A stretch of DNA of 64,000 nucleotides from an uncultured delta proteobacterium (GCA_963845515.1 CAWJSR010000006.1:132681-196680), one strand, 5' to 3'; shown: positions 1-64,000, counted from the stretch's first letter. The notes: generated by a model not told the origin, from the sequence alone. Made by a program: numbers and translations.

Positions 1-146
1 AGAACGTTCCACGCCATTCGCAGGATGCTACCGCCGAACCGTCCCGCGCCCCACTCCCTCGAGGAAACGATATCGGGGCTCGGCCTGCATGGGGGGAGTG
101 GCGGCGCGGCTCCGGAAGCGGTAGACGACGCGCGGGAGCCCGCACG

Positions 147-998
147 ATGCCGACCTACTCGCTGACGATCGACGCCCCGAAGGACTTCTCCGAGGAGCTC
201 TCCGCAGAGCTCTTCGACCTGGGGGCGAGCGGCGTCGAGGTCCGCGACGGGGAGGGGACGCCGATGCCGGGTGTCGCCCAGCCGGCGGCCGGCCGGGCCA
301 CCGTCCTCGCCTGGTTCGCCGAGAAGGCCGACGCGGAGGCGGCCCGGGTCGAGCATGGCGGCGAGCTCTCCGAGGTGGCCGACGCGGACTGGGGGGAGGA
401 GTGGAAGAAGGGGCTGAAGGCGTTCTCGATCGGACGCGTCTGGGTGCGCCCAACCTGGATCACCGAGCAGGCGCCGCCGGGCGCGGTCGAGGTGGTCCTG
501 GATCCCGGGATGGCCTTCGGGACGGGCACGCACCCGACGACGTCGCTCTGCCTCGCTGCCCTCTCGGACCTCCTCGCGGCCCGCCCGGGCGCGAGCGTGC
601 TCGACGTGGGGACGGGGTCGGGGCTGCTCGCCATCTCCGCGAAGAAGCTCGGGGCCGGACGCGTTGCGAGCAACGACAACGATCCGATCGCGGTGAGGGT
701 CGCGCGCGAGAACGCCGAGGCCAACGGCGCGTCGCTCGAGCTCACGGTCGCGCCGGTCGAGCAGATCGACGGCACCTTCGACGTGGTGGTCGCCAACATC
801 CTGGCCAACACGCTGGTGGAGCTCGCGCCTGCGCTCGCCGCGAAGCTGGCGCCCGGCGGGGTGGTGCTCCTCTCCGGCATCCTCGGTCCGCAGGAGGCGG
901 AGGTCCGCGCCGCCTACCAGGCGCAGCGGCTCACGCCGTTCCCCGGCGGCGATCGCCGAGATGGCGAGTGGTCGCTCCTCGCGCTCTCGAAGCCATGA
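147..998 (+). CDS. prmA: 50S ribosomal protein L11 methyltransferase
   Basis: DPGMAFGTGTHPTT, VLDVGTGSGLLAI and VVVANILA motifs; upstream of rsmE as usual. Confidence 0.95.
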   Translation: MPTYSLTIDAPKDFSEELSAELFDLGASGVEVRDGEGTPMPGVAQPAAGRATVLAWFAEKADAEAARVEHGGELSEVADADWGEEWKKGLKAFSIGRVWVRPTWITEQAPPGAVEVVLDPGMAFGTGTHPTTSLCLAALSDLLAARPGASVLDVGTGSGLLAISAKKLGAGRVASNDNDPIAVRVARENAEANGASLELTVAPVEQIDGTFDVVVANILANTLVELAPALAAKLAPGGVVLLSGILGPQEAEVRAAYQAQRLTPFPGGDRRDGEWSLLALSKP

Positions 999-1708
999 AG
1001 CGCCGGATCCACGTCCCGCCGGAGCGGATCGAGGGGGCGACGGCGCGGCTCGACGAGCCCGGACGTCACTACCTCCACGACGTGCTCCGGCTGGAGGTGG
1101 GGGCCGCGGTCGAGGTGTTCGACGGGCGCGGAGGGCTCTACGACGGTCGGGTCGAGCCAGGCTTCGAGAGGCTCGCGCTCGGCGTGCGCCGCGACGCGCC
1201 GCCGGGCGGCGCCAACATTCACCTGGCGCTCGCCCTCGCCAAGGGGGAGAAGGTCGAGCTCGTCGTGCAGAAGGCGACCGAGCTCGGCGTCGCCCGGATC
1301 GTGCCTTGGGAGGCGGAGCGCTCGGTCGTCCGCCTGGAGAAGGAGCGCGCCGAGGAGCGGGCGAAGCGCTGGCGCCGGATCGCCGAGGAGGCCGCACGTC
1401 AGTGCGGCCGCGCCGACGTCCCGGAGGTGCGCGTCCCCGCGTCGTTCCAGGAGCTCGTCGCAGAGATCCCCCCCGGCTTCCTCCCGGTGGTCTTCCACGG
1501 CGAGGGGAGCGCGCCGATCGCGCGGCTCCCGGCGGCCGCCGGGGTGCTGGCGGTGGTGGGGCCGGAGGGCGGCCTCACCACGGCCGAGCTGGGGACGCTC
1601 TCCCGCGCCGGCGCGGCGCTGGCGTCGCTCGGCCCCCGCACGCTCCGCGCCGAGACCGCCGCCATCGCGGCGGTCGCGCTGCTGCAGGCGCGCTACGGGG
1701 ACATGTGA
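995..1708 (+). CDS. rsmE: 16S rRNA m3U1498 methyltransferase
   Basis: ATGA overlap with prmA stop; HxxxVLRL, QKATELGV, EAARQCGR, VGPEGG, LGPRTLRAETA motifs. Confidence 0.95.
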   Translation: MKRRIHVPPERIEGATARLDEPGRHYLHDVLRLEVGAAVEVFDGRGGLYDGRVEPGFERLALGVRRDAPPGGANIHLALALAKGEKVELVVQKATELGVARIVPWEAERSVVRLEKERAEERAKRWRRIAEEAARQCGRADVPEVRVPASFQELVAEIPPGFLPVVFHGEGSAPIARLPAAAGVLAVVGPEGGLTTAELGTLSRAGAALASLGPRTLRAETAAIAAVALLQARYGDM

Positions 1709-1714
1709 GAGTCA

Positions 1715-1747
1715 CCTGCCCTCTCCCCCGGTGGAGGAGAGGGCAGG
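1715..1747. repeat. GC-rich inverted repeat (REP-like or terminator) between convergent genes
   Basis: cctgccctctcc (1715-1726) pairs with ggagagggcagg (1736-1747). Confidence 0.55.
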
Positions 1748-1763
1748 GTGCAGGTGGGGAGGT

Positions 1764-2150
1764 CTACCGCGCCGCCTTCGCCGCCGCCTTGATGTCCGGG
1801 ACGCCGAGGAAGACGGTGCACTTGCGCGCCGGCGCCGTCCCGATCATGACGTGGCTGATGTTGATCCCGGCCGCGCCAAGCTTCGTCGTCGCAGTGGCCA
1901 GGGTCCCCGCCTTGTCGGCGAGCTCCAGCTCCAGGACGTCCTTCTCCTCCACCTGGAGCCCCAGCTTCGCGAGGATCTTCTTCGCCGCCGCGGGCTGGTC
2001 CGCGACCAGCCGTACGACGCCCTCCATGCCCTCGACCCATGCGTTGATGGCTCGCAGGTTCACCTTCTTCGCCGCCAGCGCCGCGGTGATCTCGCCGAGC
2101 TTCCCGGGCGCGTCTGTGACTCGGAACTTGAGCTCTTTCGCCTTCGCCAT
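1764..2150 (-). CDS. tandem ACT-domain protein
   Basis: two ACT-like repeats (DAPGKLGEITAALAAKKVNL; DKAGTLATATTKLGAAGINI). Confidence 0.85.
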   Translation of the reverse strand: MAKAKELKFRVTDAPGKLGEITAALAAKKVNLRAINAWVEGMEGVVRLVADQPAAAKKILAKLGLQVEEKDVLELELADKAGTLATATTKLGAAGINISHVMIGTAPARKCTVFLGVPDIKAAAKAAR

Positions 2151-2280
2151 GTGAGAAACCTCCGTTGAGCCGCGATTGGACCTTGTCCCGCCACGCCGCG
2201 GCAAGCTCACGCACGGGGCGCTTCGGTTGATTCCGGTCGCCGGCTGGCGTGCTCACCGGCTCGCCCTTAAGCTTCCGCCC

Positions 2281-2922
2281 GTGGACCCCTGTCCCCGCTG
2301 CGGGCGCCAGAACGCGCCGAACGCCCGGGCCTGCGCAGGCTGCGGGACGCCGCTCGCCTTCGGCGAGGAGCCCGCGCTCCGCTCGCTCGACCTCGAGCTG
2401 GATCTCGATAGACGGGGCCGGGAGCGTTCGCAGGCCGAGCCGGCGGAGCCGGCCGAAGCGCCTGCCGACGGGGCGGACGACCTGCGTCCGGCCCCCCCCG
2501 AGCGCCGAGCGGTCGCCTGGGCGATCGACGGGGCGCTCGTCGCGCTGGTCGGGGCGGCGCTGCCCATCGCGCTGCTCGCCTCCAGCGGCGCCCTCCGGGC
2601 GGAGGGGTCGCTCCAGCGGGCGGTGGCTGGGAACCTTCCGATCGTCCTGCCGAGCCTCGCGTTCGTCGCGGTGGCCGCCTTCGTCTATGCGACCGTCGCC
2701 CACGCGCTCGCCGGCGCCACGCTGGGCAAGCGGATCGCCCGGATCCGCGTGGTCGACGCCGCCGGACACCCCCCTGGCATCGCCTGCAGCGCGTCGCGCT
2801 CGGCGTGGGCCGTCGCCTCCATCGCCCTCGCCGGCGCCGGCATGCTCCCCGCGATCCTCGGCTCGTCCCGGCGCGCGCTCCACGACCTCCTCGCGGGGAC
2901 GCGGGTGGTCGAGGCCCCATGA
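2281..2922 (+). CDS. RDD family membrane protein with N-terminal zinc ribbon
   Basis: CPRC...CAGC ribbon; RRAVAWAID, TLGKRIARIRVV, RALHDLLAGTRVV RDD motifs; start codon uncertain. Confidence 0.85.
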   Translation: MDPCPRCGRQNAPNARACAGCGTPLAFGEEPALRSLDLELDLDRRGRERSQAEPAEPAEAPADGADDLRPAPPERRAVAWAIDGALVALVGAALPIALLASSGALRAEGSLQRAVAGNLPIVLPSLAFVAVAAFVYATVAHALAGATLGKRIARIRVVDAAGHPPGIACSASRSAWAVASIALAGAGMLPAILGSSRRALHDLLAGTRVVEAP

Positions 2923-2952
2923 CCCGCCGTCCCCCGTGATAGAAAGGAACCT

Positions 2953-5199
2953 GTGCCCCAGGACCTCGCCGCGCTCCTCATGGAAGAGGGCGCGGTCTCC
3001 AAGGCTGACATGGACCGCGCCGTCGCCCGCCAGACCCAGCTTGGCGGCGCGCTCGACACCGCGCTCCTCGAGCTCGGCCTGATCGGCGAGGGGCACCTCC
3101 TCTCCTTCCTTTCGCACGCCTCCGGACTCCCGGCGGTGCCGGTGGCCGCGCTCGCGGAGATCGATCCGAGGGCACGCAGGGTCTTCCCTGCCAAGGTCGC
3201 GGAGCGCCACAGGCTGGCCCCCTTCGCGCTCGACGGGCGCGAGCTGTCGGTCGTCGCAGTCCACCCGGTGGACGCCGCGTCCATCGACGAGATCGGCTTC
3301 ATGCTCTCGCTGACGCTGGTGACCCACGTCGGTCCGGAGTGGCGCGTCCAGGAGCTGATCCAGCGGCTCTACGGCGGCCAGCTCTCTGCCAGGCTCTCCA
3401 GGCTCGCGGAGGCCCTGCCCGCGGAGCCGCCTGTCCGGGCGCCCGCCTCCACGGAGGACGAGGCGACGCCACCCGCGGCTCCCGCGCCCGCTTCGGTCTC
3501 CATCGAGGAGGCCTTCTTCGCCGCTGGGGAGGCGGGGACGTTCAAGGTCACGGGAGGAGACCTCTCCCGCGGCGGGGGAGAAGGGCGGGTCCAGGACGAG
3601 ACCTCCTTCGGGGACGTCGAGCCCGTGCGCCCGCCGCCGAGCGGCTTCGGGCGGGACGACGCCGAGCCGGCCGAGCCGCTTCTCGCGGCGCTGGAGCAGG
3701 CCGTGGATGCCTTCGACGCGGTCTCGATCGACGTCGAGCCCCCTGCGGAGGAACCTGCCGCGCCGCCTGCGGCCACGGAGCCCGAGGGTGGCGTGGCCGG
3801 GGGGGCCGTGCCAGTGGCAGGGCAGAGGCAGAGGCAGCGGACGCGGACGCGGAGCCCGCCGCCCGCGGCCGGCGAGCCGCCGCAGGAGGACGTCGAGCCG
3901 GAGGAGCCGCCCGTCCTCGATCGCTCTGCGCCGCCGCACTGGTCGCTCGAGGCCGCGTCCGCCGCCCTGTCGGCGGCGCGCCACAGGGACGAGGTGGTCC
4001 TCATCGCGCTCAGGTACGCGCGCGACTTCTTCGAGTTCGCCGCGCTCTTCGCCGTGACGCGCGACGCAGTGGTCGGACACGATGGGCTCGGCGTCCAGGA
4101 GGACGCTCGCAGCCACAGCCGCGGGACCGCCATCTACGCCTCCGACGCTGGGGTCGTGAGGACCGTGCTGGAGACGCGCGCGCCGTACCTCGGGCCAGCG
4201 GACCGCGACGTGGCGGGGACGGCCAACGTCCTCGACGGGCTCTGGCGGGGGACGCCTCGCACCGTCCTGCTCTATCCGATCCTGCTCGGCGAGCGCCCCG
4301 TCGCCGTCCTGTACGCCGACAACGGCGAGGCGCCGGTCTCCCCGCGCCGGCTCGGCGACCTGCTCCTCTTCCTCTCGACCGTGGGCAGCAACTTCGAGCG
4401 GATCATTCGCGCCCGGAAGAAGCGGAGGCCGCGCGCCGCGCCGCGCCCGCCGCCGCCTTCTCCGCCGCCTGAGGCTCCCCACCAGGAGCCCGTCCCGGAG
4501 TGGATGGCGCAGCCGCCGAGCGAGTCGCCCACTCTCCCCGAGGCGCCCGGCGCGTCCACTTCCCCCGGCGCGGGAGAGCGGACTGGTCACGTGGGCGATG
4601 CCGGCGAAGCCGTGGAGTCGGCGATGGCCGCGCTCCTGACCGAGGCCAGCGGAGGTTCGACCGATCACTCCGCGGCCATCGTGGATCTGGTCCTCGATCC
4701 GAGCGCCGAGGTGGCCGCCGCGGCGCGCGAGGCGCTCGTCTCCCGCCGGAGAGAGCCGGCGGTGCGGCCGCTGCCCGAGCGGCTGCGGCGCGCCCTCCTC
4801 TCCGGCGTCGGCAGCAGGCCGGTGCTGGCCGCCAGGGCGCTGGGCGCGCTCCGGGACGTGGAGTCGATCCCGATCCTCATCCAGGCGCTGGAGAGCGGCT
4901 CGCCGGAGACCGCGGAGGCGGCGGCCGAAGCCCTGGCGGGGATCACGATGCAGCGGCACGGGCCCAACCCGCAGAAGTGGCTGCGATGGTGGAAGGAGAA
5001 CCGCGGGCGCTCGCGGGCGGAGTGGCTCTTCGCGGCCCTCACGTCTCCGGACCGCGACCTGCGGCTGGCGGCCTCGGGTGAGCTTCGCTCCGCCGGGGAT
5101 CCGCCGGTGCGCTACTCCGTCGACATGCCCTCGGCGGAGCTGGATGCCGCCTCCCGCGCGTGGTGGGTCTGGTGGTCGCGGCAGGGCATCACGCTCTGA
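2953..5199 (+). CDS. MshEN/GspE-N-like domain, Pro-rich linker, GAF-like and HEAT-repeat protein (FrgA-like)
   Basis: N-terminal LAALLMEEG...LDTALLELGLI pattern; PVAVLYADN GAF-like strand; HEAT repeats (AARALGALRD, AAEALAGIT). Confidence 0.65.
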   Translation: MPQDLAALLMEEGAVSKADMDRAVARQTQLGGALDTALLELGLIGEGHLLSFLSHASGLPAVPVAALAEIDPRARRVFPAKVAERHRLAPFALDGRELSVVAVHPVDAASIDEIGFMLSLTLVTHVGPEWRVQELIQRLYGGQLSARLSRLAEALPAEPPVRAPASTEDEATPPAAPAPASVSIEEAFFAAGEAGTFKVTGGDLSRGGGEGRVQDETSFGDVEPVRPPPSGFGRDDAEPAEPLLAALEQAVDAFDAVSIDVEPPAEEPAAPPAATEPEGGVAGGAVPVAGQRQRQRTRTRSPPPAAGEPPQEDVEPEEPPVLDRSAPPHWSLEAASAALSAARHRDEVVLIALRYARDFFEFAALFAVTRDAVVGHDGLGVQEDARSHSRGTAIYASDAGVVRTVLETRAPYLGPADRDVAGTANVLDGLWRGTPRTVLLYPILLGERPVAVLYADNGEAPVSPRRLGDLLLFLSTVGSNFERIIRARKKRRPRAAPRPPPPSPPPEAPHQEPVPEWMAQPPSESPTLPEAPGASTSPGAGERTGHVGDAGEAVESAMAALLTEASGGSTDHSAAIVDLVLDPSAEVAAAAREALVSRRREPAVRPLPERLRRALLSGVGSRPVLAARALGALRDVESIPILIQALESGSPETAEAAAEALAGITMQRHGPNPQKWLRWWKENRGRSRAEWLFAALTSPDRDLRLAASGELRSAGDPPVRYSVDMPSAELDAASRAWWVWWSRQGITL

Positions 5200-5382
5200 A
5201 CGCCCTGACCCGAGGTGGTGCGTAGCGCGCTACGCCGATCGGCAGGGACTGCGAAGCTCGCTACGCAGCAGGCGCAATATCGGCGCGAGGGTGTGCGCGA
5301 TCGCCCGCTTTCGCTTGCCTCATTGGAAGCGGGCTGGCTATCTTCGCCGCTCACCTGAAGACGGGTAGCCGAGGCCTGACGA

Positions 5383-6945
5383 ATGCACGAGGCATTGGAC
5401 CCCGATCCGCGGCGTGCGTTGCTCGATCGGCTCGACGATGAGGCCGAGAGGGGAGGCGGCGAGGATCGGATCCGCAGACAGCACGAGTCGGGAAAGCTGA
5501 CCGCGCGCGAGCGGATCGGGAGGTTCTTCGATCCCGGCACCTTCGTCGAGCTGGACAAGCTCAAGACCCACCGCTGCACCGACTTCGGAATGCAGGACCA
5601 GAAGGTGTTCGGCGACGGCGTCGTCTCGGGCTACGGCCTCGTCGACGGCCGCAGGGTTTTCGCCTACGCGCAAGACTTCACCGTGTTCGGCGGGTCGCTC
5701 TCCGCCGCCATGGCCGAGAAGATCTGCAAGGTGATGGACCGGGCGATGACGGTCGGCTGCCCGATCGTGGGGCTGCACGACTCGGGCGGGGCCAGGATCC
5801 AGGAGGGCGTCGCCGCGCTCGCCGGGTACGCAGACATCTTCCTCCGCAACACGCGCGCCTCCGGGATGGTCCCGCAGATCTCGGTGATCATGGGCCCCTA
5901 CGCGGGCGCCGCAGGCTTCGGCGCGGCCATCACCGACTTCATCTTCATGGTGAAGGACACCTCGCACATGTTCATCGCGAGCCCCGAGGTGATCCGGGGG
6001 GCGACGGGCGAGGAGGTCTCGAAGGAGGACCTCGGCGGCGCGAAGACCCACTCGAGCCGCTCGGGGATCGCCCACTTCGCCATGGACACGGAGGAGGGGA
6101 CGCTCCAGGCGGTGCGCGAGCTCCTCTCCTTCCTGCCGTCCAACCCCACCGAGCCGCCGCCCGCCCGCGCCTGCGCCGACGACCCTGGCCGTGGCGACGA
6201 CGTCCTCAAGACCATCGTCCCAGCCGATCCGGACGCTCCCTACGAGATGCGCGACGTCATCCGCGCCGTCGCCGACGACCGCAACTTCATGGAGGTCCAC
6301 GAGACCTTCGCGCCGAACCTCGTGGTCGGCTTCGCCCGCCTCGGCGGCCGACCGGTGGGGATCGTGGCGAACCAGCCCGCGGCGCAGGACGGGGCGCTCG
6401 ACGCCGACGCCTCCGTGAAGGGCGGCCGGTTCGTCCGCTTCTGCGACGCCTTCGGGATCCCGCTCCTCACGTTCGTCGACGTCCCCGGGTTCGTCCCCGC
6501 GACCGGCCAGGAGTGGGGCGGCGTCCTCCGCCACGGCGCGAAGCTGCTCTACGCGTACGCGGAGTCGACCGTCCCGAAGGTCACGGTCATCACGCGCAAG
6601 GCTTACGGCGGCGCGTACGCCCTGATGGCGTCGAAGCACCTGCGGGCCGACGTGAACATGGCCTGGATCACCGCGGAGATCGCCGTGATGGCCCCGGACG
6701 GCGCGGTGAACATCATCTTCCGCAAGGAGATCCAGGCGGCCAGGGATCCCACCTCCGAGCGGGCTCGGCTCATCCAGGACTACCGGGACCGGTACGCGAA
6801 CCCCTACAAGGCCGCCGAGCTCGGCTACGTCGACTCCGTCATCAAGCCCGAGCAGACCCGCCTTCGCGTCATCCGTGCCTTCGAGATGCTGCGAACCAAG
6901 CGGCTGGAACGCCCGCCGCGCAAGCACGGCAACATCCCGCTCTAG
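5383..6945 (+). CDS. pccB: acyl-CoA carboxylase carboxyltransferase (PccB-like) subunit
   Basis: [37 protein letters not shown] and terminal RKHGNIPL. Confidence 0.9.
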
Positions 6946-7009
6946 GGCCCGCCAACTTCCCCCCTTCGAAGCTTTCGTCGCAAGAGTATTCCCAGGAGGA
7001 ATCGACCGC

Positions 7010-8734
7010 ATGTCCACGAAGCCGATCAAGCCGACGCTGACCAACCCGCTGGATCCCCTCGAGAAGGTCGAGTTCAACATCCCGGGTGAGATCTCCCGCA
7101 CCACCGGCCGCTACGAGGAGGTGATGAGGGAGGGGCACGATCTCATCCAGCGCCCGATCCGCTCGGTCGCGATCGACCAGATCGAGAAGCAGCACTTCAA
7201 GAAGCGGATGACGGTCTGGGAGCGGATCAAGGTCCTGTCGGACAAGGAGCCGAACGTCCTCTACCAGAACTGGGGCAAGAACCTGGACGGCGCCTCGCTC
7301 GTGACGGCCATCCTCAACATCGGGGGGCGTGACGTGGCGGTCTACGGCCACGACTTCACCGTCCGCGCGGGCTCCATCGACGCGACGAACGGCAACAAGC
7401 TGGCGCGGCTCTTCTACCTGGCGGGCGAGAAGGGGATCCCGCTCATCGGGATGAACGACTCGGCCGGCGCGTTCGTGCCTGCGGGCGTCGGCGGCCTCGA
7501 CGGCTACGCCGAGGCGTTCACGGCGCTCCGCAAGATCTCCGGCGTCGTCCCGTCGATCATGTGCATGTTCGGCTTCAACGCCGGCGGCGGCTCGTACCTG
7601 CCCCGGCAGGGCAGCTTCGTGATCCAGCCCAACGACACCTTCTTCGGCCTCACCGGCCCCGGCGTCGTGAAGAGCGTCCTCGGCGAGGACATCACCCCCG
7701 AGGAGCTGGGCGGCCCGAAGGTCCACGGCGGCTCCGGCGTGGCCGACCTCACCGTCATGGACGAGCTGGCCGCGCTCCGCCAGGCGGTCCGCCTGCTCGG
7801 CTACATCCCCGACAACAACTCCCAGCTCGCGCCCTTCCAGGAGACGACCGACCCGCTCGACCGGAAGACCTGGGAGATCAACACGCTCCTCAAGAAGGCC
7901 TTCAACTCGTCGACCGGGTTCAACACCCCCTTCGACGTGTCGATCGTCATCCAGCAGGTCTGCGACCACGGCGACTACTACGAGCTGCAGCCCGAGCGCG
8001 CCCGCGAGGTGGTCACCGCCTTCGGCAGGCTCGGCGGCCACGTCGTCGGCTTCGTCGCCAACAACAGCGCCGTCTCCTCCGGCCAGATCGACTGCGACTC
8101 CGCGGTGAAGATCGCGAGGTTCGTCCGCTTCTGCAACATCTACAACATCCCGATCATCTTCATGGAGGACACGACCGGCTTCCTCCCCGGTCGCGAGCAG
8201 GAGGCGCGCGGCATCGTCCAGGCCGGCCGCTCGATGCTCGACTCGATCGTCGACGTGCGGACGCCGCGCATCCTGCTCATCCTGCGCAACGCGTTCGGTG
8301 GCGCGTACGCGTCCTACAACAACTACCCGACCGGCGCCGACCTGGTGCTCGCGCTCCCGACGACGCGGCTCGCCGTGATGGGGCCCGCGGGCAAGGAGTT
8401 CGTCTACAAGGACGAGCTCAGGAAGATGCGCGGCCAGGCTGCCGAGCTGCTCAAGAAGGGGCTCCAGACCCGCACGGCGGCGGGGATGGAGGGCGGCGCC
8501 GCGAAGAAGGACGCCGAGAAGGAGGCGGGCGACTGGCTCAAGGCCCAGGAGGCCGCGCTCAACCAGCGCTACGAGAAGGAGCTGATGAACCCGAAGGAAG
8601 GGCTCTCGCTCGGCTCCATCTCCTCGATCGTGATGCCGACGGATCTGCGCAAGGTCCTCGGCGAGAACATGCAGTTCCTCCTCCGTCACTACAAGGCGTC
8701 GCCGATGGGCGGCCCTCAGCGGGAGTTCCACTAG
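7010..8734 (+). CDS. second carboxyltransferase subunit of a biotin-dependent acyl-CoA carboxylase
   Basis: [32 protein letters not shown] motifs; GGAGG RBS before ATG 7010. Confidence 0.9.
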
Positions 8735-8782
8735 GCCATGCGGCTTCCCCCTTCCAAGACCCAGGACCAGAGAGAGACCCAA

Positions 8783-11674
8783 ATGGCGCAGCCCATCGAC
8801 TGGTACAAGGACAACCCGCTCACGCACCGCGATCGCCGCCTGGGAAAGGCGTCGTCCGCGTGGGTGAGATCGTTCGCCTGCGAGGATCTCAAGCCGCTCG
8901 TCGTCTGCCGCGGCCCGATCCGCAAGGAGGCGATGGACGTGTTCGACGAGATGGGGATCTCCCACTACGGGATCCTCCTCTCCGAGAAGGACTCGATCGT
9001 CTACCCGAACGCGCTCGCCCCCGAGCTGCGCCAGCTCACCGACACCAGCCGCGTCCACCGCGTGCCCGACTACTCCGGCGCGAGCAAGGAGGAGCGGGTC
9101 GAGCGGATGAACCAGATCGTCCAGATCGCCAGGGACAATGGCTATGACTCGGTCTTCGCCGGGTACGGCTTCATGGCGGAGGACGAGGAGTTCGTCGCCA
9201 CCGTCGAGGGCGCTGGGCTCAAGTTCATCGGCCCCAACTCGAAGGTCCAGGCGCGCGCCGGCAAGAAGGACGAGGCGAAGCGGACGGCGCTCGAGGTGAA
9301 GGTCAGCGTCACCCCCGGCATCAACAACGTCACGGCCCGCACGCTCGTGCACAAGCACAAGACCCGCGAGGCGCTCGTGGCGCTGTGCAAGGCGAACGGC
9401 CTCGCCTGCGACGAGAAGGTCCTCGCCAACGCGAAGGTCCAGCTCGAGGACCTGGCCGACCACATCCTCATGGCGTCCTACGCGAAGGGGATCGACCTCT
9501 ACTCCATCGACGAGCTCGGCGAGCAGGTCGAGCGCGAGGTCAAGGAGATGTTCAAGAAGCACCCGAACTCCCGGGTGCGCCTGAAGGCGATCGGCGGCGG
9601 CGGCGGGAAGGGGCAGCGCATCCTCGGCGCCTCGCTCCTCACCGCGAAGAACGCCGACGACAAGGCGATCGCCGCTGCCGCCGCCGAGGCGCCGGGCCTG
9701 ACGCGCGAGACGCTGAACGAGGTGAAGGCGACTGGCGTCGGCGACAACAAGAACGTCCTCATCGAGCTCAACATCGAGCAGACGCGCCACAACGAGATCC
9801 AGCTCGTCGGCAACGGGAAGTGGTGCGTCGCCCTCGGCGGCCGCGACTGCTCGCTGCAGATGCACGAGCAGAAGCTCCTGGAGGTCTCGGTCACGCAGGA
9901 GGGGCTCCTCGCCGCGATCGGCTCGGCGGAGAAGGCGGGCAGGGCGGCGGAGGCGACGTCGCTGCGCACCGACCTCGAGACGCTCAAGCGGATGGAGGAC
10001 GACGCCGCCCGCTTCGGCGCCGCGGTGGGGCTCGACTCGGCCTCGACGTTCGAGTGCATCGTCGACCGCGACCGGTACTACTTCATGGAGGTCAACACCC
10101 GCATCCAGGTGGAGCACCGGGTCACCGAGCTCTGCTACGGCCTCCAGTTCACCAACCCGGAGGACAAGGACGACTCGTTCGTCGTCGAGTCCCTGGTCGA
10201 GGCGATGGCGCTCATCGCGCGCCATGGGCCCCGGCTCCCCAAGCCCGCGCGCGTGTCGCGCTTCCCGGCCTCAGTCGAGGCGCGCCTCAACGCCACCGAC
10301 GCGTCGCTCTCGCCGCACGCCGGCGGCCTCATCCGTCACTGGTCCAGGCCCATCGAGGGCGAGATCCGCGATGACCAGGGGATCAGCCTGCCGAACCCGG
10401 ACACCGGCATGTTCATGCGGTACCGGGTCGCCGGCGCCTACGACTCCAACATCGCGCTCCTCCTGACCAAGGGGGCCGACCGGCAGGAGAGCTACGAGCA
10501 CCTCTCCCGCGTGCTGGGCCAGACCAGCCTGCGCGGCATCATGCTGGCCACCAACCTCGAGTTCCACTACGGCCTGGTCAACTGGTTCCTCGGCCACAAC
10601 GTGATGGCGAAGCCGACCACCCGCTTCGTGGTCCCGTACCTGACGCTGGTCGGGAGGCTCAAGGAGGAGTGCAACAAGATCGACTCGACGTACGCCTTCC
10701 TCGAGATGAAGAAGCAGTACGCCAAGCAGGTCGCGGCGATTGCTCCCGACGACGCCTCCCTCGCGAAGGCGATGTCCGAGGTGCTCGACCGCAAGGGCAC
10801 GCTGCTCACGCGCCCCATCGAGCGGCTGCTCGAGGACCCGCACCTGCTTGCGGGCTGGCTCAGCATCAACCGCAAGAACTACAAGCTCGAGAACGGCAAG
10901 CTGGTCTGGATCCGCAACCCGCTCGGCGTGCTCCACGACACGTACGAGTACCTGAACATGCAGTGGGACCCGAAGGCGCCGGCGTCGGACGTGATCTGGC
11001 AGCACGACCACGAGCTGCTGCAGAAGTCGATCCGATTCTACGCCGACCTGCGCAAGACCTTCGGCCTGAAGAAGTCCGAGTTCTACAAGCTCAACGACCT
11101 CCTCAAGCTCGAGGCGCCGCAGGGTGGGTACTCGGCCGAGCTCTGGGCGCAGATCCGCGCGGCGCACCTCGGCTACGAGGCCGGGAACGAGCTGCTCGGG
11201 CTCCTCTTCATGGTCGCGGAGGCGGCGAAGTTCTTCGACTTCAAGGTCGAGGAGAACCTGGACGTCACGATCCCCGACTACCTCAACGATCCGGATCTCC
11301 AGGCCCGCATGAAGAAGATCCTGGTCCCGCCGCCCGCCACCAAGGCCGACGAGATCGTCGCGGTGTGCGGAGGCATGTACTACGCCCAGGAGGCGCCCGG
11401 TAAGCCGCCCTTCATCGCGGAGGGGATGCACTTCGAGAAGGGGCAGTCGCTCTACATCATCGAGGTGATGAAGATGTTCAACACCGTCCGCGCGGCGTTC
11501 TCCGGGACGATCGACAAGATCGTCATCCAGGGGCCCGACGGCACGATCGTCCAGAAGGGGCAGCCACTCTTCAAGATCACCCCCGACGAGCGGTTCGTCG
11601 AGGTCGATCCCAAGGAGATCGAGAAGCTGCGCCGCGGGAGGACCAGCGAGTTCCTGAAGGCCGTGCTGGCCTAA
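8783..11674 (+). CDS. biotin carboxylase / biotin-carboxyl-carrier fusion
   Basis: AGYGFMAE, LKAIGGGGGKGQR, RDCSLQ, FMEVNTRIQVEH; C-terminal EVMKM biotinylation motif. Confidence 0.92.
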   Translation: MAQPIDWYKDNPLTHRDRRLGKASSAWVRSFACEDLKPLVVCRGPIRKEAMDVFDEMGISHYGILLSEKDSIVYPNALAPELRQLTDTSRVHRVPDYSGASKEERVERMNQIVQIARDNGYDSVFAGYGFMAEDEEFVATVEGAGLKFIGPNSKVQARAGKKDEAKRTALEVKVSVTPGINNVTARTLVHKHKTREALVALCKANGLACDEKVLANAKVQLEDLADHILMASYAKGIDLYSIDELGEQVEREVKEMFKKHPNSRVRLKAIGGGGGKGQRILGASLLTAKNADDKAIAAAAAEAPGLTRETLNEVKATGVGDNKNVLIELNIEQTRHNEIQLVGNGKWCVALGGRDCSLQMHEQKLLEVSVTQEGLLAAIGSAEKAGRAAEATSLRTDLETLKRMEDDAARFGAAVGLDSASTFECIVDRDRYYFMEVNTRIQVEHRVTELCYGLQFTNPEDKDDSFVVESLVEAMALIARHGPRLPKPARVSRFPASVEARLNATDASLSPHAGGLIRHWSRPIEGEIRDDQGISLPNPDTGMFMRYRVAGAYDSNIALLLTKGADRQESYEHLSRVLGQTSLRGIMLATNLEFHYGLVNWFLGHNVMAKPTTRFVVPYLTLVGRLKEECNKIDSTYAFLEMKKQYAKQVAAIAPDDASLAKAMSEVLDRKGTLLTRPIERLLEDPHLLAGWLSINRKNYKLENGKLVWIRNPLGVLHDTYEYLNMQWDPKAPASDVIWQHDHELLQKSIRFYADLRKTFGLKKSEFYKLNDLLKLEAPQGGYSAELWAQIRAAHLGYEAGNELLGLLFMVAEAAKFFDFKVEENLDVTIPDYLNDPDLQARMKKILVPPPATKADEIVAVCGGMYYAQEAPGKPPFIAEGMHFEKGQSLYIIEVMKMFNTVRAAFSGTIDKIVIQGPDGTIVQKGQPLFKITPDERFVEVDPKEIEKLRRGRTSEFLKAVLA

Positions 11675-11703
11675 CCCGGTCATCGAGCAGCCGCAGCACC
11701 CCC

Positions 11704-11743
11704 GCACCCCGCCTCTCCGGAACCTGCCGGGGACGCGGGGTGC
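11704..11743. terminator. hairpin between convergent carboxylase gene and small ORF
   Basis: gcaccccgc...gcggggtgc stem extended by tctccgg/ccgggga; no clear U-tract. Confidence 0.5.
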
Positions 11744-11867
11744 AGCCGTTCTGGGGAGGGCGGCAGGCGCACAGAGTCCGACGCCGGCCACGCCCGCCCA
11801 CGTCCACCTTCGTGACGAAACCCGTCGGTGTCACACGTGAAAAACTGCAGCACGTCCGGCGCGTCCT

Positions 11868-12026
11868 TCACACCTCGATCACGACGCGCGTGCGGGGTGG
11901 CTCGCTGGGCGGCGGCGGCTCGGGGCGGGGTCCTGGCTCGATCTCCAAGCGAGTGCGCCTATCTGGCTCGCGCTCCCGGCGGCGCCGCTCGCTCTCGATC
12001 CTCTCGATGATCCATGGAGGCAGCAT
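11868..12026 (-). CDS. 52-aa small protein not in the ORF track (MLPPWIIERIESERRRREREPDRRTRLEIEPGPRPEPPPPSEPPRTRVVIEV)
   Basis: GGAGGT RBS 4 nt before ATG; clean frame to TGA; sigma-54-type promoter just upstream. Confidence 0.7.
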   Translation of the reverse strand: MLPPWIIERIESERRRREREPDRRTRLEIEPGPRPEPPPPSEPPRTRVVIEV

Positions 12027-12075
12027 CTGGACCTCCCGCGGTAGGACCTGCTCCTTCGCTTACACCCATTGACTC

Positions 12076-12092
12076 TGCAATCAGGACGCCAA
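12076..12092 (-). promoter_or_regulatory. sigma-54 (-24/-12) promoter
   Basis: minus strand reads TTGGCGTCCTGATTGCA = TGGC-N7-TTGCA (GG-N10-GC), ~50 nt upstream of the small ORF. Confidence 0.7.
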
Positions 12093-12143
12093 CCCCCCGC
12101 CCGTTGTTCACCCTCACCGGAGAGAGGCCGCCCACGGCCGCCT

Positions 12144-12159
12144 TGTGACGGCGCGCACA
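12144..12159. promoter_or_regulatory. possible enhancer-binding-protein site
   Basis: TGT-N10-ACA (tgtgacggcgcgcaca) ~50 bp upstream of the -24 element. Confidence 0.4.
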
Positions 12160-12238
12160 GACCCCTGGGTCCGGCTCGGCACAAACCAGCCCGAGCGTCC
12201 CCTCGGCCATGTACACTCCACGTCACCTTGGGGGCTCC

Positions 12239-15200
12239 ATGAATAGGACTCTGGTCGCTGCGATCCTGGTGCTGACGGCGTGCTCCAAGCCCATCGGTTC
12301 GGGCGGCGGCGCCGCGAGCTGCACGGTGACGGGCTGTCAGGCGGGCTACACGTGCAACGTCTCCACCGGCGTCTGCGTGGCCGACGGCGGGACCGGCTGC
12401 GTCGTGGCGGGCTACTGCCCGGCTGGCTACACGTGCAACGCCACCTCCGGCATCTGCGTGCCCGACGTCGCGTGCGTCCAGGCCGACTGCCCCTCCGGCA
12501 CCTGGTGCGACAAGTACACCGAGCAGTGCAGCTCGGCGCCGTACTGCGCCGACGCGACCGACTGCCCACCGGCCTGGAGCTGCAACGGCTCACATCAGTG
12601 CGAGGATCCGCTAGCGGTCTCCTGCGTCGACCTGCGCGACTGCCCGGTCGGCCGGCTCTGCGAGCCCTCGACCGACAAGTGCGTCCAGGCGATCACCTGC
12701 AGCACGAGCTACCCGTGTCCCTACGGGGCCGAGTGCGTCTCCGGCCTCTGCGCGCGGCTCCCCGCAGGCGAGTGCATCCGCCAGGGCGACTGCTTCACGG
12801 CGGGGGATCGCTGCGTCTCCGGCCTCTGCGTCGGCTGCGCGACCACCGGCGCCGCGTGCACCGGCGCCCTGGAGGCGTGCGACGCGGCCACCAACACCTG
12901 CCGCGCCTGCACCAGCACCGCCGAGTGTCCGGCGGGGCTCGTCTGCACCCCGGACGGCTGCGCCGAGTGCGCGACCAGCGCCGACTGCGCGCCCTATCCC
13001 AACCGGCCGACGTGCGTCCTCAAGACCTACGGAGGGCGGACGCGCCCAGGGCTGGGCGCTGCCAGGAGTGCGTCGACGGCGCGCCCAACACCTGCGGCGC
13101 CTCGGCTGGCTGCGCCACCTACGGCCAGTTCTGTTCTCCGTGGGGGAGCTGCGCCAGCGACGCCGACTGCTCGGGGGCGACTCCGCGCTGCGCCGCCGTT
13201 TCCGAGGGGAACTCCTACTGCGGCCGCTGCGCGGTCGACGCGCACTGCCCCGCGGGGCAGGGTTGCCGCTGGGGAGAGTGCCACGTCTTCCCGCCGGGGG
13301 ATCGGTGCCAGGAGCCGATCCCGCTCGCGCTCGCCTCGCCGCGCACCGACCTCGCCGTGAGCCTGGCCGGGTTCGGGTGGGAGGATCCGACCGAGTGGGG
13401 GTCCTACGACGCCTACTTCCGCTTCACGCTCACCGAGCCGACGAGGCTCGTCATCGACGGGCGAAGCGCCGGCGCCTGGTTCGACGGGTCCCTGCGGCTC
13501 TACAGCGACGGCTGCGCCGGGCTGGTCGGCCGGCACACCATCGGCGTGCTCAGCTACAACCCCCCGTACAGCATCTATTACCCTGCGTGGACCGTCTACC
13601 TCCCCGCCGGAACCTGGGTGCTGGCCCTCGAGGGCGCCGCCAAGCCGGAGTACGTCCTGTCGATCGAGAAGACCCCGAGCACCCTCGCGGCCGGGCAGGC
13701 CTGCTGGAACCCGATCCCCATCGTCCAGAGCCCCACGGGCTCGAGCGTCACCGGCTCGACCGACGGCCTCCTGGCCACCTTCGGCGACGTGTGCAGCGTC
13801 GACGCCTGGGACTGGACGGCGCGCACGGCCGTCTACTCGCTCGACCTCGCCGCGCCGTCCTACGTCTCGCTCACGGCGACGCCGCTCGACGCGGCGCTCA
13901 ACCTCGACCTCGACGTGAAGGACGCCTGCGCCGTGACCGCGCCCAGGACGTGCAACTACACCGCGGGCCAGGCGGTGACGCGGACGTTCGCGCCGATGCC
14001 GGCCGGTCTCCACTACGTCGTCGTGGACGCGCAGAAGAACACCAACGGCCAGTACCGGCTCGACGCGACGGTCGTCCCGTGGTCGGCGAACGACCTCTGC
14101 GCGGACGCGGTGCCGCTCGACCTCTGACGCGGCGGGACGGCGCTGGAGACAGGGACCGTCGGCCCCAACACCTCGACGCCGAGCGCCCCGAGCGCGTACT
14201 GCGGCGTGCTCGGCGGCAACGACGTCTTCTACCGCTTCACCACCGTGGCGGACCAGCGGCTCGACGTCCAGGTGAGCGGGGACGGGACCTGGCAGCCCCG
14301 GCGTGTCGGTCCGACCGGCCTGCGACGCGGCGAGCGGCGCTGTCTGCGCGCTCGCGATCGGCGGTGGCGCCACGGCCGCGGCGAGCGTGGACATCCTGCC
14401 TCCCGGCGAATGGATCGTGCAGGTCGCGGCGTCGACCAGCCCGTATGGCGGACCCTTCACGCTCCAGGTCGCGCTGTCGGCGCCCAACTACCCGGTCCAG
14501 ACCAACGATACGTGCGCTACCACGACGGTGCTCACCGAGGGTTATTCGGTCGACGGCGACACGCGCGGCGTGGCGGACGACGTCTCGGGCGCCTGCGGCG
14601 CGGAAGCCACCGGGTCCGGCAAGGACCTCGCCTACTCGTTCACCGCGCCGTCGCGGGGCGCCTACCGGGCCACCTTGTCGACCTCGCCGTCCACCCCCGG
14701 CTTCAAGCCGGTCGTGAGGGCGCGCGCGGACTGTGGCGCCACGGCGGAGCTGACTTGCGACGTCGCCTCGGCAGCCGGCCTGGGGGCGTGGCTGCCGGCG
14801 GTCTACCTGGAGGGGGGCGCCTCGGTCGTCACCTGGGTGGACGGCGCCGACGGCACCGCGGGGGCCTTCACCCTCGTCCCGAGCTTCACCGCGGCCCCCG
14901 CCAACGATCTCTGCTCGGCCGCGACGGTGGTCGGGTCCACTTACAACGCCATGACGATCAACGTGCAGGGGACGGTCGAGCCGGCGTTCGCGGACGGGAC
15001 CTGCCCCGGCGCCGAGGGGCCCGACGTCTTCTTCAAGATGCTCGTGCCGAACGGGCGCTGGGACGTGATGGTGACCGTGGACCCCAGCGGCTACTTCCAG
15101 CCGGCCGTCGCCTACTACGGCGGAAGCTGCGGCGCGGCGTGCGCGGCGAGCGCAGTCGCACCTTCCCCGGGGGCCAACGCCGTGCTGGGCCCGGTCTCGC

Positions 15201-15280
15201 TCAACGGCTCCGGCTACTTCGGGGTCTCGTCGGTCGACGGAGGCCGCGGCTCCCTCAACCTCATCGTCACGTTCCAGTAA
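12239..15280 (+). CDS. large Cys-rich secreted lipoprotein with C-terminal PPC-like beta-sandwich repeats; split by indels and one in-frame stop
   Basis: lipobox VLTAC; many CxxxxDCPxGxxC repeats; ND.C and D..Y.F modules; frame switches near 13,050 and 14,300; TGA at 14125. Confidence 0.7.
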
Positions 15281-15310
15281 ACCGGCCCGCCGCCCAGCGC
15301 CCGGGAACGA

Positions 15311-15345
15311 AGAAGCCCGGCTCCCTCGCGAGGGCCGGGCTCTTT
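15311..15345. terminator. bidirectional intrinsic terminator
   Basis: A-rich flank, gcccgg-ct-ccct/aggg-ccgggc stem, tcttt tail; lies between convergent genes. Confidence 0.75.
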
Positions 15346-15369
15346 CGCCAATCGGCGAGTCGACGCGAG

Positions 15370-15573
15370 CTAGATCTTGCGGACGTTCTGGGCCTGCAGC
15401 CCCTTCGGCCCCTTCACGACCTCGAACTCGACCTTCTGCCCCTCGGCGAGGCTCTTGAAGCCGTCGCCCTGGACGGCGCTGTAGTGGCAGAAGACGTCCT
15501 CACCACCGCTGTCCTGGGTGATGAAGCCGAAGCCCTTCGCGTCGTTGAACCACTTCACGGTGCCAGTAGCCAT
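15370..15573 (-). CDS. cspA: cold-shock protein
   Basis: [18 protein letters not shown]...DVFCHYSA...KGLQAQNV. Confidence 0.96.
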
Positions 15574-15749
15574 GCACTTCTCTCTTGTCTGTTCGACCCG
15601 CCGGATGACGATCGGCCCGCCCAGACGCACCGGCGGGCACCAGAATTCTTATACGAATCGTCATGCCGCTGGAAGTGCCAGCCGAGGGGCCTCAGCGGGG
15701 ATCGCCGGATCGTGGTGTAGCAAAACCTTGAGGCAGCGAGGGAGGGGGG

Positions 15750-16357
15750 GATCGAGGACCGGCATCGACCGCGGGGTCGTCTTCCAGGACTACTCGCTGT
15801 TCCCTGGCTGGGCGTCGGCCGGCATGAGTCGCGCTCGAGCAGGCGTTTCCGGGCAAGCGAGGCGCCGAGCGACGGGCGTTGGCCGAGGAGTACCTGGAGC
15901 TGGTGGGGCTCCCGGGCGTCTACCAGAAGCTGCCCGGTCAGCTCTCTGGCGGGATGCGGCAGCGGGCCGCCATCGCCAGGGCCTTCGCGGTCGACGCGCC
16001 GGTCCTGCTGATGGACGAGCCGTTCGGCGCCTCGACGCGATCACCCGGGCGCGGCTCCAGGACCTGCTCCTCGACCTGTGGCATCAGGGCGGCGCAGAGC
16101 GGCGGAAGACGATCCTCTTCGTCACGCACGACGTGGAGGAGGCGCTCCTGCTGGCGGGGAGGGTCGTCGTGCTCGGGTCCAGGCCGGGACGGATACGGGA
16201 GACGGTCGAGATCGACCTGCCACGACCCCGCGTCAGGGGCCAGCTCTTCACGCACAAGGAGTACCAGGGGCTGCGCGATCGCCTCCTGGCGCTCCTCCAC
16301 GAGGACGTGCTGCAGGCGCTCGTCCCCAACGTCGGGTCACCGGGAGAATGCATATGA
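15750..16357 (+). pseudogene. NitT/TauT-family ABC ATPase, 5'-truncated and frameshifted
   Basis: [39 protein letters not shown] in shifting frames; no Walker A or start codon found. Confidence 0.75.
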
Positions 16358-17399
16358 AGCGGAAGCTCACGAAGGTCTACCGTGCAGTCGGCGCCGCGCT
16401 GGCGTTCGCCGTCGTCGCGGCGCCCCCCGCGGCGGCGCGGGCGGCGCAGAAGCTGAAGGTCGGGTACTCGGCCGGCGGGGGCAGCCACCTCACGGTCCTC
16501 GCGCAGGATCAGAAGCTGTTCGAGCAGGAGGGAATCGAGGTGGAGCTGGTGCCGTTCACCAGCTCCTCCGACGGCCTCAACGCGCTGAACGCGGGGAAGA
16601 TCGACGTCGGCATCTCCTTCGGGACGGGTGGCCCGCTGACCTTCATCAGCAAGGGCGTCGAGTTCGTCATCATCGGTGGCCACCTCTCCGGTGGCCACCC
16701 GATCATCGCGCTGCCGGCCAACGCTGCGAAGTTCAAGTCGATTCAGGACTACAAGGGCAAGATCGTCGCCACGCCGCGCCTGTACACGCCGGACATCGTC
16801 TGGCGTGGGGCGATCAAGAGGGCGGGGCTCGACCTCGAGAAGGACGTGCAGGTCTGGAGCTGAAGAGCCCCACCGCGGTGCTGGAGGCGGTCAAGGCGGG
16901 CAAGGCGGACGTCGGGATCGGCGCCGCGTCGATCTACGTCAAGGCGAAGGAGTCCGGCCTGGCGATCGTCGCGTGGAGCAACGACTACTTCCCGGATCAT
17001 CCCTGCTGCCGCGTCGTCGTGAAGGCCAAGGCACTCGGTGAGGACGCCAGGCCCTACAAGGCGTTCCTCAGGGCCCTCATCCAGGCGGAGCGGCTGCTCA
17101 AGCGCGACCCAGAGCTGGCGGTCGCGGCCAACAAGAAGTTCCTCGACATGGACGACCGGCTCGCCAGGGACTTCACGCTCGAGCCGCACGCTCACGTCTC
17201 CGCGGATCCGAACCGCAAGGGCGTGAACCGCATGTGGCAGGAGATGAAGGCGATCGGATACGTCCAGTCGGAGCTCGACATCAACCGCTTCATAAACGTC
17301 GAGCTCTACCGGGAGGCGCTCACCGAGCTGGTGCGCTTGCACCCGAAGGATCCGTTCTACCCGCAGCTCGTGAAGACGTTCGAGGCCCAGAACCGGTGA
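16354..17399 (+). CDS. NitT/TauT ABC substrate-binding protein (1-bp frameshift ~16,855)
   Basis: signal peptide; [32 protein letters not shown] motif; two ORF halves join across the indel. Confidence 0.85.
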
Positions 17400-17413
17400 G
17401 GGGAGCCGCGAGG

Positions 17414-18178
17414 ATGACGATGGCCTCTCTCGCCCGGAGGTACGCCGGGACGTTCGCGGTGTTGGCCGTGGCGGTGCTGCTCTTCGAGGTGGCGACCGAC
17501 GTGACGGGGTGGCTGGAGCCGGTGCTCTTCCCTGGCCTCAAGCTGATCCTCCCTGCGCTCTGGCGCTCGCTCCCGAAGCTGCTCGAGGGGCTCGTCAGCT
17601 CCGTCGGGCTTCTCCTGCCGGGGTACCTGGCGGCGCTGGTCCTCGGCATCGCGCTGGGGCTGGTCGTCGGGTGGTACTCGCCGCTGCGCCACGCGTTCCT
17701 GCCGATCTTCAGGGCGCTGAGCCCCCTTCCTCCGACGCTGCTCATCCCCTACGCCATCGCGATCCTGCCGACCTTCTGGCTCTCGTCGTTCTTCATCATC
17801 TTCATCGGCTCGTTCTGGCCGATCCTCATGGGGACGATCCACGGCGTCGCCCTGCTGGAGGATCGGCACCTCGACAACGCACGCGCCCTGGGGCTGTCCG
17901 GGATCCGGCTGCTCCGTCACGTCGTCTTGCCGGCGGCGCTCCCCGTCATCTTCAACGGCGCCGGCATGGCGCTCGTCTTCAGCTTCATCCTGCTGACCGT
18001 CGCCGAGATGTTCGGCGCCAGGTCGGGGCTGGGGTTCTTCATCCAGTACAACGCGGACTTCTCCGAGTACGCGAAGGTGCTGGGCGGCATGCTGTTCATG
18101 TCGGCCTTCATCGTGCTCGTCATGGCGACCTTCGACGCCGTACAGGCGCGGTTTCTCCACTGGACCGCGAAGCGCTGA
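17414..18178 (+). CDS. NitT/TauT ABC permease
   Basis: multiple TM segments; ARALG...VVLPAALP EAA-loop region; VAEMFGARSGLG. Confidence 0.9.
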   Translation: MTMASLARRYAGTFAVLAVAVLLFEVATDVTGWLEPVLFPGLKLILPALWRSLPKLLEGLVSSVGLLLPGYLAALVLGIALGLVVGWYSPLRHAFLPIFRALSPLPPTLLIPYAIAILPTFWLSSFFIIFIGSFWPILMGTIHGVALLEDRHLDNARALGLSGIRLLRHVVLPAALPVIFNGAGMALVFSFILLTVAEMFGARSGLGFFIQYNADFSEYAKVLGGMLFMSAFIVLVMATFDAVQARFLHWTAKR

Positions 18179-18191
18179 GAAGGAGGCGAGG

Positions 18192-19097
18192 GTGAGCACG
18201 CTGACCGAGAGGGTGAAGGCGTACGCGCGCGCGCAGGGGGCCGACCTGTGCGGGATCGCGGCCGGCGATGACTTCGAGGAGTGCTTCACGGCGCCGCACC
18301 GCCCCCGGGACCTGCTGCCGGAGGTGCGGAGCATAGTCGTCGCGGCGCTGCACATCCCCGACGGCTCGCTGGAGGCGCAGCGCGCCGGCATCACCAACTA
18401 CTCCTACGGGATGTTCGGCTACGCCTACCTGAATCGGGAGATGGACTTCGTCGCCTACCGCGTGACCCGCTTCCTGGAGCGGGCCGGGCACCGCGCGCTG
18501 CCGATCCCGGCGCGCGGTACCCACTACTGGGAGAAGAAGAAGTTCTACGGCCCGTTCTCGTTCCGGCACGCGGCCGTCGCCGCTGGGTTGGGAGCGTTCG
18601 GCTGGAGCGGCCTCGTCCTGACGCCCGAGTTCGGGTCACGCCAGCGGTTCATCGCCGTGCTGACCGACGCGCCGCTGGAGAAGGACCCGCCGCTCGAGGA
18701 GAACCCATGCCTGGGGTGCCACGAGTGCATCCGCAGTTGCCCCGCCGGCGCGATCTCCAAGCGGGCGTGGAGCTGCACGCTGGGGGGGAGGACCCACACC
18801 TACGGCACGGTCGACGGCGACCGGTGCGCTTGGGTCGCCAAGGGGATGACGACGAAGGCGTGGCCGGGCGCACCGTTCAACCTGGAGGTTGACGTGGAGA
18901 AGCCGCAACCCTACGGCGCGGCCGAGAAGTTCCGCGCCACCTGGGAGGCTCGGGACCCTCGGCTCCGCGCCAGCGAGCACGACGAAAGCAACTACGGCGC
19001 GACGCTCTGCGGCCGATGCATGATCTTCTGCCGCGCCGGGATCCGGAGCATGGAGGCACGGCTCTCTGCGCCGAAGGGCGCAGCCGACGTCGACTGA
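18192..19097 (+). CDS. QueG/reductive-dehalogenase-like cobalamin and 4Fe-4S protein
   Basis: HAAVAAGLGAFGWSGLVLTPEFGSRQR...TDAPL; CLGCHECIRSCP; C-terminal CGRCMIFC. Confidence 0.75.
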   Translation: MSTLTERVKAYARAQGADLCGIAAGDDFEECFTAPHRPRDLLPEVRSIVVAALHIPDGSLEAQRAGITNYSYGMFGYAYLNREMDFVAYRVTRFLERAGHRALPIPARGTHYWEKKKFYGPFSFRHAAVAAGLGAFGWSGLVLTPEFGSRQRFIAVLTDAPLEKDPPLEENPCLGCHECIRSCPAGAISKRAWSCTLGGRTHTYGTVDGDRCAWVAKGMTTKAWPGAPFNLEVDVEKPQPYGAAEKFRATWEARDPRLRASEHDESNYGATLCGRCMIFCRAGIRSMEARLSAPKGAADVD

Positions 19098-19131
19098 CCC
19101 GACGGAGCCGTTGCGCGGGCCGGGCGGGCCG

Positions 19132-20287
19132 CTACGCCGGCATGGCGACCGCCGCCAGGCCGACGTCCTCGCGGGCGACGCGCTGCTCGAGCTGGGCCAT
19201 GATCTCGGCGACGGTCGGGAGGCGGGTCGCGTCACGGTCGGTGAGGCCGACGAGGCTCTGGCCCGTGTAGAAGAGGCCGTTCTCGGTGTCGCCCTTGATG
19301 GCGGCGGCGAGGAGCGCGTCGGTGATGCAGAAGCTCTCCTTGTAGTTGCTGCCGCGGCAGAGGCAGGTCTCCGCCGCGAGGCACTCGACGCAGGCCTTCT
19401 TGCGGCCGTAGTACCCCTCCGGCCCGAAGAACCAGGCCTTGGAGCGGGGCGGGTGCCGCTCGCCGCGCGCGAGCGACTCGGTGAACGCGTTCCGGACCGC
19501 GCGCGCGTTCATCCCCTTCACGCAGCTCTTGATGAGCGTGACGTCCTCGGCCGTCCTGCCGAGGTGCATCTGCTTGAAGTTGGGGTGGACGTCGCCGTCG
19601 GCGGCGGCGAGGAAGCGCGTGGCGATCTGCACGCCGGCGGCGCCGCGCGCGAGGAAGCCTGCGATCTGGTCGTCGGTGACGCCGCCCGCCGCGACGCAGG
19701 GCAGCGCTCGAGGCGCCGATCACCTCGGCGAGCAGGTCGGGCAGCTCGTGGCCGATGTCGCCGATGTGGCCGCCGGCGAGCGCGCCCTCCGCGACGACCC
19801 AGTCGGCGCCCCACTTCTCGTACATCTGGGCGAGGCGGCCGGAGGAGACGATCCCGGCGAACGGGATGCCGCCGGCGCGGCACCACTTCACGATCTCGCG
19901 CGAGATGCCGGCGCCCTGGACGATGAAGGACACCTTCTCCTCGATCGCGATCCTGGCCGTGGCCTCGAAGTCGGGCTTGTTGATCGCGGCCATCAGGTTG
20001 ACGCCGACGTAGCCGCCGTTTGCGTCACGCTTGGCGCGCCGGATCTCGGAGCGGAAGTGGGCCGGGGTCTTCACGACGGCCGAGACGGTCCCGACGCCGA
20101 CGAGGCGCGGGCCGCTCCAGGACGCCACCTTGCCGGAGAGGCCGTCGGACGCGTGGATCCCCATCCCGCCCTGCACGAGGAGGCGGCGGCCGGACGCCAC
20201 GATCGACTCGATCGCGGCGCGATCGAGCGGAGGGCTGGGCATGACGGAGGTGTCGTTCTCGACGGGGAAGGCGGAGGTGGCGGACAT
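19132..20287 (-). CDS. nitronate monooxygenase/FabK-like FMN oxidoreductase (frameshift ~19,705)
   Basis: VQGGMG, VAEGALAGGH, GVQIATRF, LFYTGQS motifs spread over two frames. Confidence 0.85.
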
Positions 20288-20439
20288 TTCTTCCTTTCAG
20301 CGAGCCGCTGGAGGCTGACTCGTAGGCCCAGAACCCTACGTGCCCAACGTCATGGGACCGTCACGGCGGCCATGACTCCGCTGACGCGGTGCGGCAGCCC
20401 CTTTGGCGGCATCGCCCGCGGAGGTTAGGATGCGCCGCC

Positions 20440-21200
20440 GTGAAAATCGCCTTCTCGATCCTCTACTGGCTCTACGCAGCGATCACGATGCCGTTCTTCT
20501 ATGCGATCGCCGCGGTCATCTTCCTCGTCGCCTGGCCGTTCGACCGGCGGCGGGTGGCGGTCCACATGTTCTCCTGCGTGTGGGGCTACAGCTACGTCGC
20601 CTTCAACCCGCTCTGGCGGACGCACGTCGAGGGGCGTCGGAAGCTGCCCTGGAACGGCCCCGCGGTGATCGTCGCCAACCACCTCTCGATCCTCGACATC
20701 CTGGTGCTCTACCGGTTCTTCCGGCCGTTCAAGTGGGTCGCCAAGGGAGAGCTGTTCAGGGTGCCGTTCGTCGGCTGGAACATGGTGCTGAACGACTACG
20801 TCCGGATCTGGCGCGGCGACCGCGAGTCGGTGAGGCGGATGATGGACCACTGCCGCCGGCACCTCGCGCGCGGCACCGCCATCATCATCTTCCCGGAGGG
20901 GACGCGGTCCCGGGACGGAACGATGCTCCCTTTCAAGGACGGCGCGTTCAAGCTCGCCTCCGAGGCGGGCTGCCCCCTCATCCCGATCGCGATCCACGGC
21001 TCGCACCTGGCCCTGCCCAAGCACGGCTTCATCTTCCGGCAGCGGGCGACGATCCGCGTCCGCGTCCTCGACCCGCTCGACCCGAGGGCCTACGCGACGC
21101 CCGACGCTCTGAAGGCGGCCGCGCGCGACGCCATCGCCGCGGGCGTCGCCGAGCTCCTCGCCCGGGGAGCTCTGATCCGCCCGGGGGAGCTGAGCCCTAG
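20440..21200 (+). CDS. plsC: 1-acyl-sn-glycerol-3-phosphate acyltransferase; true stop uncertain because the frame runs into the mutase
   Basis: ANHLSILD and [11 protein letters not shown] motifs. Confidence 0.85.
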
Positions 21201-21369
21201 CCCCGGGACGGCGGTCGGCTGCCCTGGCGCCTGTCACGCCCGATTTCACCCGGTTTGGCTGGACGAATTGCCGCAGCGATCTGTATCCTGCGCCTCCTCT
21301 TCTTGGCAGCCAACGGCGCCATCAACCGGGGCGGATCCGACACGGACCGCCACCCATGCGAGGTCGGTC

Positions 21370-23526
<2,157 letters not shown>

Positions 23527-23545
23527 GCGGGCTGATCGAGCGCTC

Positions 23546-24535
23546 GTGCGATCCGATCCTCTCTCACCGGCAGACCGGGCGCTCGTCGACGGCGTGCTCG
23601 CAGGCCAGCGCCGCGCGCTGGCCAAGGCCATCACCCTGGTCGAGTCGACACGGGCCGATCACCAGCAGCGCGCGCAACATCTGTTGAACGCGCTGCTGCC
23701 GAAGACCGGCGGCGCGATCCGGCTCGGCATCTCCGGCGTCCCGGGCGCGGGCAAGTCGACCTTCATCGAGGCGCTCGGGGTCTGGCTCATCGAGCGCGGC
23801 CACCGGCTGGCCGTCCTCGCCGTCGATCCGTCGTCCACGGTGAGCGGTGGCTCCATCCTCGGCGACAAGACGCGGATGGAGCTGCTCTCGCAGCGGGAGG
23901 AGGCCTTCATCCGGCCCAGCCCGTCGGCCGGGTCGCTCGGTGGCGTCGCCGAGAAGACGCGCGAGGCGATGCTGGTCTGCGAGGCGGCGGGCCACGACGT
24001 GATCATCGTGGAGACGGTCGGCGTGGGCCAGTCTGAGACGACGGTCGCCGGCATGGTGGACATGTTCTGCCTGCTCCAGCTGCCGAACGCGGGGGACGAG
24101 CTGCAGGCGATCAAGAAGGGGATCGTGGAGATCGCCGACGTCGTCGTCATCAACAAGTCCGACATCGACCCGGCGGCGACCGAGGTCACCCGCGCCCAGT
24201 GGCGGAGCGCGCTCCACCTGCTGCGCCCGGCCTCGCCGAGCTGGTCGCCGCCCGTGATCGCGCTCTCCGCGCTGCGCAAGGAAGGGATCGCCGACTTCTG
24301 GGCGAAGGTGGAGGGCTTCCGGGCGGCGCTCGAGCCGGCCGGCGAGCTCGCCGCGAAGCGCAGGCAGCAGTCCCTGAGCTGGATGTGGCAGCTGATCGAC
24401 ACGGAGCTGCGCCTCCGCTTCCGCCGCCACCGCGGGGTCCAGCAGGAGCTGGCCGCGCTCACCGGGGCGGTGGAGCGCGGAGAGGTGACGGCGTTCGCCG
24501 CCGCGCACGCGCTGCTCGAGCGCCTGAAGCCCTGA
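23546..24535 (+). CDS. meaB: methylmalonyl-CoA mutase-associated GTPase
   Basis: GVPGAGKST, GGSILGDKTRM, ETVGVGQSE, INKSD; adjacent to the mutase. Confidence 0.95.
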   Translation: MRSDPLSPADRALVDGVLAGQRRALAKAITLVESTRADHQQRAQHLLNALLPKTGGAIRLGISGVPGAGKSTFIEALGVWLIERGHRLAVLAVDPSSTVSGGSILGDKTRMELLSQREEAFIRPSPSAGSLGGVAEKTREAMLVCEAAGHDVIIVETVGVGQSETTVAGMVDMFCLLQLPNAGDELQAIKKGIVEIADVVVINKSDIDPAATEVTRAQWRSALHLLRPASPSWSPPVIALSALRKEGIADFWAKVEGFRAALEPAGELAAKRRQQSLSWMWQLIDTELRLRFRRHRGVQQELAALTGAVERGEVTAFAAAHALLERLKP

Positions 24536-24600
24536 TCCGGCCGCGGGGCCGCCACGAGGCGTTCGGCGGCAGCCCAGGACGGTGGTACTCTGTCAGCCCC

Positions 24601-26415
24601 TTGGCGGACGCACCGAAGCCCCTCTCGCCGCAACCTGCCGGCGGTCCCCCACGCCTCGAGCGGGTCGGCCCGTGGCGGGGTCCGCCCCGAAGGTCGACCT
24701 ACGGCCTCGCCGAGCGCCGCGTGACCGCGGACGCGGCGATGGCCGCCGGGCTGACCGCCGACGGCGACCTCGCCATCGAGGGCCCCTTCAGGCTCCTCTA
24801 CCTGGCGGCCGCGACGCAGGCGAACGGCCGGCTCGTGCTTGGCTCGCAAGGTAAGCAGTTCGCCCTCACCCTGAAGAAGGGTGGGGTCGAGCACGTCCTC
24901 CCGGAGGCCACCGAGCACGCCTTCGGCCAGTTCCTCGTTCGAAAGGGGAAGCTGAACGCAGGCGACCTCGCCAGGGCCGAGGCCGCGAGGCCGAAGTCCG
25001 GGGGCGACCTCGTGGGGGCGCTCATCGCGCTGCAGCTCGTGAGCCCCGCGGAGGTCGCGGCCCTGCTGCAGGAGCACGGCGCGGGGCTCGTGTCGCTCGC
25101 GCTCCTCACCGAGCAGGGCAGGTACCGATGGGATCCCGGCGTCGCGCCGCCCGCGTCCGCCTTCCCGCTCGGAAGCTCGTGGAGCTTCCTCAGCGCCGCG
25201 GTCCGGAGCCTGGATGCGGCGGCGGCGGCGAAGCGGCTCGGACCCCGCTTCGAGCTGCCGGCGGCACGCGTCGGCGGCAGGGTCAGGATCGAGGACCTGC
25301 GGCTCACGCCGCAGGAAGCCCGCGCCGCGCAGCTCTTCGACGGCGTGCGGTCGCCGAGGGAGCTGGCTGCCGCCAACGCGCCCGACGCCGCGACGATCCT
25401 GCGCCTCGCGCTCCTGCTCGGCGAGACGGAGCTCCTCGCCTTCGCCCCGGCGCGCTCGGCTGCGCCACGGGAGGCTGCGGCCTCCTCGCCGCCCCCGCCG
25501 TCCGCCAGCCCGTCGGCGGCGCGCCCTGCCTCGACGCCGGTGGCGTCCCCGAGGCCAGCACCCGTGCCGTCCCAGAACAACCCCGTGACCGTGCCGTCCC
25601 AGCCAGCCGCCGCGCCCCCTGCGCCGGCGCCCGCCCCTCCGGCTGCGAAGCCTGTCGTGGCCCCCACCAGGCCCGCGGTCGCCGCGGCGAAGCCGCCGCC
25701 GGCCGCGACGCCCGCACCCGCTCCGGCCCCGGCCCCGGCCCCGGCGCTCGACGTGCAGGGGCTGAAGGCGCTCGTCGAGCGGTTCGCAAAGGCCGATCAC
25801 TTCGAGGTGCTGGGCGTGAAGCGGGACGCCGTCGGGGGGCAGATCAAGCTCGCCTACTTCCAGCTCGCGAAGGTCTACCACCCGGACGCAGTCCCGGCCG
25901 ACGCTCCCCCGGAGGTGAGGAAGGTCGCCGCCGACGTCTTCGCGAAGGTGAGCGAGGCGTGGAGCGTGCTGGGCGAGGACGCGAAGCGGGCGGAGTACCT
26001 CAAGGGGCTCGAGACCGGCTCGGGCACCGAGGTCGACGTGATGCACATCTTCAAGGCGGAGGAGGCCTTCAACGCCGGCACGCTCCTCATCAAGGCGCGC
26101 CGCTACCAGGAGGCGCTCCCGAAGCTCGAGGAGGCGATCAAGCTCAACGCCGACGAGGCCGAGTTCCGGATGTGGAAGTCCTGGTGCGAGTTCCTCCTCT
26201 CCCCCGAGAAGAAGAAGGTGCACGCTGGCATCGCCAACGCAGTCGAGGCGGCGCTCAAGCAGAACCCGCACTGCATCTCGGGGTATCTCTTCCTCGGGCA
26301 GATGGCGAAGATCGCGGGGAACCTCGACCTCGCCGAGAAGAACCTGAAGCGCGGGCTCAAGGAAGCGCCCGGCAACGCCGATCTGGAGCGCGAGCTGAAG
26401 TACCTCAGGAAGTGA
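24601..26415 (+). CDS. DUF4388-like, Pro-rich linker, DnaJ J-domain and TPR protein
   Basis: HFEVLGV...LAKVYHPD J-domain; C-terminal TPR helices; start codon uncertain (24601, 24721 or 24739). Confidence 0.8.
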   Translation: MADAPKPLSPQPAGGPPRLERVGPWRGPPRRSTYGLAERRVTADAAMAAGLTADGDLAIEGPFRLLYLAAATQANGRLVLGSQGKQFALTLKKGGVEHVLPEATEHAFGQFLVRKGKLNAGDLARAEAARPKSGGDLVGALIALQLVSPAEVAALLQEHGAGLVSLALLTEQGRYRWDPGVAPPASAFPLGSSWSFLSAAVRSLDAAAAAKRLGPRFELPAARVGGRVRIEDLRLTPQEARAAQLFDGVRSPRELAAANAPDAATILRLALLLGETELLAFAPARSAAPREAAASSPPPPSASPSAARPASTPVASPRPAPVPSQNNPVTVPSQPAAAPPAPAPAPPAAKPVVAPTRPAVAAAKPPPAATPAPAPAPAPAPALDVQGLKALVERFAKADHFEVLGVKRDAVGGQIKLAYFQLAKVYHPDAVPADAPPEVRKVAADVFAKVSEAWSVLGEDAKRAEYLKGLETGSGTEVDVMHIFKAEEAFNAGTLLIKARRYQEALPKLEEAIKLNADEAEFRMWKSWCEFLLSPEKKKVHAGIANAVEAALKQNPHCISGYLFLGQMAKIAGNLDLAEKNLKRGLKEAPGNADLERELKYLRK

Positions 26416-26449
26416 TCACCGCCGCCGCGTGCGGCCGGGACTGAACCCA

Positions 26450-26953
26450 ATGCCACCCACCAATCCTAAGAAGCGCTCGCTCATGGAAGCCGGCAAGCTC
26501 CGCAAGGCCCTGCGCGCCGCCGGCCACCACCTCCAGCCGATCGTCCAGGTCGGCAAGGAGGGGGTCACTGACAGCGTGCTCGCGCAGCTCTCGGAGGCGC
26601 TCGACCACCACGAGCTCGTGAAGATCAAGGTGGGGACGGAGAGCCCGGAGGACCGCTTCGAGGCCACCGATCGAGTCGCCGGGGCCGACGGCGTCCAGGT
26701 GGCCCAGGTCATCGGCAGGACCATCCTGGCGTACCGGAGGCACGCGAGGACGCCGCGGTTCGAGCCGCTCACCGCGCCGGAGCTCAGGCGCCTCGCCGAG
26801 GAGGACGAGGAGAAGGCCGCGAGGGCCGCGAACGTGAAGCCGGCGCGCCGGCGCCGGAACACCGGGAAGCGGCCCGCGTCGAAGAAGCCCGACTCGAAGC
26901 GCCCGCCGCCGAAGCGCTACACGCCCGGGCGCCCTCCCAACAAGCGCAAGTAG
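26450..26953 (+). CDS. yhbY: YhbY/CRM RNA-binding protein with basic tail
   Basis: LRAAGHHLQPIVQVGKEG, HELVKIKV, QVIGRTILAYR. Confidence 0.9.
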   Translation: MPPTNPKKRSLMEAGKLRKALRAAGHHLQPIVQVGKEGVTDSVLAQLSEALDHHELVKIKVGTESPEDRFEATDRVAGADGVQVAQVIGRTILAYRRHARTPRFEPLTAPELRRLAEEDEEKAARAANVKPARRRRNTGKRPASKKPDSKRPPPKRYTPGRPPNKRK

Positions 26954-26983
26954 CGCCTGAGGGTTTGGCGTCCGCGCCCTTCC

Positions 26984-27289
26984 CTAATGCAGGTCGTCTC
27001 CGCGGCCGCGAGCCGCTCCGCCCGAGCCTTCGCCCTCGAGGCGGAGCCGGGCCGCCTCGAGATCGTCGGCGTCCGCGTACCCCTTCTCGAGCAGCACGCT
27101 CTCGGCCACCTCGGCCTGGGCGCTGGCTGCGACCGCGTCGTGCTCCGCGACGTCGAGGCGCATCGTGAGCTGGCGGAGCCGCTCCTCGAGCGACGCGATC
27201 GTCGCCAGCGAGCGCTCGCGCTCGCGCTCGTACCGGACCCAGAAGGCGACGATGGCGGCCACGGAGGCGAGCGAGACGAGGAGGCTCAT
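26984..27289 (-). CDS. small membrane-anchored coiled-coil protein
   Basis: N-terminal hydrophobic helix then heptad-like helix; codon use fits the host. Confidence 0.6.
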   Translation of the reverse strand: MSLLVSLASVAAIVAFWVRYERERERSLATIASLEERLRQLTMRLDVAEHDAVAASAQAEVAESVLLEKGYADADDLEAARLRLEGEGSGGAARGRGDDLH

Positions 27290-27404
27290 TGGTGGCGCAT
27301 CGTAGCGGCGTCGCTCACGGAGCGGCAAGCGCCCGTAGGAGGGAAACGAGCGCTCCAGACTCGCCTCTTGTGATGGGGGCGCGTGTCGTACATCCTTCCG
27401 GGCG

Positions 27405-28013
27405 ATGGCACGGCGTCTCAACATGACACTGGCGGTGAAGAGGCTCATCCGCGACGCCGCGGCCAGCCTGCCGGAGCTCGCGCACGTGCGCCCCTCCCGC
27501 GTCCTGGTTGTCGCAGGCGAGGCTCGCCGGAGCTCCCGCGCCACGATCTGGCCGGCGTACGGGGCGAGCCGGAAGAGGCGCAGCGCGGCGCGCCCAGCCA
27601 TAAGGGTGAAGGGTCGGAAGATCCTCTACGTCATCACGCTGCGTCCGCTCTGGTTCCGCGAGTCGTCCCCGGCCGAGCGCGTCCGGACCGTCCTCCACGA
27701 GCTCTACCATGCGTCGACGCTCTTCGACGGCACGCTCCACCGCGGCCGCCGGCACGAGCGGCTGCCCCAGTCGGCCTACGCCCGCCGGATGGACGAGCTG
27801 GCGGGACGGTACCTCGCCGACGCGCCCGAGGAGATCCTCGCCCCGTTCGCCTTCCGCGGGCTCGTCCGCGCCCGCATGTGGCTCGAGCGTCCATCGTCGT
27901 ACCGGGGCGTCGTCCCGGCCAATCGCCGCACCTACACCGAGCGACAGCTCTACTACGGCATCGTGAGGATGCTCGGGCGCGGGCCGGCCCGTCGAGAGGA
28001 ACCAGGAAGATGA
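27405..28013 (+). CDS. putative zincin metallopeptidase
   Basis: TVLHELYH HEXXH motif followed by FDGTLH; ATGA overlap with next gene. Confidence 0.65.
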   Translation: MARRLNMTLAVKRLIRDAAASLPELAHVRPSRVLVVAGEARRSSRATIWPAYGASRKRRSAARPAIRVKGRKILYVITLRPLWFRESSPAERVRTVLHELYHASTLFDGTLHRGRRHERLPQSAYARRMDELAGRYLADAPEEILAPFAFRGLVRARMWLERPSSYRGVVPANRRTYTERQLYYGIVRMLGRGPARREEPGR

Positions 28014-28951
28014 CTCGAGAGGTCCGCCTCCCCCTGACCGCCACCGGCCGGCTCGACCGCGCCCTCGCCGATGCCCTCGGCATGGGGCGCGCACTGGTGA
28101 AGCGCGCCTTCCAGCTGGGCGAGGTCCGCATCGGCGGGCGCCGCGTCCGGGCCAGCGATCCGGTGCGTCCGGGGGCCCTGGTCGAGATCGGCGTCGACGC
28201 TCCTGCCGGTCCGCCGCTGCCGGAGCCGGAGATGCCGCTGACTGTCCTCTGGGAGGGCGAGCGCTGCCTCGTCGTGGACAAGCCGGCGGGGATCGCGGTC
28301 CATGCGCTCCTGCCCGGGGAATCCGGCACGCTCGCCAACGCGGTCGCGGGCCGCTTCCCGGAGTGCGCCGAGGCGGCGCCGGAGCCGCGCGAAGGGGGGG
28401 CAGTGCACCGCCTCGACGTGGAGACGAGCGGCTGCGTCCTGTTCGCCCGCGATCAGGAGGCCTGGGACGAGCTCCGCGCGCAGTTCCGCGATCAGGTCGT
28501 GGAGAAGGTGTACCTGGCCCTGGTCGCGGGGAGGGTCAGCGCCAGCGGCGTCACCACCATGCCGCTCGCGCAGCGCGGAGGCCGGGTCGTGGCCGTGCCG
28601 GACGCGGTGGCCGAGGAGCGGCTGCGGGCGAAGGGGACCTCGAGGGCCCGCGCAGCCGAGACCCACTGGGAGGTGGAGCGCGCCTTCGAGCGCCACACGC
28701 TCCTGCGCGTGCGGATCGTCACCGGCGTGATGCACCAGATCCGCGCCCACCTGGCCCACCTCGGCCACCCGGTCGCGGGCGACCTGCTCTATGGAGGGGA
28801 CGCCGCCGCGCTGGCCGGGCTCGACCGCCACTTCCTGCACGCCTGGCGCCTCTCCTTCGCCCCGCCCGGTGGGGCGGCGCGCGTCGAGGTGGTGAGCCCG
28901 CTGCCGCGCCACCTCGCCACCGTCCTCGCCGGGCTGCCGGCGAGCGGGTGA
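28010..28951 (+). CDS. RluA/RluD-family pseudouridine synthase
   Basis: S4-like RLDRAL; VDKPAG, VHRLDVETSG, TGVMHQIRAHL, FLHAWRL. Confidence 0.93.
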   Translation: MTREVRLPLTATGRLDRALADALGMGRALVKRAFQLGEVRIGGRRVRASDPVRPGALVEIGVDAPAGPPLPEPEMPLTVLWEGERCLVVDKPAGIAVHALLPGESGTLANAVAGRFPECAEAAPEPREGGAVHRLDVETSGCVLFARDQEAWDELRAQFRDQVVEKVYLALVAGRVSASGVTTMPLAQRGGRVVAVPDAVAEERLRAKGTSRARAAETHWEVERAFERHTLLRVRIVTGVMHQIRAHLAHLGHPVAGDLLYGGDAAALAGLDRHFLHAWRLSFAPPGGAARVEVVSPLPRHLATVLAGLPASG

Positions 28952-28954
28952 CGC

Positions 28955-29521
28955 TCACCTCGCCGGCGGCTTGACGGCGGTCGTGATCTTGAGCCGGACC
29001 GACGGGCTCCCGTCGACCGCCGCGGGTGGCTTCGTGACCTCGAAGGACTCGAGGCTGAACACGCCGCCCCTGCACACGGCGCACTGGGCCTCCGCAGTCG
29101 TCCGCGCCGCACGGTCCGCCACCTCGGCCGGGATCGTCACCGGCGCCGGTGGCAGGAGCGATCCGTCGGCGGGGGCGGTGAAGTCTTCGGGCCGGCGCTG
29201 GCGCGTCAGCGGGAGCTCGACCCTGCTCTCACGCCCGCCCGCCGCCGCGCGGAAGACGTAGACCATCCTGGAGCCGCCCGACGGCACCTCGAACTTGAAG
29301 GTGCGCTCGCAGACGGCCTCCTCGGGGCCGGTGGCCATGATGACCGTCCCCTTGCAGGCGACCTTGCCCTCACCCTCGTAACGGCTCGGGAGCGCGGTCA
29401 GGTCGAACTGGACGGTGTCCCTGGCGCGCAGGGCGATGCCCTCCCCCGGCGCCTGCGCGCTCGCAGGTCCGGCGGTCGCGGCCACGGCCAGGGTCAGGAC
29501 GAAGAAGCTCGAAGGGGTCAC
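28955..29521 (-). CDS. hypothetical secreted protein
   Basis: signal peptide ending ASA-Q; four Cys. Confidence 0.55.
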   Translation of the reverse strand: MTPSSFFVLTLAVAATAGPASAQAPGEGIALRARDTVQFDLTALPSRYEGEGKVACKGTVIMATGPEEAVCERTFKFEVPSGGSRMVYVFRAAAGGRESRVELPLTRQRRPEDFTAPADGSLLPPAPVTIPAEVADRAARTTAEAQCAVCRGGVFSLESFEVTKPPAAVDGSPSVRLKITTAVKPPAR

Positions 29522-29528
29522 GTGTCGC

Positions 29529-29771
29529 CTAACGGCCAGCCCTGAGCGGTGGCTCTGCAAGCCAGTCCACCGGCACCTCGACCTCGAAGTGTTCGGTCGG
29601 GATCATCGGGTCCTCGACCGACAGCCGGACCACCTGCTGGCCGTGCGCCCCCAGGTCGCCACGATCCTCGATGACCTCCGCAGTGAGCAAGCGACCGCTG
29701 ACGGAGAAGCCGACGCGCTGGCCGACCTTGACCCGGGCGGGGCGGGCGACCTTGTGTGCGGCGCGTGTCAT
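29529..29771 (-). CDS. 80-aa hypothetical protein (SH3/KOW-like beta pattern)
   Basis: VKVGQRV...AEVIEDRG; starts 10 bp after the HEPN gene stop. Confidence 0.6.
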   Translation of the reverse strand: MTRAAHKVARPARVKVGQRVGFSVSGRLLTAEVIEDRGDLGAHGQQVVRLSVEDPMIPTEHFEVEVPVDWLAEPPLRAGR

Positions 29772-29781
29772 CGTCACAAAT

Positions 29782-30378
29782 CTACCCCCACGGTGGGCCC
29801 GCAACAACCCGAGTCACGTGTGCTCGAACGACCCAGTCGAACTGGTCGGCGAGCTCGTCGCAGCTCTTCCGCCACCGGCGCACCTGATTAACGTGGTCGG
29901 GGTTCGTCCCCTTCACGATGGCCTGGTGGTGCGGCTTCAGCACGAAGTTCTGGTGAACGATGGCGTTGCGCCAGACGTTGAGCTGCTCCAGCTTCTGTCG
30001 CCGTCCAGCGTTGGCGGCGTCCATCGCGTTCACCTCGGCCAGGAAGCTGAGGCCGAGCCTGTCGAAGTCCGGACCGAGCGAGCCGTCGTGCGCGTTGCCG
30101 GAGTCGAGCTTCCTGTTCTCGATCAGGAGGCGCGCCAGGGTCCGGCTGATGTCGGCCTGCGCCACCGCACCGGCGACGCGCATCGCGGCCTCGGTGTGGA
30201 GGTCGCGGCAGAACCTCTGGAACTGGGCGGCGACGGCCACGAGGTAGGCGTGGTTGAGCTGTCGCGTGAAGTACCGCCGGCCGCGCCCCTCCCCTCCCAA
30301 GGCGGTGTGCGCCCTCACGAACTCGTCCAACTCCGCCTGGGACTGGGACTTCCAGTGCTGAAGCGCCTTCGAGGGCAT
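29782..30378 (-). CDS. HEPN-superfamily protein
   Basis: all-helical; R-x4-H motif (RNAIVH); AAQFQRFCRDL helix typical of RiboL-PSP/MAE_28990-like HEPNs. Confidence 0.7.
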   Translation of the reverse strand: MPSKALQHWKSQSQAELDEFVRAHTALGGEGRGRRYFTRQLNHAYLVAVAAQFQRFCRDLHTEAAMRVAGAVAQADISRTLARLLIENRKLDSGNAHDGSLGPDFDRLGLSFLAEVNAMDAANAGRRQKLEQLNVWRNAIVHQNFVLKPHHQAIVKGTNPDHVNQVRRWRKSCDELADQFDWVVRAHVTRVVAGPPWG

Positions 30379-30438
30379 GGCCGGAGCGAAACGTAACACG
30401 CCGCACCCACAGCAAACCGGGGTCAGGCGAGGAGCGCG

Positions 30439-30648
30439 CTACGCCTCGCTCTTCAGCCCAAGCTTGCGCAGCACGATCGCCGTCGGGCAGAAGCCGGTGA
30501 AGGCGCTCTGCACGAGCATGAAGCCCACGAAGCCCGTGACGAAGAGCAGGTTGTGGGAGACGAAGAGGGGGCACCGCGGGTCCGCCATCGCCGCGGAGAG
30601 GATCACGAAGCTGCCCGCCACCACACGCACGCCGTTCTCGACCGTCAC
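30439..30648 (-). CDS. DUF2892 (YgaP-like) membrane protein
   Basis: ENGVRVVAG...QSAFTGFCP...LRKLG; GGAGG RBS. Confidence 0.88.
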   Translation of the reverse strand: MTVENGVRVVAGSFVILSAAMADPRCPLFVSHNLLFVTGFVGFMLVQSAFTGFCPTAIVLRKLGLKSEA

Positions 30649-30889
30649 CACGACCTCCGGTGGGGAAGCGTCGCACGCGGCGTGCGGGCGCGGCAAGGCC
30701 GCGCGTCATCACGGCGCTGACCGCTGGACGAAGGGGCGACGTCGTCCGCGCGCCTCAGGCGGCCGCACGTTGAGCTCTCGTCCCACTGATTGGCCGGCCT
30801 GCCAGGAGGCGATGGGAGGCGATACGCGCTGCCGGTGCCGACCGCGCGGGCCTGCGGTATCCTCCGTCCCCGTAGAGGCTTGAGCGGGG

Positions 30890-31435
30890 GTGGGCGTGCG
30901 CTCTGCGGTGGCGGTCTCGTCGCTTCTCCTGGCGGTTGTGCTGCCCGGCGCGCTCGGCTCCGCGAGCGCGGTCCCGGACGGGGCGATCACGGCCAGAAAC
31001 TGGCGCACGCACCCGGCGATCGAGGCCGTCCGCGCCGTCGTCGAGGCGAACGAGGCCGCCATCGCCTCGGCCGGTTGGACGCGGGAGGAGAAGGCGACGT
31101 GCGAGCCTCCCGCCTTGGAGATCCGGCGCACGGTGTTCCGCGACCCGCGAGGCAGGATCCGCAAGCTCGTCACCGAGGGCGGGTCGGACGACTCCGCCTA
31201 TCGCCTCGAGCACCACTACGACGATGACGGGACGCTCCGCTTCGCGTTCGGGCGCTCCGGGGCGATCAACCATTCCATCGTCGAGCATCGGCTCTACTTC
31301 CGCGAAGGCGGCCGGTTGACCTGGCGGGACGTCCGGCGGGAGGGGCCGGTCTACACGTTCCCCGAGGAGTGGCCCGACGCCTTCGTGGTGAGGGAGCCGG
31401 AACAGGCCTGGGCGGCTCCGAAGCGTTGCCGTTGA
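30890..31435 (+). CDS. hypothetical secreted protein
   Basis: signal peptide; beta-rich GRIRKL...HYDDDGTLRF pattern. Confidence 0.6.
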   Translation: MGVRSAVAVSSLLLAVVLPGALGSASAVPDGAITARNWRTHPAIEAVRAVVEANEAAIASAGWTREEKATCEPPALEIRRTVFRDPRGRIRKLVTEGGSDDSAYRLEHHYDDDGTLRFAFGRSGAINHSIVEHRLYFREGGRLTWRDVRREGPVYTFPEEWPDAFVVREPEQAWAAPKRCR

Positions 31436-31494
31436 GGGCTCGGAGCGACGACGGACCGTTCGTTCTCCCCGCGCTCCTTCCAGAGGACTTCGCC

Positions 31495-32448
31495 ATGGGG
31501 TACCACGTCGTGATCATCCGCAGTCGTTCACGTCGGCACGTGCCGATCGCCCGCGACGAGGTGGAGGCGGCCGTCGCCGCGAGGTTCGACCTCACATCGA
31601 CTCCGCGTGGCGATGATCTGGAGCTCACCTTCTCGGCGGAGGGTGGGCGCAGCCCGCTGCTGATCTGGCAGGACGGAGAGGTGTGGACCAGCAACCCGGA
31701 CGAGCGGACGCTCAGGGTGATGCTGGAGCTGGCGGTCTCGCTGGGCGCTCGCGTCCGGGGCGACGAGCTCGAGACGTACCGCTCTGTGAAGGAGACCTAC
31801 GTCCACCCCGACGACGAGGAGGCCGTGAGGATCGCTCGGAGCACCTCCAGGCGAATGCCGTGGCGCACCCGCATCAAGGGCTTCATCCCCCCGCTGCTCA
31901 TCGGGCTCGTCGCGCTGGCCTACGGGTTCGGCTCACGTCACGGTCTCTCGTGCGGCGGCCCGCGCGCCGGCGACGCCCTCGCTGACTCCAGCGAGGTCAG
32001 GGCCTTCTTGAGCCACTTCTTCGTGCCGGGAACCGCGCTCCGCGGGGAGCGGCCAGAGGCGCTCGCCCTGGGAGCGGGGATGGAACTCCTGAGCGCCGGC
32101 GACGACGTCTGCGCTGACGGCCTCTGCAACGTGACACGGGAGTACTTCCTCGAATTCACGCCGAACTTCCTGTTCGAGACACGGGGCGGACGCAAGGTGG
32201 TCGTGGGAGCCGACCCCGACGCCTTCGTGGATCTGTGCGAACTCCGGGAGGCAAGATGCCATCGGGTTCGGGGGACGGGAACGAACGGAGACATCCTCGG
32301 GACGTTCTGGCTCTCCAGGGCTTCGTTCGTCGTCTACGGCATCGAGTCCGGCGCGGGCTTCGTCGAGGTGTTCGAATCTCCAGGCGCGGACTCGGACGAC
32401 GTGGGTCGTCGACCCCGACAGGAGGAGGCCCGGGGCGGATCGCGATGA
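31495..32448 (+). CDS. hypothetical membrane protein (3' end possibly frameshifted)
   Basis: MGYHVVI...LGARVRGDELETY N-terminal domain, one TM helix, C-terminal domain. Confidence 0.55.
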   Translation: MGYHVVIIRSRSRRHVPIARDEVEAAVAARFDLTSTPRGDDLELTFSAEGGRSPLLIWQDGEVWTSNPDERTLRVMLELAVSLGARVRGDELETYRSVKETYVHPDDEEAVRIARSTSRRMPWRTRIKGFIPPLLIGLVALAYGFGSRHGLSCGGPRAGDALADSSEVRAFLSHFFVPGTALRGERPEALALGAGMELLSAGDDVCADGLCNVTREYFLEFTPNFLFETRGGRKVVVGADPDAFVDLCELREARCHRVRGTGTNGDILGTFWLSRASFVVYGIESGAGFVEVFESPGADSDDVGRRPRQEEARGGSR

Positions 32449-32504
32449 ATTCGTGATCGCCAGGTACGCGGGGTTGGCGCGACTGCAAAGCGGCACGCCC
32501 CGCG

Positions 32505-32541
32505 AAAAGGAAACCCCGGCCGCGCGGGGGCGCGACCGGGG
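32505..32541 (-). terminator. intrinsic terminator of rpsB-tsf
   Basis: ccccgg-c-cgcgc/gcgcg-a-ccgggg stem followed on the minus strand by tttcctttt. Confidence 0.75.
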
Positions 32542-32566
32542 CCGGTGAGGCAGGTGTCGGGCGTGG

Positions 32567-33226
32567 CTACTTCTGGAGCCCGGCGGCCGCGGCCACCTCG
32601 GCCGCGAAGTCGGTGCTCTTCTTCTCGAGCCCCTCGCCGAGGACGAAGCGGGAGAAGCGGCGGACCTGGATGTTCTCGCCGATCTTGGCGATCGCCTCGG
32701 TGATGATGTCCTGGACCTTCTTCTTGTCCTCCTTCACGAAGGGCTGCTCGAGGAGGCAGGCCTCGCTGTAGTACTTCTCGATCTTGCCGGTGGCGATCTT
32801 CTCGATGATCGCCTCGGGCTTCTTCTGCTCGCGGGCCTGGCCGCGGGCGATCTCGAGCTCGCGGGCGATGAGGTCGGCGGGGACCTCCTCGCGCTTCACG
32901 CAGATGGGCGCGGCCGCCGCGATGTGCATCGCCAGGTCCTTCACGAGGGTCTGGAACGCCTCGCCGCGGGCGACGAAGTCGGTCTCGCAGTTGACCTCGA
33001 CGAGGACGCCGATCTTGCCGCCCATGTGGATGTAGCTGGCGACGGCTCCCTCGGTGGCGGCGCGGGCCGACTTCTTGGCGGCGGCGGCGAGCCCCTTCTT
33101 GCGGAGGAAGTCCTCCGCCTTCGCGAAGTCGCCACCGACCTCGGTGAGCGCCTTCTTGCAGTCCATCATGCCGGCCCCGGTCTTCTCCCGGAGGTCCTGC
33201 ACCATCTTCGCGGTGATCTCGGCCAC
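32567..33226 (-). CDS. tsf: elongation factor Ts (short form)
   Basis: [36 protein letters not shown]. Confidence 0.97.
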
Positions 33227-33264
33227 GGTCTCTCCCTCGGCTTCTCTAGAGTGCTGGTGACTGG

Positions 33265-33299
33265 AAAAAGTCCGGGGGCGGACCCGGAAGTCCGCCCCC
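33265..33299 (-). terminator. attenuator-like hairpin between rpsB and tsf
   Basis: gggggcggac/gtccgccccc 10-bp stem with ttttt shortly after on the minus strand. Confidence 0.65.
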
Positions 33300-33328
33300 T
33301 GGTACGGGGATGCTCGGCGGGCGCGGAG

Positions 33329-34381
33329 CTAGGCCTTCGCCTCGCCCTCGCCGGCGGCCGGGGCAGCGGCAGGGGCGACCTCGCCCTTGCGGACCACCTC
33401 GACGTTGGCGCTGGCAGCGCCGCGATCCTCGCGGGGCGGGCCGCTGCGGGGGCCACGGCGGTCGCGGCGGTCGCGGCGATCCTTCATGCCGCGCTCGCTG
33501 GCGGCGTCGCGATCCTCCTCGCCCTGGCGCACTTCCTGGCCGTGCTCGGCGGCCCAGGCGGAGTAGCGCGCCTTGCCCTCGATGCAGGCCTCCGCGATCT
33601 TGCCGGTGAAGAGCCGGATCGAGCGGATGGCGTCGTCGTTGCCGGGGATGACGTAGTCGATCCCCTCGGGGTCGCAGTTGGTGTCGACGACCGCGACGAC
33701 CGGGATGCCGAGGCGGTTCGCCTCGTGGACGGCGATGTGCTCCTTCTTCGTGTCGATCACGAAGAGGGCGGTCGGCAGCCGGGAGAGGTCCTTGATGCCG
33801 CCGAGGTTCCGCTCCAGCTTCTCGCGCTCGCGCTCGAGCTGGGCGACCTCCTTCTTGGGGAGCCGCTCGTAGGTGCCGTCGGCGGCCATCTTCTCGATGG
33901 TCTTGAGCCGGTCGATCCCCTGCTTCACCGTCTTGAAGTTGGTGAGCGTGCCGCCCAGCCAGCGGTTCGTGACCGAGAACTGGCCGGAGCGGATCGACTC
34001 CTCGCGGACGGCGTCCTGCGCCTGCTTCTTGGTCCCGACGAAGAGGACCGAGCCGCCCTTGCCGACCGACTCCGAGACGAAGCGGAGCGCGCTGCGGGCG
34101 AGGCCGACCGTCTTCTGCAGGTCGATGATGTAGATGCCGTTGCGGGCGCCGAAGATGTACGGCTTCATCTTCGGGTTCCAGCGCTTGGTCTGGTGGCCGA
34201 AGTGGACGCCCGCCTCGAGGAGCTGCTTCATCGAGATGGCGGTGCCGGTCGACGCGACCGCGGCGGCCATCGTCTCGGCGCCGGTGGTCTCGGCGGGCGC
34301 CGCGGCGACAGGGGTCTCTGCGGGTGCTGCCGCGGCCGTCTCGGGCGCGGGGATGCTCTGGGTGTTCTCGGTATTTTCCAT
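33329..34381 (-). CDS. rpsB: 30S ribosomal protein S2 with Ala/Glu/Thr-rich N-terminal extension
   Basis: [40 protein letters not shown]. Confidence 0.97.
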
Positions 34382-34384
34382 GAC

Positions 34385-34497
34385 TTCCTCCGGTTGTGTC
34401 CGCCACGCTTCCCGTGAAAGCTCGACGCTGGCTTGCGGGAGAGCGTGATCCGCTCTCCCGAGAGCACCGGTGCGTCGATGCGGAAGCGTGTGAGAAT
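34385..34497 (-). ncRNA. rpsB 5' leader (S2 autoregulatory, t44-like structure)
   Basis: nested stems cacgcttcc/ggaagcgtg, tcgacgc/gcgtcga and cgggagagcg/cgctctcccg directly upstream of the rpsB RBS. Confidence 0.7.
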
Positions 34498-34646
34498 TTT
34501 GAGCCGTGGACGCCGGAAACCGGCGCTCACCCCCTCCGACCGCAAGGCGCGGAAAAGGGGATGGTCATCTAGCACACGGGAGGTGCCCTCGCAAGGGTCC
34601 GACGGGTGCAGCCGGCCTGCGCACCGGAGGATCCAAGCCTACGGGG

Positions 34647-35609
34647 TCAGGGAGCTTTTTCGGACGCGCTCCGCCACCAGCGCAGCTCCACGAGCGTCCC
34701 GTCGTAGCCGCGCCAGGCCACCGGGCGGGGTTCGGTCCCCGGGCACGCGTGGCTCGCCAGCCGATCGCCGAAGGCGAGCGCCGTCCCGCCGCACTCGGGG
34801 CAGTCAAAGCGCTTCGCGAGGGCGGCGCGGTCCGTGGCGGTGAGGATCTGGGAGCCACCCTCTGCCCTGCCGGGACGGCTGCCGAAGAGCCCCCTGGCCC
34901 GGTAGGCCTCGAGCTCCGCGACCTCGGCCGCCTCGCCGCCCTTCGTCCGGTCGACCTCCGCGCGCGCGGCGGCGTCGCAGGAGGCGCAGCGCGCGAAGCC
35001 GAGGCTGCGATCCGGGATGATCTCGATCGCGCCGCCTGCGAGCTCCTCCCACTCCTCCCGCGCGTCGATCTCCGCCGCGGGCACGCCGAGCGCCGCCAGC
35101 GCCGCCTCCTTCCTCTCGTCCACGGCGTGCGTGACGAGCACCTCCAGCGCGAGCACCGGCTGGCCGGATCTCAGGATCAGCACGTCAGGCCGGAGAGTCC
35201 CGAGCCGCTCCTCGTCCCGCGCCTCGTCGCCGGCCTCGGCGAGGTCGAGCGGCATCGGTCCAAGGCAGCCCGGGCAGCGGGCGCGGAGCGTCACGCGTCC
35301 GCGCCCCGAGAAGGCCTCGGCGCAGAGGAAGAGGAGCCGCTCCTTGGCGTTCAGGTGGAGCGCCGTCTCCGGCGCCGTGAGCGGGCACGCGGAGCCCGGG
35401 CCGTGCGCGAAGTGGCGGGCGCGCACGCGGCCGAGGTGTGGCACCAGCGCGTCGCCGCAGCCTGGGCAGCGGAACGGGGCGCGCTCGCGCCGGCTCCGCT
35501 CGTCGAGCCGGCCCGCGGCGACCTTCCTGCCGTCCCTGTCGAGCGCCCACGCGAGCTGGACGCCGGCGGCGCCGCGCGCCCCCTTGGCGCTCCCCTTCGC
35601 TTCGGCCAC
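34647..35609 (-). CDS. CoiA-like PD-(D/E)xK nuclease with zinc ribbons
   Basis: CPGC...RHFAH...ETALHLNAK; RPDVL...LEVLVTH; further CPGC, CASC and CPEC motifs. Confidence 0.7.
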   Translation of the reverse strand: MAEAKGSAKGARGAAGVQLAWALDRDGRKVAAGRLDERSRRERAPFRCPGCGDALVPHLGRVRARHFAHGPGSACPLTAPETALHLNAKERLLFLCAEAFSGRGRVTLRARCPGCLGPMPLDLAEAGDEARDEERLGTLRPDVLILRSGQPVLALEVLVTHAVDERKEAALAALGVPAAEIDAREEWEELAGGAIEIIPDRSLGFARCASCDAAARAEVDRTKGGEAAEVAELEAYRARGLFGSRPGRAEGGSQILTATDRAALAKRFDCPECGGTALAFGDRLASHACPGTEPRPVAWRGYDGTLVELRWWRSASEKAP

Positions 35610-35870
35610 GCGATGTCTGACCGGCGAGGGGCGGCGCACGGGCGCAGCATAGCTACCGCGGCCGGATCCGCACCGGCGCGGCAGCCCGGCGGACGCGCCC
35701 AGGGCCCCAGCGCGACGGAGACCGGCATCCCCTCGCGGATCGCGCGGCGCGGGACGGGGCCCGTCGAGGCGAGAGCGGCAGGATCCGGCGCCCCATCGCG
35801 CCACGGCGCGTCCCCACTCCCTGCCAGACTTGCGTGGGGCGCGAGGCGTCCGCGCCCCGAGGAGGCACCG

Positions 35871-36328
35871 ATGGCGCTCGAACCCGGCAGGAAGGCCCCG
35901 GACTTCAAGCTGGCCGACGACGGCGGGACGACCGTCCGGCTCTCCGACTTCAAGGGGAAGCGGGTCGTCCTCTTCTTCTTCCCGAAGGCGGACACGCCTG
36001 GTTGAACGCGCGAGGCCTGCGACTTCCGTGACGAAGTCGACGCGTTCAAGACGGCAGAAGGTCGTCGGTCCTCGGGGTCTCCCGTGACACGCCTGCCGGG
36101 CTGAAGAAGTGGAAGGAGAAGTACGCGCTGCCCTTCCAGCTCCTCTCGGATCCCGACCGCGCGGCGCACGAGGAGTACGGCGTGTGGCAGGAGAAGACGC
36201 TGTACGGGAAGAAGGTGATGGGGACGGTCCGGACCACCTTCGTGATCGGGCCGGATGGGAAGATCGAGCGGATCTTCCCGAAGGTGACGGTCGAGGGGCA
36301 CGTGGCGGAGGTGCTGGGTTCCCTGTAG
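35871..36328 (+). CDS. bcp: Bcp/PrxQ peroxiredoxin, probable selenoprotein (UGA 36003-36005; indel near 36,051-36,067)
   Basis: FFPKADTPG-UGA-TREACDFRD; downstream LGVSRD, LLSDPD, RTTFVIGPDG; GGAGG RBS. Confidence 0.9.
36002..36049 (+). promoter_or_regulatory. bacterial SECIS-like hairpin
   Basis: ttgaacgcg/cgcgttcaa lower stem; cgacttc/gaagtcg upper stem; apical loop cgtgac with G at position 2, ~22 nt after UGA. Confidence 0.7.
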
Positions 36329-36340
36329 AAGTGGCCTCCA

Positions 36341-37652
36341 ATGCCCAGGAAACTAGGAAACCGGCCTCCTCGCCCCGACGTCGTCGACGCGCTCGTCCTG
36401 GAGATCCACGGGCTCATCCGCGACCAGGGCTGGCTCGCAGATCGTGCGCTGGAGGTGGTCCTCCGCCGCGACCGGAAGGTGTGGGCCAACGAGCGGCGCG
36501 CCGTGGCAGAGGCCGTCTACGGCCTCGTCCGCTGGCAGGCGCAGCTCGACTTCCTCCTCGGGCGCAAGCCCTCGCTGGCGGAGCGCTACGCGGCGTGGCT
36601 CGTTCGCTTCGGCGGCGCCAACCCAGACGAGGCGGCCCGGCGGCTGGCCGTCGCGCCCGCGGCGCTCGACCGGCTGGAGGGGGGCGACGCGCGGATCGGC
36701 GCGCTCGCCGATCCGGTGGAGCGGCTCGCGATCGAGGCGTCCCTACCGCGGTGGATCGCCGAGCGGTTCGCGCGTGAGCTGGGGATCGAGGAGGCGAGGG
36801 CGCTCGCCCTCGCGATGAACGAGCGCGCACCGCTCACCGTCCGGACCAACCTCCTCGGCGGGGATCGCGAGAAGCTGCGCGCGCGGCTGGCGGAGGAGGG
36901 GATGCAGTCCGAGCCGACCCGCTTCTCCCCCTGGGGGCTGGTGCTCGACGGCCACCAGAACGCCTTCTCGCTCGCGTCGTTCAAGGACGGGCGCTTCGAG
37001 ATCCAGGACGAGGGGAGCCAGCTCATCGCCCTGGCGTGCGGCGCCAGGCCAGGCTGGACGGTCGTGGACGCCTGCGCCGGCGCCGGCGGCAAGGCGCTCG
37101 CGCTCGCGATGGAGATGCACAACAAGGGGTCGCTGGAGGCGCTCGACACCGACGAGGGGCGGCTCGAGGAGGCGAAGCGGCGGGCCCGCCGCGCCCACGT
37201 CCACAACCTCCGCGTGCCGCGTCATCGCGCCGGGGCCGGAGGCGGAGGGGCAGCTCGCCGACCTCGTCGGCAAGGCGCGCGTCGTGCTGGTCGACGCGCC
37301 CTGCTCCGGGCTCGGCACGCTGAGGCGGAAGCCGGACGCGCGCTGGCGGCTCGCGGAGGGGGACCCCGAGAAGTTCTCCCTCGTCCAGCGGACGCTCGTG
37401 GCGCGCTACTCCAAGCTCCTCGCGCCCGGGGGGCGGCTCGTCTACGCGACGTGCGCCATCGGCCGCACGGAGAACGACGACGTCGCCGACTTCGCCGAGC
37501 GAGAGCTCTCGCTCGACCCGGCGCCGCTCGCCCCGCTGCTCGGGGAGGAGCGTGCCGGGGCGCTCGGCGTGGAGGGGAACCGGCTGCGGCTCCTCCCGCA
37601 CCGGCACGGCACCGACGGCTTCTTCGTCGCCGCCTTCACCCGGCGCGCGTAG
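36341..37652 (+). CDS. RsmB/NOL1/Sun-family RNA m5C methyltransferase (frameshift ~37,215)
   Basis: EIQDEGSQL, DACAGAGGK, VDAPCSGLG, VYATC, TDGFF. Confidence 0.9.
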
Positions 37653-37815
37653 GCGCCGTCGAGATCGCGGGACCCCTGATCCAGGGACCTCCGTCCGAGA
37701 TCGTGGCCGCGGCACGGGAGGCGCTTCTTCGGCTGCTGTCGCCGCCCTGACTGCGATATGTTCCTGCTGCGGCGCCTACGGTTGTCGGAGGCGACCGGCA
37801 CACGGGAGCGACGCA

Positions 37816-38446
37816 ATGAAGAGCGGCAAGCTGATCGTCATCGAGGGGATCTACGGGTCCGGCCGGTTCGTGGTGCGGCTGGTGAACCAGCTGCGCGAGG
37901 CGCTCGCCGCCGAGGGGCGGGAGGGCTACGAGATCGACAGCCCGGACAGCGGGCGCGCGCAGCTCATGGGCGCCGGGGATCTCGACTCGAGCTGGCACTA
38001 CGGCATCTTCAAGGCCGACTTCTTCTTCGCGCTCGCGTCGCGCGCCCGTGTCTGCTCGGTCATCCGCGACGAGATGAAGGCCGGCAAGATCGTCCTCTGC
38101 AAGAACTTCACGCTCGCGTCGATCGCCTACGCGACGCTCAAGGGGCACGACTGGTTCCGGGAGGACCTGAACATTCTCGAGGCGCGTGCCCGCGGACGCG
38201 GCTTCGGCGGCACCATCAGCCCAGACCTCACCATCTTCGTGGACGTCCAGCCCGAGGTGGCCCTCAAGGAGCTGGGTGACCGGCTCAACGGCTTCTTCCG
38301 CCCCTCCGACCTGGCCCAGCAGCGGAAGATCTACCTCGACGAGCTGGCGCGGATGCCCAGCAACGAGGTGAAGATCCTCGAGCTCCGATCGCCACGAGGA
38401 CATCAACCTCGCGGACGCGCTCGGGGCCATCAAGTCCGTGCTCTAG
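37816..38446 (+). CDS. thymidylate-kinase-like protein with degenerate P-loop (frameshift ~38,385)
   Basis: GKLIVIEGIYGSGR, FALASRAR, PDLTIFVDV; lacks GK[ST] and DR motifs. Confidence 0.7.
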
Positions 38447-38473
38447 CGGTACGCGGAGCTCCAGGAGAGACGC

Positions 38474-39058
38474 ATGACCTTCCCCGCCGTGGTCTGCATC
38501 GCCGCCGCGCTCGCGGCCGCCCCCGTCGACGAGTGGTCGCATCGGCGGACGCACCCGAGCACGTGGGGCGGGACCGCCTGGGGGGACTTCCGCTTCGGGA
38601 TGGGGCCGGCCGACGTCGCCGACCTGATCGAGCGCTTCGGCGCGCCGGAGTGGAGGGGGGCCACCGTGAAGCGCGAGGGCCACTCGTCCTGGACCGTCCA
38701 GGACGAGCTGGTGGTGCAGGGTTCGCGGGTCCGGCTCGCAGGGGCCTTCGGCACCGTGGTCTTCGCCTTCTTCGAGGGGCAGCTCTACCAGGTGCGCTTC
38801 ACCGCCGACTCGGACAGCTTCGAGGGCGAGGACACCCGGGCCGGCTGGGATGGCTGGACCACGCGGCTGGCCGACGATGCCTCGGGTCGCTATGGGGCGC
38901 CGGTCATCACGGAGAAGACCTACGCCTGGCGCGTGGGCGATCTGGAGGTCTCCACGACCCGCGGCCTGCCGCAGATCTGGTTCACGAGTCAGCGGGTGCG
39001 CGCCGAGGTGGAGCGTGCGCAGGAGGCGCTGAAGGGGGAGCCGGCCGCGCGCCGGTGA
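38474..39058 (+). CDS. hypothetical secreted protein
   Basis: GGAG RBS; signal-like N-terminus; WGDFRFGM motif. Confidence 0.6.
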   Translation: MTFPAVVCIAAALAAAPVDEWSHRRTHPSTWGGTAWGDFRFGMGPADVADLIERFGAPEWRGATVKREGHSSWTVQDELVVQGSRVRLAGAFGTVVFAFFEGQLYQVRFTADSDSFEGEDTRAGWDGWTTRLADDASGRYGAPVITEKTYAWRVGDLEVSTTRGLPQIWFTSQRVRAEVERAQEALKGEPAARR

Positions 39059-39220
39059 CCCGGCTCTAGCCGAGGGCTCCCCGACGGGGAGGTCAGGGGT
39101 CGGTGCCCAGCGCGGCGAGCTCGCCAGGCCCGGGGGTCGGGCCCTCCAGGATGCGGCGGAGCAGGGGTGGAATCGCAAGATATCGGCACCCGCTCCTGCG
39201 CCCTGCTAGGCTCGCCACCG

Positions 39221-40048
39221 ATGACCCCCGACGAGATCGCCCGCCTGCCGCTCGCGGAGCTGCGGCGCCGCTTCGTGGAGGCGGCCGAGCCGCTCCCCGA
39301 GCCGGTGGCCGCCGCGCTGGCCGTCGATCCGCGCGCCGGGGCGAGCGCGCTCCTCGCCGCCGTTGAGCGGCGGCGGTCCGAGAACCGCACCGAGGGGCAG
39401 CGGCTCCGCGCGCTGCTCGCCTTCGAGACGGCGCTCTGGGAGCGCGGCGTGGCGCGGATCGCGGGCGTGGACGAGGCCGGGGTGGGGACGCTCGCGGGCC
39501 CGGTGGTGGCGGCCGCGGTGGTCCTGCCGCATGGGCTGCGGCCGCGGGGGCTCGACGACTCGAAGCAGCTCGACGCCCGCGTCCGCGACCGGCTCTGCGC
39601 CGAGGTGAAGGCGGGCGCGCTGGCGTGGGCCGTCGGGGTCGCGTCGCCGGAGGAGGTGGACTCGCTCAACGTCTACCAGGCGGGGCTGCTCGCCATGCGC
39701 CGCGCGGTGGAGGGGCTCTCGATCCGTCCCGAGCACCTGCTCGTGGACGCACGCCGGATTCCGGAGCTCACGATCCCGCAGCAGGGGATCGTGAAGGGGG
39801 ACGCGAAGTCGCTCTCCATCGCCGCCGCCAGCGTGGTGGCCAAGGTGACGCGCGACGCGCTCATGGTGGAGGCCGAGGCGCGCTTCCCCGGCTACGGCTT
39901 CGCACGCCACAAGGGGTACGGCGCGCCCGAGCACCTGGAGGCGCTGCGGCGGCTCGGTCCGTGCGGGATCCACCGTCGGACCTTCACGCCCGTGCGCGAG
40001 GTGATCGAGGGCGGGCCGCGTCAGCGCGACCTGTTCGACGCACGCTGA
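39221..40048 (+). CDS. rnhB: ribonuclease HII
   Basis: [43 protein letters not shown]. Confidence 0.95.
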
Positions 40049-40067
40049 CGGACGCTCGGCGAGGTCG

Positions 40068-41663
40068 TCAACGACCCTCGCCGGCTGGGATCCCCGGGAT
40101 GGGCAGGCCCGTCGCCACGGTGAAGAAGAACCGTCCGCCGCCGGACTGGTCGCCGAAGGCCTGGCGAGGGGCCACGGCCAGCACGCCCGTCACCGAGAGG
40201 TGGAGGCTCCGGACGAACCAGCCCACCGGCACCGACCACTCGAGCCCGATCCTCGCTCCGACGGAGGGTGAGAAGCCGAGCGCGGGCACTTCCTGTGCGT
40301 CGAACCCCGCTGTGCCGACGGCCCACCAGGTGAAGCCCGCGCCCATCGGCCGCGCGATGCCGTAGTCGAAGAGCATGAGGACCCGGGCGCGCTCCCCTCC
40401 GCTGAGCCTCACGATCGAGTAGGCCGACTCGCGTTGATCGCCGCGCGAGGCGATGCGGAGGGAGCCACCGAGGCCAGTGCCGCTGTCGAAGCCGAGCTGC
40501 AACAGCTGGCGCGACGGCCGGGGCGACGCTCGCGCCCCTCCCTCGCGGCCGGCGAGCGGGGAGGGTGGGACGCGAGGGCCGCTCCCGCTCGCCGCGGGCG
40601 GCGCCTGGGCGGCAGCGGCTTGCGCGGCCTCGCTCGCGTGGGGGACCGGAGCGGGCGATGGCCGTGCCGGGCTGGCGGCCTCCGCCGGCCCGGGGCCAGC
40701 CGCTTCAGGCTCGCGCTCACCCGTGTCCATCGGCTCGGCGTCGGCGGTCGCGACCCTCGGTCCGATGCTGCTGCGGTCGTGGCAGCCGGTGCACTGGGCC
40801 GGTCCCCTGGACACCTCGGTGTGGCACGAGATGCAGCGGGAGTGCGCGATCCGCGCCCCGAGCTCGACCTTCCCGACGCGCCCAGGACCGTGGCAGCGGG
40901 CGCAGGCCGCACGAGCGGCGAGGTGCTTGCGGTGGTCGAAGGTGACCGAGCCGAACGTCTCGAGCGTCCGGACGACCACGCCCGGCGGCGGAGGCAGCGG
41001 CTGCGGGGCAAGGAACCCCGGCGAGGGAGTCGACGCGCGACGCGGGCTGGGCTCGGGAGCCGCAGCAGGCTCGGCCGCAGCAACGGCGGGCTCCGGAGCC
41101 GCGGGCACGGCGACGGTCGGCTCAGCTACGACGGGCTCGGCGACGGCTGGCTCGGTTACCACGGGCTCGGCGACGGTTGGCTCGGCGACGGCTGGCTCGG
41201 TTACCACGGGCTCGGCGACCACGGGCTCCGGCGGCGGCTCGCTGGCCGGGGGCTCCGGTTCATCCGGCTTCGCCGGCTCGGCGGCGGCCATCCGCGTTCC
41301 GCCTCCAGTGGCTCCGCCGGCGTGGCAGCCGGTGCACGCCGTCGGCCCGCGCGACTGTTCGGTGTGGCAGGAGATGCAGCGGGCGTGGCCGATCCGCGCC
41401 CCGAGCTCCACCTTCCCCGCCGGGCCAGGACCGTGGCAGCGGGCGCAGGCCGCGCGCGCGGCGAGGTGCTTGCGGTGGTCGAAGGTCACCGGGCCGAACG
41501 TCGCCGGCGTCCGAACGACCACGTCCGGCGGTCTCGCCAGCGCTTGCTCGGCGAGCCCGTGGAGCGGCGCGAGCGGCGCCAGTGCCACGACCGGCGCGAC
41601 AGATCGGTCCGCTGCCCCCGCGAAGAGCACCAGCGCCAGGAGGGCGGCGGGGGCCGATGTCAC
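40068..41663 (-). CDS. two c7 (PpcA-like) triheme domains, Pro/Ala/Glu linkers and C-terminal putative beta-barrel
   Basis: signal peptide; two copies of VTFDHRKH-CARCH-CISCH-CTGCH (6 CXXCH); alternating beta-strand pattern at C-terminus. Confidence 0.8.
   Translation of the reverse strand: MTSAPAALLALVLFAGAADRSVAPVVALAPLAPLHGLAEQALARPPDVVVRTPATFGPVTFDHRKHLAARAACARCHGPGPAGKVELGARIGHARCISCHTEQSRGPTACTGCHAGGATGGGTRMAAAEPAKPDEPEPPASEPPPEPVVAEPVVTEPAVAEPTVAEPVVTEPAVAEPVVAEPTVAVPAAPEPAVAAAEPAAAPEPSPRRASTPSPGFLAPQPLPPPPGVVVRTLETFGSVTFDHRKHLAARAACARCHGPGRVGKVELGARIAHSRCISCHTEVSRGPAQCTGCHDRSSIGPRVATADAEPMDTGEREPEAAGPGPAEAASPARPSPAPVPHASEAAQAAAAQAPPAASGSGPRVPPSPLAGREGGARASPRPSRQLLQLGFDSGTGLGGSLRIASRGDQRESAYSIVRLSGGERARVLMLFDYGIARPMGAGFTWWAVGTAGFDAQEVPALGFSPSVGARIGLEWSVPVGWFVRSLHLSVTGVLAVAPRQAFGDQSGGGRFFFTVATGLPIPGIPAGEGR
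41111..41228 (-). repeat. 15-bp coding tandem repeat, EP(V/A/T)V(A/T), about 8 units
   Basis: repeated ggctcgg-cgac/ttac units with 15-bp period between the two c7 domains. Confidence 0.8.
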
Positions 41664-41741
41664 GCGGAGAGACTATCCCAGCCGTGAGGGTTCGAGGCGC
41701 CACCGCCACGTGTGGGCCGTCGGGCCCCTCGCCGGGGTGCG

Positions 41742-43532
41742 TCAGTTGGCCCGAGGTATGGGCGCGCGATCGCCCGGCGCTGGCGCGGCGACCGGCGCCG
41801 TGACGTCCGGTCCGGGGGCCGGGGCGGGAGCGGAGGATCCTGCCGGCGCGGGCGCGGCCGTCGGGGCGCTCGACTGCGAGCTCGGGGGAGCCTCCTTCGC
41901 CCTCGCCAGCTCACGCTCCCTGCGGAGCTCCTCGGTCCGCTCCTTCGAGTAGGCGCGGATCCCGGCGTCGCTGATCTTCACCTTCGCCGCGGCCTTGAGC
42001 GTCGCCACCCACTTGTCGGTCGCAGCCTTCCGCCTCTCCTGGAGGTCGAGCTTCTTCGCCTCGTCGCGGACCTCGTCGAAGGGGAGCTGCCTCGCCGGCT
42101 TCGTGCTCAGCACCTTGATGATGTGGAACCCCTCCTTCGACTTGACGGGGGCGCTCACCTCTCCCTCGGAGAGCGGCGCGATCGAGGCGAACTCCTCGGT
42201 GAGCTTGCGCCGCTCGATGAACCCGACGCGCCCGCCCTCCTTCGCGCTCGCCGCATGGATGGAGTGCGCCGCGGCGAGCTCCGCGAAGGGCTGGCCGGTC
42301 TTCAGCCTGGCCGCCACCTCGGTCGCGGTCTCCTCGGAGGCGACGAGGATCTGCGCCAGCTCGAGCTGGACGTCCACGGCGAACTGGTCGAGGTGGGCGT
42401 CGTAGTAGCGCCGCGCGTCCTCGTCGGATGGCTCGATCCCCTTCACGACGTAGTCGCGGAAGAGCACCCCCTCCACGAGCTCGTCCCTGCGGACCGCGAC
42501 CTTCCCTGTGACCTCCGGCCGCTGGCCGAAGCCCTGCGCGGTGGCCTCGAGGAGCACCAGCTCGCGGTTCACCAGGTCCTCGATCAGGGGCTTGCGCAGG
42601 ACCGGCCAGCGCTCGGAGAGCGCGTCACCCGCCTCGAGCTTGACGCGCTTCGCCACCGCCTCGGCCGTGACCTGGCCGCCTCGCCAGGTGGCGCAGGGGG
42701 TGGAGTCCTTCTTCGCAGCCGCCTCGCGCAGCGCCTCCACCGTCGGCGCGCAGTCGAGGAGGCGGGCGTCGTACTTCTTCCAGAGCCCGCCGTAGAGCTG
42801 CTCCTCGCGCGCGAGCCGGCTCCGCCGCTCCAGGATCCGGCGGATTCTGCGGCGTCACCTTCTCGAAGGGGCGGGCGCGCGACCTTCTTGCGCCCTTCGA
42901 CCCGCACGAACTCCCAGCCGGCGTCGGAGTGGAAGACGGGGCTCAGCTCGCCGTCCTTCAGCCCAAGCACCGCCCGCTCGTAGGCCTCGTCCGCTCCCCA
43001 GGTGATCACGACCATCCCGCCCTGCTTCGTCGACGGCGCGATCGACTTCGCCCTGGCGATCTTCTCGAGGTCGGCGCCGCCCAGGACCGTCGCACGGAGC
43101 GCCTCCGCCTCCGCCTGCGTCCCGACGACGACCTGCCGCGCCTCCACGGAATCCGCCAGCCGCTCGTGGACGCCCCGGACGGCCTCGTCGGTGGCCTTCA
43201 CCTTCTGCTCCACCTCCTCCTCGAAGGAAGAGCTCCACCATCCGCTGCGCGCGGACCCGCTCGACGGCGTCGAGGACCTCGGGGGAGTCCTGGAGGCCGA
43301 TGCGATAGCCCTCCTGGACGAAGAGCCTGCAATCGACGAGCCGCTCCACGTAGCGCCGGACCTCGGCCTCGTCCCCGAGGATCTTGTCGAGGGCGTAGTG
43401 GCTGCGCGCGAACTCGATCCGCAGCTCCTTGCCGGTGATCGTCTCGTCGTTGACCTTCGCCAAGTACCCGGCGGACCCGGCGGCGCAGCCGGCAGAGGCG
43501 ATCAGGGCGAGGGCGGCCATGCGGGAGGTCAT
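41742..43532 (-). CDS. parvulin (PpiC/SurA-like) peptidyl-prolyl isomerase lipoprotein, two PPIase domains, frameshifts ~43,222 and ~42,865
   Basis: lipobox ASAGC; LAKVNDETIT; LEKIARAKS...GELSPVFHSDAGW; FAELAAAHS...GEVSAPVKSKEGFHIIKV. Confidence 0.85.
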
Positions 43533-43579
43533 CGTGGCTCCGGCTTGCAGGGGTGGTGGCTTCGACGCACTGGGAGTAA

Positions 43580-44692
43580 TCACGGCCGCGTGAACGCGTC
43601 CAGCAGTTCGGCGACCACGCGGCGCGCGAGCGACGTGGTCTCCCGGGCCGCGCCGAGCTGGAGCAGCCCCTCGTAGTCCAGGCCGGTGCGGCGGTGGAGT
43701 CCGGACCAGAGGGTCCGCCCCGAGTCGGCGTCGAGCAGGCTCAGGTAGAGCTCCACCTCGGGGGTCTCTCCCCCCGCTGCGGTGGTCTGGCCGAACGTCA
43801 GGATGGTGCCGCGGACGAAGAGCGACGTCCCGAGCTCCTTCGCGAGCACGCGGAGCTGATCCAGCGAGAGCTGCACGGGGGAGCGGAGGCCGGTGGACGC
43901 GACCGCGAGGCGCAGGTCGGCCGTCGGGACGGTCGTCAGGGAGGCCTGGCCGCCCAGCCGGTCCTGGAGGATCGCCTCCACGACCCGGGTGGCGTCCCTG
44001 TCGCTGCCGAAGTTCTGGAGCGGGAGGATGGCGATGGGGACGTGTCGACTGATCGGCTCGCGCCAGCGGAAGGCCATGGGCGCCGGGAGCGTCATCGGGA
44101 GACCGGGCGGCGCGGCGCGCACCGCCTGGAGGTGGAGCGGGGGGACGGCCTCGAGCAGCGCGGCGACGAGCCTGTCGGCGACGCCCCGAACGCTGACGGC
44201 CCTGGAGAGGCCGAGCGCGCCGGCGGTCTCGGCGCCGGTGAGCCCCCGGACGTCGCTCCAGAGCACCGCGCCGGTGGGGGTCAGCAGCCGCGCGGCGATC
44301 GCGACCTCGGGATCCTTCTCGTCGTCGCGCCACGCGAGGACGGTCCCGACGACTGCGGCGTCGGCGCCCACCGCGAAGAGGAGCTCGCCGAGCTGGCCTG
44401 CGGGGAGCGAGTCGAGGTAGCGGACGCGGTGCGCCAGGAGCCAGCCCTCCACCGCCTCCTCCGGGACCACGTCGAACCCCTTCTTCGCGAGCGTGGCCGC
44501 CATCGTCTCCATCACGGTGGCGCGGGCACCGGCGATCCGCGTCACGTTCTCGAAGGGGACGATCGCGACGCGGGCGCGAGGGACGGCAGCGGGGGGCGCG
44601 GCCACCGCTGCGGGCGCGGCGGCGGCCGACCCCGGCGGCTCGCCCGTCGCGGCGGACAGCAGCAAGGCGGCGATGAGGATCGCGGGGGGCAT
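43580..44692 (-). CDS. periplasmic protein with two CsgG/TolB-N-like alpha/beta domains
   Basis: RVAIVPFENVT...GADAAVVGTV...GAVLWS and PIAILPLQN...FVRGTI...SGRTLWS repeats. Confidence 0.65.
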   Translation of the reverse strand: MPPAILIAALLLSAATGEPPGSAAAAPAAVAAPPAAVPRARVAIVPFENVTRIAGARATVMETMAATLAKKGFDVVPEEAVEGWLLAHRVRYLDSLPAGQLGELLFAVGADAAVVGTVLAWRDDEKDPEVAIAARLLTPTGAVLWSDVRGLTGAETAGALGLSRAVSVRGVADRLVAALLEAVPPLHLQAVRAAPPGLPMTLPAPMAFRWREPISRHVPIAILPLQNFGSDRDATRVVEAILQDRLGGQASLTTVPTADLRLAVASTGLRSPVQLSLDQLRVLAKELGTSLFVRGTILTFGQTTAAGGETPEVELYLSLLDADSGRTLWSGLHRRTGLDYEGLLQLGAARETTSLARRVVAELLDAFTRP

Positions 44693-44703
44693 CGCCGGGA
44701 CGC

Positions 44704-45279
44704 TCAGCGGAGCAGCCGCGCGAGCTCCTCGTGGATGATCTGGCTGGCGACGGTGGAGGCGGGCTCGCCGCCGATGCCGAAGAGGCGCGCGGTGACGGTC
44801 GCACCGCCGGCGCCCCGGACCACCGACCAGAGCGTGGCCCCCGACTCGACGTCGACGAGCTTGAGCTGCAGCTTCACGGTGGGGGACTGCGCGGTCCCGG
44901 AGGTGCGCCCCTCGTCGTACTCCAGGATCGAGCCGATGAAGATCGCCTGGGCCTTGAGCCCCTCGCCCAGCTTCTTGATCTCCTCGGGCGTCAGGCTGGC
45001 GGGCTCGAGCTGGTCGCGCCGGAGCGCGCGCGCGACCTGGCCCGGCTCGACGACCTGGAAGGCGTCGAAGCTGAGGAGCTCCGTGTAGAAGATCTTGTGC
45101 ACCCGCTCGGCGCTCAGCCGGTCGCTCGTCACGTTCTCGAAGGGGAGGACGGCGACGGTCGAGATGAGGCCGAGGTCGGCGTTGGTGCGGACGTAGCGCG
45201 CGGGGGCGGTGCAGCCGACGGCCGCGAGGGCGAGGAGGAGCAGGTGGGCTGCGATGCGAGGCACGGCGTCGGTTCCCAT
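44704..45279 (-). CDS. CsgG/GNA1162-like lipoprotein
   Basis: lipobox AAVGC; TVAVLPFENVT...AIFIGSILEY...LVDVESGATLWS. Confidence 0.7.
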   Translation of the reverse strand: MGTDAVPRIAAHLLLLALAAVGCTAPARYVRTNADLGLISTVAVLPFENVTSDRLSAERVHKIFYTELLSFDAFQVVEPGQVARALRRDQLEPASLTPEEIKKLGEGLKAQAIFIGSILEYDEGRTSGTAQSPTVKLQLKLVDVESGATLWSVVRGAGGATVTARLFGIGGEPASTVASQIIHEELARLLR

Positions 45280-45293
45280 GCGGCGGATCGGGT

Positions 45294-47480
45294 TCAGAGT
45301 CGCAGGCTGAACGTCACGAAGAGGTTCTGCTGTTTCACGGGGAGCGCACCGGTCCCCTTCGCCATGTTGTAGCTCAGTTGAAGGGTCGCGTGTGCGTTGA
45401 GGTCCCACCGGGGTGTCGCCGACGCCCGCCGGAACGACTGCCCGCTCAGCGGGTCGATCTCCTCGCTGTAGTCGAAGGCGAGCTGGACCGAGCCTCCCGG
45501 GAACGGCGACCAGGTGGCGCGGTAGCTCTGGACGACCCCTGCGCTCGAGCCCGCGTCCGCGTACCCCACGCGCCCGTGGAGCGTGAGCTGGGGGGACGGG
45601 CGGTACTGGGCGTCCGCGACGTAGAGTTGGTACGTGAGGATCCGCAGGAGCGGGACGCTGGTCTGGGCCGACGTGTCGCCGCGGCGGGACAGGATCCGCT
45701 GGGCGGTCGCGGACAGCCCGAGCTCCAGGTCCCGGAGGACCGGTCCGCGCGCGTGCCCGATCGCGGTCAGGTAGTCCGTCGTGCCACCGGCCACGATCCG
45801 CTGGCGAGTCAGGCCGGCGGAGGCCGAGACGTCCAGCGTCGGCAGGAGCCGCGCCTCGTTTCCGGCGGAGGCGCCGAGGGTCACCGTGCGGACGGGCTCC
45901 ATCGCCGAGGACATGCGGATCTCGTCGAGGGCGAAGCGGGCGTCGAGCCTGGCCTGGTAGCGGTCGATCGGCCGGTACTGGACCGCCCAGTTGGACGCGG
46001 TCGAGTCCTGCGAGTACCCGCCGGGCTGGCGGACCGTGGTCTGCGCCACCTTCGCGTCGTAGAGGAGGCCGGCGTACGGCCCGACGGCGGCGGTCACCGT
46101 GTTGACGGCGTCGGTCGACCAGCGCGCGGCGCCGCCGTACGGCGAGAGCGCGTTGGCGTTGAGCTGGCCCGAGTAGCCGACCTGGGCCTTCGACCAGGGG
46201 CGCGCCGTGGCGGTGAGGTTGAGCCCCTGCCGGACGCTGCTGGACACCCGCGTCTCGTCGGGCCGGAACGTCTCGTGGATGAAGCCCTGCAGCTCGGTCA
46301 CGAGCGTCTCCACGGTGTTCACGCCGAAGTTGACCGCCTTGAAGTACTGGGCCGACGTCGACGCGAAGGTGACGACGTAGGCGGAGAGGGTTGTGTCGAA
46401 GGCCGCCGGGTTGGCGTTCACCGGGATCCAATGGAGCCCGTCGAGGCTGGAATAGACGGACCACGTCACGCCGCCCCCGAAGGGGACGGGCGCGCCGACC
46501 GAGCTCCGGACGTGGATGCGGAGCTCGTCCAGCGCAGTGACGCGGCCCAGGTCCAGCCCGAGGTTGTTGAAGGAGGCTCCGAGCGGCCCCAGCGAGATCC
46601 CGGCGCTCACGTCGAGCGACCGGTCGACCAGGCGAGGCTCGGCCGGCATCAGGGGCGTGTCGTCAGGGAGGTTGTCGACGAGCTGGAGCCCGGACAGCGG
46701 CTCGAGCTCGACGGGGATGCTCACCGGCAGGCTGCCCTGCGCCGTCTGCTCGGTGCGGTAGGCGTCGAGCACATACTGCGTCGAGACCTGTGCGGACTCG
46801 CCGAAGGCGCGCGACCAGGCCGCCGTGACGCGCGGCCCCATGCTCAGTCGCGTGGCGCCGCGGAGGGCGTCCTCGTACCGGAGCACCCGCCCCTCGCTGC
46901 TCACGCGGAGCGAGGGGGAGGTGTAGCGGAACGTCACGCCGAGCCGGTCGTCGACGGTGCTGGTCGTCGCGCTCGAGTAGGCCAGCCGATCCAGGCCGAG
47001 CGTCGCGTCGCCGCGCTCGAACGGCCGCGCCGAGAGCCCGAGCGTGATCCGTTCGATGGTGCGCGAGGAGCTCGCGCCGGCGGTCGCGTCCACCCGGTCC
47101 TCGTCGTTCAGGCGATATGCCGCGGTCAGGCCGAAGGCGTCGGTCCGCCAGTCCAGCCCGGCCGAAGGAGTGAGCGTCCTCAGCCGGAGGTCGTAGTCGC
47201 TCCCTCCGGCGCGGACGGTGCCGGCGTCCTCCTGGTAACGGAGCGAGAGCCGATAGGAGATGGGGTACGAGACCTGGCGGCGGAAGTCGGCGCTGTAGGA
47301 CTGGCGAAGGTATTCGCTCGTGCTGCCGGTCGCGTCGTCCTGCGCCCAGGTGACCTCGCCGCGCCCGTTCAGGTCCGAGGCTCCGGCGGCGGAGACGGCG
47401 AGGGCCGCGAGGACGGAGAGCGCCCACCGCGCCGCCCTTGCCGGCGAGCCCCTCGCCAGGCTCTCGCGATCGACGCACAT
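45294..47480 (-). CDS. large outer-membrane beta-barrel with inserted discoidin-like domain
   Basis: signal peptide; amphipathic strands throughout, ending NLFVTFSLRL; central GLDLG...VYSSLDG...AQYFK insert. Confidence 0.7.
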   Translation of the reverse strand: MCVDRESLARGSPARAARWALSVLAALAVSAAGASDLNGRGEVTWAQDDATGSTSEYLRQSYSADFRRQVSYPISYRLSLRYQEDAGTVRAGGSDYDLRLRTLTPSAGLDWRTDAFGLTAAYRLNDEDRVDATAGASSSRTIERITLGLSARPFERGDATLGLDRLAYSSATTSTVDDRLGVTFRYTSPSLRVSSEGRVLRYEDALRGATRLSMGPRVTAAWSRAFGESAQVSTQYVLDAYRTEQTAQGSLPVSIPVELEPLSGLQLVDNLPDDTPLMPAEPRLVDRSLDVSAGISLGPLGASFNNLGLDLGRVTALDELRIHVRSSVGAPVPFGGGVTWSVYSSLDGLHWIPVNANPAAFDTTLSAYVVTFASTSAQYFKAVNFGVNTVETLVTELQGFIHETFRPDETRVSSSVRQGLNLTATARPWSKAQVGYSGQLNANALSPYGGAARWSTDAVNTVTAAVGPYAGLLYDAKVAQTTVRQPGGYSQDSTASNWAVQYRPIDRYQARLDARFALDEIRMSSAMEPVRTVTLGASAGNEARLLPTLDVSASAGLTRQRIVAGGTTDYLTAIGHARGPVLRDLELGLSATAQRILSRRGDTSAQTSVPLLRILTYQLYVADAQYRPSPQLTLHGRVGYADAGSSAGVVQSYRATWSPFPGGSVQLAFDYSEEIDPLSGQSFRRASATPRWDLNAHATLQLSYNMAKGTGALPVKQQNLFVTFSLRL

Positions 47481-47488
47481 CGCCCGGG

Positions 47489-48862
47489 TCACCTCGGGTA
47501 CGGGGCCCTGTACGTCCGGCTCGGAGGGTTCCGGACGTGGCAGGTGGCCGTGCAGGTGCCGCCGACGGCATCCTGGAGGTAGGCGGAGAGCCCCTGCGTG
47601 CGGAGGGCGAGGAGGGCAGGGAGCGTCGCGCTGCCGTGGGACTCGTGGCACGCGAAGCAGGAGTAGCCCTTCGCGACGTGACCCGCGTGGCCGCTGAAGC
47701 GGCTGAAGGCCGCGTCGGCGCCGCCCGTCGAATCGCCGTAGGTGCGGAACGAGTGGCACCCGAAGCAGAGGTCGGACTCGTAGGGCTGCGGATCCTCCAC
47801 GGCGGCCGCGTAACGCCGCGCGAGGATGTGCTGGAAGGACGAGCCGTGCGGACCGCGCGCCACGCCGTCGTCCGAGGAGTGGCAGTCCGAGCATGTGACG
47901 AGTCGCTCCGGTCCCCACCCCGGCACGAAGGACCGGCGATCGATCGTCCGGCTCCGGCCGCGCGACTCGACCGGATGGTAGGAGGCGTTGGCCGGGTTGA
48001 GGGCGACCGCGACGTCTACGCGGGCGGTCGCACGGTCGGTCCCCGAGGCGTGGCACTTGAAGCAGACCTCGAACTCGCGGACGGTGCTCGGATCGCCCGA
48101 CTTGAGCAGCGAGCGGAGCGGAGGCGTGCCGGGGGGGCCGTTGGAGATCCGCGCGCGCGACGTGCCGAGGAGCGCGCTGGCTCCTTCCGACGACGCGGGC
48201 GTCGAGCCGCGGGAGGCCGCGGCGTGCGGGTTGTGGCAGGCTCCGCAGGTGGCGCCGTCCGCGGGAGGGGCGAGCGTGCTCGCCGGCCCCCAGGCACCGA
48301 GCGACGTGACGGCGCCGGGATCCGGCAGGAGCGGGTGCCGGTACACCTTGGCGAACGCCGACGCGACGTCGGCGGCGGGGCCCCCGTCGTGGCACGCGAC
48401 GCAGAGCGACGTCCCGCGCACTCGCAGGAGGGCCGGGACGAGCCCCGATCGATCGATCACGCCGTGGGGGTCGTGGCAGTTGACGCACTTCCCCTCGTCC
48501 GCGGCGGCGCGCCCGCGCGGCTCCGGCCCCGGCCAGACCACCCCGGGAGAGCTCCCGTGCGCAGACGCCAGGTAGCGACGCTCCCCCTGCCAGCTCGACG
48601 CGGGAGGCTCGTGGCAGCGGACGCAGAGCGCGTTGTCGTTGCGGGCGAAGAGCTGGGCATGGCCGCTCCCCTCGTCCGCCTTCCGTCCGAGCGCGTCGCG
48701 CGGCGCGCCGTGGCAGTGGCCGCACTCCCCGCGGGCGAGGCCGGGGACCCGCACCACGCCGGTCTCGCGCCTGCCGTGGGCCGAGCGGGCGTACGCCCCT
48801 CCCCTGGCGGCAGCTGGCGCCGGAGCCGCCGCGAACGCCGCGGCGACGAGCAGCGCCCTCAC
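47489..48862 (-). CDS. multiheme cytochrome c (9 CXXCH + 1 CX3CH)
   Basis: signal peptide; motifs counted in the translation; GTGA overlap with upstream gene. Confidence 0.88.
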   Translation of the reverse strand: MRALLVAAAFAAAPAPAAARGGAYARSAHGRRETGVVRVPGLARGECGHCHGAPRDALGRKADEGSGHAQLFARNDNALCVRCHEPPASSWQGERRYLASAHGSSPGVVWPGPEPRGRAAADEGKCVNCHDPHGVIDRSGLVPALLRVRGTSLCVACHDGGPAADVASAFAKVYRHPLLPDPGAVTSLGAWGPASTLAPPADGATCGACHNPHAAASRGSTPASSEGASALLGTSRARISNGPPGTPPLRSLLKSGDPSTVREFEVCFKCHASGTDRATARVDVAVALNPANASYHPVESRGRSRTIDRRSFVPGWGPERLVTCSDCHSSDDGVARGPHGSSFQHILARRYAAAVEDPQPYESDLCFGCHSFRTYGDSTGGADAAFSRFSGHAGHVAKGYSCFACHESHGSATLPALLALRTQGLSAYLQDAVGGTCTATCHVRNPPSRTYRAPYPR

Positions 48863-49746
48863 ATGTTGTGACACTGCTGGCATGTGGAGCTCATGGTGGC
48901 GCCGTCGGTGAAGACGAGGGCGCCGGCGTTGGGCGAGCCGTGCGCCTTGTGGCAGGAGAGACAGAAGACCCGGTCGCCAACCTCCGGTGACGCCGCGCCG
49001 CCCGGGTTCTCCACCGCCGTCCGGTTGGGGAAGGTGGCGGACCAGGCCGCCCAGTCGGCGCCGGGCGCACCGAAGATGGCCAGGTCCCAGGGGTGGGCGG
49101 GGGCCTCGGCGGAGACGGAGTGCGCCGCGGCGATCCCGACGTGGCAGTCGATGCACCAGGCCGACATCCCGCTGACGTAGCGGACGTTGGACCGGAGATA
49201 GACCGCCCCCGGGTTGCCGCCGTCTGCGACCACGAGCTGGTTGACGATGGGGGCTGGGGTCGTCCGCGCCGTCCCGGAGGGGCCGGGCCTCAGGTTGCGG
49301 AAGGCCACGCTGCCATGCGGATCGTGGCAGGTGACGCAGCTCATGACCACCGCGGTGTCGCCGTAGGGCGGCAGGACCGGCAGCGGCCCCAGCGAGTGGG
49401 CGCGGTGCGCGGGATCCGACAGGTCGGCCGGGAAGCCGCCGCCCGGAGGATCGCCGTTCGTGGGGGACGTCACGCCCGGCGCACGGGCCGTGGGCATTCC
49501 GCTCCGGTGGCACGCGAGGCAGACCGCAGTGGGGCTCTCGGCCCGAAGCAGCAGGCCGGCCGGCACATCCTGCGAGTCGTAGCGCATGGGGAAGCCGCCA
49601 CGGCTGTTGTGCATGGTGTGGCAGTCGCTGCAGACGAGGTGCTGGTCGCGGTGCCAGTCGCCGGCCCGGACCGGTGACGGGAGCTGCAGGAGGGCCAGGA
49701 GCAGCGCCCCTGCGTGCCAGGACTGGGTGCGAGGGCGGTGGCGCAT
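48859..49746 (-). CDS. compact OmcS-like hexaheme cytochrome
   Basis: WH-x6-CSDCHTMH, CLACH, CVTCHDPHG..FRNL, MSAWCIDCH, CLSCHKAHG, CQQCH. Confidence 0.85.
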   Translation of the reverse strand: MRHRPRTQSWHAGALLLALLQLPSPVRAGDWHRDQHLVCSDCHTMHNSRGGFPMRYDSQDVPAGLLLRAESPTAVCLACHRSGMPTARAPGVTSPTNGDPPGGGFPADLSDPAHRAHSLGPLPVLPPYGDTAVVMSCVTCHDPHGSVAFRNLRPGPSGTARTTPAPIVNQLVVADGGNPGAVYLRSNVRYVSGMSAWCIDCHVGIAAAHSVSAEAPAHPWDLAIFGAPGADWAAWSATFPNRTAVENPGGAASPEVGDRVFCLSCHKAHGSPNAGALVFTDGATMSSTCQQCHNM

Positions 49747-50009
49747 CAGGCACACGCGGCGTCGACTGGCGGCGCGCGATCCTCCCCTGGTGGATCGACC
49801 TTCCTTCACGCGACGTGGACGGGAGAGGGTAGCACGGGTGGCGGCGGCGGCCTCGCTCCGGGCGTGCGGCAGAACGCACCACCTGCCTCGCGTCGGCGCT
49901 TCTCGTTCCGGGAGTCGTCGAGCGGCGAGGCTATAATGCGCTCTCCGTAACAGGGGGCCGCTCGCGGCGACGCGCGGACGGTCGTGCCTTCTGAGGGGAG
50001 CGGGAGCGC

Positions 50010-53000
50010 ATGAGGAGCGACGACGAGCGGGGATCACTCTTGCGGGTGCGCTGGCTCGCGGCCACCCTCGTGGTGGCAGTTGCGGTCCTGGGTGCCGTCG
50101 GCTGCGCCCCGACGAACCGCCGCGGCATCGGGCGGAGCTGCCGGGACTGCCACCAGAAGGTCCGGGACCAGCTCGACCGCAAGCACGTCCACGCACCGTT
50201 CGCGCAAGAGGCGGGGTGCGAGGAGTGCCACAAGCGCCACGGCATCGTCGGCGCGCTCGTCCTCAAGGACACGGAGCAGAAGGTCTGCCTCGCCTGCCAC
50301 GCCGACGTCGCGAAGCGGCTCGAGCAGCCGGTCGTCCACGCGGGGCTGAAGGACGGCAAGTGCACGAAGTGCCACGAGCCGCACGCCTCGGAGTTCGAGA
50401 ACCTCCTCAAGCAGGCCGGGACGGCCGCGTGCTTCGCGTGCCACGCGCGGGCGCCCTTCGAGCAGAAGGTCGTCCACGGGCCGGTGGCGAAGGGCTGCAG
50501 GGGCTGCCACGAGCCGCACGCCAGCGCCGAGCGGCACCTCCTCACCGCGCCGAGGCAGCCGCTGTGCGCGGGCTGCCACGGCGACGCGCCCGCGCTGGCG
50601 AAGGCGCACTCCGGCTACCCCGTCGCAGGGACCGACTGCGGTGGCTGCCACGGCCCGCACTCCTGGGAGGCGAAGGACGGGCTGCGCAGGAGCGACCACC
50701 CGGTGGCCGCCGACTGCTCCGGGTGCCACGCGCCGCCCACGTCGCAGCGCCCCTTCGCGACGGCGAAGAAGGTCCCCGAGCTCTGCTTCGAGTGCCACCC
50801 GGACGCGAAGGAGGCGCTCGCCCGCCCCGTGAAGCACGAGGTGGCGGGCGACTGCGCGACCTGCCACTCGCCCCACGCCACCGAGGTCGCGCCGCTCCTG
50901 AAGGAGGGGCAGCGCTCCCTCTGCGGCGGCTGCCACGACCTCGAGAAGAAGCTGACCGCGAAGTCGAGCCACGCCCCCGCGGCGGAGGGGAAGTGCAGCG
51001 CGTGCCACCAGCCGCACGGCAGCGCCAACGCGAAGCTGGTCGCGGAGAGCGCCGACGCGCTCTGCTTCCGCTGCCACGCGAAGCAGCGCGACGCGTGGGC
51101 CGCAGCCAGGGTGACGCACGTCCCGGTGAAGGAGGGGATGTGCTCCTCGTGCCATGACCCCCACGGCTCGGCCCAGCCGAAGCTCCTCGTGAAGCCCGAG
51201 CGGGAGGCCTGCCTCGCCTGCCACGACGCGAAGCTCTTCGACGGCGTGCACGTCCACGCGCCCGTGCTGGAGGGGCGGTGCACCGGCTGCCACGATCCGC
51301 ACGCGAGCGGGTCGGCGAAGCTCCTGCGGAAGGTCGGCGGCGAGCTCTGCGCGACCTGTCACGCCCAGGTCACCCGCGCGGCGCCCGGGCGGAAGCTGCA
51401 CGGGCCGACCGCGCGAGGTGCGTGCGCGACCTGCCACCGCCCGCACGCGTCGGAGGAGCCCTCGCTGCTCGCGAAGGATCAGTCCACGCTCTGCGGCTCC
51501 TGCCACGCCGGCATCGCCGAGCAGCAGAAGAAGCCCAAGGCGCACCAGCCGTTCCGCGGCGGCTCCTGCACCTCCTGCCACGACCCGCACGGGAGCAAGA
51601 ACAAGCGGTTCGTGAAGAACGACGTGAAGCTCCTCTGCCTCGACTGCCACGAGAAGCTGCGGGATCGGCTCGAGGGGAAGGGGGCGTCCGTGCACCAGCC
51701 GGTCGCGTCGGGTGAGTGCCTCACCTGCCACTCGGGCCACGGATCGGACAACGCCGCCCTCCTCTCGATGGCCCCCGGCACGCTCTGCCTCGGCTGCCAC
51801 GACGTGAAGGCGGAGCCGATCGCCGCGAAGCACCGCGGCCTCCTGCCGCGCGGCGCGGCCTGCACAGGCTGCCACGACCCCCACGTGTCGACGCGGAAGG
51901 GGCTCGTCCGCGCGGTCGGCCACCCGCCGTTCATCAACGAGGACTGCGGCGCCTGTCACCAGGCGGCCGGAAAGGGGATCTCGGCGACGCTCGTCGCGAA
52001 GGGGCGGAAGCTGTGCGACACCTGCCACTCCGACGGCGAGAAGAAGTTCGACGCGAAGTACCAGCACACGCCGGTCAAGGAGGGCGACTGCGCCTCGTGC
52101 CACGATCCGCACGCGGGCGCCAACGAGAAGCTGCTCGTGAAGCCCGCGGCGTTGCTCTGCGCCGCGTGCCATGACGTCGTCGGCAAGAAGAAGTCGGTCC
52201 ACACGCCGGTGCGGGAGGGGGCGTGCGTCAAGTGCCACTCGCCGCACTCCTCCCCGGAGAAGAACGGCCTCTCGAGGTCCGGGAACGCCCTCTGCCTCTC
52301 GTGCCACGAGGACGTGAAGAAGCGGCTCCAGGCCAAGGTGGTCCACGCGGCCGTGTCGGGCGGCGACTGCACCGACTGCCACTCCCCGCACGCTTCCGAC
52401 CACGTGCCGCAGCTCGTCGACGCGCCCCGCGCGCTCTGCGAGCGGTGCCACGCGCTGGCCGGCGCCGCGTTGCGCAAGGCCCACCTCGGCTTCCCGCTCG
52501 CCAAGGCCGACTGCGTCTCCTGCCATGACCCCCACGGCTCCCCGGAGAAGGGGATGATCCGTGCGGCACCTCACAAGGTCTTCCGCAGCTGCGAGAAGTG
52601 CCACAAGACCGGCGGGGCGAGCCCCGGCGAGCTGGCGGCGAAGGGGACCCAGCTCTGCTTCCGGTGCCACTCGGAGAAGCGCGCAGCGCTGCAGAAGCCG
52701 GGCGCTCACGAGGGGGCGAAGGGGGACTGCCTCACCTGCCACACCCCGCACGCGTCGAACGAGCGCGGCCTCTCCGCCGGGCCGGAGCGCTCCGTCTGCC
52801 TCCAGTGCCACGACACGATCCAGCACCTCCTCGCCACGTCGAGGACCGTCCACCCCACCAAGGTCCAGAAGGGGAAGTGCACCATCTGCCACGAGCCGCA
52901 CCAGACGGCGATCCCGCACCTGCTCGCGAAGCCGGCGCTGGAGCTCTGCCGCACCTGCCACGGCGCCCACGCCCAGTTCGGCCACCCGGTCGGGTCCAAC

Positions 53001-53195
53001 GTGATGGACCCGAGGACGAGCACGCCGCTCACGTGCCTCTCCTGCCACGATCCTCACGGCGCGCAGTGGAGCTCGCTGCTCCTCGACAACCCCTCGCAGG
53101 CGCTCTGCATCCGCTGCCACGACCCGAGCGGGACGATGGGCGGCAAGCGGATGAAGCCAAGATCCTCGCCCGCGGGGCGGCCGGGGAAGCCGTGA
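50010..53195 (+). CDS. 42-heme paired-CXXCH cytochrome c lipoprotein
   Basis: lipobox GAVGC; 42 CXXCH counted, mostly as H-x-P...CxxCHxPH...LL...CxxCH doublets. Confidence 0.93.
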   Translation: MRSDDERGSLLRVRWLAATLVVAVAVLGAVGCAPTNRRGIGRSCRDCHQKVRDQLDRKHVHAPFAQEAGCEECHKRHGIVGALVLKDTEQKVCLACHADVAKRLEQPVVHAGLKDGKCTKCHEPHASEFENLLKQAGTAACFACHARAPFEQKVVHGPVAKGCRGCHEPHASAERHLLTAPRQPLCAGCHGDAPALAKAHSGYPVAGTDCGGCHGPHSWEAKDGLRRSDHPVAADCSGCHAPPTSQRPFATAKKVPELCFECHPDAKEALARPVKHEVAGDCATCHSPHATEVAPLLKEGQRSLCGGCHDLEKKLTAKSSHAPAAEGKCSACHQPHGSANAKLVAESADALCFRCHAKQRDAWAAARVTHVPVKEGMCSSCHDPHGSAQPKLLVKPEREACLACHDAKLFDGVHVHAPVLEGRCTGCHDPHASGSAKLLRKVGGELCATCHAQVTRAAPGRKLHGPTARGACATCHRPHASEEPSLLAKDQSTLCGSCHAGIAEQQKKPKAHQPFRGGSCTSCHDPHGSKNKRFVKNDVKLLCLDCHEKLRDRLEGKGASVHQPVASGECLTCHSGHGSDNAALLSMAPGTLCLGCHDVKAEPIAAKHRGLLPRGAACTGCHDPHVSTRKGLVRAVGHPPFINEDCGACHQAAGKGISATLVAKGRKLCDTCHSDGEKKFDAKYQHTPVKEGDCASCHDPHAGANEKLLVKPAALLCAACHDVVGKKKSVHTPVREGACVKCHSPHSSPEKNGLSRSGNALCLSCHEDVKKRLQAKVVHAAVSGGDCTDCHSPHASDHVPQLVDAPRALCERCHALAGAALRKAHLGFPLAKADCVSCHDPHGSPEKGMIRAAPHKVFRSCEKCHKTGGASPGELAAKGTQLCFRCHSEKRAALQKPGAHEGAKGDCLTCHTPHASNERGLSAGPERSVCLQCHDTIQHLLATSRTVHPTKVQKGKCTICHEPHQTAIPHLLAKPALELCRTCHGAHAQFGHPVGSNVMDPRTSTPLTCLSCHDPHGAQWSSLLLDNPSQALCIRCHDPSGTMGGKRMKPRSSPAGRPGKP

Positions 53196-54151
53196 GCCGG
53201 TGCGCGGCGCTGCTCCTCGCGGCCGCGCTCGCAGGGCGTGGCTCCGCGCAGGACACGCTCGCGCACGAGCGGGGGGCGCAGAGCGTGACCGAGGTCCGGC
53301 CGGAGCTGGTGATCTGGGGCGGCTATTACAGCGGCGCCTTCGCCGGGGTCGCAGGCGTCCACTGCGATCGGCTCACCGGCGAGATCCTGGTGGCGGACCC
53401 GGTGGCGAACTCGATCGAGATCTTCGACGAGCGGGGGGCGCCGATCTTCGCCTTCACCGACGCCGCGCACCTCCACGGCCCAACCCGCCTGGCGGTCGAC
53501 GCGCGGGGGCGGATCCACGTCCTCGACGGCGACCGGGACAGGATCAAGGTCTTCAACTACCGCGGCGACTTCGAGGGGGAGCTGGAGCTCACCGGCTTCG
53601 ACGTGCCGGGCGGGCCCGTCTTCACCGCGATCGCCTTCGACGTCAACGGAGACCTGTACGTCGGAGAGTCGCGCAGCGGCCAGGTCGTGGCGTTCGGCCG
53701 CACGCTGAGGCCCAAGCTCCGGATCGGGACCCTGGGTGATGGGCCCGGGCAGCTCGACGGCATCGTCGGGATCGCCCTCGACGCGAAGAACGTCTACGTG
53801 GCCTCCCAGGACGGGATCGCGATCCACGTCTTCACGCGCCAGGGGAAGCTGCTGCGCGCGTGGGGTTACCACGACGTGGGGCTCCACAACGTCTCGCTCC
53901 CCGCCGGGATCGCGGTCGACGAGAAGGGGCGCGTCGTCCTGCTCGACACGCTCCGGCAGGAGATCAAGTACTTCGAGCCGGACGGCCGGCTGATCGGTCT
54001 CTTCGGCGGGATCGGCAGGCAGCCGGGCGCGGTCGCCTACCCCACGGACCTCTCGCTCGATCGGAGCGGGCGGCTCTGCGTTGCCGACGGTGGGAACAAG
54101 CGCGCGCAGGTGCTCGTCCCAATCGAAGCTGCGACGGATCGCGCACGCTGA
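53192..54151 (+). CDS. NHL-repeat beta-propeller
   Basis: repeated P.GIAVD..G.(I/L)YV.D....I.VF units; signal peptide; GTGA overlap. Confidence 0.88.
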   Translation: MSRCAALLLAAALAGRGSAQDTLAHERGAQSVTEVRPELVIWGGYYSGAFAGVAGVHCDRLTGEILVADPVANSIEIFDERGAPIFAFTDAAHLHGPTRLAVDARGRIHVLDGDRDRIKVFNYRGDFEGELELTGFDVPGGPVFTAIAFDVNGDLYVGESRSGQVVAFGRTLRPKLRIGTLGDGPGQLDGIVGIALDAKNVYVASQDGIAIHVFTRQGKLLRAWGYHDVGLHNVSLPAGIAVDEKGRVVLLDTLRQEIKYFEPDGRLIGLFGGIGRQPGAVAYPTDLSLDRSGRLCVADGGNKRAQVLVPIEAATDRAR

Positions 54152-54220
54152 CTGCCAGGAATCATCTGCCGCAGACCCGCACGGAATGTATGCCCGTACG
54201 GAGCGTGTGAAGGCACGCAA

Positions 54221-54252
54221 GAGGTGGGTGGCTTCGCCCACGCACCCACCTC
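54221..54252. other. 10-bp perfect inverted repeat upstream of the omcS-like gene
   Basis: gaggtgggtg-N12-cacccacctc. Confidence 0.6.
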
Positions 54253-54291
54253 ACCAAAGCGGCAACCATGCGGACACTCACGATCAGCGAC

Positions 54292-54307
54292 GGGCATGGC
54301 AAGTGCT
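54292..54307 (+). promoter_or_regulatory. possible sigma-54 promoter
   Basis: GGGCATGGCAAGTGCT fits GG-N10-GC but departs from TGGCAC/TTGC. Confidence 0.35.
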
Positions 54308-54393
54308 TAGCCCTCCTTGCCGCCAACCCATAGAGGAAGACGACGGCGGGGCACTCCATTCCGGGGCGCCCGATGTGCGGGGAGGGTGTCCAT

Positions 54394-55500
54394 ATGAAGA
54401 AGCTTCTGGTCGCGATCGCCACGCTCGCGTGTGCCGGAAACACCTATGCCGGTGATTTCCATGTGTCGTCGACGCTCAGGTGCAGCCAGTGCCACACCAT
54501 GCACGCCAGCCGGCAGCACCAGCTCAACGCCGCGGGCGAGGACCTCGACTTCCCTCTGGCCGCGCAGGGGAACCCCCAGCGCAACCTGCTGATCCAGGAC
54601 GGGACCAACGCGACCTGCCTCGCGTGCCATGACAACGCCGCCGCGTACCCCGACGTGCTCGGCGCGAACACCGGCTCCGTCGACGTGAACCTCCGGTCTG
54701 CCGGGGCGCTGAACGGGAGCATCGGGACCAACGACCCGCTCGTCTTCGCGGACTTCATGGGCCACACGCTCGGCAGCGCCGACGCGCCTCCCGGCTGGAT
54801 CGGCATCTACGAGCCGAGCCCCCAGGAGAACTTCAACTGCGCCAACTGTCACGCGGTCCACGGGTCGGCGGCGTACCGCAACCTCGGCCTCTCGCCGTAC
54901 ATGGGGACGCCGAACCACGCGCACGACGCGACCAACCCGTTCGCCTCGGCCGGCCCGACCTACAACGCCCAGGACCTGACGACGGGGCTTCGCGCGACGA
55001 CGGTCAACAACGGCACGCTCGACGTGGTCATCGGCACGGACGCCCGCAACTACGCGACCACCGCGGTCACCTTCGGCATCGGCAGCAGCAACACGACGGC
55101 GACGAACGGCATGAACGCCTACTGCGCAGTCTGCCACGGCAACTTCCACGGTGACGCCAACACCCGCGACCTCATCGGCGGCGTCGACTTCGTCCGCCAC
55201 CCGACGTCCGGCGTGCAGCGGGCCGACACGACGCTCCTCTACCAGAACGACACCAGCCATCCCGGCATGGTCGACCAGACCGCGCTCGTCCGCCCGGCGT
55301 GGGTGACCGGCCCCAACGGCGCCTTCGAGGCCGCCTGCCTCACCTGCCACAAGGGGCACGGCAACGCCCGCGGCTACGCGCTCCTCTACCCCGAGCACAC
55401 CGCCGCGCCCGCCGACTTCGAGAACGGCGACGCCCTCGCCGTCTCCGGCGAGTACCCGATCCGGAACCTCTGCATCACCTGCCACCCGATGGGCCGGTAG
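54394..55500 (+). CDS. OmcS-like hexaheme cytochrome (candidate nanowire subunit)
   Basis: signal peptide; FH-x6-CSQCHTMH, CLACH, GH, CANCHAVHG..YRNL, MNAYCAVCH, RHP, CLTCHKGHG, LCITCH. Confidence 0.88.
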   Translation: MKKLLVAIATLACAGNTYAGDFHVSSTLRCSQCHTMHASRQHQLNAAGEDLDFPLAAQGNPQRNLLIQDGTNATCLACHDNAAAYPDVLGANTGSVDVNLRSAGALNGSIGTNDPLVFADFMGHTLGSADAPPGWIGIYEPSPQENFNCANCHAVHGSAAYRNLGLSPYMGTPNHAHDATNPFASAGPTYNAQDLTTGLRATTVNNGTLDVVIGTDARNYATTAVTFGIGSSNTTATNGMNAYCAVCHGNFHGDANTRDLIGGVDFVRHPTSGVQRADTTLLYQNDTSHPGMVDQTALVRPAWVTGPNGAFEAACLTCHKGHGNARGYALLYPEHTAAPADFENGDALAVSGEYPIRNLCITCHPMGR

Positions 55501-55514
55501 TCCCTGGAGGGGCC

Positions 55515-57437
55515 ATGAACCACACACGATATAAGCTGACCCTCGCGGTCATCGGGCTGCTTGCAGCAGGGCCCGCGCTGGCCGCGACCCTGTCGGTCTA
55601 CGCGAAGATGGGCGGTGGCGTCCCCACCGGCGCCGCCGCCTACGCCATCGGCCGGGTCGCTCCCGCTTCCGGCTCTGCCGCAACCACCATCAACTGCGCG
55701 ACGAACGCCGTCGCCAACTGCATCGACAGCGCGGTCGCCACCTCGGCGGTCGTCCTGCTCGAGCCGACGCTCGTCGCCGACGCGCAGTTCGTCAACTGGT
55801 CGGGCTGCACGTCAGTGGCCGGCAACGTCTGCACCGTCTCCATGACGAGCAACAAGACCGTCACCGCCAACTTCAAGCCGGCCATGTTCCAGCTCGGCGT
55901 GAAGACCTACCCCGTGCTGCCCAGCCCCTCACTCTACGGCGGCGTCCTCACGGCGCCGACGGAGGCGGTCAGGAACGCTGGTGGGCCCGTCGTGGCTGCT
56001 GCGCTCGACTGCAGGTCCGGTAGCACGACCAACACGGTCTGCTCCGGCTTCGTCCCGAACGGCACGCCCATCGTCGTCACGGCCGTCCCGATCGCCGGCT
56101 CCAAGGTCACCACCTGGACGGGCTGCTCCACGTCCACCGCGACGACCTGCACGATCGCGTCGATGCTGGGGCCGAAGTCGGTCTCCGCGTCCTTCGGTCC
56201 GGCCGCCATCCCGCTCACTGCCCAGGTCCAGGGTGCCGGCAAGATCACGACGCCGACCACCTCCCTGAACCCGATCAACTGTGACCCGTCACTCGCGACG
56301 CCCGACTGCGCCGGTGCGGTCGCCTCGGGCGGCAACGTCACGTTCACGGCCACCCCGGTCTCCGGGTACACGTTCATGGGTTGGACGGGCGCGTGCACCG
56401 GCACGGCCACGACCTGCGCGTTCACCGGCGTCACGTCGGCCAAGACGGTCACGGCGACCTTCAAGTCGTCGTCGTGCACCTCCTGCCACGGCAGCCCGCC
56501 CTCGACCCACACCGGGACGCTGGCCGCCAACTGCGCCAACTGCCACACGGGCTACACCGCCAGCACGGTCACGGCCGCCACCCACATGGACGGCATTGCC
56601 CAGGCGCCCACGTGGAACCGCACGGAGCCCACCGCCAACTTCGGGTTCAACATCGAGATCCTCGCGGCCACCCGCGGCGACGCTGCGGCGGTTCCGGCCG
56701 TGTACCCGACGGTCGACCTGAGGGCGACCGACGCCTCGGGCGCGGTCATCGATCTGGTCGCGGCCATCGCGGCCGGGGAGTTCGTCTCTCCTTCCGGGTC
56801 GAGCGGCATTCCCAGGATCATGTTCGGTGAGATCCAGCCAGACGGCTCGTTCCTGTCGAAGTTGGGAACCACGTCGATGTCCACCAGCGACACGATGGCG
56901 ACCACGCGGCTCGTCGACCTCGGCGGCGGCGTCTACCGCTACACGCTCGGCACGCTCCTCGGCCGGACGCCCCAGGTCGGGACGCGCAGCTACCGCGTCG
57001 CCACCTACGGCGCCCGGTTCTTCAAGCGCGCTGACGCGTCGTACATCCAGTTCCCCAACTACGACTGGTATGACTTCGTCCCCGATGGTGTCGCTCCGAC
57101 GACGACCCCGAAGATGACGGTCGCCGACGCGGCCTGCGACAAGTGCCATGGTGGGCTGCAGATGCACGGCCGCCGCCGCGGCGTGCAGATCTGCCTCACC
57201 TGCCACAACATCAACATGCCGCTCGGCACGGGGAACTCGGACGGGTTCAAGTGGGACCTCAAGAACCTGGCCCACAAGCTCCACTCCGGCATGAACTACG
57301 TCGCCGGCACGCGGCCAGACGGCGCGACCGCCAGGGAACTCGGACGGGTTCAAGTGGGACCTCAAGAACCTGGCCCACAAGCTCCACTCCGGCATGAACT
57401 ACGTCGCCGGCACGCGGCCAGACGGCGCGACCGCCAG
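55515..57437 (+). CDS. secreted cytochrome with InlB-B-like repeats and an OmcA/MtrC-like heme domain; truncated
   Basis: signal peptide; three F..W.GC...C......K.V.A.F repeats; CTSCH, CANCH, CDKCH..H...CLTCHN...AHKLH; ends at the duplication and junction. Confidence 0.75.
57231..57436 (+). repeat. exact 103-bp tandem duplication
   Basis: 57231-57333 equals 57334-57436 (gggaactcgg...gaccgcca). Confidence 0.92.
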
Positions 57438-57439
57438 CG

Positions 57440-57470
57440 GCTGGGGCACTCCGCGGGCCGGTCCCTCGGT
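57440..57470. other. compositional junction, probable assembly chimera
   Basis: abrupt fall in GC and change of codon style; genes on both sides are broken here. Confidence 0.85.
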
Positions 57471-58555
57471 GACCCGGGCGTCTGCAAGCGAGAGGGGCGG
57501 TGGCTGAATGTCATCGTTGATGATGGTGCCGGTCGCAACACCGTCAGCTATAACGCAGGGGTTCGGGCCGTCTCCGGTGACGGTTAAGGTCATCGTCTCA
57601 TCGGGTTCGAACACCGCGTCCCGGGTTATGCCGAACGTCCGGTGAAGGGTCACATCATCGGTGTCGAAGACCGCCGTAACATCGAACATCCGGGTCGTGA
57701 AATCGGCATCATCCGTATCGACATGGGTCAGGTACCGCCCGGAACCCGCATTCGGTCGGCTGGGGGGCACTCGTTGAAAGGTCGAAACTGATTGCGGTAC
57801 TCCCCGGGCCGGTGCCCTCGGTGACCCGGGCGTCTGCAAGCGAGAGGGGCGGTGGCTCGATGTCGTCGTTGACAATGGTGCCGGTCGCAACACCGTCAGC
57901 TATAACGCAGGGGTTCGGGCCGTCTCCGGTGACGGTTAAGGTCATCGTCTCATCGGGTTCGAACACCGCGTCCCGGGTTATGCCGAACGTCCGGTGAAGG
58001 GTCACATCATCGGTGTCGAAGACCGCCGTAACATCGAACATCCGGGTCGTGAAATCGGCATCATCTGTATCGACATGGGTCAGTACCGCCCGGAACCCGC
58101 ATTCGGTCGGCTGAGGGGCACTCGTTGAAAGGTCGAAACTGATTGCGGTACTCCCCGGGCCGGTGCCCTCGGTGACCCGGGCGTCTGCAAGCGAGAGAGG
58201 TGGTGGCTCGATGTCGTCGTTGACGATGGTGCCGGTCGCAACACCGTCAGCTATAACGCAGGGGTTCGGGCCGTCTCCGGTGACGGTTAAGGTCATCGTC
58301 TCATCGGGTTCGAATACCGCGTCCCGGGTTATGCCGAACGTCCGGTGAAGGGTCACATCATCGGTGTCGAAGACCGCTGTGACATCGAACATCCGGGTCG
58401 TGAAGTCGGCATCATCTGTATCGACATGGGTGAGTACTGCCCGGAACCCGCATTCGGTCGGCTGAGGGGCACTCGTTGAAAGGTCGAAACTGATTGCGGT
58501 ACTCCCCGGGCCGGTGCCCTCGGTGACCCGGGCGTCTGCAAGCGAGAGGGGCGGG
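57450..58555 (-). repeat. 351-bp near-identical coding tandem repeats (3 full units plus start of a 4th)
   Basis: equivalent positions at 57812, 58163 and 58514. Confidence 0.9.
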
Positions 58556-58641
58556 GCTGGATCGGCATTCACAGGCAGAACCAGTGCAACGATTGCAACG
58601 ATTGCAATTGTTGCATATACCAACAGAATACGGCTGTCCAT
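57450..58641 (-). CDS. secreted/surface protein with tandem Calx-beta-like repeats; frameshift ~57,730-57,770; truncated
   Basis: hydrophobic signal; LSLADARVTEG...DAVFEPDETMTLTV...ATGTIVNDD 117-aa units. Confidence 0.8.
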
Positions 58642-59221
58642 GTTTTCTCCACAATATTTTCTTTATTCAGGCACGCTGATGCACGACAACGATGCGTGCG
58701 AGAAATTCATGTGCAACTGTTTTTTTGGTTAAAATAATTTTATGCAATGCACCGTTGCATTGCCAATTATGTTCTTTAAAAAAATTTCTGATCAACCAGC
58801 GGTGAGCGGGTTGGGTTTCCAGTCGCCCGTGCAGAGGCAGTGCAGGAACAAGGATAGTGGTACTTCCGGAAATTTTTAAAGGGAATTTCTGCATTGCTCG
58901 ATACACCCCGCCGCCAGCAGCCCTGCCACCATAGCGAGGACCAGGGCAACCGCTGTATAGACAGGCCACCTCCAGCTATCAGGATCAAGCGGGCGTGTGG
59001 TCATGTGAGAGAAAATTCTGTGCGGTGACGGAAAGAGATTGTGAAATATTTTTTTTTCAGGAAAAATTTTGCGCATACGAAAATTATACGGGCCTTTTTT
59101 CCAGCCGGGTACTCCGGATTTTTCCAAAAAAAAGTAAAAAAAATTTTCCCGGGCATAAAAAATTTGGCAGAAAATATTTCATACAAATCACAGAATATCC
59201 TTACCCATTTTCTCCGACGGT

Positions 59222-59762
59222 ATCCCAAAACCGCCCTTCCTTTCATTCCGGCAGGTTATAGCCTGTGTCCAGAAAACAGCCCAACAGAAGCCCGCTATTT
59301 TGACAGGTCAAATCCCGTTTTAAATGCGTTTTTCGAAAAAATACGTCAATATATCATTATTTTTTCCAGGCGTTGACATCTCAGCCTCCTGCCCGGAGAT
59401 CGAGATCCCCGGTTTGCCAATCGGAGCCCGTAAAAGGGCCGGAGTGGTACCTGCTTTTCAGGGCATGCCAGGATACGATGGTACTCCGACGTGATCCCAA
59501 AACCGCCATTCCTTTCATTCCGGCAGGTTATAGCCTGTGTCCAGAAAACAGCCCAACAGAAGCCCGCTATTTTGACAGGTCAAATCCCGTTTTAAATGCA
59601 TTTTTCGAAAAAATACGTAAATATATCACGATTTTTTCCGGGCGTTGACATCTCAGCCTCCTGCCCGGAGATCGTGGTCCCCGGATTGGCAATCGGGGCC
59701 CGTAAAAGGCCCGGAATGGTCCTGCTTTTCCGGGCATGTCAGGATACGACGGTACACCGTCA
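59222..59762. repeat. two diverged ~272-bp non-coding direct repeats
   Basis: atcccaaaaccgcc... starts at 59222 and 59494; long identical core, scattered differences in the 3' half. Confidence 0.88.
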
Positions 59763-60219
59763 TCAATCCCGGACGGATCCCCAACCCGTCAACGGATCGG
59801 ATATCCCTCTGAAGTTAAAGAAGCCTGACGATTTCTTCTCCTCTTCCCGGTCTGATGACCTGTCAGACAGGTCAGCTGATCCGGCCGGGCCAGATACCTG
59901 TGACGGGTCAGATGAAGAGGCCGGGATTTGCACAATATAAGAGGGGCCCGGGAGGCATTCCCCGCTGGTACATCGTCGGGAAAAAGGGGTCCGGGAACCG
60001 GAGCCGGAACTCTCGAATTCTCTAAAAAAAATCCTCCCCCGTTTTTCCGGAAATACTACAGAAAAGTCTGAATTTTTTTTATTTTTCTAAAAACCTGCTG
60101 CAGATGTAGTGATTCAACCGCGGATTTTCCGGAATTTTTTCACCGGCCCGGGAAAAATATTCCCACAAAATATCCGGCCAGGTCCCGGTCAGGGCCTCTA
60201 CCAGCCTCAAACAGATCCT

Positions 60220-63200
60220 CGTTCACTTCTCCGGCCGCTACCCGGTACGCTCCCCGGCGGCACGGTCATCTCGAACCGGGCGCCCTTCGCCCGGCTCGCC
60301 GGTCTCCCTGACCGTAATCATCGTCAGCGCCAGGACCTCCTGCATCAGGAACAGGCCGATCTTCGTGTCCTGGCCAATCACCCGCCGGAATATCGCGGCC
60401 TTGTCCTTTTTGGGAATACCGGTACCATCGTCTTCGCAGACCAGGAGATACCCTTCGGGCGTGGCTGTACCGGAGAAGCGGATGCGGGTGATCTGCGGCC
60501 CCCCGTGCCGGAGGGCATTGTCCGCAAGGTGGCGGATGATTTTTATGAACATGGGATCGGCATAGATGCTGACGCCTGCCACATCATCTTCAAGCGTTAC
60601 GTCCTGGAGGTCCAGCTCGCTTCTGGCAGATGCAACAAGGGCGGACACATCGTGCCATACCGGCGCACTGCTGCCAAGGTTCTCGTACTCCTTGGTGAAC
60701 TCGATCTGCTGCCGGATCGCGACAGCGGCATTCTCCGACCGCGTCAGGTAATCCAGCAGGGCCGGATCCGTGGTGGAACTCTTCGCAAGATCGATAAAAC
60801 CGAGCACCGCCGTAAGACGGTTGCGGATATCATGCCGGGTAATACCGGTGAGCAGGTGGAGTTTCCGGTTTGCCCGGGTCAGGGCGCCGGTTGCCTGGTG
60901 CCGGCTCGTTATGTCATGGGCATAGATCCTGACCGAAAGCCCCCCCGGCGAGAGTGTCAGGGATTCCTCAAACACTGCATCCCCGACCGTTACTTCCCGG
61001 CCGATAACACCAAAGCGGGAGGATTTCAGGGAGACGATAATCTCATCGATATCCGGGGGCAGGAAGGCTGCAGGGTTACCGGGCATCCTGAGTTTTTGCA
61101 GCAGGATCTGGCACGCCGGGTTGGAAAACGTGATCTCCTTTTCAAGGTTGATCTCGACCACCGGCTCCGGGTTCAGCTGCGGGAATGAGGCAAGCCGGCG
61201 TATCTGGTTCTCGAGACGTTTCCGCTCGGTAATATCCCGTCCCACGGCAAGGATCTGGACGGGTTTTCCTTCATCGTCACGGATGAGCGTGAAGGTATTC
61301 TCGCTCCAGAACGTGCTCCCGTCTTTTTTAGAGAATTCAAGCTCGAGGGTCACGGGATCCGGTAACTTCCCGTCTTTCCGGTCCACGCTGCCCAGCAGTT
61401 CGTCCCGCATCGAAAGCGCGAGTGCAGCAGACTCCGGTGCGAGACGGTGGTCCAGCGGGAGCTGCCGCAGCTCCTCAAGCGAGTAGTCTCTGAGCCTGCC
61501 TGCCGACGGGCTGATATAGACCGGGATGAGATCGAGGTCAAGCAGCCAGACCATGTCGGAGACGGAATCGGTGATGAGGCGGAGCGTCTGTTCGCTCTTC
61601 TCGATTGCCTCCTCAGCATGTTTGCGGGCGGTGACGTCGCGGATGATCGCAATCAGGCGTCGCTCTCCCACAACCGTCACCGAGGATAAGGACACATCGG
61701 TATCAACCAGCCTGCCATCGTTGTTCCGGGTACCTGCCACGAAAAGAACTGGGTCCCCCATTCATAGGCCGCCAGATTGTACGTCGCCGCTGCTTCTTCA
61801 GATACAGCACCATCAGGCTGGACTGCGGGTGAGAACTCAACGGGGTCATGACCGATGATCCTCTCGCGGGGGAGTCCCCACAGATGTTCTGCAGCAGGGT
61901 TGCAGTCGAGGATCTTCCCGTTCATGAGAATAACTGCGTCCGTTGACTTCTCGAAGGAGGATGCGTCCGGTCCTTCATCTCGCTGTCGGACAGTGCCTGT
62001 TCCGCACGCTTCTGGTTCGTGATATCGGTTGCAATATGGATGACACGCTCAAGCTTGCCGGCTCCATCCGGCGGCTGCGGTACAGGGAACGGAGGGTCCC
62101 CCGAAGCCCCGGGATCTCCATGGAGGACGTTTCCAGCCTGCCGCTCTCCTGCATCCGTTCAAACGGGCAGCCATCCGGCGGAGCGGAACACCCTGTCCCA
62201 TGGAACACCTGCCAGCACTTCATAGAACGAGCTCATCAAGGGTCTTTCCGGTCAGGCGCAGGACCGCAGTCGTTGGCCTCAAGGATGACTCCCGGGAGGG
62301 GTCGAGGATAAGGGGCCGGGGTTCCCGATCGCAGAAAAGATGGGTCTCCCATTCCCTGCGGGCCTGCAATAATTCTGAAAGGACGCGTTTCCGCACCGTG
62401 ATGTCGGTGACAAACGAGGAGAAATATTGGAGGCTGCCACTGCTGTCCGCGGCCCGTTCGATAAGAATCTCGACCGGCACCCAGGCTGCCGTCTTTCCGG
62501 ATAAATTCCTTCTTCATAGCGCCGCGGGTATGCCGGTGGTGGTCAGTTCCTCAGTTCGCCGGCCTCAAAAGCCATGAATTCCGGGGGGGTCAGTTCTTTC
62601 CACGAGAGGTTTCCCACCTCCGCTTCCGGATAACCGAGCAGCTCGCAGAACGCGGGATTGGTCACGCCGAACCGGCCATCCCCGTACCCGACAAAAAACG
62701 GCTGGGACGACATCTCAAGGATGGCGGCAAGGAACCGTGCATGTTCCTCGCTTCCGGCAAGGGCCTTTTCTGCCCGGGCCCTGCGGGCCTGTTCGTCAAG
62801 CAGGCCAAGGGCAAAGGATACGTCTTCGGCAATCTCCCGCAGGGTTGCTGTCTCTGTCTCCGAGACAACCCGGGCTCCGCGGCGTACAGGTTGATCACGC
62901 CGACCACTTCGCCATGCAGGCTGAACGGGAATGCAGCAGAGGAGAGGTAGCCCCGCTAGACCACTCTTCCCGCCAGGGTCTCCATCCGGGGGTCGGATGC
63001 GATATCGTGTCCGTTGATGACAGGGACACCGGACCGGAACGCACTCCCCCCGGTGCGGCCCGGTCCCTTCCGGTGTTGCATCAGCGGTATACGGAGCGCC
63101 GAAAGGTACCCTTCTTCAAATCCTGCATGGGCTACCGGGCTGATAAGCTGCTTCTCCTTGTCGACGAGGCCCACCCATACCATGCGGAAATGCCCGAATT

Positions 63201-64000
63201 CCACAGCAATACGGCAGATCTCTTTTAAGAGCGTTTCCAGGTCGCGTCCACGGACTATGGCCTCGCTGACACGGGAAAGCACAACGTACAGGCGCCGAAT
63301 GGCAAGGATCCGTTCCCCGGCCTACTTCCGGCTGGTGATGTCACGGACACTCGATATACAGATGGTCCGGTTCTTCTGGGGGTAGGTGCTTTCGGTCACT
63401 TCAACCGGAAAAATGTGCCATCCTTTTTCCGGTGGTACGGTGAGCGGGACAAAACCTTCCGGGGCTGGGGAGCCCTCGTCCGGTGCAGGGGCCGAAAGAT
63501 CGGCATATTTCAGGCTGCGGAACTCGTCCAGCGGGTACTGGTTAGGGAAAGGGCGGCCCTGTTTGCGTCAAGGATGGCCCCCGTCTACCGGGTCGGTGAC
63601 CAGCATTGCATCGCTTGCCGATGCAAAGACATTACCGGTACCGCCGCTCGCCTGCAGCAAGCCGTGCCTGCGCTTTCCTGCTCTCTGTAATATCAACAAT
63701 AAAACCCTCGAGCTCCTCTGTGCCGCCGGATGGCGTACATGCGGAACGTGAGCGTACCGGTGAACATGCTCCCCGTCCTTTTTGAGGAACTGGTTCTCAA
63801 AGCTCTGCCATTCCCCGGACGCGCTGACCTGCCGTATAAAAATCCGCCCGTTTTCCGGGATCCTTATAGAGGATTCGGGTATCCGCCTACCCGGTTCACC
63901 GTTTCAAGGATGTCTCCCGGGGAATCGATCGCCCAAAGATCTGCGCAAAAGTCCTGTTTGCGTGGATAAATTTCTCCGGTGCCGAGTGGAATATCCCCAT
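60220..64000 (-). CDS. multi-PAS/GAF sensor histidine kinase of Methanomicrobiales type; many frameshifts; 5' end outside the window
   Basis: RKLHLLTGITRHDIRNRL H-box, DNALRHG, EDDGTGIP, IGLFL; PAC motifs KKDGS; GAF EICRIAVEFGHFRMVWVG. Confidence 0.85.

Follow-up and report, generated by a model that had tools for sequence, protein, structure and literature searches.

In Geobacter sulfurreducens the OmcS-companion (osc) cluster, GSU2504-GSU2493, is the described system nearest to the locus reported here; PMC13194489 and bioRxiv 10.1101/2025.11.06.686851 attribute it to Shen et al. 2025 (Cell Chem Biol 32:239). The latter describes GSU2500-2493 as a 'nanowire maturation and secretion' block, in which GSU2495 is a 70 kDa protein with 26 haems, and PMC13194489, citing Shen et al. 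2025, reports that OscEFG are necessary for OmcS secretion in Geobacter. The principle of OmcS is that a histidine from one subunit ligates a haem in the adjacent subunit (PMC9473688), and OmcS filaments are reported to be charged by PpcA-E (PMC10954620). Within G. sulfurreducens, according to bioRxiv 10.1101/2025.11.06.686851, only OmcS is known to polymerise, and not its paralogs OmcT, GSU2501 and OmcJ. A second nanowire cluster, that of omcE in the Desulfuromonadia, is built on a tetrahaem subunit, OmcE (PMC13712944).

The 64-kb stretch of DNA analysed here, hereafter the window, comes from a sediment-dwelling member of the Anaeromyxobacter family. From the phase of third-position GC and the reading of ORFs, 11 adjacent genes lie between 40068 and 57436 in two divergent arms (Table 1), the minus arm comprising F, E, a large outer-membrane protein, D, C, a prolyl isomerase and A, and the plus arm G, H, I and J. 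An earlier note on this DNA had counted 11 contiguous genes in divergent arms with 73 CXXCH motifs; the gene count holds and our recount gives exactly 73. This density is far above chance, because only two other stop-to-stop frames of at least 80 codons in the whole window carry CXXCH, with one motif apiece. On comparison with its relatives, the two arms diverge through an inversion in what is elsewhere a co-directional operon, since G, H, I and F all run the same way in a genome of the same family (G018) and in three Acidobacteriota loci (L010, L011 and L012). No sigma-70-like site was found in the divergent gap between F and G, and none of the run contigs listed spans positions 49940-49953 within it.

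Table 1. Features of the cluster, in window coordinates
Feature	Coordinates	Strand	CXXCH	Description
A	40068-41663	-	6	exported hexahaem cytochrome; lineage-specific extra gene
Prolyl isomerase	41742-43533	-		OscH-like lipoprotein, putative chaperone, two parvulin domains (Pfam rotamase)
C	43580-44692	-		370-aa exported protein, two PelC/GNA1162-like domains; OscG position
D	44704-45279	-		191-aa PelC/LpoB-like lipoprotein; OscF position
Large outer-membrane protein (probable barrel)	45294-47480	-		728 aa, exported; OscE position
E	47489-48883	-	9	464-aa nonahaem cytochrome, N-terminal half OmcS-like
F	48859-49746	-	6	short OmcS-like hexahaem, 295 aa (~267 aa mature); candidate filament subunit
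Divergent intergenic region F/G	49747-50009	.		263 nt; inversion junction relative to relatives
G	50010-53195	+	42	1061-aa lipoprotein-like cytochrome
H	53192-54151	+		319-aa exported NHL-repeat beta-propeller; GSU2493 position
I	54394-55500	+	6	second OmcS-like hexahaem, 368 aa (~349 aa mature); old paralog of F
J	55515-~57333	+	4	exported cytochrome, InlB-type B-repeats and start of an OmcA/MtrC-type domain; lineage-specific extra gene
103-nt perfect tandem duplication	57231-57436	.		repeat search, 100% identity; shifts the J frame

The reference locus was a contig of a Geobacter MAG (G041:C175) that encodes two OmcS homologs, the second of which (g8, 438 aa) matches OmcS chain 6ef8 at E 1.8e-102. 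It also encodes a YNCE propeller (487 aa), proteins of 726 (g1), 204 (g2), 375 (g3) and 604 aa (a PPIase) and, further on, proteins of 657 aa with 26 CXXCH (g5) and 437 aa with 16 CXXCH (g6) and a 302-aa NHL protein (g7), an order and set of sizes that fit the published GSU2500-2493 block. Seven of the eight genes of that block have homologs in the window in the same relative order, namely OscE-, OscF-, OscG- and OscH-like genes, OscI and OscJ (fused in G) and the NHL propeller, and the OscE/F/G row also agrees in size (728/726, 191/204 and 370/375 aa, window/Geobacter). OscD, represented by the 487-aa YNCE-type Geobacter query, was not detected by tblastn in the window or across 40 kb of G018; the host MAG, which is 88% complete, gave no match to this query either. 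The likeness to the G. sulfurreducens cluster therefore lies in OmcS-like genes standing beside OscE, F, G, H, I, J and NHL homologs in the same circular order. In contrast to that cluster, the window has the nonahaem, OmcS-derived E in the place of the OscD propeller, OscI and OscJ fused in a 42-haem protein, an old, conserved pair of OmcS-like subunits of reduced length (295 and 368 aa), the extra genes A and J, and one inverted arm; its D and OmcS-like proteins also fall in clades separate from those of the Geobacter/Anaeromyxobacter type. The system is one lineage's version of the osc machinery described by Shen et al. 2025, and we consider it quite probable that the cluster as a whole is of osc type and represents a divergent lineage. 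The OmcS-type assembly system proposed in the earlier note is thereby borne out, both in the OmcS fold of its hexahaems (below) and in helpers homologous to genes beside a Geobacter OmcS homolog, at a contig with the order and sizes of GSU2500-2493; to call it an undescribed system was an overstatement, the osc machinery being known in Geobacter.

The gene order is not peculiar to this assembly: a co-directional nine-gene core recurs in G018 and in the three Acidobacteriota loci, and it is among Acidobacteriota that the window's version has its nearest relatives. F and I are found as a pair, in the same order, in all six loci of the lineage examined (the window, G018, the three from Acidobacteriota and one from Planctomycetota). 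More widely, a search of 24 same-family genomes found the D-type lipoprotein in 15, and in at least 16 of the 76 fetched loci, across many phyla, an OmcS-like gene stands together with D-type and G-type genes. Two Anaeromyxobacteraceae genomes (G008 and G009) have the version that resembles the one in Geobacter, at 37-69% identity to the Geobacter proteins. Theirs is the same kind of system in the same family of organism, but their OmcS is 427-448 aa long, the OscD propeller is present and OscI and OscJ are split, whereas the window's version groups with Acidobacteriota loci. Judged by these sequence relationships, the cluster in the window is a separate lineage of the osc machinery.

Among the helper genes, the isomerase has rotamase domains by Pfam, which agrees with the parvulin chaperone of the earlier note, although these fall in two frames. 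When three extra bases are left out it reads as a single 595-aa frame with 38% identity over 538 aa to the G018 gene, and its match to the 604-aa Geobacter gene moves from E 9e-9 as given to 4.7e-16. D matches g2 in blastp (E 1.2e-35, 38% identity), bears a lipobox-like AAVGC spotted by eye, with Cys22 kept in at least 90% of D-type sequences, and is assigned by Pfam to LpoB (E 4.8e-9) and, lower, to CsgG (21.9 bits against a cut-off of 20.8; E 1.2e-4). C matches g3 (blastp, E 8.6e-20) and the Pfam GNA1162-like family at 25.6 bits, slightly below cut-off. Searched against the PDB, the D profile (A4) found PelC 5t11 first (E 1.6e-9), then GNA1162 and LpoB, and the C profile (A5) found PelC 5t11 and 9h80_C (E 7.5e-12); no CsgG chain appeared among the solved chains at E<=1 for either. 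The two proteins previously called CsgG-like are lipoproteins of LpoB/CsgG/GNA1162 type by Pfam; with PelC as nearest solved relative, they are best described as PelC-like. H was correctly recognised as an NHL propeller (Pfam NHL, E 4.7e-15), with a start that overlaps the stop of G, but it is not the counterpart of OscD: it matches g7 (blastp, E 8e-14) and corresponds to the gene in the GSU2493 position.

The 728-aa protein belongs to no Pfam or NCBIfam family and matches g1 at E 2.8e-13 in the last 105 aa only (blastp). Its profile (A3) matches the N-terminal domain of galactose oxidase in the PDB at positions 303-402 (E 4.5e-5), and its Atlas neighbours carry the name PEP-CTERM-associated outer membrane protein. 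It is probably a barrel of the outer membrane into which a discoidin-like (F5/8-type-C) domain is inserted. Such a barrel beside PelC-like genes invites comparison with PelC-PelB of Pseudomonas aeruginosa (PDB 5T10, 5T11, 5T0Z and 9H80): among solved structures PelC is the nearest by sequence both to D and to C in its second domain, and D and C, too, are encoded beside a large outer-membrane protein. The barrel and its lipoproteins might accordingly export a polysaccharide or matrix, which cytochromes that only share the operon would decorate; the fact that D and C find their best matches of known structure in PelC chains of the Pel exporter, the discoidin/CBM32-like domain, and barrel neighbours named for exopolysaccharide-associated PEP-CTERM proteins all lean that way. 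We regard this reading as very improbable, given that Pfam and NCBIfam reveal no glycosyltransferase, polymerase or Wzx/Wza-type gene among the 11 genes, that barrel, D and C genes accompany OmcS-like genes across phyla, and that the homologous OscEFG are the proteins reported to be needed for OmcS secretion (PMC13194489). No similarity was detected between the window's barrel and PelB. The cargo here would be a folded haem protein, whereas in Pel it is a polysaccharide, and the window has two different PelC-like proteins, one of them with two domains, for which we infer a ring assembly.

The candidate cargo is F and I. In phmmer F matches OmcS 6ef8 at E 2.1e-9 in four collinear stretches; I has no direct sequence match in the PDB and is matched by the Geobacter OmcS homolog as tblastn query (E 2.6e-7). 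For the AF2 models of both F (pLDDT 77.9) and I (pLDDT 70.3) the best Foldseek match is 6ef8_A (E 8.4e-4 for F and a weak 0.11 for I). VIA-align gives Z 12.5 against this chain in each case, with rmsd 3.9 over 219 aligned residues and 24% identity for F, and rmsd 4.4 over 258 residues and 20% identity for I, while the next-ranked chain, OmcE, reaches Z 4.9 and 3.5 respectively. The two families align with each other from end to end (hhalign, probability 100, E 8.3e-49, 281 columns). From alignments and predicted structures, then, F and I are homologous to OmcS and share its fold; they are short OmcS paralogs, as the earlier note had supposed, and form an old pair. With the OmcS subunit (PDB 6EF8/6NEF) they share six CXXCH motifs, the fold and a CHTMH motif, which is kept in both families with an invariant His. 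This His aligns with OmcS residue 16, which we take to be the inter-subunit haem ligand. Across 53 F-type sequences the six CXXCH and H32, H46, H117, H144 and H269 are invariant, and H218 is kept in at least 90%; 52 I-type sequences show no variation in the six CXXCH or in eight other histidines. These histidines fit the bis-histidine ligation of the OmcS family. In both models pLDDT is <50 over the first 40-50 N-terminal residues, where the first haem motif and the histidine that is the candidate inter-subunit ligand are located. Both proteins are well below the length of mature OmcS (407 aa), by ~140 and ~60 residues, and fall short of OmcS-like length even with signal peptides included; F has about 45 residues per haem. 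F-type relatives (460 in total; 243-334 aa, about 295 aa, among the 120 listed) and I-type relatives (269) are common in metagenomes.

An OmcS-like fold is no proof of a filament, because the OmcS paralogs OmcT, GSU2501 and OmcJ are not known to polymerise. Porin-cytochrome conduits consist of a barrel, periplasmic multihaem proteins and outer cytochromes, a parts list that the cluster matches, and it could encode such a trans-outer-membrane conduit with no polymer, the barrel and lipoproteins housing or anchoring G or E, and F and I being non-polymerising surface reductases, as OmcT, GSU2501 or OmcJ may be. The OmcA/MtrC-type domain of J would suit a conduit, as would the shortness of F and I and their placement in a clade apart from canonical OmcS (tree support 100/100), together with the standing of OmcS as the one known wire former among its paralogs (bioRxiv 10.1101/2025.11.06.686851). 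This account is nevertheless unlikely in our view: the helpers are homologous, gene for gene, to the OmcS maturation and secretion block, no porin family of MtrB/OmbB type was matched in Pfam or NCBIfam, and the histidine aligned with the OmcS inter-subunit ligand region is invariant.

The remaining cytochromes differ in architecture. Residues 11-224 of E align with the F family (hhalign, probability 97.2, E 3.1e-11); E has no PDB sequence match, and it adjoins F in G018, L010, L011 and L012. G has 21 paired-CXXCH stretches by Pfam, and its residues 11-650 match g5 (E 1.5e-131) and 667-1038 match g6 (E 1.1e-72), from which it is to be read as a fusion of OscI-like (26-haem) and OscJ-like (16-haem) proteins; the giant cytochrome described earlier is thus present, but as a composite of two known parts. 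A consists of two PpcA-like triheme c7 modules with Pro/Ala/Glu-rich linkers, followed by a C-terminal part of ~170 aa. It matches Pfam Cytochrome_C7 (E 1.5e-10) and, under cut-off, the NCBIfam cytochrome c7 of Geobacter (E 3.4e-30), and its first module matches PpcA-E/c7 chains in the PDB over the full 70 aa (E 7e-13 to 3e-10); at the thresholds used, no homolog of A was found in G018 or the 76 fetched loci. J matches Pfam Flg_new_2, MtrC domain II/IV at profile positions 2-66 of 176, and NCBIfam OmcA/MtrC at 74-214 of 672. Its frame is lost past ~57300, the gene being truncated in the window because the 103-nt duplication shifts the frame.

Beyond this duplication (whose end is the end coordinate, 57437, given earlier for the cluster) lie repeats of ~351 nt, GC drops from 0.67-0.76 to 0.52-0.60, and run-contig depth is 0.07/0.7 at 57276-57892 and 0 thereafter. 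The right-hand end is a probable misassembly or rearrangement breakpoint. In three-frame translation the isomerase is interrupted at 42845, 42866 and 43224, each time by one extra base; none of the three occurs in the contigs of runs X1 and X2 or in C7, a duplicate contig within the MAG itself. Frame changes likewise split AhpC and RsmB, which lie just upstream. Together the frame changes in these three genes point to assembly indel errors; no further indel common to both runs is listed within 40000-57275. Probably, then, the three isomerase breaks and the truncation of J are assembly faults. The broken isomerase, the perfect duplication and the loss of run coverage at the end of J could also be taken as signs of a decaying or chimeric remnant that does not work in its host, which we consider scarcely credible when the extra bases are missing from both runs and C7, the splits in AhpC and RsmB indicate assembly indels and the other nine genes are open.

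We propose that the cluster would make, fold, export and electrically feed OmcS-like hexahaem cytochromes at the cell surface. Every product would be exported by Sec and then loaded with haem in the periplasm, where the lipoprotein isomerase may act as chaperone for the proline-rich OmcS-like subunits. The two PelC-like lipoproteins would form a ring beneath the large barrel, like PelC beneath PelB, and so provide an exit through the outer membrane. Outside the cell F and/or I, to go by their sequences and models, may polymerise as a filament in the OmcS mode, the histidine of one subunit ligating the haem of the next, and electrons would cross the periplasm to the filament base via the 42-haem G, the nonahaem E and the tandem PpcA-like A. 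In its fullest form the proposal is that the lineage builds a minimal OmcS-type nanowire, in which F and I co-polymerise or one serves as tip or base for the other, on an OscD-less machine with E as membrane-proximal adaptor and A as built-in charger; this we offer tentatively, as a possibility on which we would not yet rely.

The cluster bears on the question of which OmcS-like cytochromes build conductive filaments and how small a machinery can assemble them; recent work stresses that OmcS homologs are functionally indistinguishable by sequence (bioRxiv 10.1101/2025.11.06.686851). The lineage described here is a natural comparison, with its much shorter subunits, its conserved pair, its fused periplasmic wires and an OscD that was not found. 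The PelC likeness of its lipoproteins would supply a concrete, testable model of the route by which a haem protein, already folded, gets out of the cell. It occurs in Acidobacteriota and Anaeromyxobacteraceae, groups important for iron cycling in soil and sediment, and if F and I polymerise, both the range and the design space of cytochrome nanowires would widen.

The metagenome-assembled genome (MAG, G000) that holds the window (contig C6, 132681-196680) comprises 58 contigs (4.74 Mb, 88% complete; ~72% G+C), and because high G+C gives rise to many spurious open frames, genes were called from codon-position G+C together with a reading of the translations. This recovered the 11 contiguous genes in two arms, on opposite strands, that the earlier note had described, and its count of 73 CXXCH motifs is the total of A, E, F, G, I and J; elsewhere in the 64 kb only two frames carry the motif, once each. 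Judged by eye, the N-termini of all 11 products are hydrophobic and signal-like, and lipobox-like cysteines are present in D, the isomerase and G. The left flank consists of housekeeping genes (RNase HII, thymidylate kinase, RsmB, ribosomal protein S2). A scan of the divergent gap between F and G, for sigma-70 promoters only, returned no promoter or terminator, and NCBIfam offered no OmcS- or Osc-specific model matching the cluster proteins.

Genes of the cluster, with positions in the window, and of the Geobacter sp. reference locus.
Gene	Positions	Strand	CXXCH	Product
A	40068-41663	minus	6	hexahaem
Prolyl isomerase	41742-43533	minus		
C	43580-44692	minus		
D	44704-45279	minus		
728-aa protein	45294-47480	minus		
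E	47489-48883	minus	9	nonahaem
F	48859-49746	minus	6	short OmcS-like hexahaem
G	50010-53195	plus	42	
H	53192-54151	plus		NHL propeller
I	54394-55500	plus	6	short OmcS-like hexahaem
J	start 55515	plus	4	
Reference 1				NHL protein
Reference 2				OmcS homolog, 452 aa
Reference 3				YNCE-type propeller, 487 aa
Reference 4				726 aa
Reference 5				204 aa
Reference 6				375 aa
Reference 7				PPIase, 604 aa
Reference 8			26	657 aa
Reference 9			16	437 aa
Reference 10				NHL protein, 302 aa
Reference 11				second OmcS homolog (6ef8, E-value 1.8e-102)

F matched OmcS (6ef8) by phmmer at an E-value of 2.1e-9 along four collinear stretches, and the same search with I returned chance-level rows only from the PDB. 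There are 460 relatives of F at E-values up to 0.001, which among the 120 listed are 243-334 aa long and mostly unnamed metagenome proteins, two of them labelled Anaeromyxobacteraceae; I has 269 relatives. The source names of these two homologs, together with the composition of the set of related genomes, provisionally assign the host to Anaeromyxobacteraceae (Myxococcota). We aligned 53 F-type (alignment A1) and 52 I-type sequences (A2), each set chosen across the identity range from 120 listed. The six CXXCH are invariant in both alignments, and six further histidines in the F-type and eight in the I-type vary hardly or not at all. By hhalign the two families match from end to end (probability 100, E-value 8.3e-49). 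An AlphaFold2 model of F built on A1 (pLDDT 77.9) retrieved 6ef8_A first in Foldseek (E-value 8.4e-4) and was superposed on OmcS by VIA-align with Z 12.5 and an rmsd of 3.9 Å, 219 residues being aligned across OmcS 1-406; OmcE came second (Z 4.9). The model of I (pLDDT 70.3) also found OmcS first, yet weakly (E-value 0.11), and gave Z 12.5 with an rmsd of 4.4 over 258 residues. Both hexahaems thus model on the OmcS fold, as had been proposed, with low confidence in the first 40-50 mature residues of either model.

The nonahaem E has no sequence match in the PDB and falls among generic multihaem clusters only in the Atlas. Over its N-terminal half it can be aligned with the F family (probability 97.2, E-value 3.1e-11), and hence three OmcS-derived genes stand in a row in the ancestral order (I, F, E). 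Genes resembling E (83-280 bits) are also found, a few kb or less from weak OmcS-like matches, at 13 loci (L043, L039, L044, L045, L047, L052, L055, L059, L061, L066, L069, L078, L083) labelled Chloroflexota, Actinomycetota (including an Intrasporangium isolate), Coriobacteriia and Thermincola. At the thresholds used no outer-membrane helper genes were detected in these 13 loci, which may represent a pairing of OmcS-like and nonahaem genes in organisms that lack an outer membrane. Hexahaem A is different in kind from F and I, being composed of two PpcA-like triheme c7 modules. For the C-terminal 177 aa of A the sole match was to a low-complexity part of IcmE/DotG, with no stretch passing alone, and was treated as compositional. 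The match of J to the OmcA/MtrC profile spans profile positions 73-216.

The published osc description concerns an eight-gene block, GSU2500-GSU2493, lying downstream of the OmcS-like GSU2501 and linked to nanowire maturation and secretion, in which GSU2495 is a protein of ~70 kDa with 26 haems (bioRxiv 10.1101/2025.11.06.686851, available text). Elsewhere oscC, oscI and oscJ are equated with GSU2501, GSU2495 and GSU2494, and the roles proposed for the operon are OmcS folding (OscH), secretion (OscE, OscF and OscG) and morphology (OscD) (PMC13194489, available text). Our reference locus, a Geobacter sp. MAG contig from the related-locus search (L037) extended upstream (L092), fits the description of GSU2500-GSU2493, and from order and size we infer the letters D to K for its genes. 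Blastp bore out the proposed resemblance of the helper genes to osc genes, matching D to the 204-aa protein (E-value 1.2e-35), C to the 375-aa protein (8.6e-20), the C-terminal part of the isomerase to the 604-aa PPIase (9e-9), H to a Geobacter NHL protein (8e-14) and the 728-aa protein, in its last 105 residues only, to the 726-aa protein (2.8e-13). Residues 11-650 of G matched the 26-haem protein (1.5e-131) and residues 667-1038 the 16-haem protein (1.1e-72), and G is on these grounds a fusion of two periplasmic cytochromes, 26 + 16. The beta-propeller parallel drawn in the earlier note stands for the NHL propeller and falls for OscD: with the Geobacter YNCE propeller (OscD-like) as query nothing was matched in the window, in 40 kb of G018 (a genome of another genus in the same family) or in the 88% complete MAG, so that H is the counterpart of the NHL gene and not of OscD.

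D and C had been described as CsgG-like; in Pfam, D has a marginal match to CsgG (21.9 bits), ranking below LpoB. Profiles of 15 D-type sequences (A4; the L016 and L058 ORFs, with unclear starts, were left out) and of nine C-type sequences (A5) retrieved PelC chains as the best matches of solved structure (E-values 1.6e-9 and 7.5e-12), with GNA1162 and LpoB ranking after PelC and no CsgG chain at E-values up to 1 for either profile. Neither Pfam nor NCBIfam assigns the 728-aa protein to a family. A profile of ten such sequences (A3) detected a domain like discoidin (F5/8 type C) in mid-protein (galactose oxidase N-domain, E-value 4.5e-5), the nearest Atlas clusters are unnamed or named PEP-CTERM-associated outer-membrane proteins, and a C-terminal Phe or Tyr is present in five of nine homologs. 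It is a probable beta-barrel.

The gene order was recovered in related genomes, there in a single direction: nine core genes run G-H-I-F-E-barrel-D-C-isomerase in G018 and in three Thermoanaerobaculia/Acidobacteriota loci (L010, L011, L012). Relative to these, the divergent layout of the window is a one-arm inversion. Among the sequencing runs listed as containing the region, none was of RNA. Listed contigs from two public freshwater sediment metagenome runs of one study (X1 and X2), which cover 40000-57275, bridge isomerase|C, D|barrel, barrel|E, H|I and I|J; the inversion junction is carried solely by the MAG contig, since no listed run contig bridges 49940-49953 (F|G). One X1 contig (depth 4) links 55669, at the start of J, to 48825, at the start of E, the two being separated by 39 letters of other sequence, and may derive from a strain with another arrangement or be a graph artefact via similar signal-peptide sequence.

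The F profile was used to fetch 76 loci; at the thresholds used, neither these nor G018 contained a counterpart of A or J. An OmcS-like match, a D-type and a G-type gene occur together in at least 16 of the 76, from Planctomycetota, Gemmatimonadota, Krumholzibacteriia, Zixiibacteriota, Ignavibacteriales, Armatimonadetes, Thermodesulfobacteriota and others, and in nine of them G is divided near residue 650. Of 40 relatives, G018 alone has a close homolog of F (E-value 2.7e-74), the same-family genomes G007-G009 giving matches near 7e-4. The D-type profile matched 15 of 24 same-family genomes, and the two inspected out of these 15 (G008 and G009) have a Geobacter-like version, with an OmcS of 427-448 aa, a YNCE propeller, split 26-haem and 16-haem genes, and 37-69% identity to Geobacter proteins. 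In two same-family genomes (at G007:C19 and G015:C1) there are two D-type lipoprotein loci apiece, at a distance of 25-45 kb; some relatives may therefore have two osc-type clusters.

A maximum-likelihood tree of 21 D-type proteins joined the window to G018 (97/92), with this pair sister to three Acidobacteriota (87/89, not starred), and placed six same-family genomes with Geobacter and Desulfosudis in a separate clade (100/99). The OmcS-like tree, also of 21 proteins, split canonical plus FCB-type sequences from the lineage of the window (100/100), within which lie an F clade (85/93) and an I clade (94/95), the G018 I-type row being a 153-aa fragment. Each clade holds window, G018, Acidobacteriota and Planctomycetota members, indicating that the F/I pair is old and conserved; it is kept in all six lineage loci. 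The patchy distribution suggests lateral transfer.

The isomerase frame shifts at three places in the window. At 42845, 42866 and 43224 the contigs of X1 as well as X2 are one base shorter than the window, with no other common indels listed over 40000-57275, and removal of the three bases leaves one frame of 595 aa, collinear with the G018 and Geobacter genes. Within the isomerase/C region, 41604-44679 was assembled a second time as MAG contig C7 (L107; 3075 nt), which is 99.25% identical and differs by 12 mismatches and 11 gap positions. The three bases are missing from C7 too, yet each of the two assemblies has indels of its own. Pfam profile halves divide an AhpC/TSA peroxiredoxin (35880-36328) and the RsmB methyltransferase (36341-37652) over two frames each, which points to frequent indel errors in the assembly, and for this reason the isomerase breaks are read as such errors and not as decay. 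One X2 contig omits 891 nt within G (50392-51284), probably by collapse over near-periodic paired-CXXCH repeats, a shorter allele being the alternative.

J loses its frame after a perfect 103-nt tandem duplication (57231-57436), past which G+C falls to 52-60% and X1/X2 coverage ends. Three tandem copies of a ~351-nt repeat (57380-58382, 79-98% identity) follow, and probably make up a minus-strand gene for a repetitive surface protein (ORFs 57399-57893 and 57709-58641). J was probably truncated through a misjoin or rearrangement. The start of MAG contig C8 (G000:C8:102-1622, L095) encodes an OmcA/MtrC-family C-terminal part (profile positions 244-672) and, covering the complementary part of the profile, may be the missing end of J; the two ends share no nucleotide overlap.

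OmcS homologs in Anaeromyxobacter are already in print and the title of Shen et al. (2025) calls the osc machinery 'widespread', and hence this kind of system is already known. Our literature search, which had the text and supplements of Shen et al. outside its range, returned no text on a short-subunit, OscD-less lineage with fused OscIJ.

On the homologies, fold matches and synteny observed here we base a putative scheme of interactions, localisation and polymer. The products of the cluster would be exported and the subunits folded by the lipoprotein isomerase; D and C may form a PelC-like ring beneath the large outer-membrane protein, from which F and/or I would emerge and then polymerise in the manner of OmcS. 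F carries its CHTMH histidine at the aligned position of OmcS residue 16, which we take to be the inter-subunit haem ligand. Ligation of a haem by a histidine of the adjacent subunit is described for OmcS and OmcE (PMC9473688, available text). Electrons would be supplied by G, E and the PpcA-like A, in agreement with the reported charging of OmcS filaments by PpcA-E (PMC10954620, available text).
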